Part shown: one piece after another, positions 1 through 64,000 of the stretch | How the letters are laid out: each line of letters opens with the position of its first letter | Numbering within the stretch: the stretch's first letter is position 1 | Source: an uncultured virus (IMG/VR IMGVR_UViG_3300024258_000016) | Lineage: Duplodnaviria > Heunggongvirae > Uroviricota > Caudoviricetes | Length of the DNA: 64,000 nt | Virus record (IMG/VR): IMGVR_UViG_3300024258_000016 | Strand: one strand, 5' to 3' | Translations under genes and position numbers: made by a program | The notes under the pieces: generated by a model | What the model saw: the letters and a program-made list of their open reading frames with translations, nothing else | The model's database searches: none | Told to the model about the DNA's origin: nothing

Positions 1-15
1 GTTTTGGCAGGATTG

Positions 16-546
16 TCAGACCTTGAGCAACTTGTACTTGATACCGTCAATCTCGACAAGGCGATCTTCGCAAGTATTGGCATTTCGCTTGGCAATCTCG
101 GTGTTATAGTCATGCTCGGTATAACATTCTCCATCAAGATACCAATCTTTGTCACCATTGGCATATTCACAGGCAGGGCCGTCAATGCGGTGACACTTGT
201 CATTTTGATACCAAAATTTGTCACCATTGGCAGATTCAACGGCAGGGCCGTCAATGCGGTGACACTTGCCATTTTGATACCAAGATTTGTCACCATTGGC
301 ATGTTCAACGGCAGGGCCGTCAATGCGGTGACGCTTGCCATTTTGATACCAATGTTTGTCACCATTGACATATTCAACGGCAGGGCCGTCAATGCGGTGA
401 CGCTTGCCATTTTGATACCAATGTTTGTCACCATTGACATATTCAACGGCAGGGCCGTCAATGCGGTGAAACTTGTCATTTTGACACCAAAATTTGTCAC
501 CATTGGCATACACTCTCACTTCATATGTCTCGAAATTCGCCATCAT
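16..546 (-). CDS. [13 protein letters not shown] protein, 5 units, N-cap type A (locus R1)
   Basis: 23-aa repeat WYQNGKxHRIDGPAxExxNGDKx; RBS GAGG and promoter upstream. Confidence 0.9.
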   Translation of the reverse strand: MMANFETYEVRVYANGDKFWCQNDKFHRIDGPAVEYVNGDKHWYQNGKRHRIDGPAVEYVNGDKHWYQNGKRHRIDGPAVEHANGDKSWYQNGKCHRIDGPAVESANGDKFWYQNDKCHRIDGPACEYANGDKDWYLDGECYTEHDYNTEIAKRNANTCEDRLVEIDGIKYKLLKV

Positions 547-582
547 TGCCTCGTTTGTTATTTCTTGACCGTTTCTAGATAC

Positions 583-611
583 ATGATACTACGGGATGAC
601 CGTCAAGTCAA
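583..611 (-). promoter_or_regulatory. sigma70-type early promoter repeat
   Basis: TTGACT-17bp-TATCAT on minus strand, followed by conserved leader GTATCTAGAAACGGTC. Confidence 0.85.
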
Positions 612-620
612 GGGGAAAGT

Positions 621-899
621 TTAAATGTTAATGAGGTCTAGTAGCCATCTGACCCTAAACTGACAATTCCAACGATCAGAGATATACTCAAGAGTGAGCT
701 TGATTTGCTCTAAATCGAAGTAACCATAAGTTTCCACTCCAGGTCGATAATCGTTTTCTTCTGATGCTTGTTCACAGTTTGCAATTACAAGTTCTTTCTC
801 TATAGTTCGTAGTTCTGCCTGAATCTGTCCTAAAGTAGCATCTTCAAGGAATTTATCCTCTACAAACTTATCCCACAAGATAGCTTTGATTTTATCCAT
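621..899 (-). CDS. hypothetical protein (single-gene promoter cassette)
   Basis: ATG with GAGG RBS, lies between two promoter repeats. Confidence 0.75.
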   Translation of the reverse strand: MDKIKAILWDKFVEDKFLEDATLGQIQAELRTIEKELVIANCEQASEENDYRPGVETYGYFDLEQIKLTLEYISDRWNCQFRVRWLLDLINI

Positions 900-937
900 T
901 TCTTTTTCCTCTCTTCTCGACCGTTTCTAGATAATAC

Positions 938-966
938 ATGATACCACAGGATGACCGTCAAGTCAA
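938..966 (-). promoter_or_regulatory. sigma70-type early promoter repeat
   Basis: TTGACT-17bp-TATCAT, near-identical to 583-611. Confidence 0.85.
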
Positions 967-985
967 GGAGAAAGTTTTGGCAGGA

Positions 986-1381
986 TTAGCAAGCCTTGAT
1001 CAGCTTGTACTTGATACCGTCAATCTCGACAAGGCGATCTTCGCAAGTATTGGCATTTCGCTTGGCAATCTCGGTGTTATAGTCATGCTCGGTATAGCAT
1101 TCTCCATCAAGATACCAATATTTGTCACCATTGACATATTCAATGGCAGGGCCGTCAATGCGGTGAAACTTGCCATTTTGATACCAAACTTTGGTACCAT
1201 TGATATATTCAATGGCAGGGCCGTCAATGCGGTGATACTCGCCATTTTGATACCAAAATTTGTCACCACTGGCACATTCAACGGCAGGGCCGTCAATGCG
1301 GTGACAATTGCCATTTTGATACCAACATTTGGTACCATTGGCATACACTCTCACTTCATATGTCTCGAAATTCGCCATCAT
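986..1381 (-). CDS. [13 protein letters not shown] protein, 3 units, N-cap type A (locus R2)
   Basis: N- and C-terminal caps near-identical to R1, different internal modules. Confidence 0.9.
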   Translation of the reverse strand: MMANFETYEVRVYANGTKCWYQNGNCHRIDGPAVECASGDKFWYQNGEYHRIDGPAIEYINGTKVWYQNGKFHRIDGPAIEYVNGDKYWYLDGECYTEHDYNTEIAKRNANTCEDRLVEIDGIKYKLIKAC

Positions 1382-1405
1382 TGCCTCTTGCTCTTCTATC
1401 TGTTA

Positions 1406-1753
1406 TCATTTATTGCCAATCTTGACACAACCTTCCTTTCTGGCATTCCAAATGTCGCCAATAGGATAACGACCATTCTTACCGCGCTTCTCAAGTAGTT
1501 CGACTCTGAACGTTTTGACGTTAATCTTGAGAACTTTGGCTCTTGTCTTTTCCCCATTCTCTGTTCCGAAGCGAACGATATCTCCGACATTAATGGTTTT
1601 GGCCATCATCCCGATGTAGATATCAATCTCCTCTTTGAGAGATTTGATAATTTCCATCATGTGATTGGCTTCGGCAGGTCTTTCACAAAGAGCGTCAAGC
1701 AATCCAGTTGCTCGAATCATCAAAGCCATTTCGTTAGTCATCTTATTCTCCAA
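1406..1753 (-). CDS. hypothetical protein with C-terminal SH3/KOW-like segment, paralogue of 2727..3044
   Basis: shared GDxVxFGTxxGEKTxxKVxKIN...RGKNGRYPIG; start uncertain. Confidence 0.75.
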   Translation of the reverse strand: MENKMTNEMALMIRATGLLDALCERPAEANHMMEIIKSLKEEIDIYIGMMAKTINVGDIVRFGTENGEKTRAKVLKINVKTFRVELLEKRGKNGRYPIGDIWNARKEGCVKIGNK

Positions 1754-1782
1754 ACTCGTTCAATCCCTCAACCTCATGCCCT

Positions 1783-1811
1783 ATAGTATCACAAGGCAGT
1801 CCACAAGTCAA
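1783..1811 (-). promoter_or_regulatory. sigma70-type early promoter repeat
   Basis: TTGACT-17bp-TACTAT, leader AGGGCATGAGGTTGAGG. Confidence 0.8.
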
Positions 1812-1857
1812 GGGAAAAGAATTGGCGAGACAAACAAGTTTTGAACTACCTTCCAAG

Positions 1858-1929
1858 TCAGAACATTAGGACTCGAACCTAAAAAATCACGATCCAGACG
1901 TGAGATGTTCCCAATTACATCATGTTCTG
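1858..1929 (-). tRNA. tRNA-Pro(UGG), atypical anticodon loop
   Basis: cloverleaf: CAGAACA/TGTTCTG acceptor, TCACG-TCTGGAT-CGTGA, TTAGG-TTCGAGT-CCTAA. Confidence 0.7.
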
Positions 1930-1940
1930 ATAAATTAAAG

Positions 1941-2015
1941 TACCTGCCGTTGAAATCGAATCAACTACCTCTAGATTCACAGTCTAGCGTTCAGCCTAAT
2001 GAACTTGAACAGGCA
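1941..2015 (-). tRNA. tRNA-His(GUG)
   Basis: CTAGA-CTGTGAA-TCTAG anticodon arm, GTTGA-TTCGATT-TCAAC T arm. Confidence 0.8.
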
Positions 2016-2024
2016 TAAAAATAG

Positions 2025-2097
2025 ATCTTCCTGTTGAATTTGAATCAACCTATCAGGATTCAGAGTCCTGCGCTCTAGCCAACTGAGCTAAGGAAGA
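2025..2097 (-). tRNA. tRNA-Gln(CUG)
   Basis: TCTTCCT/AGGAAGA acceptor, CAGGA-CTCTGAA-TCCTG. Confidence 0.88.
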
Positions 2098-2104
2098 ACA
2101 AAAA

Positions 2105-2191
2105 TGGTGGCCCGTGAAGGGATCGAACCTTCATGGATTTCTCCGGTGGTTTCTAAGACCACTGCGTATACCAAAATTCCACCAACGGGCC
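2105..2191 (-). tRNA. tRNA-Leu(UAG)
   Basis: GTGGT-CTTAGAA-ACCAC, long variable arm, encoded CCA. Confidence 0.92.
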
Positions 2192-2205
2192 ATAATTGTC
2201 AATAG

Positions 2206-2290
2206 TGACGCAGGAGAGACTTGAACTCTCAATCCGCTAAAGGCAAGAGATTTTGAGTCTCTCGTGTATTTCCATTTCCACCACTGCGCC
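2206..2290 (-). tRNA. tRNA-Leu(CAA)
   Basis: AGAGA-CTCAAAA-TCTCT, long variable arm. Confidence 0.9.
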
Positions 2291-2299
2291 TTATATCCC

Positions 2300-2715
2300 C
2301 TACATAGTATCAAATTTGCTTAAATGGCCCCCACATCGCCTTTAAACTGATCATCCCACTATAGAGTATAATAGATGATCTTTCCTTCTCTGCTGTTATG
2401 GCCCCAAACACGCCTAACAACGGGTTGTCACTTACGAAACTGCTTCATAACAATACAAAGCGCGCTTGACAACCTTACCCCGATTCAAAGATAACCTTTA
2501 CTCGTGACGATTTGGTGTAGTTTCATGTGATTCAAGGATTACTCTTGGCCTTTGGGGCAACATCACACAATCAACCAAATGGTCGATAGACAGGATTTTA
2601 ATCTATTCTTCTATAAGAGCCGTGATGAATGGTTCCAACTAAAGTCATCATCATCTATTCTAGTTGGTATCTTATCTACAATACGAACTTGGGCATCTCA
2701 CCAAGGGTATTGTTT
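2300..2715 (-). ncRNA. candidate large structured ncRNA upstream of tRNA cluster
   Basis: no credible minus-strand ORF; many complementary segments (ACAATAC/GTATTGT, CCAACTA/TAGTTGG, ATTTGGT/ACCAAAT, GGTTGTCA/TGACAACC, GATCATC/GATGATC, GCCCCAAA/TTTGGGGC). Confidence 0.55.
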
Positions 2716-2726
2716 TTACTTCCTCT

Positions 2727-3044
2727 CTAGCACTTCTCGCACATGGCCTTGGCTACGCGCCAAGGTGTGCCAATCGGATAACGACCGTTCTTGCCGCGAA
2801 TCTCAAGAAGCTCCAGATTGTAGGTCTTCTGATTGATCTTGACAACCTTTCCCTTTGTCTTCTCTCCCGTCTTTGTCCCGAAGATGACAGTATCGCCAAG
2901 CTCAATGACGTTGGCGGTCATCTCCAAATAGAGATCGATCTCGTTTCGAAGGTCTCGCATACCATCTTCAGTATCAAAAGGATCCTCAAGAATGTCGTTG
3001 AACATATCGCGGCACTTGTCAAGGAGAATTCGGTCTGCGCTCAT
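2727..3044 (-). CDS. hypothetical protein, paralogue of 1406..1753
   Basis: RBS GAGGT; shared C-terminal domain; promoter at 3097-3125. Confidence 0.8.
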   Translation of the reverse strand: MSADRILLDKCRDMFNDILEDPFDTEDGMRDLRNEIDLYLEMTANVIELGDTVIFGTKTGEKTKGKVVKINQKTYNLELLEIRGKNGRYPIGTPWRVAKAMCEKC

Positions 3045-3121
3045 AATGTTACCTCGATCACTCAGTTTTTGTTGCTTCCCTCACCAGGACAAGTACATCA
3101 TAACCCAAATCGGGCTGGGAG

Positions 3122-3325
3122 TCAAGGGAAAAGTTTTGTCACATTTACGTTGTTTTGCAGGAATCCAATGGAGAAAGTTTTAGGCTTATCTGGGAATAAA
3201 ACGATCTGATCATTTAAGATCTTCCACTCAATATAGAACTTCTTACGAGATTTCCCGACGATGACACCTGTAGATTTTCTGCCCGAAAATCTATAGCATA
3301 TGACCGAACCTATTTTAAGTTCCAT
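3122..3325 (-). CDS. small K-x-G-S/D family protein
   Basis: MELKIGSVI; RBS AGGAG; promoter TTGACA-17-TACCAT at 3364-3392. Confidence 0.7.
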   Translation of the reverse strand: MELKIGSVICYRFSGRKSTGVIVGKSRKKFYIEWKILNDQIVLFPDKPKTFSIGFLQNNVNVTKLFP

Positions 3326-3548
3326 TTCCTTTCTCCTTCGTTATTTCCTCAACCTCATGCACTATGGTAACACAAGATCGTCCCACTGTCAAGGGAAAAG
3401 AAATATCGGTAAACTGCTTCTAGACATTATGCAGTTCTTCGAGCGGCCAACTCTATATTATCACTTGTCATTCTAGGTTCAGACTGGCTCTCCACGAGCC
3501 AAAGGGGAATTGAACCCCAAAAGCAAAAAATACCCAATATGAATGAAG

Positions 3549-3624
3549 TTGCTGGTGCTGGAATCCAACCAGCTATCTCCTGAAATGTTGCCCCAGGCGG
3601 GATGTGGCATTTCCCTAACCAGCA
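3549..3624 (-). ncRNA. tRNA-like element with enlarged non-canonical anticodon loop
   Basis: TGCTGGT/ACCAGCA acceptor, GGGA/TCCC D stem, CCTGG-GGCAACATT-TCAGG, GCTGG-TTGGATT-CCAGC. Confidence 0.65.
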
Positions 3625-3632
3625 ATAAAAAT

Positions 3633-4071
3633 GGGCAGTTAAAGCTTGCCCAGGCATAATCAGCATCTCAAAATTAAAATTAAACTTGCAGTAGCTAACG
3701 AAATGGTTCCATAATCCTACCTAAGCCTAGTAATTATTAATGCCTTTATCAAAAGCGCGAAAGGTCAATAGAGTGAAGATTGTTGATCGGAGATCTTTGA
3801 CCGTAATAACCAATGGGGCTCTTGACCCATTTAACGTCACATGGACGAAGTAGTTTAAGAGGACTTACTTAGGTCTATCTATTACATAGTGAACAATGCA
3901 TTTTTCGTCAACCTTTATAACCACGACACAAATTGATACTACAAACAATTTCAAACAGTTTTGAGACTTGTTTGAGGTCTAAACTAAACCAAGACTGTCC
4001 ACAATCTAACCCCTAAATAATAATGCAGGTCAACAGTCGATGATGGGCAGTTTAGCGACAATGCCCAGGTC
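3633..4071 (-). repeat. four copies of a ~28-nt H-type pseudoknot motif (3633-3655, 3848-3876, 3951-3980, 4045-4071)
   Basis: GAC-CT-X-(A/TT)-GTC-..-AAAC-X' with X/X' = GGGCA/TGCCC, CAAACA/TGTTTG, AAGTA/TACTT. Confidence 0.7.
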
Positions 4072-4076
4072 AGATA

Positions 4077-4562
4077 CTAACCGTTCAGATTGGTGATCTG
4101 CTCCGCGACCTCATCCGAGAACTCCGAGATAGCATCGTCAGCGTCGAGAATCTCGACAGGCTCGCCATCGGTGGAATCCGCCTCAAGCTCGACCTCCACG
4201 TCAAGGTCGGAATCCGCATCCGTCTCGACGAAGCGATCCAGCGTGCCATCCTTCGAGAACGCCTTAATCGCCAGATCCTTGCCCTTGTTCGCCTTATAGC
4301 GACTCTCCAGGCCATCGGGCGTACCGAGGACAGTCACCGAAAGGTCATCCTCGATGAAAAGCAGGGTAAACAGACGATTCCCACCCGCCTCTTCTCGCGA
4401 CACATCAACAGGAACGCTCGACATGAAGAACCGATCCGCAAAAACCTTGCGACCGAGCGCAACCTTGCGAGCGGCGAAATCCTCCTTATTGAAGAAAGTA
4501 CCCTCGGCAGTGGTGTGAGCCTCACGAAACGCCTTGACCGAATCAAAACCAGTAAACGTCAT
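4077..4562 (-). CDS. hypothetical protein with acidic C-terminus, GC-rich codons
   Basis: RBS GGAGGT, 161 aa, preceded by four promoters. Confidence 0.85.
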   Translation of the reverse strand: MTFTGFDSVKAFREAHTTAEGTFFNKEDFAARKVALGRKVFADRFFMSSVPVDVSREEAGGNRLFTLLFIEDDLSVTVLGTPDGLESRYKANKGKDLAIKAFSKDGTLDRFVETDADSDLDVEVELEADSTDGEPVEILDADDAISEFSDEVAEQITNLNG

Positions 4563-4634
4563 AACAGAACCTCCAAAGAACCTAAACGAACATTTCGTGT
4601 CGGCAAAGCACCCGCTCCACCAACTTCATGACCC

Positions 4635-4894
4635 ATTCTACATCAAACAGGGCCGCTTGTCAAGGGGAAAAATCAACCGCCTCTTTGACGGCCCCTAACT
4701 TCCAAGAACATAGTACCACGAACCTACCGCCCTGTCAAGGAGAAAGTTTTCATCGTTTCAACGACCTTCCCTCACCAGGACAAGTACATCGTACCACAGC
4801 CCGAAGGCCCTGTCAACGAAAAAGTTTTCGTCGTTTCAACGGCCTTCCCTCACCAGGACAAGCACATCGTACCACAGCCCGAAGGCCCTGTCAA
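4635..4894 (-). promoter_or_regulatory. four tandem sigma70 promoters including a 78-bp direct duplication
   Basis: TTGACA-17-TAGAAT (4635-4663), -TACTAT (4710-4738), -TACGAT (4788-4816 and 4866-4894). Confidence 0.85.
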
Positions 4895-4903
4895 CGAAAA
4901 AGT

Positions 4904-5089
4904 TTAACCGACTTGCTTGACCTTCTCGATCTTGACAGAAAAGATCTCAAGGGTAAAATCCTCTCCACGCCTTAGTCCTGCATCTTTGACAGTATCGAAA
5001 ATCTTGGCACAATTGAGGTCTTCGGTCCAACCACAATAATTCTGTGCAAGGTAAAGACCATCTTGCCTATTTTGAAGTACAAACATCAT
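4904..5089 (-). CDS. hypothetical protein
   Basis: start at MMFVLQ after AGGAG; promoter at 5148-5176. Confidence 0.7.
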   Translation of the reverse strand: MMFVLQNRQDGLYLAQNYCGWTEDLNCAKIFDTVKDAGLRRGEDFTLEIFSVKIEKVKQVG

Positions 5090-5147
5090 TAACTCCTTTG
5101 TCTCAACCTTATCCAAGAATGACCCTTCATCCCCAACCTCATGCCCT

Positions 5148-5176
5148 ATAGTACCACAGGATGACGTGGCAGTCAA
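5148..5176 (-). promoter_or_regulatory. sigma70-type early promoter repeat
   Basis: TTGACT-GCCACGTCATCCTGTGG-TACTAT, identical to 5394-5422. Confidence 0.85.
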
Positions 5177-5189
5177 GGAGAAAATTTAA

Positions 5190-5348
5190 TCACAAAAACG
5201 CAGAAAGATTCCCATCCTCAAAGGCTTCGTCTACTCGATCTTCAACACACTCGCAAGGTTCGACAAAGAAAACTGTTTCCTCGTCTTCAAAGATGTTGTC
5301 CGATTTCACGGTCAAGGTTCTCTTACACTTGTTACATTTGAACTTCAT
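5190..5348 (-). CDS. 52-aa putative zinc-binding protein (not in ORF track)
   Basis: MKFKCNKCKRT...PCEC...; RBS GGAGG; own promoter. Confidence 0.7.
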   Translation of the reverse strand: MKFKCNKCKRTLTVKSDNIFEDEETVFFVEPCECVEDRVDEAFEDGNLSAFL

Positions 5349-5393
5349 TCTCTTTCCTCCAAACCTTGACTCAATTCCTCAACCTCATGCCCT

Positions 5394-5422
5394 ATAGTAC
5401 CACAGGATGACGTGGCAGTCAA
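5394..5422 (-). promoter_or_regulatory. sigma70-type early promoter repeat
   Basis: TTGACT-17bp-TACTAT. Confidence 0.85.
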
Positions 5423-5432
5423 GGAGAAAAAA

Positions 5433-5627
5433 TTATCGATTTTTAAAGTAGTCTACTACCCTAATCAGAATAAGGATTAAACTAACAATAGGCCAAGCAA
5501 ATGGTAAACACAGAAACATAATAAAAAGTGTCAATGCCTTCGTTGGTGTGTCCTCGTCGGTCTTGACAAGATACATGATCCCTGCAATCAAAGCAAAAAA
5601 GCATCCAAAGATAAAATAAAACGCCAT
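5433..5627 (-). CDS. small two-TM membrane protein
   Basis: two hydrophobic stretches; RBS GAGGT; promoter at 5664-5692. Confidence 0.75.
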   Translation of the reverse strand: MAFYFIFGCFFALIAGIMYLVKTDEDTPTKALTLFIMFLCLPFAWPIVSLILILIRVVDYFKNR

Positions 5628-5723
5628 ATTATAACCTCACCTGTTCTCAACTGGTTATGCTACATCATACCACGGCTTGACCGTCAAGTCAAGGGGGAAA
5701 AAATTACCATAAAATTACAAAGC

Positions 5724-6332
5724 TTATCCTTCTTGATTAAGTTGTTTCTTTACTTCTTCCCAAGAGAAGGGATAGAAATCATTTACATCAACTCCCACGT
5801 TAAAATGCTTTGGATAGTTATTCTCATTCGAGTTATGAATGTGACCATGGATAACTCGATCACAGTTATGCTGAATTAGCAATTGCATGGTTTTCATCCT
5901 TCTTCTCAAAGCTTTGTCTTCGATATCTTGAAGAAGAAATCCCACCTTACGATTGAGTACATCATCTACCGTCATTGTGTGATTATGAGCAGGATAATGA
6001 TTCAACATGTATCTGTTCTCGAATACGAATGATCTGTATGTCTCGGGAATGCCCATATTGGCCATCTTTCTCAGAGATAGGTCGTGGTTGCCCTTAATCA
6101 AAATGATGTGGCCATTTAGCCTGTTTCTGACGATATCAGATAACTCTTCTTGATACCTTGTCCAGCCAAAATCTCCAAGATGATAGATTGTATCTCCATC
6201 CTTGACAAGTTCGTTCCACCTTTCAATCATTGTCTCATTCATTTCTTCTAGAGAAGAGAAAGGTCGATTGCATAGTTTTATAATGTTATAGTGGCAAAAA
6301 TGATTATCCGATGTAAACCAAGTACTTGTCAT
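5724..6332 (-). CDS. calcineurin-like metallophosphoesterase
   Basis: SDNHF, LGDF, GNHD, HGHIH motifs. Confidence 0.92.
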   Translation of the reverse strand: MTSTWFTSDNHFCHYNIIKLCNRPFSSLEEMNETMIERWNELVKDGDTIYHLGDFGWTRYQEELSDIVRNRLNGHIILIKGNHDLSLRKMANMGIPETYRSFVFENRYMLNHYPAHNHTMTVDDVLNRKVGFLLQDIEDKALRRRMKTMQLLIQHNCDRVIHGHIHNSNENNYPKHFNVGVDVNDFYPFSWEEVKKQLNQEG

Positions 6333-6679
6333 GATGATATAATAATTACAATGCTAGGGAAAGATCGAACAAAACTTGTTTGATACCAATCTGTCATTTT
6401 GTTTTTTATATTTCTGATTTTAACCTTTTTCCTTGAATAGGAAATTGAAATGTCTACCACTAGAAGGATCTCTCCTCCTAAACACAGGATATCTCCTATT
6501 TTATATTGAATTGATTTATCTTCTGGTGGCATTTTCTATACAACTTGTGAAAGATAGGTGAGTTTTGGTTCCAACAGATAGTTTTGTCAAAATTGCAAAT
6601 AAAAAGTAAAACCAAAGGATCCAATGATCATCATGACTCCAAAGATTGCATGGTTCTTTTCTCTATTCATTTCTTTCTC

Positions 6680-7012
6680 CTAGAAGTCGTATTCGCTCAT
6701 TTCTTGCTCCATGTGTTCCATCATCTCACAAAATTCTACATAGTCGAGATGATCGTCATCAGCCTTGATGTTGACATTTTCGGCAATAACGACCTTATCG
6801 ATCCGACGCTCAAGACGACGAACACTCTTTTTGGCAACAACCTTCCCTTTGGGAGAATTAGTATCCCTCCAATCATCCCTACGGTGAACAGCACTAACGT
6901 AACTGTGGGAATAATCTCCACACTTACACTTACGATACGCTTCAATGCTAAGAAAATCTTCTGGTTTGGCGTTTTTGACCCAAAGAGGAACCTTTCGGAT
7001 AGTATTACTCAT
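6680..7012 (-). CDS. hypothetical protein, basic with acidic tail
   Basis: RBS GAGG, directly behind promoter 7048-7076. Confidence 0.7.
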   Translation of the reverse strand: MSNTIRKVPLWVKNAKPEDFLSIEAYRKCKCGDYSHSYVSAVHRRDDWRDTNSPKGKVVAKKSVRRLERRIDKVVIAENVNIKADDDHLDYVEFCEMMEHMEQEMSEYDF

Positions 7013-7047
7013 TCTTTCCTCTCTTGTTCTCGACCGTTTCTAGATAC

Positions 7048-7076
7048 ATGATACCACAGGATGACGTGGCAGTCAA
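7048..7076 (-). promoter_or_regulatory. sigma70-type early promoter repeat
   Basis: TTGACT-17bp-TATCAT, identical to 9091-9119. Confidence 0.85.
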
Positions 7077-7359
7077 GGAGAAAGTTATAGCAAGTCGATT
7101 ACAATTGATAGAAACTCTTCTTCTTTGATACTTGATGCAACCATAACCCAATGTCTATCATCTATCATTTCAAACTTAAGATCGCTTGCATAAAATTCAT
7201 CATAATAATAATCAACCCAATCAATCTCGAAAAAGAAATGTCCTTTTACCTTTTTCAATCCATAAACTGTTCCGTATTCTCTTGACTTGTAGTCGTAAAT
7301 TATTGTTCCGATCACTTTGCTTCGCATTTCATCAAATGTTGTTAACAAATGTGCCACCA

Positions 7360-8541
7360 TTACTTGTCAAGGTCATTAAGGAACTTGACTGCACCAATGA
7401 GCTTCTTTGTCCTTTTCAAGATGTGCTCCTTTACAACATCTGTTGCATTCTGAACAGTAACCTCTCCTTTGGCAACAAGGGCCATCATCATAGGGAATTC
7501 TGGAGTGTCCTTGTATTTCAATGCAAACTTCTTTCGCTTGTTTGGATCGAACTCGTAGAATACCGTATCGTATATTTTAGATGCAGTAGTGTTGTAATAC
7601 TGACTGATTTTCTTTTCGATGTCTCGGATATTATCACGAACATCATCATCATTTTCATCAAGCTGGGCAAAGATGTCGTCTACATTCTCGTCAATAATGG
7701 CCTGAATGATGTAGTTCTCTTTGTCCATACAATTGGTACGAAGATGGTGTAGTTGAAAATACTGCGCTGTCTTGATCTTTAGGATCTGTCCATCATCAAG
7801 AGTAACAACCCATCCTTCAATATTTTCTTCTGTCTTTGCCCTCTCCTTCAGATCCTCTACAGTATAATCAGGATATTCTTCTGCCTCGGCAATGTTGATA
7901 CCATAAATCTTGTTCACCAATTCAATGTTTCTATACTTTCCGTTCTCACTCCTTTCTTGGAGTAGTACAAGTTTGTGCTCTTTGTATCTCAACACAATCC
8001 TGTTAGAAGGTCCAACAAACTCGAACAAGGCAGAACGATTAAGTTTCAAGGATGTGTTAATGAATTCCTGTAGTTTCTCATCATTGTCGTAAATCTCTTG
8101 TGCCATACGACTCTGATCGTTGTCAAAACTCATCTTTGTCTTGGCAACGACATTTCCATTAGGAAGTCGAATGAATCGAATAAGACTGCCATCAAACTTA
8201 TTTTGAACAGAGACAATCTTCTTGTCCTTCACATCTTTAAGAAGATATCCTTCTGTCTCGCCCATATTGAAAAACTTGTGAAGCATGATAAATCGTTTCA
8301 TGCTACCATCATTCTGTTGGACGAATGTAAGACCTCTCAACTCGTAAGCCTTGATCTCTGGTTTGTCCTTGATCGGACAATTGAAATCTCCGTACGATGC
8401 AATACGATAATTGAACATCACAACCTTATATCCTTGCACTTCTACAATCGACATAAAGAAGGAATCGTTGGCTTTCACGATTTCGAGACATTCATTATAT
8501 GTTGGAATCATTTTTCTCCCCACTTCCTCAATTCTCTCCAC
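7360..8541 (-). CDS. RNA ligase, T4 Rnl1/RnlA family
   Basis: HKFFN, motif I KFDGSLI, FEFVGP.N.IV, EGWVV, KIK. Confidence 0.9.
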   Translation of the reverse strand: MERIEEVGRKMIPTYNECLEIVKANDSFFMSIVEVQGYKVVMFNYRIASYGDFNCPIKDKPEIKAYELRGLTFVQQNDGSMKRFIMLHKFFNMGETEGYLLKDVKDKKIVSVQNKFDGSLIRFIRLPNGNVVAKTKMSFDNDQSRMAQEIYDNDEKLQEFINTSLKLNRSALFEFVGPSNRIVLRYKEHKLVLLQERSENGKYRNIELVNKIYGINIAEAEEYPDYTVEDLKERAKTEENIEGWVVTLDDGQILKIKTAQYFQLHHLRTNCMDKENYIIQAIIDENVDDIFAQLDENDDDVRDNIRDIEKKISQYYNTTASKIYDTVFYEFDPNKRKKFALKYKDTPEFPMMMALVAKGEVTVQNATDVVKEHILKRTKKLIGAVKFLNDLDK

Positions 8542-8661
8542 TGAGCGTCTTGCCCTTCTTCTCTTTTCCTACAATCTTCAAAGGCTTTGTCTATCTTTTT
8601 CTTTTTACGCTTACTCTTTCTCTTGTCGTTCTTTTGGCGCTTCATCTCATAACCTTTTCAT

Positions 8662-9057
8662 TTACTTTCTCATCCTATTGACAGAAATCCTCGTCTCTAC
8701 CATTAGACTTCTGTGGTAAAGGTACTCATGGTTATCGCAATAACACTTCCATAAAGGATTCTCATTCTTGAGAATCTTATTATCAACCAAGACCTTAATC
8801 GAATCTAGTTCGCACTTGCGAAGAAGTTTAAAAGAGTAGACCTTCCTTTTAAAACGATCAGAATTTTCGTCAACATAGGCTTTCCCATCAAATTCAATCC
8901 AAGAAACATCTTCAAACCTATCGTAAAACCATCCATTTTTATTAAAGATAGGAGTACAAGGTTTGATGCTTCCTTCATCAAGAAGTTCCTCAACATAATA
9001 AAAGTGTCCAAGACAAAAATGTTCTTTAAGGCTTAATCTTTTGTATTGACGCTTCAT
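8662..9057 (-). CDS. hypothetical protein
   Basis: RBS GGAG behind promoter 9091-9119. Confidence 0.7.
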   Translation of the reverse strand: MKRQYKRLSLKEHFCLGHFYYVEELLDEGSIKPCTPIFNKNGWFYDRFEDVSWIEFDGKAYVDENSDRFKRKVYSFKLLRKCELDSIKVLVDNKILKNENPLWKCYCDNHEYLYHRSLMVETRISVNRMRK

Positions 9058-9090
9058 TTTCTCTCCACTCTTTCGACCGTTTCTAGATAC

Positions 9091-9119
9091 ATGATACCAC
9101 AGGATGACGTGGCAGTCAA
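9091..9119 (-). promoter_or_regulatory. sigma70-type early promoter repeat
   Basis: TTGACT-17bp-TATCAT. Confidence 0.85.
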
Positions 9120-9592
9120 GGAAAAAGATTGGCTAAAGGTGCTCCGAAAGGTCTGTTGTTTCATAAATCTCTAGATGGATACTTTCTTTTTCCTTTTCAC
9201 TTAACGGAGAAATAATAATAAAACCTTTATCAGCAATAGAGTCAATAATGCCCGATCTTGAAACTCCAGATTGATTGCCATATTTTTGCCAAAGAATCGA
9301 AACCTCTCCTTCCATATCGCGACTTCCTTCTATAACTACTCCAAACTCCCCACCCTTAAAGTTAGGATCATACAAGATCATTCCGATAATATTTACTTTC
9401 ATATGATTATCTCCCAACATTTCCTCTTAATTCCTCCAGTGATAGATGTCTCACTATAATCAAAATATGCCCCACAAAGTATCTTATTCCACTTTATTTT
9501 ATATGAAAGTGTAAAGGAGTTATAACTCACCGCATAGCAATAGTCAGAAACTCCATTATTGTTGTAGTAAAAGATTGTTCCTATTGGATATT

Positions 9593-10090
9593 TCATTCTT
9601 TTTTCTCTTCATCATCCAAATCTTGCCAAACTCTATAGGAATTAGAATCCTCTTCCTCTTCTTGAATATCGTTTTCTTCAACAAATTCTTCAAACTTGTC
9701 GTTTACTTCTTTACGAAACAATTTGCCATCTTTGTTATATCTGTCATATCCGAGATAACCTGGGATGTCTGTCCCTGTCTTTAAAGCAATTTTGACAAAC
9801 TTCTCTGTCACCTTATCTCTTGTTTCTTTTTCGAGTTCTCCACTAACAAAGGAAACTTGAGCAAGATACGCCCATAAACGATTCTGCTTTTTGTTAAGTT
9901 CTGCGCTCAAAACAGAGAAGGCACGAGTTGTCTCTTCCGATTGGTCTTGGTGATATCCATTTTGATAAGAAATCCCTCCAGAAATAACGTTAAGAAGTTT
10001 CTTCATTTCCTCTGCCTGTTGAATCTCTAGATACAGCTTTTTGACATGATTATTCATTTCTTGAGATGACATCGTATTCTCCAATTTCAA
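9593..10090 (-). CDS. hypothetical coiled-coil protein with acidic tail
   Basis: long ORF in operon frame; start uncertain. Confidence 0.65.
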   Translation of the reverse strand: MKLENTMSSQEMNNHVKKLYLEIQQAEEMKKLLNVISGGISYQNGYHQDQSEETTRAFSVLSAELNKKQNRLWAYLAQVSFVSGELEKETRDKVTEKFVKIALKTGTDIPGYLGYDRYNKDGKLFRKEVNDKFEEFVEENDIQEEEEDSNSYRVWQDLDDEEKKE

Positions 10091-10414
10091 CTTTGTTTAA
10101 GAAACTTGTTGACGAAATGCAAGTTGTACTAGCTGAGTTATTTTTGTAAAAGCAGAACATCCTGATTCCACTTGAATTCCAAGAATGACAATTCTCGTTC
10201 TTGTTGTCTCTGCATGACACATTTCGACAATACAATTTAGGGAACAAAACAACATCTTTTACAACAAAGTACTGTTCTGAGTGGGTATCAAAGAACAACA
10301 TTCTTTTGTAACTTTTTATTTTTTCTAGTTCATTGTACATATCGTTCTCGATGATGGAGGTTCCCATTCACAAGTACATGATATCACGAGGGAAACGAGT
10401 TGTCAAGGTGGAAA

Positions 10415-10490
10415 GGTTCTCCGAGTCGGGATCGAACCGACGATTTTTCTCTTATAAGGAGAATACTTTGACCAACTAAGTTATCGGAGA
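10415..10490 (-). tRNA. tRNA-Ile(UAU)
   Basis: TCTCCGA/TCGGAGA acceptor, TTCTC-CTTATAA-GAGAA, GTCGG-TTCGATC-CCGAC. Confidence 0.88.
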
Positions 10491-10499
10491 ATAGTTATT

Positions 10500-10784
10500 T
10501 TATCTAGGACATCGAGATTTAAGATTAACAAGAACTTTTGCAGACAGATTTTTACTTATAGTTCCATCTTTATTTACACATTGGAATTGCTCACGATAAA
10601 TATCTCCGTTCCCTGTCAAATATCCTTGTGTTTTACAGAATTCCGAGACTACAGAAATTTCGCACCTCTGATATTCTGCATATCGTTCACATGACCTGTT
10701 GCATGTTCCGATAAACCAAACTAAGAAGATAAAACTTCCAATTGTGCTCAATGTTCCCAATATTGTTTTAGTTCTCTTTTTCAT
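10500..10784 (-). CDS. membrane-anchored Cys-rich protein
   Basis: N-terminal TM segment, several Cys. Confidence 0.7.
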   Translation of the reverse strand: MKKRTKTILGTLSTIGSFIFLVWFIGTCNRSCERYAEYQRCEISVVSEFCKTQGYLTGNGDIYREQFQCVNKDGTISKNLSAKVLVNLKSRCPR

Positions 10785-11167
10785 TTACTTCTCCTAGCAA
10801 TTTCAATACTATAGTCTTGCTCGGAATATTTGATACCATCAATATACCAAAATTTGTAACTATCAATATATTCAAGAGCAGGGCCGCCAATGCGGTGACA
10901 CTTGCCATTTTGATACCAACATTTGTCACCATTGACATATTCAATGGCAGGGCCGTCAATGCGGTGATGTTTGCCATTTTGATACCAAGATTTGCCACCA
11001 TCGGCATATTCGATGGCAGGGCCGTCAATGCGGTGAAGTTTGCCATTTTGATACCATTTAATTGTCTTGTCTGGGATACTAATGGCACATCCGTCAGGCT
11101 TTGGAGTATCATAATCGTCATCGTAAATAACGGTGCCATCTACCCAAATTTGATATGGCTTGATCAT
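10781..11167 (-). CDS. [13 protein letters not shown] protein, 3 units, N-cap type B (R3)
   Basis: MIKPYQIWVDGTVIY...KPDGCAI cap plus repeats. Confidence 0.9.
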   Translation of the reverse strand: MIKPYQIWVDGTVIYDDDYDTPKPDGCAISIPDKTIKWYQNGKLHRIDGPAIEYADGGKSWYQNGKHHRIDGPAIEYVNGDKCWYQNGKCHRIGGPALEYIDSYKFWYIDGIKYSEQDYSIEIARRSK

Positions 11168-12072
11168 TATCTTTCTTTATTCATCAAATTGTCATTCAAT
11201 CGACGCTTGAGCATCTTTGCCGTTGTTGCGGCAATCTGCCCTAACGTATTCTTTGATACAATAATTTCTCCCTCTGCCTCTCGGAGAACATCTTCTTGCA
11301 TTGCCTTGATAATTTCGCCAGTACGAGTCATATCAATTTCACCCACAATCTTGTCAAGTACGTGAGTGAGCCTCATTTCTGTTACCCACTCATCTGCAAT
11401 CTTTCTCGCATCTGCAAGAACTTTGAGCTTCTCTTCTTTCTTGAGCATATCCTCAACCGATGGAGGGTTCTTTCTTTCTTGGAAATCGGCATTCTTGAAC
11501 TTGACAAGCATTCGCTTTCCATTGTTGGTAGCACATTCCCACAATGGTCGAATTACGATCCCTTCACTCTTATGCCCGTGACCCATACCATTACGGATTG
11601 CCTGCTGACATTCCTGATTACGCCACTTGATCAACTCTTCAATGTCTGTACTCGACTTGGTAAACCATACGAATTCAAGATTCATGTCGTCTGTCACTAG
11701 TTTATGGGCCTTGTCGAAATCGAGCCAATGATCAACAATTTTGACATCAAATGCAATGAACTTGGCCTCCTTGCCATATGAATGCGACATCTTTTGCATA
11801 CTTCCGCCATACGCTTCGCCATAGATGGTAATCGCTTGCACACCAAGATTGCGGAAATTGGCAAGAAGAGCATCCTGATCAAAAATGTTAATGAAGAGTT
11901 GATGACTCATCCCTCCAGAAAAGAACCTCAATTCTTCTTCTCCTAACTCATTGATTTTAAAGGATAAATTTGAACTCGTGCCGTGAATTTTCTCAACTAC
12001 GTAAACCTCTTTAAAGTCTAAAATCCTTTGTGCCCTCGGCTTCTCAAGATTGTCAATATGCATGTATCCCAT
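11167..12072 (-). CDS. RNA ligase, Rnl2-like family
   Basis: motif I EKIHGT, YGE, AFD, EGIVIRP, KFKN; promoter at 12101-12129. Confidence 0.85.
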   Translation of the reverse strand: MGYMHIDNLEKPRAQRILDFKEVYVVEKIHGTSSNLSFKINELGEEELRFFSGGMSHQLFINIFDQDALLANFRNLGVQAITIYGEAYGGSMQKMSHSYGKEAKFIAFDVKIVDHWLDFDKAHKLVTDDMNLEFVWFTKSSTDIEELIKWRNQECQQAIRNGMGHGHKSEGIVIRPLWECATNNGKRMLVKFKNADFQERKNPPSVEDMLKKEEKLKVLADARKIADEWVTEMRLTHVLDKIVGEIDMTRTGEIIKAMQEDVLREAEGEIIVSKNTLGQIAATTAKMLKRRLNDNLMNKER

Positions 12073-12139
12073 GTTGTAACTCCTGTCGATTTGTAATTAC
12101 ATTCTATCACGAACATATTGCCTTGTCAAGGGGGAAGTT

Positions 12140-13141
12140 TCAAGAGATTCCCAACCTTTCAAACAACAGGCTCCTTAACTGATCTTCGCTCATATATTTC
12201 ATTTCATCTTCCCAAATGAAAACGATCTTGTGCCCATTGTTTACTGCTTTCTTTGTCTTCTTGAAATCCTTCTTCCAAATATCCCTTGCTTTAACGAATC
12301 CTGCTGGGTAATTGACTTCTTGTTCTTTGTTGTATTTCTTTGAGTTAGCGTGCCAGAAATCTCCATTAACTTCGATAATCACGTTAAGAGATTTGATCAT
12401 GAAATCATAGTGATAATGATTCTTTCCTTTGTTGTATTTAATGACAAAGTTACGTTCATACTGAATTGATTGTGAATCGAGAACTTGAGCTACTCTTGTT
12501 TCTAATTTAGAATGTGGTCCTTTACAATTGGTTCGACAAGAATCAGATCTAATACTATTATCTAACCATTTCGTCTTTTGTTCGTCATTTAATGCTGTCC
12601 ACACTTCTTTTGATTTTAATCCTCTGTGCTCTCTTAGTGTATGTCCGTACTTTTCAATCCATAAAGAATCATCTGCAATTTGTTTCTTTACCTTCTCCGT
12701 CTGGAAAATATTATCGACACCATATCTTTCTCTTACTGTTCTGTTCCTCTTCTCGTACCCTTCAGTTCCTTTGGCAAGATTGTGCTCTGCTCCAAAGTTC
12801 TTCAGACATGTTGCTTTATATTTATTTCTCGTTTTGTCGAGAAGGGTTGATTGAGAGATGTTCCTCGTTTTGATGTCATAATACTCCAAAAGAAACTTGG
12901 TTTGAGTATACCCAATTCCGTGTTCTCTCTTGAAATCTGGTAATGAATAAAACTCCTCAAGGTACAACCTTTTGACAGTTTCTTCGTCAAGTTCTGGAAA
13001 GTTGTGTGTCAAAAATGAGTATCTAACTTCTTTGGATTCTGTTATCTCTTTTGGTTTTGATTTGCAATAGAAATGATGACGAGAATCTTTTGGCATCTGC
13101 ATTTCTTGATTACAAAATGGGCAATAGTTTATTTTCTTCAT
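12140..13141 (-). CDS. Vsr/DUF559-like putative homing endonuclease
   Basis: YDF..IIEVNGDFWH..IWE C-domain; T(C/V)xxxYG N-terminal repeats. Confidence 0.8.
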   Translation of the reverse strand: MKKINYCPFCNQEMQMPKDSRHHFYCKSKPKEITESKEVRYSFLTHNFPELDEETVKRLYLEEFYSLPDFKREHGIGYTQTKFLLEYYDIKTRNISQSTLLDKTRNKYKATCLKNFGAEHNLAKGTEGYEKRNRTVRERYGVDNIFQTEKVKKQIADDSLWIEKYGHTLREHRGLKSKEVWTALNDEQKTKWLDNSIRSDSCRTNCKGPHSKLETRVAQVLDSQSIQYERNFVIKYNKGKNHYHYDFMIKSLNVIIEVNGDFWHANSKKYNKEQEVNYPAGFVKARDIWKKDFKKTKKAVNNGHKIVFIWEDEMKYMSEDQLRSLLFERLGIS

Positions 13142-13203
13142 ATAGTAAATAGTACCGAGATAAGAAAAAGTCCATCAACTTGAACTTTTCCAGTAAAATA
13201 ATT

Positions 13204-13851
13204 TCAATGTGACAGACATTTTGAAGAGGACAATGCTTTAAATGCTCTGGTAAATCCCTTCAAGTCCAATTCGTAGTTGTGTGTTTCATAGGCACACAAA
13301 GGATAATGATACATTACCATCACTGTTATTTGCAATTTAGACCCAGACTTTAGGAAAGGAAGTAGATCGTTGGGAAGGGTATAGTTTCCATATTTGTCGT
13401 CTTCTTTAATCTTAACCAAATCTTCTTTTGAAAACTGTTTACCATAATCCCCATCATCTACTGACAAATGAAATTGTTCAACTACGTTATGCTTTGACAA
13501 ATATAATGTGATTTTATCTTTTCGAACAGATACGCTTGTTAAATTAATATTATGGTCGTCTTCTCCCGCAGAACTCATATAGCAATGATCTCCTTTGTTC
13601 ACAATCCACTTCCCTGACTGTAAGATTGAATTTTCCTTTTGCCAATCTGCAAAATTGGAATTCGTATTTGATATTGCCAAATAAGTTCCATCATTTTTAT
13701 ATCCATTACATTCTTTTTTAACCTTTGTCGCTACAATCTTTTTATTTGTTTGTACCAATTTAATATTACTAACATGTTTATTTTTTGAAAATCCTCCAAG
13801 ACACATAAATATCAAAAATAATGATCCTAAAAAAACTAATCCCTTTCCCAT
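13204..13851 (-). CDS. secreted/membrane-anchored hypothetical protein
   Basis: N-terminal hydrophobic signal after AGGAG; promoter at 13883-13911. Confidence 0.7.
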   Translation of the reverse strand: MGKGLVFLGSLFLIFMCLGGFSKNKHVSNIKLVQTNKKIVATKVKKECNGYKNDGTYLAISNTNSNFADWQKENSILQSGKWIVNKGDHCYMSSAGEDDHNINLTSVSVRKDKITLYLSKHNVVEQFHLSVDDGDYGKQFSKEDLVKIKEDDKYGNYTLPNDLLPFLKSGSKLQITVMVMYHYPLCAYETHNYELDLKGFTRAFKALSSSKCLSH

Positions 13852-14144
13852 GTTGTATTTTCTCCTGTCGATTTGTAAGTATATGATACCACAAGATGGC
13901 GTGGCAGTCAAGGGAAAAATTAAACAACGATTCTGATCGTACCGTTATCAATAATTCTTTGAAAATACTCAAAACTATAATTGTATAGATTATTGTCCTC
14001 TTTCCACCGAATCCTAACGATGCAATTTTTATCACACTTCTCTTCGATCAAGGCCAATCCGTTATATTTCTTCCCAATAGTTGTATAGAGAAATATTGTT
14101 CCTACTTTAAAGTTCATTGTTTTCCCTTATTAAAACTTCGACCT

Positions 14145-14513
14145 TTAGTGACATCTTGAATTACCTTTTCTTAGATTGCAGATGTTACACATTGGCTGAA
14201 GATTATACATTCCGTTCTTTCCACCCTTGCTCTTTGGTCTAATATGATCAACTGTCATAAAGATATCTTTCTTTTCTGTCGAATTGATTATAAGCTTGAC
14301 AGAATACACGATCTTCTCTTGTGTTGGATTACTCTTAACTAATTCAAAATGTGTCCCTTGTGCTCCACATTCATAACAAGTTGTTCCCTTCTTGACAAAC
14401 AACCTTAATGGTAGCGTTGCTGTAGATACTTGATGTCCTTCAATTGTGATAAAGGGCTTTTTTTTCTTTTGTGCTCCTCGGACATATGGCATTACTTGAT
14501 GTAGGTAGATCAT
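14145..14513 (-). CDS. HNH endonuclease
   Basis: CYEC...TVDHIRPKSKGG...NLQPMCNICN. Confidence 0.9.
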   Translation of the reverse strand: MIYLHQVMPYVRGAQKKKKPFITIEGHQVSTATLPLRLFVKKGTTCYECGAQGTHFELVKSNPTQEKIVYSVKLIINSTEKKDIFMTVDHIRPKSKGGKNGMYNLQPMCNICNLRKGNSRCH

Positions 14514-14920
14514 TCGTTGTCGTCCTTGGAATAAACGAGTTCAATATTCCAACCAATAGTGTTGATAAGTTCTTGGTTTTGATTAGGATAGACTACCCAA
14601 TAAAGGTTGTAATTAGAGCTTAAACTCTCTATTAATGATGCTTTAATGATGGTTCCAATCTTAACTTTATCAAGACCGTGTTTGTACAGAGATCTGACAA
14701 CATCTCCCACTTTAAGTAATTTAGGAGTCATATCTAAAGTCCCCAATTAAGCTTTGTGATTTTTAATCCTACATAAATATCTCTTTCTTTGGGCTCACCT
14801 CTTCTATTCCCAAAAAACCTAACTCGATACATTTTTCTATGTTTATCAACTCTAACAATAATGGCATAATATAATATATCAATATTATTGGCAAAGCCGA
14901 ACCTGATCAGATCGCCTACC

Positions 14921-15658
14921 TTAAACTTGATTCGTATCACAATATCGATTCCCATCAAAGCTGCCAGTTTCTGCGTGATGAATGTATCCAAAAGGATTGG
15001 CAACTACTCGTGTTCCTCCAATTTTGTAATCAATAGGATCGTGCATGTGTCCATGAATCCACAACTTTGGAGCATTATCGCTCAACATCAAGCCTGTCAT
15101 ATCTGTGTAGTAATACCTATTAAGATTCGATGTCTTATAATTCTCGGAGATGCTCAGTGTCGAAGGGGCATGGTGAGAAACAACAATCGTCTCATTGTTT
15201 GATAGTTGCTTGATTCTGTCGATTGTGTTTGCATTCTCGTCATATACCCAACTGGTGAATTTGGGAATATACTTAAAATCATTCATCCATCCACGATAAA
15301 TAGAGTTCAACGGATCGTCAGAAAACCACATGGTATCACCAATAAAAGTTACACCATTGATAGTGACTGGTCGATACTTCTGCAACCAATGAATGCCATC
15401 AATTTTGTCAATTTTATTGGCAATCGAATACAACAAAGGCTTATCGATGCTGTAATATTCATGATTACCAAGAACGAAGATGGTGTTCTCAAAGTGTGTC
15501 GCGATGCCAGTAATACACATTGGCAACCTATCATGCTCTGCACAGATATCTCCAGCAATTACAACAGTTTCGCCATACGGAAGATACTTGATAAACTGGA
15601 TTGTCTGTTCACCCGTCATGTGCTCGAAATGTAGATCGCTCATATAATGGATAAGCAT
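14921..15658 (-). CDS. metallophosphoesterase
   Basis: SDLH, AGDI, GNHE, HHAP, HGHMH. Confidence 0.92.
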   Translation of the reverse strand: MLIHYMSDLHFEHMTGEQTIQFIKYLPYGETVVIAGDICAEHDRLPMCITGIATHFENTIFVLGNHEYYSIDKPLLYSIANKIDKIDGIHWLQKYRPVTINGVTFIGDTMWFSDDPLNSIYRGWMNDFKYIPKFTSWVYDENANTIDRIKQLSNNETIVVSHHAPSTLSISENYKTSNLNRYYYTDMTGLMLSDNAPKLWIHGHMHDPIDYKIGGTRVVANPFGYIHHAETGSFDGNRYCDTNQV

Positions 15659-16148
15659 GGCAGTTCCTTGATTGGTTATGAGATATTGTAACATGGAAGG
15701 TATGGATTGTCAAGAGAAAAGGATGTCAAGAAATGATAATTATAAAGGATTTATCTTCTAGGAAAAATCTATTCAAATCCCTTACAGTATATTTGTATTG
15801 AGCGCCTTTTTCCCACGATACAATCACACAATTGGAATAAAGATCAGATACTTCAAAAGCTTTGATAACTACCCCATATTGAGAATTGGTTCTGTAATTA
15901 CTTTCGTCATAATAGTAAATTACAGAACCAACTTTTAAGTTATATCCTAGTTTTTGTATTGTCATCTTAACTAATTTGGTCTACAAGGTGATCTGACGAA
16001 CTCATTAATGATTTATTTTTTCTTTCAAGAATTTCGATTCTTTGATAAGCTTCTACCAATAATGAATGTAAATCAAATCCTCGATATAACTCATCATCAA
16101 TTTTTTGTTCTGCTTTTTGCTTCCTTTCTCTGTTTGATGTCGGGAACA

Positions 16149-16412
16149 TCATGTATTAAGGATCTCTTCAAGTGTTGGAACGTCTGGAAGGATGTTGAAC
16201 CGTTCCTTTGGTGCTGGGATGTTCTTTTTTCCGTTCTGCACCATTACTCGATATCCATCTGTACGTCGTCGAATCTTGACATTAGCGAAGGGACTCTTCG
16301 TCTTTAGTTCGACAAGACGAAGTTCTGCCTTGTCATAGGTGTCGTGCCTACTGTCCTTCTCGAAGTTGCGTACAGTGATCTGATTTGGATTGGTCTTCTT
16401 GTTACTCGCCAT
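16149..16412 (-). CDS. basic hypothetical protein
   Basis: MASNKK start after GAGGAG; promoter at 16462-16490. Confidence 0.65.
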   Translation of the reverse strand: MASNKKTNPNQITVRNFEKDSRHDTYDKAELRLVELKTKSPFANVKIRRRTDGYRVMVQNGKKNIPAPKERFNILPDVPTLEEILNT

Positions 16413-16784
16413 TGTTGTGATTCTCCTCACGTTGTTTTGTATCGCACCATTTGTATATAGTATCATAACCCATCTTGAACAGGTTGTCAAGATGTTTCTA
16501 TTGTGCTCTCGAAATTAAAATATACATATCTTGATTCTCTTTGTTCCTACTTTCTTCTTTGTAAACATCAAGATAGTATCTTTTATCAGAGAACCTATAA
16601 AATGTCACATAGCAATAGTTTTTTATTTTATTTTGAGCGTAATTTTTTACCTTGCCATCGTGAGAGATGTGTGTCCCGTCAGTCGAAACCATCACAACTA
16701 TCTCATAATGACTTTCTTCATTAAATTCTCCTTTATTATCTGTTGATATGACAAAGTCGTGTAGTTTTAGTTCTTCGCAACGCA

Positions 16785-17430
16785 TTACTTGCCAATCCTT
16801 AAGACCAAAAATGACTCTTCATATGCTGTTCCTCCAACTACAAGATGATCATAATTACACGAATTAACCATACCAATCGAATTTGAAACAATGAAGACAA
16901 TATTATATTCCCCAGACCCACTGCCAGCACGCGGGGTAAATCCTCGAATATAATATAGAGAACCATCATAAGAATCGCATATAATGTCTCCTATTTTGAA
17001 CTTCAAATCATTCATATCGATTCAACCTTGAAATAAGAAAGCTTTCTTTTTCTGTTGGAGAGCCTTTTGAGAAATAATTATCGACATTTCCTGTTTTAGT
17101 GAAAAGAGTATTGTGATAATAGACAAAGCGAAATCTTACTGAATCAATATCGAGGATGTAACAATAACATTCATGATTGTCATTCCATATTAAATCTCCT
17201 ACTTTGAACTTCATATCATCCATGTCAATTCAACCTTGAAATGAGAATTGATTCTTTCTCTCTGATGGAGGTATGAGAGAAATTGGAATGTCTAATCTTA
17301 GGGAAATAACGACAACAATAGAGAGGAAATCTTCTGTATTCCTTGTCACTGTCAATTTTGAAGATATACCCATAACATTTTATGTCAATGTCCCATATGA
17401 TATCTCCTACTTTGAATTTTAGATCTTGTT
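16785..17430 (-). repeat. three tandem small paralogues (LKFKxGDII...ESFLISR)
   Basis: ORFs 16785..17015, 17008..17223 and 17225.. share N- and C-terminal motifs. Confidence 0.75.
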
Positions 17431-17826
17431 CTGACAAAACACACCATCCTTGTAGGAATAAATAACTCTCTTGATCCCTGCAAACTTCATTACGGCAGCA
17501 CACATATCGCATGGCTTACTGTTTTTCATAATCCCATCTGCTCTACCAATTCTTACAACATAGATGGTTGCCCCTTCTGTGATGGAACGATCAACATTCA
17601 AGATTGCTCCAATCTCTGCATGGATTGTCCCATGTCCATTATCTTTGTACCAAAACCTCTGTGCAAACTTGTTGAACTGATTTCGATTAAAGGAAGTGTT
17701 AATTACTTTTCCTCCCTTGACGAGTGCTGCTCCGTGCTTCTGAAATGGATGATCACTCTGTAGTGCAACCCGCTTACAAAGCTCTATGTATGCTCTCTGC
17801 TTATTGGAAAGATGCTTTATCTTCAT
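17419..17826 (-). CDS. cytidine/deoxycytidylate deaminase-family protein
   Basis: HAE and PCDMC zinc motifs. Confidence 0.88.
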   Translation of the reverse strand: MKIKHLSNKQRAYIELCKRVALQSDHPFQKHGAALVKGGKVINTSFNRNQFNKFAQRFWYKDNGHGTIHAEIGAILNVDRSITEGATIYVVRIGRADGIMKNSKPCDMCAAVMKFAGIKRVIYSYKDGVFCQNKI

Positions 17827-19117
17827 TTTTTGATGTCCTTATTGTTTATTTCCCTTACCAATCAAGAACATCATACCATGGCAGAGACCGATTGTCAATG
17901 AGCAATTTTAATTAAAATTTCACCCTCGTGAAGACCTTGACTATCTATGTCAATTTTCTCAGTTTGCACACACCTTGTCTTGACCTTTTTTTCATCTGCA
18001 AAGATGACAATATATGTTTCATATGTCTCTTGTTCTTTAGTGTCGAAACTTTCGACATGGAAGCAAATAATATCTCCTACCTTTAACATAATATCTCGAT
18101 GATTCATGGTTTTACCTGCAAAACCCGATAGGATTACTCTTCTTTGGAGGTTCTGTCTGTTGTGCCGGTTGTTCAACAGATCCTGACAATTCGGTTGTTG
18201 GGGCTGATGCCTTTTCTTCTGCAACCGAAAGCTTTGACAAGATGAGGGATAGGTTCACGATTGCAAATTGTCGTAATGTTTGATTCATTGCTTCTTCTCC
18301 GAAGTGATAATGTCAACTAACTGCCAATAATCTTCCAAGTCTACTCTTTTTTCTTGCCACTCTTCTAAGTTTATTATGGAGAATATCTTATCCACTTCAT
18401 CGAACATGCCAACATTAATTAAAAAACTCCTAGCTACATATTTTTTGGAGAGGTCTTCTCCGTACATGCCTAAAATTGTGGTGTAAGTAACTTTTCCACC
18501 TATGGTTTTCCAAACGAGGATGTCTCCTACATTTAAGTTTTTGACATCAAACATCTTCATCAACTTTAATCACATAAATAGGATCCCAAACTAATCCAGG
18601 AGTAGAACTGTTTTGTCTTTTGGCATAACTGATCAAACGATACTTTTCTTCACAACCTTTTCCAAGGAAGAAGTCGTTTCTATTCGATATAATGTTGGTC
18701 TTCCAACGAATAAGTTCTCCAACTTCTGTTATAATTGTATACCCAATACACCTATCTGAACCTCTCCTGTAGATAACGACATCTCCAACTTTAAGAGACT
18801 TTATGTCATGAACCAATTGTCTAACTCTTTTATTCATTATTCTTTGGGTCCATATACGTCAATAACTTGCCAAAAATTGGAGGCATAGTCGTTCCACTTT
18901 AGTCTTTTGTAGTCTTCAAAGTTTTTATACTAATTTTTGTTTTCTCTTTATTTAAAAATCCACTTCGCTTCTCTCCATAGTTTTTGATTTCTATAACTTC
19001 ACTTAATGCAAAACGGTCTAGTTCAACTTTAATTACCACAGAGTTGGCGATATTATTACCACTTTTCCAGACAATAATATCGCCAGCCTTGACATTTCCT
19101 GCAGATTTCATCTTTCC

Positions 19118-20368
19118 CTACATATCGTGTGGAATATAAATCTTTACTTCATTGGTATCAAAGAAAGGACGCTCCTTCTGTTCCATTGGTACAATCCACA
19201 TTCTCTGACATTTTGACGGCCCAGGCTTAGGCGCATACATATCTGTCAAGACGATATGCCCATCAAAGACAAGACCATTGACATAATCTGTAGGAGCGTC
19301 AAAATCTGTACCTCCACAACTAACGCGCTTCGGCATCATCTTTTTCCCCTGCTTCCACTCAAAAACCTCATCCGTCTGGACAACATGATCGAAAGGAACT
19401 ACGGTGAAGTCTGCGTGTTCTGCCAAGCCGTTGAGTTCATTGAAGAACTTGGCAAGCAACAGATCATCAACAGAGCCAGACTGATCAATGCTAACAGCGA
19501 TCTTTGCCTGTCGCTTGACGACCTTTCCAGGATGGATGTAAGGCGTTCGCCTACTCAATCGCCTTACAGTGCTTCGCCTACTTGTCCTTTGCGACTTCTT
19601 GACAAAGTATCGAAGATAGCGAGCCCAATCAACAACGGCAGGACGAATCATATCCATAATGTGCTTCTGGATTTCCTGACTGATATTTCCCCAACCCTGC
19701 GAAGACTGTGATACTTCCTGAGTGGACTTCTTCAACATCTCCTTCAGGCGATTTTCTGCCATTTCCTTCAAAGTGCTCCCGTCAGTAACAGGCCCATTAC
19801 CTTCTTTTCCTTCTCCTTCTCCATTCCCATTTCCTTCTCCCCACTCGCCATGATCGTCCATCTGGCCTTCTTCACCTTCTCCCATCTTGTTCTTCTGCTC
19901 TTCGTCTGACATCTCTCGAATCTTGTTGTAGTAGAACTCGGAACTTTGCATAGTTGGGAAGTCCGCAAACGGACCACGCCCAGGAAGAAGCGCAAAATCA
20001 GGTAGCTCATTAGGGATGTGGGAGTTGATTGCCATGTCTGTGGCATAATTCCACAACTTGGCAGTATGAGCATCATCCTTCTCTCCTGGCCTGCGAGTTG
20101 TAATGTGACCAAGAATGATGTGATAGAATTCGTGCATCAAAACGCCCTTGCGATATCGATCACGAACTTCCTCACTAACCCCTTCTCCCCCAATGTTCTC
20201 AAAGAAGTCGGGATTGTATGCCATCTCGAAATAACCATCATTAGTTACTCGTACTCCTGCCGTTGGGATCCCTTTGGTTGCCTTCTTCTCGACCATGCGA
20301 GAGAAGACACTAAAAAAGGGCTGGTCCCTAAGTAAAGAGTAAATGCTTTTCTGAAGATCGTAAGCCAT
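19118..20368 (-). CDS. DUF2201-type metallopeptidase-like + VWA protein
   Basis: HEFYH, MIDAS DQSGS, GGTDF, LTD. Confidence 0.88.
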   Translation of the reverse strand: MAYDLQKSIYSLLRDQPFFSVFSRMVEKKATKGIPTAGVRVTNDGYFEMAYNPDFFENIGGEGVSEEVRDRYRKGVLMHEFYHIILGHITTRRPGEKDDAHTAKLWNYATDMAINSHIPNELPDFALLPGRGPFADFPTMQSSEFYYNKIREMSDEEQKNKMGEGEEGQMDDHGEWGEGNGNGEGEGKEGNGPVTDGSTLKEMAENRLKEMLKKSTQEVSQSSQGWGNISQEIQKHIMDMIRPAVVDWARYLRYFVKKSQRTSRRSTVRRLSRRTPYIHPGKVVKRQAKIAVSIDQSGSVDDLLLAKFFNELNGLAEHADFTVVPFDHVVQTDEVFEWKQGKKMMPKRVSCGGTDFDAPTDYVNGLVFDGHIVLTDMYAPKPGPSKCQRMWIVPMEQKERPFFDTNEVKIYIPHDM

Positions 20369-20381
20369 GTTCTGCCTCTGT

Positions 20382-20865
20382 CTCAATTGGTGTACCCTAT
20401 AATAGCACATCCTACCTGGATGGTCAATGGGAAACTATTCGATGATGAATTTCGGATCGAAAGTTCTCTCGACATAAATTGTATGGCAAATACCGAGGGT
20501 AGTTTGAACCCTCATGAGTCGAGAAACATTATGAACAATTTCTTTAAAAGTAAGAGAAGGAGTTTGCAAAAAGCTGTCCATAAATTTGATTGAAAGATCT
20601 TTTGTCAAACGAACATATAGTTCTGCAAGATTGACAAACTGCTTGTCTGTCAAGTCTTTTCGGCTCGAAATCTTTAGATCAATAAAATCATTGACAACTT
20701 CTTCTTGTTCTTTTAACGAAAGCCCGCTAAGAAATCCAAACTTTTCATTATCCATAGCTTCATGGATTTCCTTTTCATACTTCATCTTGAAAATACTCCT
20801 CAATTGGTGTACCCTATAATAGCACATCCTACCTGGATGGTCAATGGAAAATTATTCGATGATGA
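20382..20865 (-). repeat. 67-bp direct repeat (20382-20448, 20799-20865) containing a promoter and the end of the upstream gene
   Basis: 2 mismatches; TTGACC-17-TATTAT. Confidence 0.9.
20435..20785 (-). CDS. hypothetical protein between the 67-bp repeats
   Basis: MKYEKE start after GAGGAG. Confidence 0.7.
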   Translation of the reverse strand: MKYEKEIHEAMDNEKFGFLSGLSLKEQEEVVNDFIDLKISSRKDLTDKQFVNLAELYVRLTKDLSIKFMDSFLQTPSLTFKEIVHNVSRLMRVQTTLGICHTIYVERTFDPKFIIE

Positions 20866-21154
20866 TTTGATAATAGTTATGATACTCGTAAAGACACCTA
20901 ATAGAATGCCCTACCAAGAATTTGGATTTTCCCCACAAAATCCGCACAGTACGACTGTAATTATCTATCTTATAAACAACACCATATTGTTTATTTGTTT
21001 TGTGATAGATGATTGTTCCTACTCTGATGTTTTGTTCCATTTTTTGTTCTCGATGATGAAAATGTGATAGATAACCACCCATCTATCGTGCAAGGCACCT
21101 TATATATACCTCGCCCACCCCATACAATAAGGGTAACTTCATTTAATATGATCT

Positions 21155-21337
21155 CTATTCTCGATGCCAAGGAACTACCATTGACAACATTGTTCCAATT
21201 AAAAATCCAACCACCAGACTTGAATATGGTATTGTTTCAATTACTGGGAATACCATAACCAATATCATCAACCCAAATATAAACGCACAAAGACAAATTA
21301 CCAAAAGTGCGATAACGAAGACAACCTTGTTCAACAT
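21155..21337 (-). CDS. small membrane protein (MLNKVV paralogue 1)
   Basis: two TM segments, RBS GGAGGT. Confidence 0.75.
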   Translation of the reverse strand: MLNKVVFVIALLVICLCAFIFGLMILVMVFPVIETIPYSSLVVGFLIGTMLSMVVPWHRE

Positions 21338-21341
21338 TTAA

Positions 21342-21527
21342 TTACCTCCTGAAAGGAGAATCTACAGCAAGTGATACCAGAAATCCCGCCGAGATACTAG
21401 AGACCGCAACACTATATGGAAGCGTCTTTACTGCGGGGAATGCATACCACAATAAGGCGATTCCAAAATTGAGAGCAATTAGTGCGATGAAAACTAGTGT
21501 AAATGCACACACAACCTTGTTCAACAT
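21342..21527 (-). CDS. small membrane protein (MLNKVV paralogue 2)
   Basis: two TM segments, shared 27-bp start region. Confidence 0.75.
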   Translation of the reverse strand: MLNKVVCAFTLVFIALIALNFGIALLWYAFPAVKTLPYSVAVSSISAGFLVSLAVDSPFRR

Positions 21528-21817
21528 TTAATTACCTTCTTCTTCTTGATACTTCTTGTCGATATACTTTACCAGAAATGAGAACGAAAGTATTACAAAC
21601 ATTGCTGCTAATATCCATAAAAGTGTCGTAAGTTGTCCAAGCACTCCAAACATTACCGCCAGAAACACAGAAGAAGTCGTTGCTGCTCCTAATAGATATG
21701 ATAAGATACTTTTCATTTTGTCCTCGGTGATGTTGTCCCTCACTTGGTATACACATCTTACCACGAGTGGAACCAATTGTCAATGGGAAAATGTGTAATG
21801 ATATCAACGACTTAGAG

Positions 21818-21890
21818 TACCCTCGGAAGGACTCGAACCTTCAAAAACTGCGATAGAAGCGCAGGGCCTTATCCATTAGACAACGAGGGC
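21818..21890 (-). tRNA. tRNA-Arg(UCU)
   Basis: CTGCG-CTTCTAT-CGCAG, GAAGG-TTCGAGT-CCTTC. Confidence 0.88.
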
Positions 21891-21962
21891 ATAAGTAAAA
21901 ATGTTAGGTCGTTTCCTTTATTGCAAACTATTTACTATATAACAACAAAAGGAAAATATAAT

Positions 21963-22664
21963 ATGTTAGTAACCTGTCTTCATTGTGGAACCGAATTTGA
22001 TAAAAGCGATACTGAAATTAGAAAATCCCCCAATCACTTTTGTAACCGTAGTTGTGCTGCCTCCTATAATAACAAAAAATATCCAAAGTGCAAATTAAAA
22101 ACAATTACATGCACTCATTGCGGGAATCCTGTTGATAGAAAAAACTACAAAGACCAAAGAATCGTATGTTCTTCGTGCAAGTCCAAACAAAAGGAAGAGC
22201 TAGACCAAAGAACAATTAGACAAACAAGAAAAAGAGGACCAAACTTACCAAAGAGATATTGTACTCAATGTAACAAAGAAATCTCAAGAGACCCTTCTAG
22301 AAATAAGAGCGGAATTTGCATCGATTGTACTCATAATAGCACAAAAGAAAAAACAAAGAACACTCCTATCAAAAAATATAGAGAAACATCATCTGTTAAA
22401 GACAAACATCCTTCTTGGGCTCACGCTCATGTCAGGGCCTTTTGTCGATCTTGGAACAAGTCACTTACAAAACAACCTTGTCAAAATTGTGGGTATGATA
22501 AACACATCGAATTGTGTCACATCAAGCCAGTTTCTTCATATCCTGACGAGGCCCTTATAAAAGAAGTAAACGATCCTTCAAATTTATTAGTCTTGTGTCG
22601 TAATTGTCATTGGGAATTCGATCACGAACTTATCTCTTTAAAAGAAATCCCAAAAAGAATTTAA
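21963..22664 (+). CDS. HNH endonuclease with multiple CxxC zinc fingers
   Basis: CQNC..ELCHIKP..NLLVLCRNCH; only substantial plus-strand gene. Confidence 0.88.
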   Translation: MLVTCLHCGTEFDKSDTEIRKSPNHFCNRSCAASYNNKKYPKCKLKTITCTHCGNPVDRKNYKDQRIVCSSCKSKQKEELDQRTIRQTRKRGPNLPKRYCTQCNKEISRDPSRNKSGICIDCTHNSTKEKTKNTPIKKYRETSSVKDKHPSWAHAHVRAFCRSWNKSLTKQPCQNCGYDKHIELCHIKPVSSYPDEALIKEVNDPSNLLVLCRNCHWEFDHELISLKEIPKRI

Positions 22665-22739
22665 GGCTGATCCAGTTAGACTCGAACTAACAACCTCTTC
22701 ATTAACAGTGAAGCTCCCTGCCAATTGGGATATGGATCA
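22665..22739 (-). tRNA. tRNA-Asn(GUU)
   Basis: TGATCCA/TGGATCA acceptor, CTTCA-CTGTTAA-TGAAG. Confidence 0.9.
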
Positions 22740-22746
22740 GAAAATG

Positions 22747-22797
22747 CCCGTACAGATGAATGTTGCACTATAATGTTGCCCTTTCCATCTGTACGGG
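22747..22797 (-). terminator. 12-bp stem hairpin after the AAA gene (terminator or processing site)
   Basis: CCCGTACAGATG...CATCTGTACGGG followed by CATTTT. Confidence 0.55.
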
Positions 22798-22807
22798 GAA
22801 ATAGTTA

Positions 22808-24028
22808 CTACTCGCTCTTATCTTCATTCTCCTTCTTGGACTGTTCTCCAAGGAGCACTTCGACGAAGATCTTGTGGGTAAGCCCCTTGCTCGTCTCGGT
22901 GTTCATGAACCTCCGAATGTTTCCATCCCCATCCTTCCCGCTGACATCCAAGGTATCCTTGGCCATCAACAAGTCGGTGAGCTTCATTCCGATCTCGGAA
23001 GGAAGGCTGACAAAGTACTCGCACAAGTTCTTCATCCGAGCCTCGGGGATGTTACTCTCGAAGACTTTGGCCGCATCCATCTTGTCAATCATCGCCAAGT
23101 GATCGTTCAAGAGGAAATCCTTGGTCAACTCGAACTTGCCCCTATCAAGAATATCCTCGAACTTGACAACCGACTTGTACTTTCGGATATGGTCCGAGAA
23201 GGACATCGCAGCCTCGAATCCAACAAAGCCGGTGGCGATGTTGACGACACGCACGATATGAGCGTCCTTGTTTTCGAGAACATCGTCAATGAGCCCGTTC
23301 AACTTCAGTGCCCTGTCAAGCCGATCCCAAGACCGGCGAGAAGGATACACATTCTTCGGATCATAAGCCCCATTGTGCTCCAAGTGTCCGTTGTTGTGAA
23401 CGATGAAGTCGTAGATGACAGGACTAATCCGACGATTACCCTTTCCATCATCCTTCGCCCAGTTGAGCCAGTCCTCAACGGTAGGATCGACATCAAACAC
23501 GGTCCAACGGTCAAGCTCGGCAGGGTCCATGTCATTCACCTGATAGGCGTCGCCATTCTGCCCGCCATTGACTGCTGCAAAGATCATCGTTCCTTTGTGC
23601 AACTTTTTGCCATAGATCTTCCGAGAGTCGGCAAGCTCGAACAAGCCCTGCCGTACCTCTGTCGTCGCTCGGTCAACCTCGTCAAGGAAGAGTAGGACAG
23701 GCTTCTCACAAGCCTCGACGAGCCAGTCGGGAGCACACCACGCAGTAGTCTTGTACTGGAGGATTGGAGAAAGATCAGGATTGGCATCTGGCATACCAAT
23801 CAAGTCACCTTCCGTCATTTGTGACGCTCGTCGCTCCACCACAGAGTACGGAGTCATCCCGTCAACCAAAACGACAGGTCGCCCCGTCTCTTCGTCATAT
23901 GCTGTATCTCGGGCAAACGCATAGACAACCTCAGACTTACCGATTCCGTGAGCACCACGGATAAGTACGGGGAACTCAATCACGTCACGAACGCTTGCAT
24001 GAAATGCCTTGAAACTAATACCAGCCAT
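22808..24028 (-). CDS. MoxR-like AAA+ ATPase
   Basis: Walker A GAHGIGKS, Walker B LFLDE, DPAELDR, PSRRSW. Confidence 0.9.
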   Translation of the reverse strand: MAGISFKAFHASVRDVIEFPVLIRGAHGIGKSEVVYAFARDTAYDEETGRPVVLVDGMTPYSVVERRASQMTEGDLIGMPDANPDLSPILQYKTTAWCAPDWLVEACEKPVLLFLDEVDRATTEVRQGLFELADSRKIYGKKLHKGTMIFAAVNGGQNGDAYQVNDMDPAELDRWTVFDVDPTVEDWLNWAKDDGKGNRRISPVIYDFIVHNNGHLEHNGAYDPKNVYPSRRSWDRLDRALKLNGLIDDVLENKDAHIVRVVNIATGFVGFEAAMSFSDHIRKYKSVVKFEDILDRGKFELTKDFLLNDHLAMIDKMDAAKVFESNIPEARMKNLCEYFVSLPSEIGMKLTDLLMAKDTLDVSGKDGDGNIRRFMNTETSKGLTHKIFVEVLLGEQSKKENEDKSE

Positions 24029-24111
24029 TTTTATTCTTCCTTTTCTTTCTTGAACCAATCAACCACAACGAGTCAACACCCTGTCAACCCATCCCCTCAA
24101 CTTCTAGATAC

Positions 24112-24373
24112 ATGATACCATGAGATGAAGATACGTACAACGTAAAATTGCCGGGCATCCAAACCAACATCGCAACATCAAATTCTCAATCATTTTCAAC
24201 CCCTTCCCTCATTTGGTGTACCCCATTATACCCCATCCTTGCCAGATGGTCAAGGGAAAAATTCCACCACCTAATAAACAACAACAATGAGAAGTAACAG
24301 CAACGCTGCAGCTACCATTTTAAACCCCCTCGACTTCTAGATACATTATACATTAGTCTTGAGGAACTTGCAA
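24112..24373 (-). promoter_or_regulatory. three tandem promoters upstream of the AAA gene
   Basis: TTGTAC-17-TATCAT (24112-24140), TTGACC-17-TATAAT (24225-24253), TTGCAA-17-TATAAT (24345-24373). Confidence 0.7.
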
Positions 24374-25038
24374 GGATAATTTTCGACAGACAAAAGCCCC
24401 TCTACAATATGAGTTCTCCTTTGCATTTCTGACGAAAACTGCACAGATTCCCACCACTTATAAAGTGTATTTCTTTCTCTCTTCTTGTAATTAAAATATG
24501 TTTCAAAATATCTGTCTTCAATCTGAACGATACTTTCCCAATTACTCGGAATTTGAATCTCTACCTGTCTTTCAGACAAAGGCACAATAATTCTTAAAAA
24601 ATCTGAAGTGCCAAAAAACAAACGAAGTGCAACTCTTCTTATAGATTTATCCTCAAATTTCTTCAAAATGATTGAGTTTACTGATCCCCAACTTCTTGAA
24701 GCATCTTTAAATAAGATTTTGCTCCATTCGATATGGGAAATGATATAGTTATCCCTTAAGTTGGGATCTTGATTTGGCCATTGCTTTGTCAATGACACGA
24801 TTGTCCCCGCTCCAACCCCTTTTTCGATCATCAAACTTTTCATTGCACTTCTTGCTAATCTTTCGTAATCGTGTAAGCCTTTTAGATCTTCTTTTAAAGC
24901 CTTACACTTTAGTCTTGTATGTCCTTCTTCTCTGCAATATCCACACCTACGAATTGACAATTCCTTTCTTTGTTCTTCTGAAACGTGTGGGCATTTTGTT
25001 TTGTTATGACCTTTCTGACCACAAATACTACATGCCAT
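24346..25038 (-). CDS. protein with two N-terminal CCHC zinc knuckles
   Basis: CSICGQKGHNKTKC and CGYCREEGHTRLKC. Confidence 0.8.
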   Translation of the reverse strand: MACSICGQKGHNKTKCPHVSEEQRKELSIRRCGYCREEGHTRLKCKALKEDLKGLHDYERLARSAMKSLMIEKGVGAGTIVSLTKQWPNQDPNLRDNYIISHIEWSKILFKDASRSWGSVNSIILKKFEDKSIRRVALRLFFGTSDFLRIIVPLSERQVEIQIPSNWESIVQIEDRYFETYFNYKKRERNTLYKWWESVQFSSEMQRRTHIVEGLLSVENYPCKFLKTNV

Positions 25039-25315
25039 TATTTATTTTCTCCTTCTTTTTCTCTTCTTGCTTGTATCATATCATGCCATTAAAACACTGT
25101 CAATTTCAAATAGCGAACCTTTTCCAATTGTAGACGTACAAGGACATCCTTTAATGGTGCATTCTCTACTCAGCAACCCATGTTTTTTAGGATGAATGAT
25201 AATAACATGAATGTTGGAATTGGGAAAAGACCGTGCTTCTTCTCGTTTTACAACATAATAATAGTAAGTATGATTAGTTCCTGCAAAGCGATATAAACAT
25301 CCTTCCTTTACTTTA

Positions 25316-25786
25316 TTAAAGCTCATCCCAACCCATTCTTAGTGTTGTGTTTTCTGTTTTTGTCTTTTCACAAATATCAAAATAATTGACAAATGAATCA
25401 ATATTATATCGTAACTCTTTATTTAGCTCAATGAATTTGTCAATTGTTTCCAACCTTCCTTTCTCTTTATCTTGAACTAAAATTGTAAGATCCCCACCCA
25501 TCTTTCTTGCAAGAATATATAAAAAATCATCAACATGAAACCCAACAGTGCCGATCAGATCTTCCCAAAATAACTGAAAAGTTGGAAGATCAAATGAATC
25601 ATATCCATAAGGAACTGCTGCATTTACAATATTTAGGAAGTCATTGTATTCTCTTTGAATATCTGAAAAGTCAAAGTGTTCCTCTTCTTTCCCTCCTTTT
25701 CCTTCTCCAAAGGCATCAACAATTGTATAATCCTTTGACAAAATTGCCCTACAATGATAATGTTGACGAATATTAACTATGTTCAT
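25316..25786 (-). CDS. hypothetical protein
   Basis: 156-aa ORF translationally coupled to R4. Confidence 0.65.
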   Translation of the reverse strand: MNIVNIRQHYHCRAILSKDYTIVDAFGEGKGGKEEEHFDFSDIQREYNDFLNIVNAAVPYGYDSFDLPTFQLFWEDLIGTVGFHVDDFLYILARKMGGDLTILVQDKEKGRLETIDKFIELNKELRYNIDSFVNYFDICEKTKTENTTLRMGWDEL

Positions 25787-26232
25787 TTGTTACTTATCTT
25801 AATTTTGTAGTCATGCTTGGAATAGCGCTTCCCATCAATGTACCAAGATTTGTCACCATTGGCAGATTCAATGGCAGGGCCGTCAATGCGGTGACGCTTG
25901 TTATTTTGATACCAAAATTTGGCACCATTGGTATATTCAATGGCAGGGCCGTCAATGCGGTGACACTTGCCATTTTGATACCAATATTTGGTACCATTGG
26001 CATGTTCAATGGCAGGGCCGTCAATGCGGTGACACTTGCCATTTTGATACCAAATTTTGGTACCATTGGCACATTCAATGGCAGGGCCGTCAGTGCGGTG
26101 AAGTTTGTCATTTTGATACCATTTAATTGTCTTGTCTGGGATACTAATGGCACATCCGTCAGGCTTTGGAATGTCTTTATTGTCATCGTAAATGACGGTG
26201 CCATCTACCCAAATTTGATATGGCTTGATCAT
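25783..26232 (-). CDS. [13 protein letters not shown] protein, 4 units, cap B (R4)
   Basis: cap B plus repeats. Confidence 0.9.
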   Translation of the reverse strand: MIKPYQIWVDGTVIYDDNKDIPKPDGCAISIPDKTIKWYQNDKLHRTDGPAIECANGTKIWYQNGKCHRIDGPAIEHANGTKYWYQNGKCHRIDGPAIEYTNGAKFWYQNNKRHRIDGPAIESANGDKSWYIDGKRYSKHDYKIKISNK

Positions 26233-26829
26233 TTATTTCCTTTCTTTGACATCAAATTTGATTGTATGTTTTTCCATTGTTACTCCTGTAGTATAACAGG
26301 TATCGCACGGATTGTCAAACGTTTTCCCTTTGCCATCACATTTGCGACACATTGAAGCTTGGAAGAAAGGTCCATTAGAGTTTACGACAACTCCGCTTCC
26401 ATTACAATCAGCACAGTCTTTCTTTCCTTCTCCACCTTCACCATTACAATCTTTACAAATTACTCTTAATACGTATTCAACTTCTCCTTCAAACCCTTCT
26501 TGAATAGCTTTAACATCTGTCCTTAAATTGATTTTGACATCTTTTTCTGTTGAGGGTTTCCACTCTTTCGGTTTATTGTTTCTCTGAATTCTCTCTCGAA
26601 ACATTTGCTCTTGGTAGTCATGATACTTCTCAACATTCAGTTGGTTGTCATATTGTTTTCTCTTTTCCTCATCAGACAAGATAGTGTAGGCAACATTGAT
26701 CTCTTTGAATGTCTCTTCATCTCCGGTATCTTTGTCGGGATGATAGATCTTTGCAAGTCTCTTGTATGAACTTTTGATCTCTTTTTTGGAAGAGTTTTCA
26801 TTAATCTCTAAAGTGTCATAGTGAGTCAT
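26233..26829 (-). CDS. dnaJ: DnaJ-like co-chaperone (J domain + zinc finger, short C-terminus)
   Basis: [33 protein letters not shown]. Confidence 0.88.
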
Positions 26830-27292
26830 TATTTTTGCCCTTGCTTAAATTAATGATTTTAATATTGTAGTCATGCTCGGAATATTTGATCCCTTCGATG
26901 TACCAATATTTGCCACCATTGGCACGTTCAACGGCAGGGCCGTCAATGCGGTGACGCTTGCCATTTTGATACCAATGTTTGTCACCATTGACATATTCAA
27001 CGGCAGGGCCGTCAATGCGGTGACGCTTGCCATTTTGATACCAAAGTTCGTCACCATTGGCATATTCGCGGGCAGGGCCGTCAATGCGGTGAAGTTTGCC
27101 ATTTTGAAACCAATATTTGGTACCATTGGCATGTTCAATGGCAGGGCCGTCAATGCGGTGATGTTTGCCATTTTGATACCAAATGATTGTCTTGCTTGGG
27201 ATACTAATGGCACAACCGTCAGGCTTTGGAATGTCATTATTGTCATCATAAATGACGGTGCCATCTGCCCATATTTGGTAAGACTCAATCAT
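26816..27292 (-). CDS. [13 protein letters not shown] protein, 4 units, cap B (R5)
   Basis: [11 protein letters not shown] cap plus repeats. Confidence 0.9.
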
Positions 27293-27699
27293 TACAATTT
27301 GACCCCTTCTCCCCAAAAGTGAGAACTGCTTCTGTTATTTGTCGTCAATAGACACTGAATTTTGTCCTGATCATTTGGAACCATCTTGTAAAATTGGATT
27401 TTTCCATAAGGAAGTTTGCCACCCTTTTTTGGAGTTCCATCCTTCGTTTTTGGAATTTGCTCTTCGTTAAGATATTTTAGTCCTGCTTTGACAATATCTT
27501 CCTTTGTGTGCCCTTCTTCAAGAAGGCTATTAAACTCTGGAATATCAAGATTTGCAAGAATTGCCCACTTGCTGTCTTGTAGTCCTTTTACACGGATTAT
27601 GGAACGAAAGTACCTTCCTGCTTTTTTTGTTTCTTGATCTTTCCCTCTCTTCCTCTTTGGAATTGGGTTAAAAGAACATTTTACTTCATTATTAATCAT
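27292..27699 (-). CDS. basic hypothetical protein
   Basis: 135-aa ORF between R5 and R6. Confidence 0.7.
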   Translation of the reverse strand: MINNEVKCSFNPIPKRKRGKDQETKKAGRYFRSIIRVKGLQDSKWAILANLDIPEFNSLLEEGHTKEDIVKAGLKYLNEEQIPKTKDGTPKKGGKLPYGKIQFYKMVPNDQDKIQCLLTTNNRSSSHFWGEGVKL

Positions 27700-28492
27700 T
27701 TAGTTTCCTTATTTTGATGTTGTAGTCATGCTCGGAATAGCGCTTCCCATCAATGTACCAAGATTTGTCACCATTGACATGTTCAATGGCAGGGCCGTCA
27801 ATGCGGTGACGCTTGTTATTTTGATACCAAAATTTGGCACCATTGGCAGATTCAATGGCAGGGCCGTCAATGCGGTGACGCTTGTTATTTTGATACCATT
27901 CTTTGCCACCATTGGCATATTCGCGGGCAGGGCCGTCAATGCGGTGATATTTGCCATTTTGAAACCAATGTTTGGTACCATTGACATAAATGGCGGCAGG
28001 GCCGTCAATGCGGTGAAGTGTGTCATTTTGATACCAATATTTGGCACCATTGGCATGTTCAATGGCAGGGCCGTCAATGCGGTGACACTTGCCATCAATG
28101 TACCAAGATTTGTCGCCATTGGCAAATTCAACGGCAGGGCCGTCAATGCGGTGACACTTGTCATTTTGACACCAAGATTTGTCACCATTGGCATGTTCAA
28201 CGGCAGGGCCGTCAATGCGGTGACGCTTGCCATTTTGATACCAATGTTTGTCACCATTGGCATATTCAATGGCAGGGCCGTCAATGCGGTAAAGTTTGCT
28301 ATTTTGATACCAAGATTTGTCACCATTGGCATATTCAATGGCAGGGCCGTCAGTGCGGTGAAGTTTGCCATTTTGATACCAAGTGATTGTCTTGTCTGGG
28401 ATACCAATGGCACAACCGTCAGGCTTTGGAGTATCATGATCGTCATCGTAAATAACGGTGCCATCTGCCCAAATTTGATATAGCTTGATCAC
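27692..28492 (-). CDS. [13 protein letters not shown] protein, 9 units, cap B (R6)
   Basis: longest array. Confidence 0.92.
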   Translation of the reverse strand: MIKLYQIWADGTVIYDDDHDTPKPDGCAIGIPDKTITWYQNGKLHRTDGPAIEYANGDKSWYQNSKLYRIDGPAIEYANGDKHWYQNGKRHRIDGPAVEHANGDKSWCQNDKCHRIDGPAVEFANGDKSWYIDGKCHRIDGPAIEHANGAKYWYQNDTLHRIDGPAAIYVNGTKHWFQNGKYHRIDGPAREYANGGKEWYQNNKRHRIDGPAIESANGAKFWYQNNKRHRIDGPAIEHVNGDKSWYIDGKRYSEHDYNIKIRKLND

Positions 28493-29010
28493 TTTCTTAG
28501 TGCCTCTTCGTAATAATCTTCATCTTGATATACTCGTGTCTTTCCATCACAAGGAGAATCCCAAATGTCTCCAGTCTTTTTCTTTCTTGTCAATGGCAGA
28601 TCAAGTTTATCTTCAACTTCGTCGATTCCCTCTTCCGTCAACAAAGAAACAAGTTTGGTGATTTCATTTACATCACGCCTACTTTTCTTGTTATTTCCCT
28701 TTTTCCACTTTTTTTGTGCTCCTGCTCTCGAACCTCTAGTTGTAAAAGAATGAACGGCATTCTTTTTTACACTACGACTCATCCTATTCCTCTCTCTGTC
28801 ATATGATGTTGCAACTCTGTGCCACCGTACACCATCTTCTTTATTAAGACTTAATCTGCCAAGATGAGAACCAACCAATATGTATCCAATTTCGAAATAA
28901 GGTGCCGAAGTCTCCATGACAAAATTAATTAGAAAAGGAGTCGTAGAAAAAGTCTTATCATTATTAATGACACGAAATATATCTCCTACCTTGATGTCTT
29001 TATACTTCAT
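28489..29010 (-). CDS. hypothetical, apparent fusion of a KVGD-family protein and a basic MSRSxKK protein
   Basis: internal RBS GAGG before MSRSVKK. Confidence 0.6.
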   Translation of the reverse strand: MKYKDIKVGDIFRVINNDKTFSTTPFLINFVMETSAPYFEIGYILVGSHLGRLSLNKEDGVRWHRVATSYDRERNRMSRSVKKNAVHSFTTRGSRAGAQKKWKKGNNKKSRRDVNEITKLVSLLTEEGIDEVEDKLDLPLTRKKKTGDIWDSPCDGKTRVYQDEDYYEEALRK

Positions 29011-29661
29011 CTTGATCTATCTCAAAAATAGTTGTAACTTTCTCTACATGATTGAAGGCATAAGATGACCAACATTTTGTAGTACCCTTATCCTTCCCAG
29101 ACATTATATAGACAATAGTAATAGGGTCATCACTTTCTAAAGGAGACACGTTTCGATTACATGGAGTTTCACAATTTTGTCTTTTGCATAATCCATCCTC
29201 ATAACGTTCAAGAACAAAGATAAGACTATGCGTGGATGGGTTGTGAAAAAGAGAATCTTGGATCTTAAGAATTGAATGTTTTTTTGGAATAAATGATGAC
29301 ATTTTATTTCGTATCCTGTTCTTTGTCAGATTTCACTTTTGCATAGTAGTCTGATGTCTTAATCTTAAACCAATTTACCCTTTCGTCATCATTGGCATAT
29401 GCGTAATCAATCCCTTTTGGAGTGCGAATGACATATTTATTTTTATAATATCCTCTCTCTTGTTTGATAACTTCTACAATAAAAAAAGGTCCAAAAAACT
29501 TGGTATAAAAGATATCACCAATTGCCACATCTTTGAACTTCATTTTGTAATCAGTTTTCATATTTGACCAAGATTCTCCAATCAGTTTTACTAAGCAACA
29601 TCTTTAAATGTGTACTTTTTTGTCTTTCATAGGTAGATTATAACCCATTCTGAACGGATGG

Positions 29662-29754
29662 TCAATGGAAGAATTTGGCAGTTGATGGGATGCCAGCCCA
29701 AATTATAGAACCGTTGCAACAGTTTGCAATTCTTGGAATCATAAATCGCTTCAT
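29662..29754 (-). CDS. 30-aa peptide MKRFMIPRIANCCNGSIIWAGIPSTAKFFH
   Basis: strong RBS AAGGAGGT 7 nt upstream. Confidence 0.5.
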   Translation of the reverse strand: MKRFMIPRIANCCNGSIIWAGIPSTAKFFH

Positions 29755-30921
29755 GCTTGTTACCTCCTTTTGTTGTTATAGAATCTTCTTATTGATCAAA
29801 TACTGAATATGTTTATGATACTTCTTTGGAACATATTTGTGAATATTCTGTCTTACTTTTTGTCTCAAGTGTTTGTACTTTTTTAGAATAACGGAATGAT
29901 ACATCTTATTCTCCATCAGACAATCTTGCCACCAATTTCCATTTACCAATCGAAATACAATTCTCATAAAACATGTAAGGTCCACCAACTCTACCACCAC
30001 AACGAATTCCTCTTGCATAGCCATCTTTGACAGAAGTTATATAGCAATAATAGGTCTCGCCATTTAAATACGAATATCTAAGGATGTCTCCTTCTTCACA
30101 AAAAAGGGTCGCTACTTCATCAGTATTCATGTTACTCTCCAATCGCTTTGCCAAACGATCCCCTTCTCTTTTGAAAAGATAAACAAAATGCGCCAATTTG
30201 TTTTTTGGTTTGTTAAGTTTACATAATCGATCAGATCTCTGCGATAAAGAGTCCCTCCTCTGTTTGTCTCATACTGTTCCTCACCACAAACGGAAGAAAC
30301 CACACATATAGTATTGACAAGATACGTTTTGTGAAAGCTTTTATTAACGTTATACCATAGAATAATATCATCTTTTTGTAATCTTGGAAATTTCATTTTG
30401 GGATCCTCGATATTAATGTAAATTCCTCAAGCCATTCGCTAAGAAGGACAGATATTTGATTATCACCCTCATCTAATCTGTTTGAAATTCTTTCTCCAAG
30501 TATAGCATTTTTATTAATCATTTTGACAACGAAGTAATATCCACCAAGATAATCATCCCAAATGATGTCATGTAGATTGTAGTGACTGACTTTTTTATTC
30601 TTCATCTTTTGTCTCAAAAATAAGAATGAATTCATCAAACCAATCTGTAGGAGGCATCGGTAATCTATATTTTGTCGTTAATGACTGTAGGATAAAATTT
30701 CCATATTCATCTTTTTTGACCACGACAAGATGACATCCACTAAGTTGGTCAAAGATGATGTCACCTATTTTGAAGGAATACGTAATTTTCCTCTGCATTT
30801 GTTTTTACTCTCCTTTTTCTTTTTATCTGGGAATGTTGCTGCTTTTCCTCGCCATTCTGCCAAAGTTCCACCATCTTTGAAGTGATCCTCTCTAATCTTC
30901 CCTTTCAAGACGTTGTATGGG

Positions 30922-31329
30922 TTATGCTTCTTTTTCTTTTTCATTGTGATAAGTTTTCATCTTGATGTTGTATTTGTGCTCGAAATAACAGACACCTTCA
31001 ATGTACCAATATTTTTCACCATTGGCATATTCGCGGGCAGGGCCGTCAATGCGGTGATGTTTGCCATTTTGAAACCAATATTTGGTACCATTGATATATT
31101 CAATGGCAGGGCCGTCAATGCGGTGATACTCGCCATTTTGATACCAAAATTTGTCACCACTGGCACATTCAACGGCAGGGCCGTCAATGCGGTGATACTT
31201 GTTATCTTGATACCAAGCAATTGCCTTGTCTGGGATACCAATGGCACAACCGTCAGGCTTTGGAGTATCATAATCGCCATCATAAATGACGGTGCCATCT
31301 GCCCATATTTGGTAAGAATTAAATGCCAT
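30922..31329 (-). CDS. [13 protein letters not shown] protein, 3 units, cap B (R7)
   Basis: [12 protein letters not shown] cap plus repeats. Confidence 0.88.
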   Translation of the reverse strand: MAFNSYQIWADGTVIYDGDYDTPKPDGCAIGIPDKAIAWYQDNKYHRIDGPAVECASGDKFWYQNGEYHRIDGPAIEYINGTKYWFQNGKHHRIDGPAREYANGEKYWYIEGVCYFEHKYNIKMKTYHNEKEKEA

Positions 31330-31795
31330 TGTTGTAACGCTTTTCAAAATCTTTGATGGTATACCTACTAACATACTGATTATGCAATCCACACTTTGGA
31401 CACTGCACAAACGCAACACTATGAATTTTTGCAAAGATCATAAAGTTTACGTTACATTCTGGACATTTGCATTCTTCAATTCTTTTATTTAGATCGATTT
31501 CTCCCCAAATTGCATAAATTAACGAAAAGATAATCAAACCAATAAGAAAATAACCTAACATTTTAGACCTACCTGTATCAATTTATGTCTTATTATATCT
31601 CAAACTGAAAGGGTTGTCAAGGTAGTTCTATTGACGATCTGGGTAGTGTCTGTTAAGTAATCTTGCCGCTCTTGATGTTTTACATTCTTCTTTATATTTG
31701 TTGTTATTTCGTTCTTGTTCTATATGTGTCAATGCAATAATAAATACAATAATGAATAATATATCCATATCGTTATACTCCTTATGCTGCTGTTT

Positions 31796-32056
31796 TTATA
31801 CGATTTTTATTAGGACGAAAATGAGACCCATTCCAACACTTACAACACCCGAAGCAATCGCTCCCCAAAATCTTGCCTTGTTCTTAACGTCATTTTCTAA
31901 AGTAGCATGTTTGGTACACAATACGCTGACACTGGTTGCCAACTTTGTTATCTGATCTTTTACATCTAATGAATTTTCTTTTAATGTTGACAAAGATTCT
32001 TTTACAGAACCAATCCATTCATATAATTCTTTTTCATCAAAGTCATGTTCGTTCAT
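31796..32056 (-). CDS. coiled-coil protein with C-terminal TM segment (holin/XhlA-like)
   Basis: architecture; preceded by ACTATTTA motif. Confidence 0.55.
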   Translation of the reverse strand: MNEHDFDEKELYEWIGSVKESLSTLKENSLDVKDQITKLATSVSVLCTKHATLENDVKNKARFWGAIASGVVSVGMGLIFVLIKIV

Positions 32057-32308
32057 ATCGCATGTTCATCCTTATTTTGAATGCTTATTCATACGATATA
32101 AATAGTTTTGAATTACGTTTCTTCATCACAAGAAAGGTTAGACTTTATCCACACCTTTTTTGTCACTGTCTTCCCATCTACACAATAAATAAACACTTCG
32201 TACTTTGAATTGACAATATTCCACGAAGAAGGATTGATCCTAGAAAGTGAACTACAATTTCTAGGGAAAACAACTACACCATCTGCAAAAACAATATACG
32301 TACTGTAA

Positions 32309-32719
32309 TCAGGTGTTTTCATTCTCATTCTCCTTTGTCATTGAATCGACAACAATTTGATGTCCTTCCTTTGTGTATTTGATCCCTTCGATGTACCAAT
32401 ATTTGCCACCATTGGCATATTCACAGGCAGGGCCGTCAATGCGGTGATGTTTGCCATTTTGATACCAAAATTTGTCACCATTGGCACGTTCAATGGCAGG
32501 GCCGTCAATGCGGTGATGTTTGCCATTTTGAAACCAATGTTTGGTACCATCGGTATAAACGGCGGCAGGACCACCATCTCGATGAAGCTTGTTGTTCTTA
32601 AACCATCTCAAAGATTTTGTTGGAATTTCAATGGAACAACCGTCAGGGTATATCGTATCCTGTTTTAAATCATCATCATAAATAACGGTTCCATCTGAGA
32701 AGATCTGATACCATTTCAT
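32309..32719 (-). CDS. [13 protein letters not shown] protein, 3 units, diverged cap B (R8)
   Basis: MKWYQIFSDGTVIY...PDGCSI. Confidence 0.88.
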   Translation of the reverse strand: MKWYQIFSDGTVIYDDDLKQDTIYPDGCSIEIPTKSLRWFKNNKLHRDGGPAAVYTDGTKHWFQNGKHHRIDGPAIERANGDKFWYQNGKHHRIDGPACEYANGGKYWYIEGIKYTKEGHQIVVDSMTKENENENT

Positions 32720-33227
32720 CTTTTGATTATCCTAGTTTGATTTTGCTTAAAATTTTGCCATTTTCCCCGATTACTGTGATTTCTTTTCCGCTTGTTAATG
32801 CAATTTTGGTAAACCTTGCATACTTATCAATCTCTTTACTAATCGGAGTTTTACTATGAAGATTAGTCATCGACACATCTTCTTCAATTGTTTCTACATT
32901 TTTCGGGTTCACATCAATCGAGCTTAATCTATAGCAACTTTCTCCAGAACAATCGTACGTTGTAATTTTTACTACTCTTGTTAAATTGACCATTATATCT
33001 CCTTTTTATTTATATATTTTATTTTTGTCTACGTAAACTAATCTGTTGTGTTTTATCATTACCAAACACTTTCTATAATTTTCCATCCAATTGATCATAA
33101 TTGCCGTTTGTGGTTCCCCTTCTGTATAAAATTCAAGGCTATTGTCCTTATTTAGAACCAATGTGTTCGCTGGCAGATACACTGTTTCTGGTGGATTTTC
33201 TTCTTCTTGTATTGTTATTAAATTCAT

Positions 33228-33851
33228 TTATTTCCCCTTCTTTTCTCCCTTTTGAAATTTTAGCCACCTCTCTTGAACTGTCAAAAGAGGGCCATGATAA
33301 AACTTTACCATATATTCTTTTGCTCCACGAGCAGAAACAAGAATAGGATCATTAACTATCTTTACAATCATCCCTGGTTTATTTTTATATCCCAAGCTTG
33401 CTGTTGCCCTTGCTTGAACCAAATTACCAACTGCAAATCTAGGAGTCTTCTTTGTTTCTTCAATTACTTTCTTGGCATAAGAATTCTCTGTCAAGCTTCT
33501 ATATTCCGTGTATGTTGGAACATAATCGATCAGAATCTTAGCTGACAGATCTGTGTGCCATCTTCCCGCAGAATTGTAATGTGCAGCAATTGTAGCGTTT
33601 TCTTTTTCTTCGTCTCCATATTCCCATTCATCCATAATAGCGATATTCTCATCACTATATTCTTCTTCCATCTTGATGAACCATTTTTCTTGATTCATCG
33701 TTAAGCTCCCTCTATTTGTAACATGATTCTCAAAAGATGTCAATACTTCTTTTGTTTTGTCATCAAGATATTCAAGCTTATCAATAAGAAGTGCATTAAT
33801 TCGATCTAAATGATTGTTACTGCTGCTGTTATTTTTATTTTTATTTTTCAT
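33228..33851 (-). CDS. hypothetical protein with C-terminal SH3-like segment
   Basis: 207 aa; PRFAVGNLV...VQERWLK. Confidence 0.7.
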   Translation of the reverse strand: MKNKNKNNSSSNNHLDRINALLIDKLEYLDDKTKEVLTSFENHVTNRGSLTMNQEKWFIKMEEEYSDENIAIMDEWEYGDEEKENATIAAHYNSAGRWHTDLSAKILIDYVPTYTEYRSLTENSYAKKVIEETKKTPRFAVGNLVQARATASLGYKNKPGMIVKIVNDPILVSARGAKEYMVKFYHGPLLTVQERWLKFQKGEKKGK

Positions 33852-34366
33852 TTGTTGCTCATCTCAATTTTATAGTCATGCTCGGAATATTCGACACCAT
33901 CAATATACCAAAATTTGGTACCATTGGCATATTCAACGGCAGGGCCGTCAATGTGGTGATGTTTGCCATTTTGATACCAAAATTTGTCACCATTGGCATA
34001 TTCAATGGCAGGGCCGTCAATGCGGTGATATTTGCCATTTTGAAACCAAAATTTGGTACCATTGGCATATTCAATGGCAGGGCCGTCAATGCGGTGACAC
34101 TTGCCATCAATGTACCAAGATTTGTCGCCATTGGCAAATTCAATGGCAGGGCCGTCAAAGCGGTGACGCTTGTTATTTTGATACCATTCTTTGCCACCAT
34201 TGGCATATTCAATGGCAGGACCATCAGTGCGGTGATACTTGTTATTTTGATACCAAATGATTATCTTCTCTGGGATACTAATGGCACAACCATCAGGTCT
34301 TGGAGTATAGTGATCGCGATTATAAATGACGGTGCCATCTGCCCAAATTTGATATGGCTTGATCAT
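33848..34366 (-). CDS. [13 protein letters not shown] protein, 5 units, cap B (R9)
   Basis: cap B plus repeats. Confidence 0.9.
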   Translation of the reverse strand: MIKPYQIWADGTVIYNRDHYTPRPDGCAISIPEKIIIWYQNNKYHRTDGPAIEYANGGKEWYQNNKRHRFDGPAIEFANGDKSWYIDGKCHRIDGPAIEYANGTKFWFQNGKYHRIDGPAIEYANGDKFWYQNGKHHHIDGPAVEYANGTKFWYIDGVEYSEHDYKIEMSNK

Positions 34367-34685
34367 TATCCTTCCTTGTTGTTGCAATATTTTTCAAATT
34401 GTTCAAATGAGGAAAGGCTGACATGGTTTAACTCGTGATATTTGGGGCAAGAAAGAACCACCATACCGCGAAACCAGTTGTGTATCTTCCACATTCCACC
34501 ACATTTTGGGCATCTTGTTTTATGGACTTCTTCCTCCAATTTTTCCTCATAATAACGACTTACCAAAATGAGGAATATGATCAGAAAAAGACCCAAACAA
34601 GCGAGAAGGAATTGAATCATTTTGGACCTACCTATATCAAGTTATGTCATATTATAATACGAATGGAGGGGATTGTCAAGGACTT

Positions 34686-35870
34686 TTATTCTACCGTACC
34701 TTGAACAACGGAGTCAACAGCATCTTTTAGCTTGTCTAATTCTTTTGAGGCTTCGTTCACTGCTTCTGTTTTGTTGTCAATGAAGTATCTGCTGATATAA
34801 ACTCCTAACCAATATACTCCATCATAAATTGTTTTAACATCTTTCTCGATTGAGGCAGTATATGATTGGATGTTATTTAAATATTCTTCTTTTTCTCCGA
34901 GGTTAAGAACAGCAAACGGTAAATTTCTCTTTACTTCTGCTTTCTTGATCAGCAATTGAGACTTTACAAAAAACTCTTTGGCAATACTTCTGCCAATCTT
35001 TTCTTCATATCCCTCTTGTAACAATCTTTCCTGTCTTGGAGGTCGTGATACATCTCTGTCAATCTCGTCATCACTATCCTCGGGCGTAACATTCTGATCA
35101 ACAAACCTCTCAATTTCTGCAAACAACTTTTCACTTGTCAAATTGATATACTTTTGATTCACCTTTGCGGTTGTTGTTCTTAAAAAGTTTTCTCTTGTAA
35201 TTGGAAGATAATATGCTTCAATTGCGTTGATATTTCCTTGTGTTCCTGATTTCTCGAAGATGAGGTAATCAATACTTCCCTTCCCACTTGCGAGAATTCC
35301 AACTGACAAGTTTGCTGCACTACCTCTAATTGGAGTCTTTGGTTCAATTACTTTTAATGACAAGGGTTCCCCATTTGGTCCGACAATATCAACAATTGTT
35401 CTACCTGCCTTTTGAATCCCGTCAATCATGGCAGCAACAAAAGCTTCTGTCAACATGCCAGATGCACCAGCACTAAATTCATTCAATAATGTCATAAATA
35501 AATCAATGAACAACAAGTGTGATAACTTTTCTCCAGCACTGGCCCCTGGAATTGGTCCTCTTTGAACAAACTTATTTAAAGCATTGAACTTATTCTTGAT
35601 GATCTCTTTTGCAGAATCTCCACCTTTTCCAATGTTATCAAGGTACTTCTTAAAGACATCCCTTTCTTTTGTCCCAAGAGTTCCCAACCTTGCCTCTGAC
35701 CATCCAATAACGGGTAAACGAATACCAAGATCTCCTCCAGACTTTTCAGATTTCCCTTGAACATCTCTATATTCTTCTTTTAACATTGGTTTCCCTAATG
35801 TAATTGGGATCCTGTCAAACACCTCGGCAGCATTCATTATATTTTTTATCATTTCTTCAATATTTGCCAT
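34686..35870 (-). CDS. hypothetical protein, possible PD-(D/E)XK-like fold
   Basis: 394 aa; E...VDI...SLK pattern; late-type motif upstream. Confidence 0.7.
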   Translation of the reverse strand: MANIEEMIKNIMNAAEVFDRIPITLGKPMLKEEYRDVQGKSEKSGGDLGIRLPVIGWSEARLGTLGTKERDVFKKYLDNIGKGGDSAKEIIKNKFNALNKFVQRGPIPGASAGEKLSHLLFIDLFMTLLNEFSAGASGMLTEAFVAAMIDGIQKAGRTIVDIVGPNGEPLSLKVIEPKTPIRGSAANLSVGILASGKGSIDYLIFEKSGTQGNINAIEAYYLPITRENFLRTTTAKVNQKYINLTSEKLFAEIERFVDQNVTPEDSDDEIDRDVSRPPRQERLLQEGYEEKIGRSIAKEFFVKSQLLIKKAEVKRNLPFAVLNLGEKEEYLNNIQSYTASIEKDVKTIYDGVYWLGVYISRYFIDNKTEAVNEASKELDKLKDAVDSVVQGTVE

Positions 35871-35911
35871 ACATCTTTACCCTTCAGTTATATACTATAT
35901 AGTTATATTAA

Positions 35912-37471
35912 TTATTCTTCTATCGCGGCATGATTTGTAATGAGTAATGTAGTTGCTGCACTTGCTGCATTTCTTAATGCATATTTCAATACTTTTGCAG
36001 GATCCACAATTCCAATTTCAAACATGTCATCTACAAATTCTTCATTTGCAAAGTCATATCCGCTCGTGTCATCGTTGGTCAACTTGTTAAAAATTTGTCT
36101 TTCTGATGTGTCTTTTGTTCTTGCAGCCATGATCTTCAGCGGTTCCATTACTGCATTGTAAACAATTTTGTATCCATACTCTACATCGGAATGGTCATTA
36201 ATGTCTAAAATCGCTCTTAAATATGTTGTACCACCACCAGGGACAATTCCTTCTTCGATGGCAGATTTTGCAGCTTCTAAGGCATCTTCAATTCTAAATT
36301 TCTTCTCTGTCACTTCTACTTCAGTTCTACCACCTACCTTGATGATCCCAACAGCAGCAGACAATTGATTAATTCTGTCTTGAATCCGCTCTGCTTCCTT
36401 CATATTATTTGTCTGCTTAATCAATGACTTTAACTTCTCTACCTGTTCTTCGATCTTTCCTTGTTCTCCATTAGCTTCGGCAATGATCGTTTCTGTACTT
36501 GAAATCTCAATAGATTTTGCCCTTCCAAGATCCTTCAACTCTACGGCAGATACTTTAAGTCCTGCCAATTTGTTAATAAACGTTGAACCAGTTGCCAATG
36601 CAATATCTTCTAGAATTGCTCTTCTTTCTTCTCCGTATCTTGGAGCCTTAATTGCTACATTCTTGATTGTTCCTCGAATATGGTTAATCAATAATGTTGA
36701 CAACACTTCTTTCCCAAAATCGTTTGCAATAAGAACAATTGACGATTCATCTCTTGCAACAGTCTCTAAAATCTTTGCAATTGATTTGATGTTGTCAATT
36801 GATTCATCAGTGACAAGAATGTAAGGATTGTCTAACTTTGCCAAGCCATTCTTTGTGTCTGTAATAAAATCTTTTGCAACATATCCTGAATCGAATCTAT
36901 ACCCTTCAGCAATCTCTAGCGTTGTCTCTAATGATCTGGCCTCTTCAATAGTGATTGCTCCATCTCTACCGATCTGATCGATAGCATCTGCAACAAGATC
37001 TCCAATCTTTGAATCGTTGTTTGCAGAAATCCTTGCAATATCTCGAATCTCTTTTAATGAACCAATTGGTTTTGCAAGTTCTGCAATTTGAGTAACGATC
37101 TTTTCTACAACTACATCAATCTCCCTCTTTAACTTGTAAGGAGAAATACCAAGAGAGATATATTTTTGTGACTCTTTAAAGATAGCACTAGCCAAGATTG
37201 TTGTAGTTGTTGTTCCATCTCCACAAGTGGTATTTGTTTCTTCTGATGCTTGTTTGATGATTGATGCAGCGACATTCTCAAAAGGGTCTTCGTATGTTGT
37301 AAATCTTGCAACAGTTACTCCATCTTTCGTAATTAAAGGTTTTTCTCCCTTTGCTTTTAAAATGACAGGACAACCATTTGGACCCAAAGTGCTTGATACA
37401 ATGCTTGCAATTTGTTCTGCACCCTTAATCAAGGATGCCTTTAACTCTTCTTCTCTTGAATATAGTTTCAT
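35912..37471 (-). CDS. groL: chaperonin GroEL-like
   Basis: TLGPNG, ITKDGVTVA, GDGTTT, EEGIVPGGG, IVDPAKV. Confidence 0.95.
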   Translation of the reverse strand: MKLYSREEELKASLIKGAEQIASIVSSTLGPNGCPVILKAKGEKPLITKDGVTVARFTTYEDPFENVAASIIKQASEETNTTCGDGTTTTTILASAIFKESQKYISLGISPYKLKREIDVVVEKIVTQIAELAKPIGSLKEIRDIARISANNDSKIGDLVADAIDQIGRDGAITIEEARSLETTLEIAEGYRFDSGYVAKDFITDTKNGLAKLDNPYILVTDESIDNIKSIAKILETVARDESSIVLIANDFGKEVLSTLLINHIRGTIKNVAIKAPRYGEERRAILEDIALATGSTFINKLAGLKVSAVELKDLGRAKSIEISSTETIIAEANGEQGKIEEQVEKLKSLIKQTNNMKEAERIQDRINQLSAAVGIIKVGGRTEVEVTEKKFRIEDALEAAKSAIEEGIVPGGGTTYLRAILDINDHSDVEYGYKIVYNAVMEPLKIMAARTKDTSERQIFNKLTNDDTSGYDFANEEFVDDMFEIGIVDPAKVLKYALRNAASAATTLLITNHAAIEE

Positions 37472-37491
37472 TTCTTCCTCTTGTTGTTGTT

Positions 37492-38079
37492 TTATAGAAT
37501 TTCGTCAATTAAACCGAACTTTAAAGCAGATTCTGCAGAAATGAACACATTCTTGCCAGAATCAATAAAGTGCTGATATTGTTCTTCGGTTAGTTCGCTA
37601 TGATCTTTTAGAATCTTAATATATTGTTTTTCTCTGATCTTTGTTTCTCTGATCTCGTCTTCAATTTCTGCAATTGTTCCGTTAAAAGTAGAATAAAGAC
37701 CGTGGATCATTAAGCGACAATTTGGACCCATCACTCTCTTTGATCCAGCAGCTATTAAACAAACCCCTGCCGAAGACACTTCTCCCACTCCTTTAGTATG
37801 AATCTCAACACCTTTCGATCTTAGTTCCATCATTGCGTCATAAATCGCAAGAGCATTTACAAGATCTCCACCTGGAGTTGAAATGTTAAACCTAACAGGT
37901 TGTTTATTATCTTCGTCCATTCCAAAATGGTCAAGGGCGTGAATAACTTCTGCCGTCTTTTCAAAATCAATATCGCCATACATCCCAATAATGCGTGCCT
38001 CTTCTACAATAATGACAGAAGAATGACATTCCTGTACGTCTTCGAGATTTTCTTGCTCTCGATTGCATCTATAGTTCAT
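37492..38079 (-). CDS. clpP: ClpP-like protease subunit
   Basis: ISTPGG, A.YD.M, VSSAG, LMIH, A.KFGLIDEI. Confidence 0.88.
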   Translation of the reverse strand: MNYRCNREQENLEDVQECHSSVIIVEEARIIGMYGDIDFEKTAEVIHALDHFGMDEDNKQPVRFNISTPGGDLVNALAIYDAMMELRSKGVEIHTKGVGEVSSAGVCLIAAGSKRVMGPNCRLMIHGLYSTFNGTIAEIEDEIRETKIREKQYIKILKDHSELTEEQYQHFIDSGKNVFISAESALKFGLIDEIL

Positions 38080-38128
38080 TTAAGCCTCTTTTTGTTGTTT
38101 TTATTATGTCGAAATAAGAACGAATGTC

Positions 38129-38725
38129 TTACTTCTTTTGTCGAATAACTCGCTTCTGTTTTGCAGGAGCCTTTCTTTGCATCCCTTTGAGTCGTTTAAA
38201 TACTCGCTCTGTAACTTCGTTGACAAGTTCATCATCCATTGGAGGCATTTCTTCACTTTCGACAGGAACTTCGGTATCTAGCCCAAGATCGTCTTCTACA
38301 GGAAGTTCCTCTCCTAACTCACCTTCTAGTCCCATCTCATCACCACCTTCTACGGAAGCTTCAATACCTAACTCATCCTGAATTACTTGAGCAACTGCTG
38401 TAGCTACTGCTGCTGCGATAGCCTCCGCATTAGGGACCGCACTTCCATCCTCAACAGGGACATCGTCAATTGGAGCCATATCTCCACCCTCAACAGGAGC
38501 TTCAACAGGAGTGTCCATAGGAGCCTCACCTTCAAGATCGGCCTCGATGTCAATCTCCTCATCTTCTCCTGGGATTACTTCTTCCTCTACAACACCCTCT
38601 TCTGGTGCTTCGCCAACGTCAGAACCTTCATCTGCCATCTCTGTCAGGAATGCTCCAGACTTCAAACCAGCTAATCGCATAAACGACTTTGTGGTTGCCT
38701 CTGTTAGTAATAGTTTCTTACTCAT
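38129..38725 (-). CDS. highly acidic low-complexity protein (scaffold-like)
   Basis: E/D-rich centre, FMRLAGL N-terminus, ACTATTTA upstream. Confidence 0.75.
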   Translation of the reverse strand: MSKKLLLTEATTKSFMRLAGLKSGAFLTEMADEGSDVGEAPEEGVVEEEVIPGEDEEIDIEADLEGEAPMDTPVEAPVEGGDMAPIDDVPVEDGSAVPNAEAIAAAVATAVAQVIQDELGIEASVEGGDEMGLEGELGEELPVEDDLGLDTEVPVESEEMPPMDDELVNEVTERVFKRLKGMQRKAPAKQKRVIRQKK

Positions 38726-38810
38726 TGTTGTACTTTCTCCTTTTTAATAGCAGATAAAACTTGCTTTATTGTAATAAATAGTATTCAATATGCAAAAAGA
38801 CAGAAAGAGA

Positions 38811-39197
38811 TTAACTATTCTCTTCAACATTGTCAAAGAAACTTTTAATATCACCTTCCCCTAAAATCTCATCATCAAGTTCTGCCTGCTTCTCTCTCTT
38901 CTTTAAAATCTCTCTTGAGATTTTGGTTTCATCTGGATCCATGTTTCGATTCATTCTTATCAACATTTTGTCTAAGACATCGTTAAAAGATTTATCCCTT
39001 GAAATGTAAAGATCAATGCAGTTCCTTACAAATTCACCTCTAGTCATTTTGTCTCTGGAGAGACAAATATCAAATTCTTGTAATTGTCTTTTTTCTACAA
39101 AAGTAACGTGGCCCCATCTTACTCTTGATTCTTCTTGTCCAAAACTAAAATCAATTCTTGGTTTGTGTTTGTCCGGTGTTTGAATCCCTTTTTTCAT
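38811..39197 (-). CDS. hypothetical, possibly ribbon-helix-helix DNA-binding protein
   Basis: MTRGEFVRNCIDLYI resembles RHH helix B. Confidence 0.5.
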   Translation of the reverse strand: MKKGIQTPDKHKPRIDFSFGQEESRVRWGHVTFVEKRQLQEFDICLSRDKMTRGEFVRNCIDLYISRDKSFNDVLDKMLIRMNRNMDPDETKISREILKKREKQAELDDEILGEGDIKSFFDNVEENS

Positions 39198-39450
39198 TTT
39201 TTTCCTCTGCCTCCTGATAGCAATTTGGGCAAAACAGAGATACTCTTTTTTCTTTGTTGTTAATAAAAACTCGCCATGTCATAGCGTGTTCTCTATTTTG
39301 CTTGTCGAAGGGTGTCTTGCAAATTGAACATCCTTCTGGTAATTTATCAAACATTGTTGCTTGCTCTTGCAACTTTTTCTCTGCTGCCTTTCGTTTGATG
39401 TTCTTTTCCTTGATTTGTTTCTTTCTTTTAAATTTTCTTAAAATGCTCAT
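39151..39450 (-). CDS. zinc-finger protein
   Basis: CSIC...FCPNC. Confidence 0.7.
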   Translation of the reverse strand: MSILRKFKRKKQIKEKNIKRKAAEKKLQEQATMFDKLPEGCSICKTPFDKQNREHAMTWRVFINNKEKRVSLFCPNCYQEAEEKNEKRDSNTGQTQTKN

Positions 39451-39474
39451 ATTAATATTTTTCCTCCCATGTTT

Positions 39475-40275
39475 TTAATACTTCTTTTTGCCACTATGCG
39501 AGATAACGATTCCTTCATAACGAGGCGCAAAGTTGAAATAATTTTGAGAAATGATGATCAAGTATTTCCACTGGTGTTCTGGAAAATACATTTTATTAAA
39601 AGGAATTCCTATAATCGTTCCAATTGGGTACTTCATGTTATTTTAAATATTGTTCCTTTGTTGTTCGTTTCCCACAGGTCTATATTACAACAAAATCCAT
39701 AATCAGCGTATGCTTTTCCATCATAACGAATCATTTTTGTAGAGTACGTTCCATCTTTATGTCCAATAATTATGCAAAACTTCCAATAATTTGGTGGGCA
39801 ATTGATTTCGTGATAACAAAATACTGTTCCAATTGGGTACTTCATGTTCACTCTACAATACAGTACATATTATTATTATTAAATTCTCTTCTTGCCCAAT
39901 CCTTGTTCATTGTCCCAGATACCCATTCTATATTTTTCCTAATAAAGGCCCAATTTACGTTGCATAAGCAAAATTCCCCACTATCTCTTGTAACAACAAT
40001 AAGGAATGGCTCATCTTCTTTGGTGTAGGGTTTGTGATAAAATATCGTTCCAATTGAGTACTTCATGCTATTTTAAGTATTATTCCTTTGCAATCTTCTG
40101 TCCAACGATTTACACTGTTCACTTCTAAGAGATACTTCGCAGTTGATCCGTTATATCGAATCCACTTTACACTATACGAATTACTTTTATGTCCAATAAT
40201 TATGCAAAACTTCCAATAAGTTGGTGGGCAATTGATTCCGTGATAACAAAATATCGTTCCAATTGGGTACTTCAT
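39475..40275 (-). repeat. four tandem MKY(P/S)IGT paralogues (39475..39636, 39633..39851, 39848..40066, 40063..40275)
   Basis: shared start ATGAAGTAC(C/T)CAATTGGAAC; two share ~90 nt near-identity. Confidence 0.8.
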
Positions 40276-40725
40276 ACTATCCTCGAATAACGACTTTTAA
40301 ACGACCTTCCCTCTCCCACCTTTCTAAAGAAGAAGCGCAAATTGTGGCAGAAAACTTTCTACTTTCTGCCAAACGAACCCAAAAAAGACTGTAACTTCCA
40401 TTCTTGATTTTTGTAATTATACCAAAGTGACGAGATTTTGAATAGGAAATATCCGATGATTTGAGAAAGAATATGTCACCTACTTTAAGTTTCTTCATTT
40501 TATAAATGCTTTTCTGAAAGAAATGTTAAATTGTCGTTATAAAGCCATCCTTCCATATCCGAATTGGAACAAAATCCGATTGTCCACTCATTATGGTTCT
40601 GCCTTTTGGTAAATCTCCATTTTATATCATAATATCCTCCACTGTCTCCAACAATAATTCCCAAAAACGGACTTGTACCCCTTCCCCTTCCGTTATGGTG
40701 AAAGATATCTCCAATGTTTAATAAT

Positions 40726-41178
40726 TTAACGTCCTGTACTTCCAAAACCGCTATCCTTTCTTTCCCTTGTTGGAGTATTCTCGTAAAGGTCGTCATCTAG
40801 TGCTTCAATAGGTTCACAAGATACAATTGGAAACAAAATCATTTGAGCAATCTTATCTTTTGGATTGATCTGGATGCTCTTACCACTAATGTTGTGAAGA
40901 ACTACTCCAATTTCCCCTTCGTATAGGGGATCTACAATTCCTGCTCCAACAATACACCCTTTCTTTAAGGACATACTTGATCTGTTCTGAATCTTTAACA
41001 CATGCCCTAATGGAACTTCTACCTTAATTCCTGTCTTAAGTAGAACTGTACTATGTGCATCAATATATTTTACCTCTTCTTTCTCGGGGTTATAAAACAG
41101 ATCGATTCCCGCATCCCCTGGGTGTCCTTTCTCTGGTGTCTTGACTCCTAGTCTCAAACTATAAAACTTAATATACAT
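40726..41178 (-). CDS. dut: trimeric dUTPase
   Basis: DAGIDL, NRSS, GIVD..Y.GEI, IAQ, GFGSTG. Confidence 0.95.
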   Translation of the reverse strand: MYIKFYSLRLGVKTPEKGHPGDAGIDLFYNPEKEEVKYIDAHSTVLLKTGIKVEVPLGHVLKIQNRSSMSLKKGCIVGAGIVDPLYEGEIGVVLHNISGKSIQINPKDKIAQMILFPIVSCEPIEALDDDLYENTPTRERKDSGFGSTGR

Positions 41179-42424
41179 TAATTCTCCTTTTTATTCTTTC
41201 CTTCTTTCCAACCATCCAATACGGGTGTTATGCTCAGTCTTTCTCTTTCCTTTTTTGTTAATTCCTCGCAAACCTCAATTGCCGCGTTGTATCCTGTCTT
41301 ATAACCAAAAATCCATCCAACGAAACTCAAGAAAATAGCAGTTACAATAAGAATAAGTTCTAGCATATTTAATCCTTCAACGCTGACTGGATATATTGTG
41401 TCAATTCTTCTTGAGTTTCTTCGCTTACTTCTCCATCATTATCTTCTCGATACTTATCCTGCTCCATTGACAAAGCTGTCACTGTTGAGATTGCCTCTCG
41501 TACTCCTTCTCTCTTTCCTTTGTAGAACCAAAAGATACTACTTGCTGCCAAGATGAACGCTCCAATTGTCATGTCCATTTTTATTCTCCCTGCTAATTAA
41601 GCTTGTTGCATTTTTTAATGCATATAAATTGTGAATTTTGCCTTTTAAAGGCCCGTTTATGATTAAGACAACATACAAATCACAGTCACTCAAAACCTCC
41701 AAAACCAACCAATATTCTCGATATATCGAGGTATAAAGGAGGTCGTTTACTTTAAACATCGTGTCTTATCCTTTATTGTTTAATACATTATACCCCGATC
41801 AGGAATGATTTGCAACATAAAAATGATTATAATTTTTCTTCTCGCTCACAAATTTGCAATGCCATCAATGCCTCTCTCCAATATGGGATCATCATATAAT
41901 CATACTCATCCCAATTATTGATATCTTTTTCCTTTGCCAAATGACATTCATATGAGTTTGTTAAATTCTTGATGATCTTAAGTAATTGTTTCTTATCCAT
42001 CTTTACTCTCCATAATCTTTGCCTTCATTTCGAAACAAGCCTCAAATCCTGTGCGAACATTGATCCTTTCAAGATGTGGACATATCTTCCTTTAGATAAC
42101 CCACTCAAAATAAGAAGAGTATAAGTCTTAACACTGTGTCTACATGTTCCATAAACATAATAGAATATACCTGAGTTTAGTGACCTACGAATATCTCCAA
42201 TAGAGATGATGTCTTTTCTATATCTCACTCTTTACGCTCCACAATTGGGATAAGACATCTTGCATACATGTTCAAATTTGGCTTAAAAACTGTGTTCTCA
42301 CCTATACCTTTTCTTGTCCAACAACGCGCTCTAACCTTCCCGCTCTTAAGATGCCCAACAATCACCACATACTCTCGACATTCGGTATGATAGTAAATAT
42401 CCCCAACTTTATACCCTTCACTTT

Positions 42425-45400
42425 TCATGTTAGCCTCTTAAAACATTTGCCAAAGTCATCGCAAGAATATCCCCACTTCTTATCGTATTTTAACTTCACC
42501 GCATATACTCTATTCAATGCAATCGTATCCGATTTGGGGTTAACGTTCCAACACTTGATCTTTACAATTTCAAACGTATCATCAATACATGTAACAATAA
42601 GGTATTGAGATCCTCTTGTTGTTCTTAATGTCTTGATCTCTTTAGGGATTGTCCAACAAAGATGTACTCCATTCTCCTTCTTGGAGATCGAACCTAATGA
42701 TTGAATCTCTTTATTTTTTAATCTTGTGTCAAGTTCATCTGACATGATCAATTCAATTGGGTACATCCCTGTCAATTCTGACTTCATCGTAATCATATCA
42801 TCTTGAGAAAAGTCATCTTCATCCTTGAATGCGTCTACTGCCTCCAACATCTTTTTAAGTGACGTTGGTCTTACAAGGATAGTTGATGACCAAAAATGCC
42901 TCAAGTGATTGAATCTACTGTCATCTTTATAAAGATCTTTCAATGCTCCAACTCTTGCAAAAGCATCCATCACCTTTTTATTTAGCTTTCCATACCTAAT
43001 CTCTTTATTGAAAAGTAGTTCTTCGACGGTATTAAACGGCCTGAATTTAAGGATCTCTTCAACTGCAGCATCTCCAACTCCTTTTAAGGAGTTTAGTGGC
43101 TGAATCAGTGTTTTTCCGTCCTCAGAGATTTCCCAAACCTTGCCAGAAGTGTTGATATTTACATCTTCAATCTTGAACCCAGCCTTCTTTGCCGACGAAA
43201 TGGCTTGTTCTTTGTTTGCGGGCTTCTCTCTTTGCAGATAACTTGCAATCCATTCGGCAGGGTAATGAGTCAACAACCAAGAGCATTGGTACGAAATTGC
43301 CGAATACATCAAACTGTGAGAAAAGTTGAAACTGTACTTTGAGTGCCCCTCAAACTCTTTCCACATTTTCTCTGCTTCTTTCTTCGTGATTCCCTTTTCA
43401 AGACAGCCTGCCAAGAACTTCTTGTAAATTTGTTCCTTCTTCCCTCCAGTCTCCCCCAATCCCTTCTTCATCAACAACTTTCGTAGTTTGTTGCCTTCAG
43501 CTAATGACAGGTCTTTCCCAAGCTTATGAGTCAAATTGGCAATATCTTCTTGATAGATAACCAATCCTGCATTGTCTTTAAGAACTTCCTTTGTGATTGG
43601 ATGTTGATACCCAATAGAGTTAGAGTTCGCCCTGTTCTTAATGAATTTTCTATGTACTCCTGCGATCAGTGGTCCTGGTCTGTGAATTGCAGTAACTGCA
43701 GAAACATCTCTCAATCCTTTTGGGTTAACATCCATACAAAACTGTTGGACATTATCTCTGGCAAACTGGAAGATTCCTACAAAATTGCCACCTTGATATA
43801 CATTATTATATACCATCTTGTCTGAAAAGTCAAGAACGTCTGGATGCAAATTTTTGTTATAATAATCCTGAATGTCTTTGAATTCTGGGTTTGGCATGTT
43901 GTAATGCCTTTTGAGAGTATGTTCAATAGCTCCTCTGATCATCCCCAAAGTTTCAAGACCAAGAAGGTCAAACTTCAAGAAACCTAGTGGTTCAAGATGT
44001 CTTGCGGAGATTCCTTCTGTCCAAGGGGTTTGCAATGTTCCCTTACTTCTGACTAAAGGCATTTTCTCTGTGATGTTTGACCCAATTACGATCCCTGCTG
44101 CGTGCTTGCCAATTGAACGTTTTTGTCCTTCTAATGCCCCCATATGTTTTGACACTTCTGGGTGATTATCAAGGAACTCCCTCAATGATGGGCTGTGCTT
44201 CTTTACCTCATCTAGAGTTGGATTGTCAAGAATACCTGCTGTAATTCCTCTTTCTTCTTTAATTGATGATTCTGATTCTTCAAACATTGCTGTAGTTACG
44301 ATATTAACTTCCTTGTATGGAATTTCGTGATACTTTGAAAGATCTTTAATAAGAGACTTCAACTTTAATGTTGTAAAGTTTGAGATCTGTACTACATCTA
44401 CTCCATACTTTTCTTTCCACTTCTTCTCGATGATCTCTCTTAACCCTGCACGATCTTCAAAGTCTACATCAATATCAGGAAAACTGTTCCCCTCAATGTC
44501 GAGGAATCTTTCAAACTGCATTCCCCACCTAATTGGATCAATCTGTGTGATTTCAAGAAGATAGGCAATCAAACTTCCTCCACAACTCCCTCTTCCAGGA
44601 CCGACAAGTTGTGTTCTCTTTGCTTCTTCGATAATTTCATTCATCAATAAGAAATACTCTGCAAATCCTCTCTTGATAATTACATCAAGTTCATACTCAA
44701 GTCTGCTTGAATACTTGTCATTATCAAGGTTCTTTTCAATCATCGAACTGTAGCACAATTCTTTCAAGTATTCTCCTGCGTCCTTCCCTTCTGGGGATAC
44801 GAAATCAGGAAACTCTACATCCGTTTTGACCTTAATTACTTCAATCTCATCTGCAATTTCTTTTGTCCTTGTGATCGAATCTTCAATTGTATTATCATCA
44901 TATGTGTATCCATTCCCATAATTGAGATAGGAATCCCACATTTGTTCCCCATTCTTTGGGTACAATTCCATACCCAACTCTTCAATACTCTCTGGAAGTG
45001 GTTCTCCCTTTCCTTTTGATAGCCATGCCAATCTTTTATACATCTCTCTGCTCTGCCATAACTCTGGTTTATGGTAGTGAGCATCCGTTGTTGATACCAA
45101 TTTGATGTCCAACTTTTGTGCTACCTGAATGATGTATTGATTAATTGTATGTTGATCTTCAAAAGCATTCCACTGCAATTCAAGATAATAATCCTTTCCA
45201 AAGATAGACCTGTGCTTCTCTGCGACTTCTGTCATTTCTTTAATGATTTGTTCTTCTTTGTTCTTCTTATCTTTGTACTTGAAATAGACATTTGCCATTC
45301 TACTTCCCATACACGCAGAAAGACAGATCAATCCCTCACTATGCTCTTCAAGCATCTTATAATCAATACGAGGATATCTATAGTAATTGTAGTCGCTGTT

Positions 45401-45841
45401 AGATTGAGAGATCAGTTTGAATAGATTCTTCAAACCTGTCTCGTTTTTTGCTAGCAGAACGAGATGATAACGTCGATTGATGGGATTTCTGCCAACCTTG
45501 CCTCTGGTTCGATCATCTTCAATTCCTTTTTCTTCTTTTTTGGTTTTCTTGTTTTTAAGAGATTTCTTATACTCTTGATACTCATCATGCCATTCCTCCA
45601 AATCGTCAATAAAATATGCTTCTGTGCCGTAAATAACCTTGAAATCTTGTCCTTGCTCTTGTAGTTTTTGTGAGTATAGGTAGGCAGCAGAAAAGTTAAT
45701 CATGTTCCCATGATCTGTTAGAGCAATGGCCTTTGCTCCGTTACTAATGGCAAAATCAATATGCTCAACTGGCGAGCCGATAGCATCACCAATACTGTCA
45801 TTCGTATGTCCGTGTAGGTTTACATAGTTCTTTAATGTCAT
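42425..45841 (-). CDS. dnaE: DNA polymerase III alpha subunit
   Basis: PHP LHGHT/TDHG/DAHY, GRGS, PDIDVDF, HAAG, KFDLLGL, YQE, FNFSH. Confidence 0.96.
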   Translation of the reverse strand: MTLKNYVNLHGHTNDSIGDAIGSPVEHIDFAISNGAKAIALTDHGNMINFSAAYLYSQKLQEQGQDFKVIYGTEAYFIDDLEEWHDEYQEYKKSLKNKKTKKEEKGIEDDRTRGKVGRNPINRRYHLVLLAKNETGLKNLFKLISQSNSDYNYYRYPRIDYKMLEEHSEGLICLSACMGSRMANVYFKYKDKKNKEEQIIKEMTEVAEKHRSIFGKDYYLELQWNAFEDQHTINQYIIQVAQKLDIKLVSTTDAHYHKPELWQSREMYKRLAWLSKGKGEPLPESIEELGMELYPKNGEQMWDSYLNYGNGYTYDDNTIEDSITRTKEIADEIEVIKVKTDVEFPDFVSPEGKDAGEYLKELCYSSMIEKNLDNDKYSSRLEYELDVIIKRGFAEYFLLMNEIIEEAKRTQLVGPGRGSCGGSLIAYLLEITQIDPIRWGMQFERFLDIEGNSFPDIDVDFEDRAGLREIIEKKWKEKYGVDVVQISNFTTLKLKSLIKDLSKYHEIPYKEVNIVTTAMFEESESSIKEERGITAGILDNPTLDEVKKHSPSLREFLDNHPEVSKHMGALEGQKRSIGKHAAGIVIGSNITEKMPLVRSKGTLQTPWTEGISARHLEPLGFLKFDLLGLETLGMIRGAIEHTLKRHYNMPNPEFKDIQDYYNKNLHPDVLDFSDKMVYNNVYQGGNFVGIFQFARDNVQQFCMDVNPKGLRDVSAVTAIHRPGPLIAGVHRKFIKNRANSNSIGYQHPITKEVLKDNAGLVIYQEDIANLTHKLGKDLSLAEGNKLRKLLMKKGLGETGGKKEQIYKKFLAGCLEKGITKKEAEKMWKEFEGHSKYSFNFSHSLMYSAISYQCSWLLTHYPAEWIASYLQREKPANKEQAISSAKKAGFKIEDVNINTSGKVWEISEDGKTLIQPLNSLKGVGDAAVEEILKFRPFNTVEELLFNKEIRYGKLNKKVMDAFARVGALKDLYKDDSRFNHLRHFWSSTILVRPTSLKKMLEAVDAFKDEDDFSQDDMITMKSELTGMYPIELIMSDELDTRLKNKEIQSLGSISKKENGVHLCWTIPKEIKTLRTTRGSQYLIVTCIDDTFEIVKIKCWNVNPKSDTIALNRVYAVKLKYDKKWGYSCDDFGKCFKRLT

Positions 45842-47160
45842 TTATTTCTCCTCGTAAATTAATTGTAATTGATTTGCAAATCTACTACCAGTTTCAAAAG
45901 GAACTGTTCTCCTCTCAACAGAAGAGTAGTAAGTACAAAATCGATGATTTACATTATAACTGTCCTCATAACTGTCCTCGATCTTGATTATTACAACAAA
46001 TCCTTCACTAACGTATTCGTTTTTATGATAATAGATGTTTCCTACTTTAAAGTTATTCATTATAATCCCTAGCAATCAAGATGCAACTATTTGCAACAGC
46101 AGAGCCTTGTTCAAAGTGGGCACTCAAACTGCTTCTTATTGGAAGTAAGATGCACTTATACCTACAAGTCCTTACTTTTATCTTTTGAGCACTCCAAGCC
46201 TTATACATCTCAACCTCTTTGACAAGAGCATAACTTCCATAGTACTGTATCCATACGAAATCATTTGTTTTAAAACTGTTCATTATCCACCATAAACAAG
46301 GGTTAAGTCTTCTGCAAGTGACCCGTAAATGCTAAACCAATCCCTAAGAGTTTTTGTTCCTTTGTAAAATACGATACTGGTATGAAATCTTACTTCCAGT
46401 ATGACAATGTATCCGTGATAATAATTATAATAAATGTCACCTACTTTAAACTTCATTATCTATCCTTGAGATGAGAATGCAACGAGAAGCAAATATGCTA
46501 TAATTTCTAAAAACATGTGTTTTTTTATTCCCAGTTAATTGAAGATATTCAACACGATCCCTTTCCACATCTAATATCAAAATATATCCTTCCCTGCTTC
46601 CACAATTCGCAAATGTATGATGAAAAATGTCATATTTTTTAAAAGCTTTCATCTACCCTCGAAATAAAAATGCTATTGTGAGAAAGTTCTCCGAGAACAT
46701 GAAAAGAGCGCATTGTCAGCCATAGTTTCATAATCGGCACAAATCGACAAAGATCCCCTTCAACCTTTGTAACAAGGTAAAACAATTTCCATCTTGGATA
46801 ATACCAGATGTCATGTTGGTGAAATTTTTTGTAAGTTTCTTTACCCATGCTAAGATTATAGCACTCTTTGAATGGTTACGCAATGAAAATGTGGATTATT
46901 TGTTATTCATTAAGTATCGGACTTCATCTTCGAGATCTTGAAGACTATCTTCGATTTGTATTGCATCGTCACTTTCAAGATGGTGACATTCATATTTGAT
47001 TTCTTTAATCTGATCGAGGATATCATCTAACGAAATTGATGTTCGTTCTTGAACCGTGATCGCATTAATGAATTCTTTTTGCTCTAAAGAAAGTTCTTCG
47101 TATCCTACTGGCATTCCTAAACTTTCTTTCAGACTCGGGCTAATGTTTGAATAGTTGTCA

Positions 47161-47730
47161 TTATTTGTCATTATTTTCTTCCTCCTTGTTGTTCACCTCG
47201 TTCCCCCAAGAATCCCATCCTTTCGCCGTCTCTCTGGCAAACAGTTCAATTCTTGGGATATCTCCACATAACTCGATAATATTATCTCTTACAATGATTG
47301 GTTTCTTTGAATGTTTAATGTTTACTTCTCTCACATTTTGTCTTACTGAGTGGGATAATACTTTTGGTTTTCCTTTGACCGCAATGAGACAATGTTCTTG
47401 TTGTTGTCTTGTGTAGAATCCCATACCAAAATGATCTTTCAACTTCTTTGTCTTCTTGATCCAACTAAAGGCAGTCATAGTCTTTAAAGTAAATCCCCAA
47501 GCATCTACTACATCCAACGCCTCTTTTGGCATTGATGCTACCCACCACATAAATAGAAAACAATCATCTTCTGTGATTTCTTTAATTAGTGGTAACTCTT
47601 TAATATCTGTAACAGACATAACATCATATTGTGATGATGCTCCAGATATTAAACTCCCTCCAGTTTTCTTATTACCAAAGCTCCAAGGAGGATCTGCATA
47701 TATGATATTATACTTTTTATTTGCTGTCAT
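47161..47730 (-). CDS. MT-A70 family adenine methyltransferase
   Basis: IIYADPPW, LFMW, HSKKP, RIELFAR..GWDSWGNE. Confidence 0.93.
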   Translation of the reverse strand: MTANKKYNIIYADPPWSFGNKKTGGSLISGASSQYDVMSVTDIKELPLIKEITEDDCFLFMWWVASMPKEALDVVDAWGFTLKTMTAFSWIKKTKKLKDHFGMGFYTRQQQEHCLIAVKGKPKVLSHSVRQNVREVNIKHSKKPIIVRDNIIELCGDIPRIELFARETAKGWDSWGNEVNNKEEENNDK

Positions 47731-48610
47731 CTTTGACCTTCCACTTTTTAACATACTTATTCTTATTTCTTTTTGGCGGTTCTGTCCAATCTTCTTCGTG
47801 AGTGATGTTCTCCCAATTTTCATTACTCATCACATCTTTCAAATCATCCCCAGAACCTATAAATGCAGTATACCCTTCCCAAGTAGACACATCATAATAA
47901 TATCTTACTTTTTCAAAAATTGCAAACTCTTTCTTCCTCACTTTCAACATATCTTCTAGTGTTTGTTCTTCGATAGGCTTTTGAGCCTCTCCAAATACAT
48001 AATTCCAAAACCTTCCCATTGATTGAACATCAAATCCACATCCTAACAGTTGGTTGTCATAAATTGATTTCCCATCTTTTGTCTCAAAAATGAAGTTACT
48101 CTCCTTTCCAAGAACTATCTTTGTTGGATAATTGTGAACTACATTTGGGAATGAAACATAAAAATAGGCTGGTCCGAGTGCTTCTCCAACTGGTCTTGTC
48201 AATTTGCGAGCCTCAAACATGCCAGAAATAATTGTCCAATTTAAACTTCCTGCCCTTTTGCTGATATAGTCTTCTGGTTTGAATGAAATATAAAATATTT
48301 TTACACCGTTCTTTGTTTTCTCGCCAACATGTTTTCTAATGAAAGGCTGAATATCTTCATCTGCAACAATCCAGATATTCTTTGCTCCCGCTGCCAAACA
48401 CTCTGTTATGGATCTGTCTATAAGATATTTACCATCTCCAATTGGCATCATACATCCGTGCCAAGGAAATTCGTAATCAAATAGCAAATTTGATACAGGA
48501 ATGATCCCTGCAACATGATCGTACCCAATACTGTTATTTTTAAGGTCTCGATAAATATTGCGTAAATAGGTGTTTCTTCTCTGTTTAACACTTCGTCTTG
48601 AAATACTCAT
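47717..48610 (-). CDS. nucleotidyltransferase-like (GT-A) protein
   Basis: AGIIP...PW...MMPIG...LIDRSI.EC..AGA..IWIV resembles NTP_transferase N-terminus. Confidence 0.55.
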   Translation of the reverse strand: MSISRRSVKQRRNTYLRNIYRDLKNNSIGYDHVAGIIPVSNLLFDYEFPWHGCMMPIGDGKYLIDRSITECLAAGAKNIWIVADEDIQPFIRKHVGEKTKNGVKIFYISFKPEDYISKRAGSLNWTIISGMFEARKLTRPVGEALGPAYFYVSFPNVVHNYPTKIVLGKESNFIFETKDGKSIYDNQLLGCGFDVQSMGRFWNYVFGEAQKPIEEQTLEDMLKVRKKEFAIFEKVRYYYDVSTWEGYTAFIGSGDDLKDVMSNENWENITHEEDWTEPPKRNKNKYVKKWKVKDDSK

Positions 48611-49394
48611 TGATTGATTTTGTTGTCCTCATGTTGTTTTTAAATTTAATGTACTTTGAATTCTCATAAATGTTTTTCGATCTATTCCAAGATTGTCTAT
48701 CAATTGGAAGAATGTCCATATCTTCAGACTTAATGCCATACACATAATTGATGGCAAATCTTAATCTTCTTGAAATGAAGTGCATTGGGAAATCTTCAAT
48801 ATCTTTATATGCCCCATACACTTTGACAATATTATTGTCAAAAACGTACGCTTTTGTCTCAACATCCCCTTGGATGTTGAACCTGTCAAACTTGCCTTCC
48901 TTCAACAAGTCATATGAAGTTCTGACTTCAAATGTATCCACCACTTCGTCATTATTTTTCTGATCTTGTATCCTGATGATCCGATTTGTTAATCCATGAA
49001 CCTTGTAGTCATCATAAATAAACATTCTATTTGGGGAAAATGTGGTTCTTGTCTTGTTTTTGTAATTAACTTTTATGACATTATTTGTTCCATTTACGAA
49101 AACGATTTCAACTCCTGTTCCTGAAAGGTTGGCACCATTTAAACTAAGTTTTAATAATAAATCTTCTTCAGCATCTTCTTCAAGAGGACCAACAATTTCA
49201 TCTCCTTGTGGAGTTCTGAGTATTCCGTTTTTAAAAGGAATTCCTAAATGTTCCTCAAGTAATTCTGAATATTGAGGAGGCATTCTGTCGAGAAATGTGA
49301 ATGGCTTATCATTTGTGTAAATCAAAGGAATGTCAGTTAATACAGAATGCATCAACACTCCCATAGTTGAGCCAATACAAACAGAAGGTAACAT
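48585..49394 (-). CDS. hypothetical protein, possible degenerate Rossmann N-terminus
   Basis: 269 aa; VCIGSTMG. Confidence 0.6.
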   Translation of the reverse strand: MLPSVCIGSTMGVLMHSVLTDIPLIYTNDKPFTFLDRMPPQYSELLEEHLGIPFKNGILRTPQGDEIVGPLEEDAEEDLLLKLSLNGANLSGTGVEIVFVNGTNNVIKVNYKNKTRTTFSPNRMFIYDDYKVHGLTNRIIRIQDQKNNDEVVDTFEVRTSYDLLKEGKFDRFNIQGDVETKAYVFDNNIVKVYGAYKDIEDFPMHFISRRLRFAINYVYGIKSEDMDILPIDRQSWNRSKNIYENSKYIKFKNNMRTTKSINEYFKTKC

Positions 49395-49711
49395 TACTCT
49401 TCTTCTGCCGCGTCATGATCGAACATCGCCACAACAGACCCTTCCAAACAAAAATGAATAGTTTCCCCAAATATCGTCATCTGTTCTAATCCTGAAACGT
49501 CAATAATTGCAATCTTGCCATTATCGCCAGACACAACATTATCACACTTATCTCCAGAACTGTCAATGACAAATGTTTGATATCTTTCTTCTTCTTTATC
49601 TGGATCTTTTGGAAGATAAATAAGATCAGCTTCTCTTTCGATATCTCCAGTTTCTTTGTATGGCTCCAGTAGGACATATTTTCCAGCAGGCCACAACTTA
49701 TTGTTAATCAT
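49394..49711 (-). CDS. GroES-like co-chaperonin
   Basis: LWPAGKYVLLEP...LIYLP...EGSVVA. Confidence 0.65.
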   Translation of the reverse strand: MINNKLWPAGKYVLLEPYKETGDIEREADLIYLPKDPDKEEERYQTFVIDSSGDKCDNVVSGDNGKIAIIDVSGLEQMTIFGETIHFCLEGSVVAMFDHDAAEEE

Positions 49712-49724
49712 AATTTCTCCTTAT

Positions 49725-50000
49725 TTATTCAATAATTGCGCCAATACTATCCGCAATGATATCCTCAATCTCTTCAATAGTTTCTTCTGATGCTGCCTCA
49801 TACTGCATATCAATCTTCAGCTTAACTACTCTGATAATCTTGTTTACGAGCTTTACCGGAACGTGTTCTTTAAACTCTGCCTTTAGTTCCTTCTCATCCT
49901 CTTGTAGAATCTTCTTTTCTCTACGAATCGCGAATAATCGCTTTGCAAACTCTTCGGTCTTCTCTTTGTTGTAAGTTAGTGTCTTTGCTTCTTTTTTCAT
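49725..50000 (-). CDS. DsbA(T4)/GapR-like dsDNA-binding protein
   Basis: F..RL..I..EKK.LQED.KELKAE...KLVNKIIR. Confidence 0.55.
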   Translation of the reverse strand: MKKEAKTLTYNKEKTEEFAKRLFAIRREKKILQEDEKELKAEFKEHVPVKLVNKIIRVVKLKIDMQYEAASEETIEEIEDIIADSIGAIIE

Positions 50001-50227
50001 TTTATGCCTCCATTTCTCCATCTACTGAAATTGCAAACTCTCCATCTACCCATTCCATATTAATTGTTTCCCAATTGTCGTATAGATGACTTAACGTTTT
50101 GGTATCCCTTCTCAACACCGTATGTTTTAGGTGTTCGACAACAATTGTTTTCATCTCTTCCTCTGTTAAATAGAATGTCTTCATGCTAGTTACTCTCGCC
50201 ATTTTGATCCCCTTTTTGTTTTTATCC

Positions 50228-51600
50228 TTAATAAATAAGGATAGTGTAATAATTTTCTACTCTTATTCTGGTGAAATTCCAGAATTCTCTTGTAGCTTCC
50301 TCAGATTCTTTAATACGGACAAGATCGACATCTTGATCCTTTTTTGAAAAGTCAATTTTCACTATAACACAATTGCATTTAGAAATATCTTCACGCAAGA
50401 TCGATCCTACTCTTAGTTTGTTAGTATCCATCTTAATAATTAATATCCACTTTTGAAAAGTGACCAACAAGATATGCAAACGTCAAGGTAAAGAATTCTT
50501 AGAATTCTATCCGTTTTATACTACGATTGTACTCTTTAATCTTGGCTGCAAATCCTCCACCCGAAAGTCTAACTACAGATAAAACTACAGCAAAATTCTT
50601 TCTTTCAGGATCGAGTAAAACATCCCCTACTTTATATTTATTTTTCATACTACCAAGCCTCGTAATAATTGTTAATCGCTTGCCAATGCAGACTATACTG
50701 TATCCATCGCTTTACTGTAATATCATATCCTAATACTCTATAATACCCAGAAAAAGAAGCATTATCATTAATAATGATTGCCAAATGATTGCGATTCATC
50801 TTATCTTTTAGTAATGTGTGCATTTTTATTCCATCATTAAACATCTTCGATCTCTATCTTGTAATAATATTTTTCTATCCCATATTCTGTAAATAAAAGT
50901 TCACTTATGCCCCCATCTTTACGATACTCGTCAACCCAATATTCATCCCACTCAAGAACTCGACCTACAATTATGGCAATGTTTTCACTTTCTCTTTCTC
51001 GAAAGATGTCCCCTATTTTGTATTTACCTTCCACATTGCCCTCAATACATAATTGGTGAATAGTAATATTGTAAATTGTCTATAAAAAAGGACCAATTAG
51101 GTTTCCCAAGAGCAGAGAGTTCTTTTACATGAGCAATTTTCGAATAAGTACAAGATTCCATTTTATAAACGAAAGCAATTCTTCCACTTGTCTTTTCTCT
51201 CAAGATCGAACCCACTCTTACCTTGGTTTTGTCAATCATCAATTGCCAACTTTGTATTCTACAATCCTATCATAAAAATACCAAACATCATCTTGTACAA
51301 ATTGAAATTTAAAAATGCCATAAGATGAACGGTGTTCTTCAATGAGGTACTTTTTCTGTCTTTCATAAATAACACCAACAACTACTGCAATTCTCCCTGT
51401 TTCATTTTCTCTCAAGATATCTCCAACATTTACTGTATCCATTAGTTACCAACTATACGATTTTTTTATAATAATGAAAAACATTTCGCTTTCCAACAAA
51501 GAAGATGTCAGTCTTCCCATTTCCATAATACTCTTTGAATTCATAGCTTAATTCATCCTCTCCAATCAAAACAGCATATATGTTTAAATTTTTCTCAATA
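50228..51600 (-). repeat. array of small (V/I)G(D/S)IL(R)E paralogues ending in YY
   Basis: ORFs at 50228, 50650, 50837, 51042, 51239, 51453. Confidence 0.7.
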
Positions 51601-51606
51601 AAGAGA

Positions 51607-54042
51607 TCACCCACATTTACTGCTTCCGCATTCACAAATAATGCATCCTCCCTCATATCTGAGATTGGTTGATCCACACTCTTCACAGACTCCATTTGCT
51701 CCCTCGTTGTCAAGAATATAAGGCTTTAATGCCCTTGCTGCACCCTTATTAAAAGAGTGCAAGCCATCATTATCCATGTTGCCAGTTTCCTTCTGTAACT
51801 GCTCAACAATAAACTTCACTGGTACTTTGTGTCTCAAACTCGTCGAAATGATCCTCGCAAAAGCTAAATTAATCCCATTGTCGAACTGATTAACGATGTC
51901 TGAAATAACCATCTCATCACAGTCAGTACCATTCTCTTTACAATTCTTTTCTGTCAAAACAAGATCATACTTGTTCCTTACCGTCTTCCTCTCATGCTTT
52001 ATAATTGTACCAGATTCATAACGCTTTGGCAACCTAATTTTTTTCTGCTCTCCGCCAAACAACTCGAATGGCTTTCCATCATATAACCCAACAAAGAAGA
52101 TATAAGGCTTACCAGACACGACAGTTTGAAAGATATTACACGGCAACTCCTTTGGCCTGTCGGGAGAAAATCTATCTTGGTTTACATCACTTGCTGTTGT
52201 GTTATCAACAAGAACGTTTGCTCTTGAACCATCAACATATACTGTCAATCCCTTTAGGTTGTGCTCATAAGCCTTCTCATAGATGTCACACACAACATCT
52301 GATTTGGTTCCTTTTGGAAGATTGATCGTACTTGAAATTTGATGATCAATTCCCTTCTGTAATGCCTCTTGCATCTTGATTCTTTGAGTATAATCAATCT
52401 TATCTGAAGTTGTAAAGAACTCTGGGAGATCTTTCTCTTCCTTGATGCCGAAATCTCTCATATACTTTTCGATCAGAGGATGCACGTATTTATGCTCCTT
52501 CCAACGAATACCACTATCATCAACAAAGTCTGCTCTAATATCTTTTTCATTTTCGTTTAGTTTACGTCTTCTCGTATAAGAGAATCTAAACATTGGCTCA
52601 ATACCAGAAGATACCCTTGAGACGATGGCAGAGGTGCCATTTGGGGCACATGTGAGTGAAGCCCCACTTCTCCTGCCATACGTCTTAATCTCTTCAATAA
52701 CGTCGTTGTCAAGGCTATTAATGAATTTATTGTTCTTCTCCTTCTCCCAATTCCAAATTGGGAATGGTCCTCTTTCTTTAGCAAGTCTCGTACTTTCACT
52801 ATAGGCAGTGTTTTTGAAGCTGTTCATCATATGTTCTACGAAATCAATGGCTTCTTGACTATCATATTTGAGAGTCAGTTTAGCAAGCATGTCTGCCAAA
52901 CCAAAGACACCCAGTCCTGTTCTTCTACCTTTCAGTGCCGTATCTCGTAAGCGAATAAAGACATCTTTTACATCTTGTTCACTTGCATGATTGATGATCT
53001 TGTTAAGCTTTTCTACCTCAAGGTCGATAAGATCATCTGACAGTCTTGTTGCAACTCTGATAGTTCTTTCGAACGATGTCATGTCGAATACTGCATCTTT
53101 GACACTAAAGGCATTAAGAACAAAGTTAACAAGATTGATAGCAATTAAGCGACAACTATCGTCAGGAGATAAGGATAATTCTCCACATGGATTTAAACCA
53201 ACATGATTAAATCCATCATCCTTATAGCATTGTAGAGGATTATCTTCAAGAATACGATCCCAAAATGAAACTCCAGGTTCGCCTGTTGTTGTCGCAGTCT
53301 CTCCAATTAACTTAAACAAACTCCTGGCATTAACTGTCTTATAAACTTTACCATCGAATACAAGATCAAACATTTTGTCTGCAAAAACGGCATTCATGAA
53401 TTTGTCTGATAGTTTAACAGTAATATTGGCACCTGTCACTTTTGACAGATCTGTCTTCATTGTGATGAACTTCTCAATATCTGGGTGAGAAACATCCATT
53501 GTAAGCATCAACGCTGATCGTCTACCATTCTGCCCAATCATGTTTGTTACATACGAATAGAAATCTGCAAAACTCCAAGCACCAGTTGTAGTTCCTGCCG
53601 AGTTATTTACCCTCTCTCCTTCTGGCCTTAATGTTGAAATGTCTGTTCCAACGCCACATCTGTTCTTGTATAGGTTTGCCAAGTCTCTCGAAGTATTGAT
53701 GATCCCAGATACACTATCTTTTGGAGGAGCAACAACCACACAGTTTGACAAACTCATCAAACTCGTATTGTTCCCAATTCCATACATTGGAGAACCTTGA
53801 GGAACAATTGAATTGAAATCCTTAAAGTAACTATAGATCTCTTCTTCTGTCAAAGGATTTGAATAATTCTGTTCAATTCTCGCAAACTCTTTGGCAAGTC
53901 TTCGGTGCATGTTGTCAGGAGTTGATTCTACAAGGTTGCTATCATTATCCCTTAATGCATATTTATTAATCCATGATTCTGTCGCTAAAATATCTCCTTC
54001 ATAATACTCTAATGTTTTATTATATACTTCTTCTTGATTCAT
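51607..54042 (-). CDS. nrdJ: class II (adenosylcobalamin) ribonucleotide reductase
   Basis: LSNC, NPCGE, RTGLG, APNGT, SSGIEP, ISSTINLP, C-terminal zinc ribbon; no beta subunit nearby. Confidence 0.9.
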   Translation of the reverse strand: MNQEEVYNKTLEYYEGDILATESWINKYALRDNDSNLVESTPDNMHRRLAKEFARIEQNYSNPLTEEEIYSYFKDFNSIVPQGSPMYGIGNNTSLMSLSNCVVVAPPKDSVSGIINTSRDLANLYKNRCGVGTDISTLRPEGERVNNSAGTTTGAWSFADFYSYVTNMIGQNGRRSALMLTMDVSHPDIEKFITMKTDLSKVTGANITVKLSDKFMNAVFADKMFDLVFDGKVYKTVNARSLFKLIGETATTTGEPGVSFWDRILEDNPLQCYKDDGFNHVGLNPCGELSLSPDDSCRLIAINLVNFVLNAFSVKDAVFDMTSFERTIRVATRLSDDLIDLEVEKLNKIINHASEQDVKDVFIRLRDTALKGRRTGLGVFGLADMLAKLTLKYDSQEAIDFVEHMMNSFKNTAYSESTRLAKERGPFPIWNWEKEKNNKFINSLDNDVIEEIKTYGRRSGASLTCAPNGTSAIVSRVSSGIEPMFRFSYTRRRKLNENEKDIRADFVDDSGIRWKEHKYVHPLIEKYMRDFGIKEEKDLPEFFTTSDKIDYTQRIKMQEALQKGIDHQISSTINLPKGTKSDVVCDIYEKAYEHNLKGLTVYVDGSRANVLVDNTTASDVNQDRFSPDRPKELPCNIFQTVVSGKPYIFFVGLYDGKPFELFGGEQKKIRLPKRYESGTIIKHERKTVRNKYDLVLTEKNCKENGTDCDEMVISDIVNQFDNGINLAFARIISTSLRHKVPVKFIVEQLQKETGNMDNDGLHSFNKGAARALKPYILDNEGANGVCEECGSTNLRYEGGCIICECGSSKCG

Positions 54043-55582
54043 ATATTTTCTCCCTTTTCATATTTAATCAAAACCTTAACTTCTTTACGTAGAATATATC
54101 TGTGGATTCTGCCTTTTAAGTCCCACACTCTACAGTACATCACTTGATGGCGTAAAGCCCCATTTTGTTCTGTAGTGTTTATTCCATAAAACTGTTTAGC
54201 GTATCCGACAGATTCGCTGTAAGCAATAACAAAATCGCCCCTATTCATGATAATTTTGCCAATTCTTTCATTTCATCATTGAATGCCAGAAAGGCAAGGT
54301 GTCTTTTATTTCTGGTCTTAATTTCAAATCTGTCTTGAATAAAGTTCCCATCATCCAAGGTAAACGTGGGTTGATGAATAATCCTTTCCCCTCTGTTGTC
54401 AGAGATTGTTAAACTTGATAACTGATCGTTTAGGTATGTTACCATTACTACATACTTCTTCTCTTCAAATGTTTCGATCTCGATTCTATATTTTGTAAGA
54501 TTTTCTAACTCTTGTTCGTCCCATATCAAATCTTCACTCTCAATATAATTTGCAATATGTTTAATTGCTTCTTCTAATTCTCTTTTAATCATTTTGCTCT
54601 CCTTTTGTGTCAAACCAAATCGTCATATTATAAGTGTCTGAAACAACTATCTCTGTATTTGATGGGAAGAGCTGTCTTACTTTGTAAGTAGTCCCATAAT
54701 ACTCTGAGCTATATTTCTCAACTATGACTCCGTGCCAAGACCAATAGGACGAAGTTGAAACTCTCTTAACAAAATCTCCTACATTATACAGTGATCTCAT
54801 TTGTCCTCCAAGATGTTCCAATATGAAAGACTTTCTCTACATCCCAAATTATATATTTTCTTACTCCCAATACGTTTACAACAATAATTTACATGATGCC
54901 AATCATTGGTATTACTTATCTCTGTGATAATTCCATACCATTTTAAAGAATTGTATTCTGCAACAATAAAATCTCCGATCTTTGGTTTGTCAATCATCCT
55001 TATCCTCCAAGATGTTCCAATATTCAAAATTGTGAAACGCAAGATATATATTCTTCACTCGACTTTCCCCGAGAATCCTAACTCTCAAAAGATCGCATTC
55101 CCTATCTACCACAATTCCGTATTGCAAATGTGGGTTTTCATCTTCATACTGATCATACCCACTTATGACAATAAAATCTCCAGTCTTTAATAGATATTTG
55201 TTTTCCATACATACATTATAATATATTTATAACAAAAGGTCAAGGAGAATTTATCCACTTGGCTTTTGTTAATTCATCAAATCTAATATTCTCAATTTTC
55301 TTTTCACCAAATACTCTAACTTCACAATACCATTCTTCCTTTATCTTTACAATAATCCCATATTGATATTGTTTGACTACGTTGTCAGGGGTCTCCTCTT
55401 TTTCTTCTACTGTAGTAAACTTTTCGTCATTTAAGAATGTTTCGTCTACTCCAGACATTCTAAGCAAATCTTCAAGAATCATCTTATCAATTTCTTCTGC
55501 AAGTTGACGAGACATATCACTTACAACTTTTTCATATGCATCCAATATCTTTTCAAATTTGACAATATCACCTACTTTGAAA

Positions 55583-57532
55583 TTAACTGCCATTCTTTGC
55601 TCTTCCTTCTTTGAATTTTCTATACTTCTCTAGCAAAGCTACTTTTTCTTCTTCTTCGCTCTTCTTGTTGATGTCTTTAATTGACTTATCAATCTTATCA
55701 AGAACCTTCAATTTGACAAGAGATGTATCAATTTCCATATCGTAGACAATCGAATCAACACCAAATCTGTTCTTTGCAATGAACATCTTCCCACTATTTG
55801 ATGCTCTGTCTTCAATAGTTCTTGAAATAGTGACAATCAAGTCGGCAGGGAAACACTTGTTATATGCCTCGCTAATACTGTCCATTGTAATGACTTCGGC
55901 ATTTAATCCTCCACGATTTGTCTGTGAACAGGTATAAAGAGTACACTCGTTCTCCCCTGCAATACCTCGCAACTCTTCATAAATCTCTTCTAGTTCGTGT
56001 CTTTTCTCTCCACCATTTCTATTCCCCATTGGCTTGATTCGATCTGCATAATCTACAATAATTAAATCAATTTTAACTCCTCTTTGCTTAACCTTTTCAA
56101 GATGATTACGTAAAGTATTAAGAGTTGCACTCATTGGAGGGTAATATTTTGTCAGCAACTTTCCCTTATATTTCTTTTTTACCTCCTCAAATACAAGATC
56201 CTTAAATGTCTTCAAATCGTTAAGAGGAACTCCTGAAAAAAAACTGTCGAATCTCAAATCGACAACTTCCTCTGACAATTCTAATGTATAATAAATTACA
56301 TTCTTCCCATCTTGAAGTGCTGTTGCGGCCAAGTGAACCATCGCCATTGAGTTATGACTTAAAATGCCATTAGTATATAAGCAATGTACTTCTTCTACCT
56401 GAAAGTCGTACAGGATGTGTTCTTCTTCGTGATCTTTTATTTCTTTTATTCTCGAAAGGCCAGAAATTGTTTCAACAAGACTCCCGACACTTAAATTCTT
56501 CATATGAACGTAATTATATGTAGTCAAAGTTTCTGAACAAGCGATATCTTCCATTGTCAAATCTTCCGCTCGGACGTGAACATATCCTCCTTGATCTTTT
56601 GCAACTAAACCTTTTCTTAAGTTAATTTTAAGTTTACACATTACTCGATGTTCATACGATCCTCTCAAACTCATACCATTTTCAAGAAAGATCTCTCTAC
56701 TTGCTAATTTTGGAGAATTATAAAACGCTTCAATCTTTCGATATCCATTGAGAGTTCTTACACTAATATCGACAAAGTCATTCTTAATTGTATTATCTTC
56801 TTCAATTTTGATATCAAGTTTTTTGAATAATTCACCAATTTGGATTGTTTCTAACTTGTTGGTATTGTTCCATTTAATGTCAACATTTGTATCGTAAAAT
56901 TGACATTTTCCGCCCCCACTGGTCGAAATTACCACTCCCATTTCGCCCTTACCAAGGCCACCTTGAGTAATCTTGTCAACTTCTTCCCAACCAGTAGGGA
57001 TCTCTTTTCTCATCTTATCTTCGTATCTCTTCTCGAAATCGATGATGAGATCTTGACCCAGATTGTTATCGACACCTAACTTTAGAGCATCATTAACAAT
57101 CTTCTTAATCTTATCATACGATGCCTCATTGGCCTCTTCAATCAACGGAACAGATTGTAAAATAGCTGCCTTTAACTTCTGCCCCTTGGCAAAGTCAATA
57201 GCTTTCTCTTTTGTATATTCTGCCCCCTCAATCTCTACAGATAACTTAATTTTGGCATAGAATCCCCTAACCTGTTCTTGAACAAGTTCAATTTCTTTAT
57301 CCAACTCTGTTCTCAATAGAACTTCAATAATTTTATATGTTGGGTGAGTCTTGTATTTATGTCGATAGTCAAAAATGAGATGAATAAATGTTCTTAGATA
57401 TTCATACTCAAAAAAACTATACTCTAACAACTCCCCAAATTGATCCGCAAAGGCCCTGTCAAGTAACAGCAAGTGTACTACATTCTCTTGAAAGCCCTTC
57501 CCAAATCTTGAAAATGTTTCATTATTTGTCAT
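55583..57532 (-). CDS. replicative DNA helicase (DnaB/gp41-like) with intein
   Basis: PTGW..D, Walker A SGGGK|S, TLEL, IIVDYAD, SQTNR, IAKNRFG. Confidence 0.92.
   Translation of the reverse strand: MTNNETFSRFGKGFQENVVHLLLLDRAFADQFGELLEYSFFEYEYLRTFIHLIFDYRHKYKTHPTYKIIEVLLRTELDKEIELVQEQVRGFYAKIKLSVEIEGAEYTKEKAIDFAKGQKLKAAILQSVPLIEEANEASYDKIKKIVNDALKLGVDNNLGQDLIIDFEKRYEDKMRKEIPTGWEEVDKITQGGLGKGEMGVVISTSGGGKCQFYDTNVDIKWNNTNKLETIQIGELFKKLDIKIEEDNTIKNDFVDISVRTLNGYRKIEAFYNSPKLASREIFLENGMSLRGSYEHRVMCKLKINLRKGLVAKDQGGYVHVRAEDLTMEDIACSETLTTYNYVHMKNLSVGSLVETISGLSRIKEIKDHEEEHILYDFQVEEVHCLYTNGILSHNSMAMVHLAATALQDGKNVIYYTLELSEEVVDLRFDSFFSGVPLNDLKTFKDLVFEEVKKKYKGKLLTKYYPPMSATLNTLRNHLEKVKQRGVKIDLIIVDYADRIKPMGNRNGGEKRHELEEIYEELRGIAGENECTLYTCSQTNRGGLNAEVITMDSISEAYNKCFPADLIVTISRTIEDRASNSGKMFIAKNRFGVDSIVYDMEIDTSLVKLKVLDKIDKSIKDINKKSEEEEKVALLEKYRKFKEGRAKNGS
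56351..56905 (-). mobile_element. mini-intein (185 aa) in helicase Walker A
   Basis: begins CQFYDT, SYEHRV block B, YDFQV...NGILSHN/S; no LAGLIDADG. Confidence 0.92.
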
Positions 57533-57553
57533 ATATGTTTTTCCTTATTAATG

Positions 57554-57733
57554 TTAGTCTTCTACTAATGATTCTGTATCTACATAATTTAAATTACCAT
57601 CACCATCAAATGTAAAACACGCCTCTGCATCTGCCTTTGTAAACACAACATAAACAGAATCATATCTTGTAGTTGTTGTATATTTAATTTCTGCCCATTC
57701 TAGCATATCGATAAATTGCTCAAAATGTGTCAT
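57554..57733 (-). CDS. 59-aa acidic protein (not in ORF track), related to N-termini of 60381 and 60979 ORFs
   Basis: MTHFEQFIDML...FTFDGDGNL; RBS AAGGA. Confidence 0.65.
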   Translation of the reverse strand: MTHFEQFIDMLEWAEIKYTTTTRYDSVYVVFTKADAEACFTFDGDGNLNYVDTESLVED

Positions 57734-58760
57734 ATTGTCCTTTTGTTAACAAGTTGTGTTCATAAAGGCTTATCTTTTTTTCAATTACCCAACCCTTATA
57801 ATTTCCAACTCTTTTTATCTCTTGTAAATTAACTTTATCTTTCCAACTCTTTACGTTCTTGTTTATTCCATCATCTCCGTAAAAAAAATCTCTCATTCCT
57901 TTTGTCCCTATAATCGTATACAAATTCCCCAAAGGATCTAGAACATAATAAACTAACTTTAATTTTTCTGATGCTTTGTCTGTAGTTTCTTTTGTATGTT
58001 TTTTTCCAAAAAAGTGATTGTTTTTCCCTCGACAACTTTCTCTAAACTCTTCGCTTCTGGGCTTTCTAAGTTTTTCGAGAGTCGCTTCCGAATGCCAGGG
58101 TTTTCCGTTATTTCTCTTCGTCTCTGTTGCTCGTTCCCTTTGCTCCTTTGTCTGTGGAGTTGCCCGAGCTTTTTTCAAATTTTCACTAGAAATCTTTATA
58201 TTTTCTGGCCTTCTTGAGTTTTTTGAAATCTTTTCTTTCGTCTCTTCGCTGTGTCGTCTACCTGTTGCTTTCTTCCTAAGATTTTCGATTGCTTCTGGAT
58301 GTTCTTTGTAATGCTTCTTTAATGATTCACTAATTTTTTTCCTGCATTCATCCTCTTTGAGGGGATCTCGATTTCTCTTTTCATTTGGATGATTTTTGTA
58401 GTAATTTTTGGTTGCTTGACTTAATTTCTCTCTTGTTTCTTTAGAAACTTCATATGCTTTTCCTCCACCACCTTCGAGGTTACACAAATTCCCTAACCCA
58501 TATTTTTCAATCTCTTCCTTTTCTCTGTCATACACGGTCTGTTCATCCAAACATTCAAACTCCTTTTTATATTCAACATCCTCATATCCTTCATTTAATA
58601 TTTTCTTAATTTTTGAATATAGTTTAGCATTTGTCCCGTTTGGGTACTGTCCTCTCTTCACAGCATTGATATGGTGCCTCATTCTATTTCCGCTTCCCTT
58701 CCCAACGTAAAATACAGTTTCGTCTCTTGGGTCGATCAATAAATAAACATAATATTCCAT
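57720..58760 (-). CDS. GIY-YIG homing endonuclease with NUMOD3 repeats
   Basis: YYVY.L.DPR...FYVGKG...R; HSEETKEKIS, NHFFGKKHT. Confidence 0.9.
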   Translation of the reverse strand: MEYYVYLLIDPRDETVFYVGKGSGNRMRHHINAVKRGQYPNGTNAKLYSKIKKILNEGYEDVEYKKEFECLDEQTVYDREKEEIEKYGLGNLCNLEGGGGKAYEVSKETREKLSQATKNYYKNHPNEKRNRDPLKEDECRKKISESLKKHYKEHPEAIENLRKKATGRRHSEETKEKISKNSRRPENIKISSENLKKARATPQTKEQRERATETKRNNGKPWHSEATLEKLRKPRSEEFRESCRGKNNHFFGKKHTKETTDKASEKLKLVYYVLDPLGNLYTIIGTKGMRDFFYGDDGINKNVKSWKDKVNLQEIKRVGNYKGWVIEKKISLYEHNLLTKGQYDTF

Positions 58761-58808
58761 TTTCTCTTCCTCCCTTATACCATTAAGTAGTAACGAAGAT
58801 GGGAATCT

Positions 58809-59645
58809 TTACACCATTTTGTTTATTTTTTTCAAAAATTCAACTTTTTCAGAACCTTTTAAGTTATTTTCTTTATTGATGGCAGAACTGAATGTTTCTG
58901 CCATGATGTGTGACTGTAACACGCTTCTCAAAATCTCAATTTCTTGTGCAGAGAAAGTAGTTGCATTTAGATTATAATCTTCAAACGCACTCAAAGCAAT
59001 TGGAACCCATTCTTTAACAATTTCGTAAATTACTTTTGCATACTCTCGAATTTCAATTTGGGCATGTTCGTCAAGTCTTTGACTCAAAAAATTGAATATA
59101 TTACGAAGATTCATGCTCCAATAGAATTCTGTATAAATAGAGGTCGGGAGTACCACTCTCGAAATCTCTCTTGAAACTCCGCTTTCCAATAAAGCTTCGT
59201 ACGCTTTTGCCGAATCGTTAACGCTTTTTTGTATTAATTCAACACTTTGCTTTTGAATTTCTTCCTCAAGGGGTTTCTCGCTACCTTGTTTATTTAAAAC
59301 TCCTTGCCCAAAAATACGACTCTCTTCGGGAATGAAAAAGTTGCTTTCCAATTTTGAATATCTCCCAGAGATTTCGTTTCGAGAACTTGCCCGATAAGTA
59401 TAAAATTGTCTTGCAACAAAAATCGGCATCTTCATGTGCAACTTTATTTGACACATTTCGAAAGGAGACCAATGAGAATTTCTCATTAAGTATCGAATAA
59501 GCTTTTCGTCCGAAGATTTGTTTTTCAACTTCCCTCCGCTGTAGGAAACTCGTGCAGATTGACAGATGGAGCGATCATCCCCCATCGTGTCAATTAGCTG
59601 CACAAATCCCTTATCTAATACTTTAACTTCTTTATACTCGCTCAT
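58809..59645 (-). CDS. thyX: flavin-dependent thymidylate synthase (variant motif)
   Basis: SARVSY, HWSPFE, PIFVARQ, NEISGRY, SRVVLP, HAQIEIR. Confidence 0.9.
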   Translation of the reverse strand: MSEYKEVKVLDKGFVQLIDTMGDDRSICQSARVSYSGGKLKNKSSDEKLIRYLMRNSHWSPFEMCQIKLHMKMPIFVARQFYTYRASSRNEISGRYSKLESNFFIPEESRIFGQGVLNKQGSEKPLEEEIQKQSVELIQKSVNDSAKAYEALLESGVSREISRVVLPTSIYTEFYWSMNLRNIFNFLSQRLDEHAQIEIREYAKVIYEIVKEWVPIALSAFEDYNLNATTFSAQEIEILRSVLQSHIMAETFSSAINKENNLKGSEKVEFLKKINKMV

Positions 59646-59648
59646 AAA

Positions 59649-60074
59649 TTACCAGCGAGCCTCTTTGCCTCTTGTATCCACATGAACAAACAGATTATGC
59701 TCATCAAGATAGACAGATAATCCACCCTTCAAAATGTCTCCATTTGTCTGCATGACGTTGATCGTATCATACAGTCTGTTCAAGTCTTCTTGCTTCTCTT
59801 CGAGGGTAGTATCCTCTGTCCAATCGTTAGGACGAATGTCTGCCGCTCTTGCCCGAACATGCTGACTTGTCGTTTCCCCTCCTACACTCGTATTATAGGT
59901 TAAGGTACGAAACCCACTAAGTACTGTCAATCCTCCACCCCATTCATCTCGAATGAATTGTAAGGTCAATGCCAATGTTCGGATCTCTGCTTTGATGTCT
60001 CGTCCTTCTGTGATTACCTTTGTTCCATCTTTGCAATCAAATTCATGCATTGAAAAATTACGTGTTAGTTGCAT
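59649..60074 (-). CDS. peptidase M15A (putative endolysin)
   Basis: NF...EF.CK, SGFR...N, SQH..AADI, FVHVDTRG. Confidence 0.9.
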   Translation of the reverse strand: MQLTRNFSMHEFDCKDGTKVITEGRDIKAEIRTLALTLQFIRDEWGGGLTVLSGFRTLTYNTSVGGETTSQHVRARAADIRPNDWTEDTTLEEKQEDLNRLYDTINVMQTNGDILKGGLSVYLDEHNLFVHVDTRGKEARW

Positions 60075-60380
60075 TATTGTCTCCTTAATTCTTGTAAAAT
60101 TCGTCTAATTTCTTCTTACTTGTTCTCTTCGCGATCATAAACTTTTTGAACTCTTCATACTGTCTGTATGACATAAACTCTCGAAGAGCTTCCATACTGT
60201 AAAATAGTTTCAAGTCAAGATTTGCAGAAGGACTTCCATCAATTGGGGCCTTTTCTTCTTTCATGAAAAGAAATAACTGATCACGATCCCAATCGTCTGG
60301 GTATTCTTCCAAAATCGGGAATCTTGCTGCACCTTTTGCAAATTTGAACTTACGGCTTGGCTCTTCGAGAGTTGTCATGA

Positions 60381-60944
60381 TTATACCCGATGCTTGTTAA
60401 TCCATTCCCATTCGGATGATGTATGGACCTCTACGGTCAGTAGAGTAGTGTGCATTACTTCTGCCTGTACTTTAAATGTTGCAATTGCATATTCATATGC
60501 AAGCTCTTTTGTTGGACGCACGGTGTCAAATAGAGTATTCGAAGAAACCCAAGTATCATCTCCCCCAGTTGCGAATCGTCCACGACAGACAAACCCTCTT
60601 GGTGTTACCGGATCACTGTGAGTTGTCACTTGCGCATAAGGAACGTTGATAACGTCTTGATGCAATCCTCCATTGACATCTCTGCCTGAAGCATCTTGTT
60701 CGTATGACCAACTACCTTCTGGTTCAAGATCTTCATTGACATCATCTTCTTCGATTTCATTTTCTTCAATCTGCTTTTCGACATTAAGTTCAATTAGTAC
60801 ACCATCATCATCGAAAGTAAAAAGAACAATATCTCCCTCATCGCTCTCCACACGAAGAGTCTTATCGTATGGCCCATTCCGAAATAGTCCAGAAGGGGCA
60901 CCATAATTGTCAAACATATCCTTAGCCGTTTTTAGATCATTCAT
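60381..60944 (-). CDS. acidic hypothetical protein
   Basis: similar architecture to 60979..61521 (ends WEW). Confidence 0.7.
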   Translation of the reverse strand: MNDLKTAKDMFDNYGAPSGLFRNGPYDKTLRVESDEGDIVLFTFDDDGVLIELNVEKQIEENEIEEDDVNEDLEPEGSWSYEQDASGRDVNGGLHQDVINVPYAQVTTHSDPVTPRGFVCRGRFATGGDDTWVSSNTLFDTVRPTKELAYEYAIATFKVQAEVMHTTLLTVEVHTSSEWEWINKHRV

Positions 60945-60978
60945 TTTTTTCTCCTTTTGTTGTTATAGTTATTTGATC

Positions 60979-61521
60979 TTACCAGTTATATCCATTAGTA
61001 TTGTCTTTGGCCCATTCCCAACCCTTCTTTGTAAAGGCTTCAACCAACATGATGGAGGACGTTGCATCTGCTACCTCATGAAATTCAACCTTGGCATTAG
61101 TGATGGCCTGATTTGTAGTGTCAGCAAATTCATCAACAACGATAAATGTACGATCATTTTCACTGTCTTTAACAGAAATGAGCTTGACACGGACTACAAA
61201 CCCACCTTCACGGACTTCCAAATCTTCACCATGAACAGGTTCTGACTCGTCATCAAACTCGTCATCGTCGTACTCATCTTCATCGTCGTCAATATCACTA
61301 TCGTCCCAAAGTCCAGGCCAAAGACCTTCAACTTCATCCTCATCCTCTGCCGAACAAGAATAAGCATTGACAAACTTTTCTTCCTCATCAAAGTAAAAAG
61401 ATACCTCTCGCGTAAAATCATCAGTGTCAATAGTAATTCCTCGGTCTCCGTATGTATATTTAAAGCAAATGTTAAGCTTCTTACACATATTCATCATTGT
61501 CTGCATGTCTGTAATGTTCAT
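60979..61521 (-). CDS. acidic hypothetical protein
   Basis: poly-D/E linker, ends GWEW. Confidence 0.7.
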   Translation of the reverse strand: MNITDMQTMMNMCKKLNICFKYTYGDRGITIDTDDFTREVSFYFDEEEKFVNAYSCSAEDEDEVEGLWPGLWDDSDIDDDEDEYDDDEFDDESEPVHGEDLEVREGGFVVRVKLISVKDSENDRTFIVVDEFADTTNQAITNAKVEFHEVADATSSIMLVEAFTKKGWEWAKDNTNGYNW

Positions 61522-62294
61522 TTTATTTTCTCCTTTTGTTTGTTTATCGTACTTTTCGTTTCTGAGTTTCTTCTCTAAGCTTAAGCCTCATTGCCTTGAT
61601 AAATTCCTGCTTAATCTTTTCCCCAAGCTCTTCGTAGGCATAGTCTGCACCACGACTACCCATAGACTGAGCAACTTCTCTCATTGGCAACTTAATCTCA
61701 AGAATACGATACTCTTGTCGATCCTTTGTGTCAATAAAACTATGTTCTCCAATCACAACTTCAAGATATCTTGCTTCCCTTAGTTTCTTATCAGCCATTA
61801 TTTTTCCTCCAAATGTTAATTACTTGCTTCTTTGTCAAATCTAACTTATCCCCTGCCTTTAGGCCATACAGATCTGGTTGAAATAAGGTATCATCAATTG
61901 CTACTTTTAACTGATCTCCCTTTCTGTATGTAACCTTGCCCCAAACTCGTTCTGGGATCTTTTCTTTCTTATTGAAGATTGCAATCTCTACAATCACATT
62001 CTTCTTGATTTCAGTCATAATTGGAGGTTTATCATCATCAGACTTTGCCACCATTTTATCTTTTCTTTCAAGAATTACATAAGACATCAGGTTCTATCTC
62101 CAACAACAACTTGGATTGACATCCTCTTCTTCAAAGGACATTCTTCTGGAATATCATTCTTAAAGTATCTTGCCGCATTAATGGCTGTCTTGCTTACTCC
62201 ACAAAAATCTTGCACCCTATCTCTCAAGGGGCACTTACTACAAGTTGTTACTGTGATTACTCCATTGTCATTCACTTCCCATCGATTTGCCATC

Positions 62295-63290
62295 TCAATC
62301 CTCCAATTGCGAATCTCTTACAATTCGTCTCATGTGTTTAAATAACCCTACAAGATTCAAGTCCATGAATCCATCTTCTCCCATCATCCTTTGAAACTTT
62401 TGTTCGTGAAGTTCCATCTTTTGCTCTTCGAGAGTAAGTCTTACTTTGTCCTTGTCATTAATAGTCATCATTGGAGATGATAGCTGCATCATCTTATAGT
62501 TTCTTTCAATGATGTCTTTACCTTCAAGGATATCGTTATAGATCTTTAATTTGCTCTCTTCTTTGTCAATCATGTCAGAACAGTAATCGTAAATATCGCT
62601 CATATAGATATCACGATCTTCATGAAGAAATGGAACCTTCTTTGTCAAAGTCTTAAAACCAACACCACGAACTCCATGTAAATTATCTGATGCATCACCA
62701 ATGATTGCCCTGGCCAATGCCATATTCCTTGGATGTACCTTATACTGCTCAATTATGTTCCCTACATTTAATAGTTCATTTTGAGTAGGTCTCATCAACA
62801 ATGTTGAACCATTGCAAAGTTGCATGAAATCCTTATCCGAGGACACAATAATCTTACCATATTCTTCCAGACTTGTCAAGGATGAAATGTACGAAATAAC
62901 ATCATCTGCTTCGGTCTCCGGGAACATAAATTGATGGATTGGAAGGTGTGATAAAAACTCTACAAATCTGTCCATCTGCCAATACTTGTTCTCTCTAAGG
63001 TCTTCCTCTGACATCCCCTCTGTCTCATAATTTCGACGAATGGGTTTTCTACCCTCCTTGTACTCCTTCATGATAGTACGACGCTTCTTTGACCCTCCTG
63101 GGCCGTCATAGACAGCTACTATCATATCTGGCTTAACCTTGTCACAAAGGAATTGTAACGACTTCAATGTCCCTACAATTCCCCCAATTGGATGTCCTGT
63201 CGTTGAACTGATATTTGGTACCACAATATATGACTTTAAAAATGCCATAGTTGTATCCCAAACGATAATTCTTTTCTTTCTAATTGTCAT
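62295..63290 (-). CDS. 5'-3' exonuclease (PolI-N/FEN/T4 RNase H family)
   Basis: YKEGR, EADD, SSDKDF.QL, GDASDNL.GV.GVG.KT. Confidence 0.93.
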   Translation of the reverse strand: MTIRKKRIIVWDTTMAFLKSYIVVPNISSTTGHPIGGIVGTLKSLQFLCDKVKPDMIVAVYDGPGGSKKRRTIMKEYKEGRKPIRRNYETEGMSEEDLRENKYWQMDRFVEFLSHLPIHQFMFPETEADDVISYISSLTSLEEYGKIIVSSDKDFMQLCNGSTLLMRPTQNELLNVGNIIEQYKVHPRNMALARAIIGDASDNLHGVRGVGFKTLTKKVPFLHEDRDIYMSDIYDYCSDMIDKEESKLKIYNDILEGKDIIERNYKMMQLSSPMMTINDKDKVRLTLEEQKMELHEQKFQRMMGEDGFMDLNLVGLFKHMRRIVRDSQLED

Positions 63291-64000
63291 ATAAAATTTC
63301 CTCTTCTCTGTTCTCAAAAATGAGTATACAATTTTCTCGTATATATTCTAAATCATATGTAAATGTTAAATATTGTAGTGAAGAATATACCAGAAAACGA
63401 GAATACATCACCTCTCTGTACGTTCTGTCTTCCAAAATTGTCACATATTCTTCATATTCTTTATCATACCAGATACTGTGTTTTCTAATCTTCATGGTGC
63501 TCTCCACTGTATCCGATAATTGGTCTAGTTTTATCTTCCCAGACAAGGTGAAATGCCTCGTTAAATCCCCAAAGACTTATTGAAATCATCTTTTTGTCAC
63601 TAAAGTAGACTACTTTCATCCATCTACTTGCACTATCTTCATGATAAGAATCGAGATATGCATATTCTCCACAATCATCATCATACCAAATACTATATTG
63701 TCGAAGATTCATTGCTTTACAACCCAAGTAATGTACTTTTCATTCGATTTAAACCAATACTTGTGTTCTGTAAATGTTTTATCTTTTAATTTTCCATTCA
63801 ACACTGTCATTTCCACTGTTGACGAAGAGATAATCTTTGTTACAACTTCCCATCTCTTAAGTGTTCCTTCATGAAAATAGTAAACGTCCCCTACTTTAAT
63901 ATTCATTGCTTTACAATCCAAGTGATTTCATTTTTATTTTCTTCATACCAACTCTCAGTCTCAAGGATAAACCTATTCTTTTGGATTCCACCTTTTGCCA

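What the first reader, a model, noticed from the sequence alone, without database searches (positions are those of the whole stretch)
16..34366. Nine dispersed genes assembled from 39 shuffled 69-bp modules with a near-invariant DNA core
Seen: loci R1-R9 carry 5,3,3,4,4,9,3,3,5 units of WYQNGKxHRIDGPAxExxNGDKx. The 21-bp core CACCGCATTGACGGCCCTGCC is conserved even at synonymous sites in most units, in GC-richer DNA than the surrounding AT-rich genome. The intervening 48 bp varies mainly at a few residue positions, giving a coding repeat-spacer-like layout. Variants recur as identical blocks in different order at distant loci: 1190-1304 = 31081-31195 (115 nt identical, 30 kb apart, different N-caps); PACEYANG in R1/R8; PAREYANG in R5/R6/R7; EFANGDKSWYIDGKC and GGKEWYQNNKR in R6/R9; VEYVNGDKH in R1/R5. 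Inference: recombination or gene conversion at the core builds a combinatorial library of beta-hairpin repeat binders, conceptually TALE-like, e.g. against host defence proteins. The repeat itself is known from other viral proteins; the DNA-level shuffling is the novel aspect.
Basis: partly seen in the sequence, partly recalled or inferred. Interest (0 to 1): 0.9.

Follow-up and report, generated by a model that had tools for sequence, protein, structure and literature searches.

The report
Hypervariable MORN-like repeat genes in phage
An uncultured marine phage carries more than a dozen small genes built from near-identical 23-residue repeats that swap pieces with one another and change fast at a few fixed residues, so they look like an evolving set of binding proteins whose targets are unknown.

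Summary
Nine minus-strand genes carry 5,3,3,4,4,9,3,3,5 = 39 units of exactly 69 bp. The 21-bp core is exact in 31 of 39 units and within 3 mismatches in 38 of 39, against 0.01 expected. The family is larger than reported: three more genes lie just beyond the window start and one elsewhere in the genome, giving at least 13.

The core is not special. The whole unit is frozen at synonymous sites, and variation sits in about 5-9 codons. At codons 5, 7, 17, 21 and 23 there are 27 extra codon states and none is synonymous.

Units do not group by gene. They share 89-119-nt blocks between loci. Association between variable codons fades within about 15 codons. Units are less diverged at synonymous sites than the genes' own end caps. 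A sister-sample contig is identical outside the arrays but differs in unit number and order.

The predicted fold is MORN-like. No reverse transcriptase was found in the 122.7 kb held.

Best reading: homologous recombination among units plus diversifying selection. A binding function is inferred, not shown.

This scan found the same family before on near-identical DNA. I found no paper describing it.

The parts
16..546 (-). R1. N-cap MMANFETYEV, 5 units (array 145-489), C-terminal extension ...EDRLVEIDGIKYKLLKV.
986..1381 (-). R2. Same cap type as R1, 3 units (array 1118-1324).
10781..11167 (-). R3. N-cap [28 protein letters not shown], 3 units (array 10850-11056).
   Evidence: The region is 100% identical in an independent sample's contig (L009).
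25783..26232 (-). R4. 4 units (array 25846-26121). This is the protein that was modelled.
   Evidence: AlphaFold2 pLDDT 90.3. Best solved-structure matches are MORN proteins.
26816..27295 (-). R5. 4 units (array 26906-27181). The start is GTG 27295 or ATG 27292.
27692..28492 (-). R6. 9 units (array 27761-28381), GTG start.
   Evidence: Identical in two other samples' contigs (L022/L023; contig B).
30922..31329 (-). R7. 3 units (array 31009-31215). It has 2 units in a sister-sample contig. It holds the only base (31206) that differs between the window and G000 over 63,031 nt.
32309..32719 (-). R8. 3 units (array 32399-32605). Unit 1 is the most diverged and is AT-richer.
33848..34366 (-). R9. 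5 units (array 33911-34255).
579..612 (-). Sigma-70-like promoter (TTGACT/TTGACG ... TATCAT) directly upstream of R1. A second copy lies at 934-967, downstream of R2.
   Evidence: 2 matches, 0 expected

Best explanation
The loci are a multigene family of small, probably cytoplasmic, MORN-like beta-hairpin repeat proteins. There are at least 13 genes and about 50 units in a marine myovirus of 148 kb or more. All units descend from one 69-bp DNA unit that uses codons rare in this genome. Homologous recombination among these near-identical units, within and between dispersed paralogues, keeps the scaffold uniform. It takes the form of unequal crossover and short-patch gene conversion, and it moves patches between genes and changes unit number. 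The phage's own UvsX-like recombinase and SbcCD-like nuclease probably carry it out. Selection retains amino-acid changes at about 5-7 codons per unit (5, 7, 15, 17, 18, 21, 23). The result is a repertoire of related proteins with different surfaces. Shown: the anatomy, the fold class, the mosaic sharing, the excess of amino-acid-changing variation, and the array polymorphism between near-identical genomes. Inferred: which enzymes do the recombining, that the proteins bind other molecules, and that the targets are fast-evolving host or competitor proteins.
For: Identity by descent: 37 of 39 units use CGC for Arg9 (3% of Arg codons in 18 reference genes) and GGC for Gly12 (12% of Gly codons). 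Mixing: 4 of 39 units have a nearest neighbour in their own gene. Mean differences are 10.18 within genes and 10.13 between genes, permutation p = 0.56. On a unit tree the gene label changes 29 times, against 27.4 +/- 1.4 for shuffled labels and a minimum of 8. Blocks: exact in-phase runs of 119, 115, 97 and 89 nt occur between loci. The longest run was matched in 0 of 1000 codon-column shuffles and 8 of 1000 whole-unit shuffles. Linkage: the mean z of mutual information between variable codons falls from 1.47 at 1-3 codons to 0.0 at 16-23 and -0.18 at 35 or more. Homogenisation, same six genes: synonymous divergence (pS) of units between genes is 0.11 (bootstrap 0.045-0.21), of N-caps 0.25 (0.12-0.40) and of C-caps 0.55 (0.31-0.83). 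pN/pS is about 1.4 in units and 0.3-0.4 in caps. Selection: across units there are 55 extra amino-acid states and 12 extra synonymous states. On a minimum spanning tree there are 22 synonymous and 156 nonsynonymous changes (omega 1.7, P = 0.008). At codons 5, 7, 17, 21 and 23 there are 1 synonymous and 95 nonsynonymous changes (P = 2e-8), and the third base is invariant in 39 of 39 units at codons 5, 7 and 17. Population: contig B from another sample has no mismatch outside the arrays but carries a 69-bp in-frame deletion in R7. That junction shares only 10 nt, too short for an assembler to collapse. B also has a fusion of R1 to the next paralogue (23 nt shared) and a 138-bp insertion containing a 29-nt R1-like patch. 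The single difference between the window and G000 over 63,031 nt is a nonsynonymous change in R7 unit 1. Fold: pLDDT 90.3, and the top structure matches are all MORN proteins. Recombination genes are present in the genome (exonuclease).
Against: The codon bootstrap of whole-unit pairwise omega spans 1 (0.59-3.19). Spanning-tree counts are inflated by recombination, and the hypervariable codons were chosen after looking at the data. The N-cap and unit pS intervals overlap slightly. All DNA is short-read metagenome assembly. The R5-to-R1 switch in contig B sits in a 97-nt identical block and may be a mis-join, and the one-unit variant in L024 has a 48-nt junction. Logan contigs of four runs break at every array, so they cannot confirm unit order. 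No expression, binding or host data exist. I could not get model coordinates, so whether the variable residues lie on one face is untested.
Confidence: 0.7

Rival explanations
1. Targeted hypermutation. A diversity-generating retroelement or a similar mutator writes the variable codons, and selection plus recombination are secondary.
For: First and second codon positions vary while the third stays fixed (NNT/NNC codons), which resembles the variable regions of such retroelements. CheckV rates the held genome record 59% complete, so a reverse transcriptase could lie in an unseen part.
Against: No RVT_1 match in the 122.7-kb record. All 35 core-like sites in it lie inside the coding arrays, so there is no separate template copy. 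Codon 7 position 1 is never A in 39 units and codon 17 position 1 is only T or C, unlike adenine-directed mutagenesis. About 50 targets in 13 genes is unlike any known retroelement layout (recalled).
Confidence: 0.05
2. Plain duplication history. Genes and units arose by a recent burst of duplications with unit loss and gain, and there was no exchange between loci afterwards.
For: Tandem gene arrays exist (R1, R2 and three more; R4-R6). The Thr10 variant occurs only in first units of R4, R6 and R9. Some neighbouring unit pairs are shared in the same order.
Against: Units are less diverged at synonymous sites than the caps of the same genes. Units show no clustering by gene or by position. Linkage between variable codons is lost within one unit. 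The order of shared blocks is not collinear: R9 matches R6 units 7-8, then 4-5.
Confidence: 0.1
3. Assembly artefact. Module order and number in the arrays are products of short-read assembly through repeats.
For: Repeats break assemblies. Logan contigs of 4 of 4 runs stop at every array. A paper reports MORN repeat proteins 37 times more frequent in long reads than in assemblies of marine samples (PMC9238414, passages read). One junction in contig B lies in a 97-nt identical block.
Against: R6 (9 units), R3 and R8 are identical in contigs assembled from other samples. Variable codons lie less than 30 nt apart, so most k-mers are unique. Junctions sharing 8-23 nt cannot be made by a graph assembler without reads that carry them. 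The per-unit statistics (codon states, rare codons) do not depend on unit order.
Confidence: 0.05
4. Same evolutionary mechanism but a different job. The proteins could be virion or internal proteins, cell-envelope binders or self-assembling scaffolds rather than binders of host proteins.
For: A paper states that MORN repeats occur in phage endolysins (PMC9238414, passage read). MORN1 forms tail-to-tail dimers (PMC7725318, passages read).
Against: The genes sit among small genes on the replication-gene strand, beside tRNA, RNA-ligase, DnaJ and GroEL genes, and far from the structural module (G000 about 16-50 kb). R1 has a sigma-70-like promoter. No catalytic or lysis domain is fused to them.
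Confidence: 0.2

Closest known systems
Eukaryotic MORN repeat proteins (MORN1 6t68/6t69/6t4d, MORN4 6jle, junctophilin 9uo9/7rxe; PMC7725318)
   Same: A 23-residue tandem unit forming beta-hairpins in an elongated twisted sheet. The best structure matches of the R4 model are all of this class.
   Different: No Pfam MORN or MORN_2 match above cut-off in 0 of 9 proteins. The unit motif is WYQNGKxHRIDGPAxExxNGDKx, not GxG...YEGEW. TM-scores are only 0.26-0.47. The proteins are phage-encoded, small and present in many paralogues.
Pfam DUF6745 (PF20530) and the large, mostly viral set of 'WYxNGxxHRxDGPA' proteins
   Same: At least 7600 proteins match R4 at E of 0.001 or better, among 8000 candidates scored. 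Atlas clusters are about 95% viral. Many carry a weak PF20530 hit.
   Different: The Pfam match covers only about 20 of 206 profile positions. It exceeds the whole-protein cut-off in 2 of 9 proteins, with no single passing stretch. No function is known and no paper mentions the family.
Repeat-protein multigene families of giant viruses (MORN, ankyrin, FNIP; PMC5753266)
   Same: Many paralogous repeat-protein genes in a large viral genome, proposed to mediate protein-protein interactions with the host (passages read).
   Different: Those are eukaryotic viruses. The passages I read do not describe frozen synonymous sites with hypervariable codons, or exchange at the level of single units.
TAL effector repeats with repeat-variable di-residues (recalled, not tested)
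   Same: Near-identical DNA repeats in which a few fixed positions carry the specificity-determining variation, and recombination between repeats.
   Different: TAL repeats are 33-35-residue helical units that read DNA. Here the units are 23-residue beta-hairpins with 5-9 variable positions, and the ligand is unknown.
Diversity-generating retroelements
   Same: Variation confined to first and second codon positions of a few codons in a fixed scaffold.
   Different: No reverse transcriptase or template repeat was found. The base spectrum is not adenine-directed. Many dispersed targets are involved.

Membership tests
MORN repeat (structure-defined, PMC7725318; Pfam PF02493/PF07661) | Tandem units of 23 residues | tested here: met
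   39 of 39 units spaced at 69 bp
MORN repeat (structure-defined, PMC7725318; Pfam PF02493/PF07661) | Beta-hairpin repeat fold resembling solved MORN proteins | tested here: met
   R4 model pLDDT 90.3, pTM 0.80. The top 8 Foldseek matches are all MORN proteins (probability 0.95-1.00 in those 8 rows), but TM-scores are 0.26-0.47.
MORN repeat (structure-defined, PMC7725318; Pfam PF02493/PF07661) | Profile match above Pfam's gathering score | tested here: not met
   0 of 9 proteins hit PF02493 or PF07661 at E of 0.01 or better. One distant homologue, P0070, scores 29.5 against a cut-off of 29.6 for MORN_2.
MORN repeat (structure-defined, PMC7725318; Pfam PF02493/PF07661) | GxG, G10 and YEGEW signature motifs | tested here: inconclusive
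   The unit has DGPA, two NG turns and WYQNG. I could not establish a residue-by-residue correspondence without model coordinates.
Pfam DUF6745 (PF20530) | Domain match above 27 bits | tested here: inconclusive
   R6 scores 31.1 bits and R9 30.6 for the whole protein, and the other 7 score lower or do not hit. No single stretch passes, and only profile positions of about 59-93 of 206 are matched.
Diversity-generating retroelement target | Reverse transcriptase in the genome | tested here: not met
   No RVT_1 match in G000 (122,708 bp, CheckV completeness 59%). The rest of the 147.7-kb record could not be searched.
Diversity-generating retroelement target | Template repeat whose adenines correspond to the variable sites | tested here: not met
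   All 35 core-like sites in G000 lie in the coding arrays. Codon 7 position 1 is T or C only, with no A in 39 units.
Concerted evolution with diversifying selection (as in LRR resistance-gene clusters; recalled as a class) | Repeats of different paralogues more alike at silent sites than the paralogues' unique parts | tested here: met
   pS is 0.11 for units, 0.25 for N-caps and 0.55 for C-caps
Concerted evolution with diversifying selection (as in LRR resistance-gene clusters; recalled as a class) | Excess of amino-acid-changing variation at a subset of codons | tested here: met
   27 extra codon states at codons 5, 7, 17, 21 and 23, none synonymous. 1 synonymous against 95 nonsynonymous tree changes, P = 2e-8. 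The whole-unit bootstrap is not significant.

The most novel reading that the evidence does not exclude
The phage maintains a recombination-driven diversity generator. A DNA-identical, rare-codon scaffold is kept as substrate for its own UvsX-type recombination machinery. Unit order, unit number and patches at hypervariable codons then turn over faster than point mutations accumulate. This would give each phage lineage a fresh repertoire of binders, making it a phage counterpart of cassette-based antigenic variation or lamprey VLR assembly, with no reverse transcriptase involved.
Probability: 0.2. Interest if true: 0.85.

Novelty: new variant of a known kind. Interest (0 to 1): 0.62.

Why it matters
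If the reading is right, large marine phages carry natural libraries of small beta-hairpin repeat binders that diversify by ordinary homologous recombination plus selection, without a dedicated mutator. That would be a third route to phage protein hypervariability, beside retroelement mutagenesis and tail-fibre module exchange. It would also point to an unknown and apparently contested set of targets inside the host cell. The same repeat occurs in thousands of mostly viral proteins of unknown function, so one characterised member would inform many. The fixed scaffold with 5-7 variable residues per unit is a ready-made design for engineered binders. The arrays are also a practical warning: such genes are the places where short-read viral assemblies break or mis-join (PMC9238414).

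Tried and rejected
- **Phage collection.** Megablast of 20 kb found no match. The DnaE-like polymerase has only hits below 31% identity. R6 by tblastn hit only 5 records. No close relative was available for comparing module order.
- **Core scans.** Exact-core scan of viral contigs: 0 loci. In the metagenome scan, L007 and L019 are chance matches in GC-rich (59-61%) unrelated DNA and were dropped.
- **Family and structure libraries.** PDB sequence search gave nothing meaningful, best E = 0.018 to a designed TIM barrel. NCBIfam gave nothing near cut-off. PHROGs gave only weak families of unknown function.
- **The 147.7-kb record.** Two attempts to search it (reverse transcriptase, degenerate core) failed because the record is not held. 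I did not pursue this further.
- **Sequencing runs.** 20 runs hold the stretch and no RNA holder is listed. Four runs were laid. They are Logan contigs that stop at each array, and no listed piece spans an array. The listed joints have short sides (21-51 nt) with extra letters between them. The 'other letters' inside arrays may come from paralogous units. None of this was used as evidence on module order.
- **Edge units.** First and last units of arrays are not more alike than random units (P = 0.87 and 0.44), so I dropped the idea that edge units are conserved.
- **Whole-unit omega.** By codon bootstrap it is not significantly above 1.
- **Polymorphic-toxin paper.** I looked in PMC3482391 for a MORN or YwqK immunity link. 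There were no occurrences in the text held.
- **One face or not.** I could not map variable residues onto a face because the tools return no model coordinates. From the DSSP string, codons 5 and 21 fall in the two tight turns and 7, 17, 18 and 23 flank them. This is inference only.
- **Literature.** Six searches. Going by their listings and the passages read, none describes hypervariable MORN-like gene families in phages.


Full report
**Setting**

The window is part of a large uncultured phage at 37.6% GC. Nearly all genes are on the minus strand. It encodes 9 tRNAs, a DnaE-like polymerase, ribonucleotide reductase, GroEL, two RNA ligases and several homing endonucleases.

The held genome record G000 is 122,708 bp and equals window 970-64000 apart from one base. 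Its other half encodes terminase, major head protein, tail sheath, a UvsX-like recombinase, SbcCD-like nuclease subunits and a DNA ligase. The phage is therefore a myovirus with its own recombination genes.

A 147,738-bp metagenome contig is essentially the same genome and runs beyond the window start. Twenty seawater or marine runs hold the region. No close relative exists in the phage collection.

**The observation**

Nine minus-strand genes carry 5,3,3,4,4,9,3,3,5 = 39 units of exactly 69 bp, with consensus WYQNGKxHRIDGPAxExxNGDKx.
- The 21-bp core is exact in 31 units and within 3 mismatches in 38, against 0.01 expected.

There are two cap types:
- R1 and R2 begin MMANFETYEV and end with a roughly 25-residue extension.
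- R3-R9 begin with a roughly 37-residue [13 protein letters not shown]...PKPDGC domain.

The family continues outside the window. Three more R1-type genes lie at 123663-124142, 125277-125786 and 126345-126755 of the long contig. A diverged member lies at G000 56465-56791. That makes at least 13 genes and about 50 units.

**The core is not special**

Across the 39 units there are 55 extra amino-acid states but only 12 extra synonymous codon states. Variation is concentrated in codons 2, 5, 6, 7, 15, 17, 18, 21 and 23.

At codons 5, 7, 17, 21 and 23 every amino acid is encoded by a single codon: 27 extra states, none synonymous. The third base is invariant in 39 of 39 units at codons 5, 7 and 17.

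Synonymous changes per synonymous site are similar in the core (7 over 5.4) and in the other scaffold codons (4 over 2.7). The core is simply the longest stretch without a variable codon. A repeat-spacer layout is not supported.

**Identity by descent**

The scaffold uses codons that are rare in this genome. CGC is 3% of Arg codons and GGC is 12% of Gly codons in 18 reference genes, yet each is used in 37 of 39 units. Codon preference cannot explain the uniformity, so the units share recent DNA ancestry. Units are 46.2% GC against 38.2% for reference genes.

**Exchange between loci**

- *No grouping by gene.* Only 4 of 39 units have a nearest neighbour in their own gene. Mean differences are 10.18 within genes and 10.13 between genes (p = 0.56). 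On a maximum-likelihood unit tree the gene label changes 29 times (possible range 8-30), against 27.4 +/- 1.4 for shuffled labels. First and last units are not conserved as classes.
- *Long shared blocks.* Exact in-phase blocks of 119, 115, 97 and 89 nt join different loci. The longest was reached in 0 of 1000 shuffles of codon columns and 8 of 1000 shuffles of whole units.
- *Decaying linkage.* Association between variable codons decays with distance. Mean z is 1.47, 1.21, 0.84, 0.00, -0.14 and -0.18 for 1-3, 4-8, 9-15, 16-23, 24-34 and 35 or more codons. This is expected from short exchanged patches.
- *Silent-site divergence.* For the same six genes, synonymous divergence is 0.11 between units of different genes (bootstrap 0.045-0.21), 0.25 in the N-caps (0.12-0.40) and 0.55 in the C-caps (0.31-0.83). 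The repeats have therefore been homogenised since the genes diverged.

**Selection**

- Whole-unit pairwise pN/pS is 1.33. In the six-gene set it is about 1.4, against 0.3-0.4 in the caps.
- On a minimum spanning tree of the 37 distinct unit sequences there are 22 synonymous and 156 nonsynonymous changes (omega 1.7, P = 0.008).
- Without the four most diverged units there are 8.5 and 122.5 (omega 3.5, P = 1e-5).
- At the five most variable codons there are 1 and 95 (P = 2e-8). The 14 scaffold codons give omega 0.58.

Caveats: tree counts are inflated by recombination. The variable codons were picked after inspection. A bootstrap over the 23 codons gives 0.59-3.19, which includes 1.

**Variation between near-identical genomes**

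Contig B (8.5 kb, another sample) shows no mismatch to the window outside the arrays. R6 (9 units) and the part of R8 that contig B covers (all three units) are identical. Its differences are:
- R7 has 2 units, not 3. This is a clean 69-bp in-frame deletion whose junction shares only 10 nt.
- R5 switches into R1 units within a 97-nt identical block.
- R1 is fused to the next paralogue across a 23-nt identity.
- The 125277-type gene has 5 units, not 3. The 138-bp insert contains a 29-nt R1-like patch, with junctions of 8 and 22 nt.

A further contig, L024, has the 126345-type gene with 1 unit, not 3, with a 48-nt junction.

Junctions of 8-23 nt cannot arise in a graph assembler without reads that carry them, so those variants are probably real. 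The 97-nt and 48-nt junctions are ambiguous.

The one base that differs between the window and G000 over 63,031 nt is a nonsynonymous site in R7 unit 1. Contig B and all four laid runs agree with G000 there.

Independent assemblies reproduce R6, R3 and R8 exactly. Logan contigs break at each array and say nothing about order.

**What the proteins are**

No Pfam family reaches a convincing match. DUF6745 touches about 20 profile positions, and MORN and MORN_2 do not hit. NCBIfam, PHROGs and PDB sequence searches add nothing.

R4 has at least 7600 relatives, mostly from metagenomes. Some are fused to other N-terminal domains such as DUF7666 and DUF3310. Atlas clusters are about 95% viral.

An AlphaFold2 model of R4 built with a 50-sequence alignment is confident (pLDDT 90.3, pTM 0.80). 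It consists of short beta-strands with a C-terminal helix. Its best solved-structure matches are all MORN proteins, at modest TM-scores. MORN repeats are 23-residue beta-hairpins forming a grooved, twisted sheet (PMC7725318, passages read).

I therefore call the fold MORN-like and do not file the proteins as members of Pfam MORN.

**Mechanism and rivals**

- *Best reading.* Recombination among near-identical units plus diversifying selection fits all the tests above. The phage encodes the enzymes for it.
- *Retroelement mutator.* The NNT/NNC pattern suggests it, but no reverse transcriptase or template copy was found in 122.7 kb and the base spectrum is wrong for adenine-directed mutagenesis. 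The genome record is incomplete, so this is not fully excluded.
- *Function.* The binder role is inferred from the fold class, the fixed scaffold with variable residues, and the setting. The genes lie among small genes beside tRNA, RNA-ligase, phosphoesterase, DnaJ and GroEL genes, and R1 has a sigma-70-like promoter. The target is unknown. An anti-defence role is a guess.

**Prior knowledge**

This scan noted the same family earlier on near-identical DNA (e1-5862112 and e1-5862123) and similar arrays in other phages (e1-5401719 and e1-5648220). Those notes agree with what I measured independently here.

Six literature searches listed no paper describing such families in phages. The related literature I read covers:
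- giant-virus repeat families (PMC5753266, passages);
- the under-recovery of MORN repeat genes in short-read marine assemblies (PMC9238414, passages).

Noticed in passing
window 26233-26829 (-) and 35912-37471 (-): The phage encodes its own DnaJ-like protein (J domain plus CXXCXGXG zinc finger), wedged between R5 and R4, and a GroEL-like chaperonin about 9 kb away. A link to folding of the repeat proteins is speculation.
   Followed up: partly
metagenome contig positions 123663-126755 (loci L010, L001, L002) and G000:C1:56465-56791: Four further family members lie outside the window. Three are R1-type genes in tandem just beyond window position 1. One is a diverged 2-unit gene with the same C-terminal ...IEGVTYKLTKV tail.
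   Followed up: partly
window 579-612 and 934-967 (-): A 34-bp sigma-70-like promoter element is duplicated almost exactly, once upstream of R1 and once downstream of R2 (upstream of ORF 621-899). There are 2 matches against 0 expected.
   Followed up: partly
window 31206: This is the only base differing between the window and G000 over 63,031 nt. It changes Asn to Asp at codon 4 of R7 unit 1. Contig B and all four laid runs carry the G000 letter.
   Followed up: yes
window 5724-6332, 7360-8541, 11167-12072, 14921-15694 (-) and tRNA genes at 1857-2290, 3548-3624, 10415-10490, 21817-21890, 22665-22739: Two RNA ligases (one of the T4 Rnl1 type), two phosphoesterases and 9 tRNA genes are interspersed with the repeat genes. 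This looks like a tRNA repair or supply module.
   Followed up: no
window 4001-5000 and 23001-24000: Two 1-kb bins reach 52% GC in a 37.6% GC genome. They cover ORF 4077-4562 (no family found) and the ATPase gene 22808-24058.
   Followed up: no
window 12140-13141, 19118-20410, 57720-58760 (-); G000 23751-24986, 33714-35243: There are at least five homing or HNH endonuclease genes, one directly after the major head protein gene.
   Followed up: no
window 42425-45841 (-): The replicative polymerase is a 1138-residue DnaE-like (Pol III alpha) protein. Its best matches in the phage collection are at or below 30.4% identity.
   Followed up: no
window 4-624, 938-1498, 25813-26355, 27728-28483, 33878-34438 (+) and same-strand alternative frames: Long ORFs run through the arrays in other frames and on the opposite strand because the unit lacks stop codons there. 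They are by-products of the repeat. Only the WYQNG frame has homologues and caps.
   Followed up: yes

Follow-up and report, generated by a model that had tools for sequence, protein, structure and literature searches.

A candidate 233-nt non-coding RNA with head-to-tail joined ends beside the tRNA genes of an uncultured marine phage

Introduction

Few phage small RNAs (sRNAs) are known, most of them from model phages, and circular sRNAs are barely documented in the bacterial world. OOP of phage lambda is a cis-antisense sRNA that is transcribed from a mapped promoter, overlaps the end of the cII coding sequence, and ends at an intrinsic terminator. Phage T4 produces two stable RNAs, species 1 and species 2 (rnaC and rnaD), which are encoded in its tRNA region in the same orientation as the tRNAs and mature together with them. 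The RNA ligases of phages are usually read as tRNA-repair enzymes that act against host anticodon nucleases.

In archaea, C/D box sRNAs are described as being circularised by an ATP-dependent RNA ligase, Rnl of Thermococcus kodakarensis, with the proximity of the RNA ends provided by a terminal stem considered likely to be critical for intramolecular ligation by archaeal Rnl (PMC9014305). Circular isoforms of omega-RNA are also reported from archaea (PMC12558985), and the ncRNA DucS of Bacillus is described as occurring in linear and circular forms (PMC10504365). A literature search covering titles and the opening parts of abstracts returned no phage-encoded, non-intron circular sRNA, a result that is not proof of absence.

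Here we analyze a 64,000-nt stretch of DNA from an uncultured Caudoviricetes virus (IMG/VR record IMGVR_UViG_3300024258_000016), referred to below as the window, in which an initial annotation had proposed an ornate ncRNA of ~400 nt next to a tRNA cluster. The observation behind that proposal is partly confirmed and its interpretation partly supported: a contig from an RNA run argues for a discrete ncRNA from the gap, but this contig covers only the half of the gap that lies far from the tRNAs.

Results and discussion

An ORF-free gap separates an orphan gene from a tRNA cluster

The window corresponds to the reverse strand of a 122.7-kb record (G000) from an uncultured virus, rated ~59% complete. 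A 147.7-kb metagenome contig (L009) is 100% identical to positions 1-4700 of the window. Positions 1-969 lie off the virus record, yet they are continuous and identical in L009, and the IMG/VR record is therefore truncated ~1.3 kb from the 233-nt unit described below. Public sequencing runs point to a seawater origin, with 22 runs listed, 12 holding at least half of the sampled words, and one being an RNA run. The DnaE-type polymerase of the phage is less than 31% identical to GenBank phage proteins, and the nearest IMG/VR loci by DnaE are four in number and at 46% identity; by these sequence comparisons the phage is distant from anything described. Between 5.7 and 63 kb the window carries a gene set that is unusual for a single phage, with genes for a DnaE-type polymerase, GroEL, ClpP, a DnaJ-like protein, ThyX, a class I RNR, an MT-A70 methylase, dCMP deaminase, dUTPase, two RNA ligases, and HNH and GIY-YIG endonucleases.

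Genes in the window run mostly in one direction, with 111 of 134 picked ORFs and all nine tRNAs on the minus strand. Only six ORF-free gaps exceed 250 nt. One of these, 436 nt long at 2291-2726, lies between the stop codon of P0001, which encodes a 105-aa orphan protein (2727-3044, minus strand), and tRNA-Leu(caa) (2290-2205, minus strand), the first of five minus-strand tRNA genes (Leu-caa, Leu-tag, Gln-ctg, His-gtg, and Pro-tgg) at 1857-2290. The initial annotation had described an ORF-free gap in a densely coding genome, placed beside a tRNA cluster, and both parts of this description hold, as all six frames of 2291-2726 are interrupted by stops and the gap abuts tRNA-Leu(caa). A pseudogene remnant of P0001 was considered and rejected: a tblastn search with P0001 detected no decayed copy in the gap and matched only the genuine end of the gene.

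The gap is real and does not belong to any known RNA family. Scanning the whole window with cmscan at Rfam gathering scores detected tRNAs only and no family in the gap, and a scan of 1700-4100 on both strands gave no Rfam match within 2291-2726 at E<=10. ARAGORN at its normal threshold, and Rfam at gathering scores and at E<=10, found neither a tmRNA nor an RNase P RNA, and Rfam at the same two levels gave no intron hallmark. The earlier statements that such hallmarks are missing and that the region cannot be assigned to a known RNA thus stand, since Rfam explains nothing in the gap. A "permuted tmRNA" reported at a lowered ARAGORN threshold is a false call that reuses the genuine tRNA-Leu. 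A second ORF-free gap, of 452 nt at 3625-4076, lies beside tRNA-Val and has no Rfam match; it carries no fold signal (z -0.59 and -0.89), and a canonical minus-strand hairpin followed by U5 is found immediately upstream of tRNA-Val.

A contig from an RNA run joins the two ends of a 233-nt unit

We compared one RNA run (X19, a metatranscriptome of 179 million letters) and three DNA runs with positions 1700-3300 of the window. The RNA run contains one 246-nt contig, of depth 2.8, that aligns with 0 mismatches to 2484-2631 and then to 2619-2716. The contig is therefore the 233 nt of 2484-2716 once around plus 13 nt, with a joint that leads from 2716 back to 2484 (a step of 233), 98 letters on the shorter side of the joint, and 1 ambiguous letter, and both ends of the unit may shift by one base (2485-2717). 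Other X19 cover on 1700-3300 consists of unlike, tRNA-Gln-like pieces at 2056-2094; the lack of further cover in this run carries no evidential weight. The four runs compared show no sequence variants in the gap. Of the ~400-nt RNA that had been proposed, the RNA run thus supports a transcript of 233 nt, with only 2484-2716 covered. An endless ORF around a circle of this sequence was rejected, since stops occur in all frames and 233 is not divisible by 3.

The joint is present in the one RNA run and in none of the three DNA runs or two assemblies. DNA contigs cross 2483/2484 collinearly (X12 record 3, 1969-2684; X15 record 20, 2398-2548), and the two assemblies (G000 and L009) run collinearly, and without a difference in sequence, through both ends of the unit. 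Therefore, the joint looks RNA-specific. Its evidence is a single contig of depth 2.8 from one run of one study, with strandless data, and RNA libraries can contain DNA. As words that occur a single time are left out of Logan contigs, the joint would have been read at least twice.

These data could be explained without any special RNA, with the joint produced by template switching, cDNA ligation, an assembly chimera, or a rare tandem duplication in DNA, and with the gap serving as a regulatory spacer that contains hairpins, promoters, and decayed tRNA-like repeats. The single contig of low depth in a small run, the possible presence of DNA in the library, the folding of the whole gap at levels not above shuffles, and the lack of conservation in every collection searched (see below) would all fit such an origin, as would the promoter-like element in the gap and its direct repeats resembling the 5′ part of tRNA-Leu (64-72% identity). 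However, the contig closes the unit exactly and without a mismatch, with 98 letters even in the shorter arm of the joint, and the DNA contigs and both assemblies are collinear. The joint also coincides with the U-run of a terminator, which points to RNA ends, and even head-to-tail joining in vitro needs an RNA with these two ends. We consider an artefact unlikely.

The joint itself may be either that of a covalent circle or head-to-tail multimer, or a join made during library preparation, and in either case there must be a discrete RNA whose ends lie at 2484/5 and 2716/7. A covalently closed circular RNA would be expected to show its joint in RNA and not in DNA; the joint seen here, at a depth of 2.8, may equally have been made in vitro. 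As described, DucS is a counterpart in some respects, with both being non-intron ncRNAs of the bacterial world that were detected as putative circles through permuted reads and that show no cross-species conservation. DucS is chromosomal and its circles have been validated experimentally, whereas the phage unit is represented by one metatranscriptome contig.

One end of the unit lies in the U-run of a putative plus-strand terminator

Read from the plus strand, the unit has a two-tier, terminator-like hairpin at its 3′ end (2678-2717; ACAAUAC..CUUGG-loop-CCAAG..GUAUUGU), with the U-run at 2713-2717 coming after the stem. The hairpin has a ΔG of -10.7 kcal/mol and a U-run of 5, with the core site at 2688-2705 followed by a T-rich tail, and is one of about six plus-strand terminator-like sites in the 64 kb when a 69-nt coding repeat is set aside. 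The end of the unit at 2716/2717 falls within this U-run, a position that corresponds to termination only if the unit is read from the plus strand. A joint located within a terminator U-run points to RNA ends rather than a DNA duplication, a random chimera, or an assembly breakpoint. The terminator is opposed to every neighboring gene and therefore makes sense only if a plus-strand transcript stops there. In these features the unit would be like lambda OOP, being short, opposite to its neighbors, ended by a hairpin and U-run, and convergent on the 3′ end of a protein gene. Unlike OOP, which overlaps the end of cII, the phage unit is separated from the P0001 stop codon by 10 nt, and it is 233 nt long, seen joined end to end, and without a good promoter.

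At its other end (2482-2486), the unit has the plus-strand sequence GA|UUC, a putative 5′ processing site that resembles the RNase E preference, R-N|W-U-U; the assignment to this enzyme is presumptive. The search for sigma-70-like sites found none with a start at 2484, and a perfect TTGACA at 2466-2471 is just 12 nt upstream. A weak sigma-70-like promoter candidate at 2425-2454 (plus strand; TTGTCA-18-AACAAT, 9/12 matches) would put the transcription start at about 2461, 23 nt ahead of the 5′ end of the unit, and such candidates are common in shuffled sequence (10 found against a mean of 5.1). Without a correctly placed promoter, the 5′ end must be processed or else derive from an unknown type of promoter.

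Read from the minus strand, the unit would have the ends GUA|AAAA and GAA|UCG, with no terminator at 2484. It could then be a piece of the P0001 transcript, derived from the 3′UTR or from the leader of a read-through tRNA precursor, that is cut 10 nt past the P0001 stop codon, trimmed to the last stable helix, and circularised after this processing. Such an origin would agree with the nearby genes, tRNAs, and strong promoters, all of which are on the minus strand, and with the strong sigma-70-like promoter upstream of P0001 (3097-3125, minus strand; TTGACT-17-TATGAT, 10/12 matches), from which no canonical minus-strand terminator intervenes ahead of the unit. The joint is blind to strand, and in the predicted minus-strand fold the 3′ end lies 5 nt past the closing helix, as it would after exonuclease trimming. 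However, neither minus-strand end matches the RNase E preference given above, the minus-strand fold is no better than shuffles (z -1.17), and the position of an end inside a plus-strand terminator U-run would be a coincidence.

The tRNA cluster also seems to have a promoter of its own. An extended -10 element, TGATACTAT, lies at 2304-2312 on the minus strand, 14 nt upstream of tRNA-Leu. Of its 6 matches in the window, every one is on the minus strand and 4 fall within TTGAC-17 promoters, and it is probably the cluster's own promoter. The more general pattern TTGAC-N15-19-TAYWRT matches 17 times in the window against 2.3 expected, with 15 of the 17 on the minus strand. With this putative promoter in place, the 233-nt unit need not belong to the tRNA precursor. 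We therefore regard derivation from the minus strand as a possible but rather doubtful account.

Transcription from the plus strand, against all neighboring genes, is most likely, with the plus strand modestly favored over the minus strand for the unit. With slightly less than even confidence, we propose that 2484-2716 encodes a discrete ncRNA that is transcribed from the plus strand, ended by the terminator, processed at its 5′ end, and joined end to end. T4 rnaC and rnaD share with such an RNA a place beside a phage tRNA cluster and an origin in a phage that encodes RNA ligases. In contrast to the T4 RNAs, the unit is probably encoded opposite the tRNA strand.

Folding does not distinguish the gap or the unit from background

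Minimum free energies of folding were compared with those of dinucleotide shuffles and expressed as z-scores. On the minus strand the whole 436-nt gap gives z -1.35, with 6 of 100 shuffles folding equally well; on the plus strand the figures are z -1.86 and 2 of 100. The gap thus folds no better than shuffled controls, which leaves the ornate fold of the initial annotation, with its at least six nested helices, without support. For the 233-nt unit the values are z -2.86 on the plus strand (0 of 200 shuffles as good) and z -1.17 on the minus strand (29 of 200). Elsewhere in 1-2573, background windows of 233 nt reach z -2 to -4.4, the antisense of tRNA genes included, and on the plus-strand antisense of the tRNA cluster (1873-2339) the values are -3.3 to -4.4 against -0.2 to -1.3 on the tRNA strand itself. 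Such extreme values on the antisense strand of tRNAs make the strand asymmetry of z unreliable, and the better plus-strand folding of the unit carries little weight in the choice of strand. Because background windows are equally extreme, thermodynamics was rejected as proof of a structured RNA; the unit has no demonstrable ornate structure, and its z is ordinary against the local background. The predicted plus-strand fold includes a closing helix (AGAUAA/UUAUCU) that is stacked on the terminator hairpin's flank, so that the 5′ and 3′ ends would lie next to each other.

A long-range pairing of GCCCCAAA with TTTGGGGC had also been proposed to form a pseudoknot. Both sequences exist, at 2401-2408 and 2551-2558, but their pairing is near chance level. 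The gap contains 6 perfect 8-mer inverted pairs against 1.48 +/- 1.5 in 500 shuffles, 10 of which reach 6, and three of the six pairs are overlapping windows of one 10-mer. One arm of the supposed pseudoknot lies inside the 233-nt unit and the other outside it, and the gap has no homologues, leaving the pseudoknot unsupported.

One large, ornate RNA of ~400 nt over the whole gap, comparable with GOLLD or ROOL, was the interpretation first placed on this region. The gap is indeed ORF-free and adjoins tRNAs, and its tRNA-side part, 2291-2483, folds at z -2.77 on the minus strand (1 of 200 shuffles as good). Against this stand the whole-gap z-scores above, the 233 nt to which the observed RNA is confined, pseudoknot arms that fall on either side of the end of that RNA, the lack of homologues for covariation, and the absence of any match to GOLLD, ROOL, or another Rfam family. 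A non-coding region beside phage tRNA genes is the shared feature; GOLLD and ROOL are several hundred nucleotides long, whereas the phage unit has 233 nt and no supported complex fold. A single ~400-nt RNA is extremely improbable.

Only identical copies of the unit were found

A blastn search of GenBank phages with the gap matched only tRNA-Leu, in 63 records. P0001, and an alignment of P0001 with its paralogue P0002, gave 0 confirmed relatives in IMG/VR, and a search of 5.8 billion proteins with P0001 found no homologue but itself, on 13 contigs. The phages related through DnaE (46% identity) do carry tRNA clusters; in the three larger records of the four DnaE loci, neither the gap sequence (best match 15 nt, E 0.07-0.23) nor P0001-like genes were found. 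An RNA-ligase scan of metagenomes recovered 2 loci that are identical and a further 11 at 30-49% identity, and BLAST detected no copy of the unit in these diverged ligase kin. A covariance model built from the single unit sequence and run against the DnaE and ligase kin returned only self matches plus one 7-bit match at E 1.1. Two 20-mers gave 0 matches in viral contigs, and one gave 0 in genome contigs. By these sequence searches, only identical copies of the unit are present in the collections covered, and without diverged homologues covariation cannot be run on it.

RNA ligases of the phage are candidates for sealing the unit

Two RNA ligases are predicted near the unit, both on the minus strand: an Rnl1-like ligase at 7360-8541 (phrog_562, E 1.5e-57; PF09511 RNA_lig_T4_1, E 3.2e-18) and an Rnl2-like ligase at 11167-12072 (PF09414, E 1.2e-11; T4_Rnl2_C, E 6.4e-5, which is below the curated cut-off). 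Calcineurin-like phosphoesterases are predicted at 5724-6332 (minus strand) and 14921-15694 (PF00149, E 1.8e-7 and 5.4e-10), and a role for them as RNA end-healing enzymes is possible from their family membership. Both ligases and the two phosphoesterases are within 3-12 kb of the unit.

A terminated transcript has a 3′-OH and the 5′ end left by an endonuclease is a monophosphate, and both are substrates of ATP-dependent ligases. With such ends and with ligases encoded by the phage, sealing of the unit by a phage ligase is plausible. In this process, the unit would be transcribed from the plus strand against all neighboring genes, transcription would stop at the intrinsic terminator, tail-to-tail with P0001, and a cut at GA|UU would create the 5′ end, to which the 3′ end would then be sealed by the Rnl1-like or Rnl2-like ligase. 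The resulting exonuclease-resistant antisense RNA would pair with minus-strand transcripts that run from the P0001 promoter (3125-3097) across the gap, and could modulate the 3′ ends of P0001 transcripts or read-through to the tRNAs. A function as an antisense or nuclease-resistant regulator is a low-confidence guess. The full proposal, that an sRNA encoded next to the tRNA cluster of a lytic marine phage is closed covalently into a circle by the phage's own Rnl1- or Rnl2-like ligases and acts during infection as an exonuclease-proof regulator or decoy, is one to which we assign a low probability.

This scheme has a parallel in the archaeal C/D box sRNAs as described. The unit is alike in having defined ends joined 3′-to-5′, in a closing helix that also brings the ends together, and in a genome that likewise encodes an ATP-dependent RNA ligase. 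It differs in coming from a bacterial virus and in having no C/D boxes, and its candidate sealers are Rnl1- and Rnl2-like.

The precise ends and circular product could also result from RNA catalysis, with an unrecognised pair of self-cleaving ribozymes or an intron-like element excising and ligating the 233 nt. A modest excess of long-range complementarity between the unit and its downstream flank (6 perfect 8-mer pairs where 1.48 are expected, a number that 10 of 500 shuffles also attain) would be compatible with such an element. However, in the collinear sequence neither strand has a match at E<=10 to hammerhead, twister, pistol, hatchet, HDV-like, or hairpin ribozymes or to group I or group II introns, the unit is not flanked by direct repeats, and its 3′-terminal base is A (minus) or U (plus) and not the terminal G of group I introns. 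No gene is interrupted, as P0001 ends before the unit. The unit shares a viroid-like size and precise ends with group I intron circles and viroid-like RNAs, and differs from them in having no family match, terminal G, flanking repeats, or split gene and in having a DNA template in the phage. Self-excision is accordingly very improbable.

Should the unit prove to be a genuine circle, it would connect the RNA ligases of phages with the production of a stable regulatory RNA, and the enzymes that repair the tRNAs of phage and host would manufacture circular RNA as well. It would in addition offer a compact natural ligase substrate, of 233 nt and with known ends. If it is merely a linear, terminator-ended antisense RNA, it would be an ordinary but new orphan phage sRNA.

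Elements between the unit and the tRNAs, and flanking genes

The tRNA side of the gap contains elements of its own. Between the unit and the tRNAs, a hairpin at 2422-2474 has perfect 8-bp arms, GGTTGTCA and TGACAACC, as 8-mers at 2423 and 2467, and 2291-2483 also holds another hairpin. Two 25-nt direct repeats, at 2317-2341 and 2391-2415, are 72% identical and align in register, at 64% identity, with 2267-2291 at the 5′ end of tRNA-Leu(caa), the family as a whole ranging from 64 to 72%. The repeats may have been left behind by duplication of a tRNA gene, or they may represent a protein-binding hairpin that is repeated. Within the cluster, tRNA-Gln (2053-2094) is matched in all four runs by very deep foreign contigs (word depth up to 750), which align to a 38-42-nt segment of the gene with 4-6 mismatches. 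The phage tRNA-Gln resembles that of abundant seawater bacteria, a possible clue to the host.

P0001, which converges tail-to-tail with the plus-strand terminator, and P0002 (1406-1753, minus strand) are paralogues of 46% identity, each with its own strong promoter. An AlphaFold model of P0001 (pLDDT 71) has two helices and a small β-barrel, with weak KOW/Tudor-like matches (E about 3e-3), and the two genes flanking the tRNA cluster may encode nucleic-acid- or ribosome-binding early proteins.

A periodic repeat of 69 nt (23 codons) occurs within many different minus-strand genes, with copies about 83-93% identical, at 1-1400 and at 10.9-11.1, 25.9-26.1, 27.1-28.4, 31.1, 32.4-32.5, and 33.9-34.2 kb of the window and at 17155-20700 of L009. 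Its plus-strand sequence has the look of terminator hairpins (UGGCAGGGCCGUCAAUGCGGUGA...), and three of the proteins that carry it have weak DUF6745 matches. Elsewhere on the minus strand, an early promoter family shares CCCTTGAC...TG-N-TACTAT, and two pairs of 29-nt promoters are identical to the letter (5148-5176 and 5394-5422; 20399-20427 and 20816-20844), which suggests recent duplication of cassettes consisting of a promoter and a small gene.
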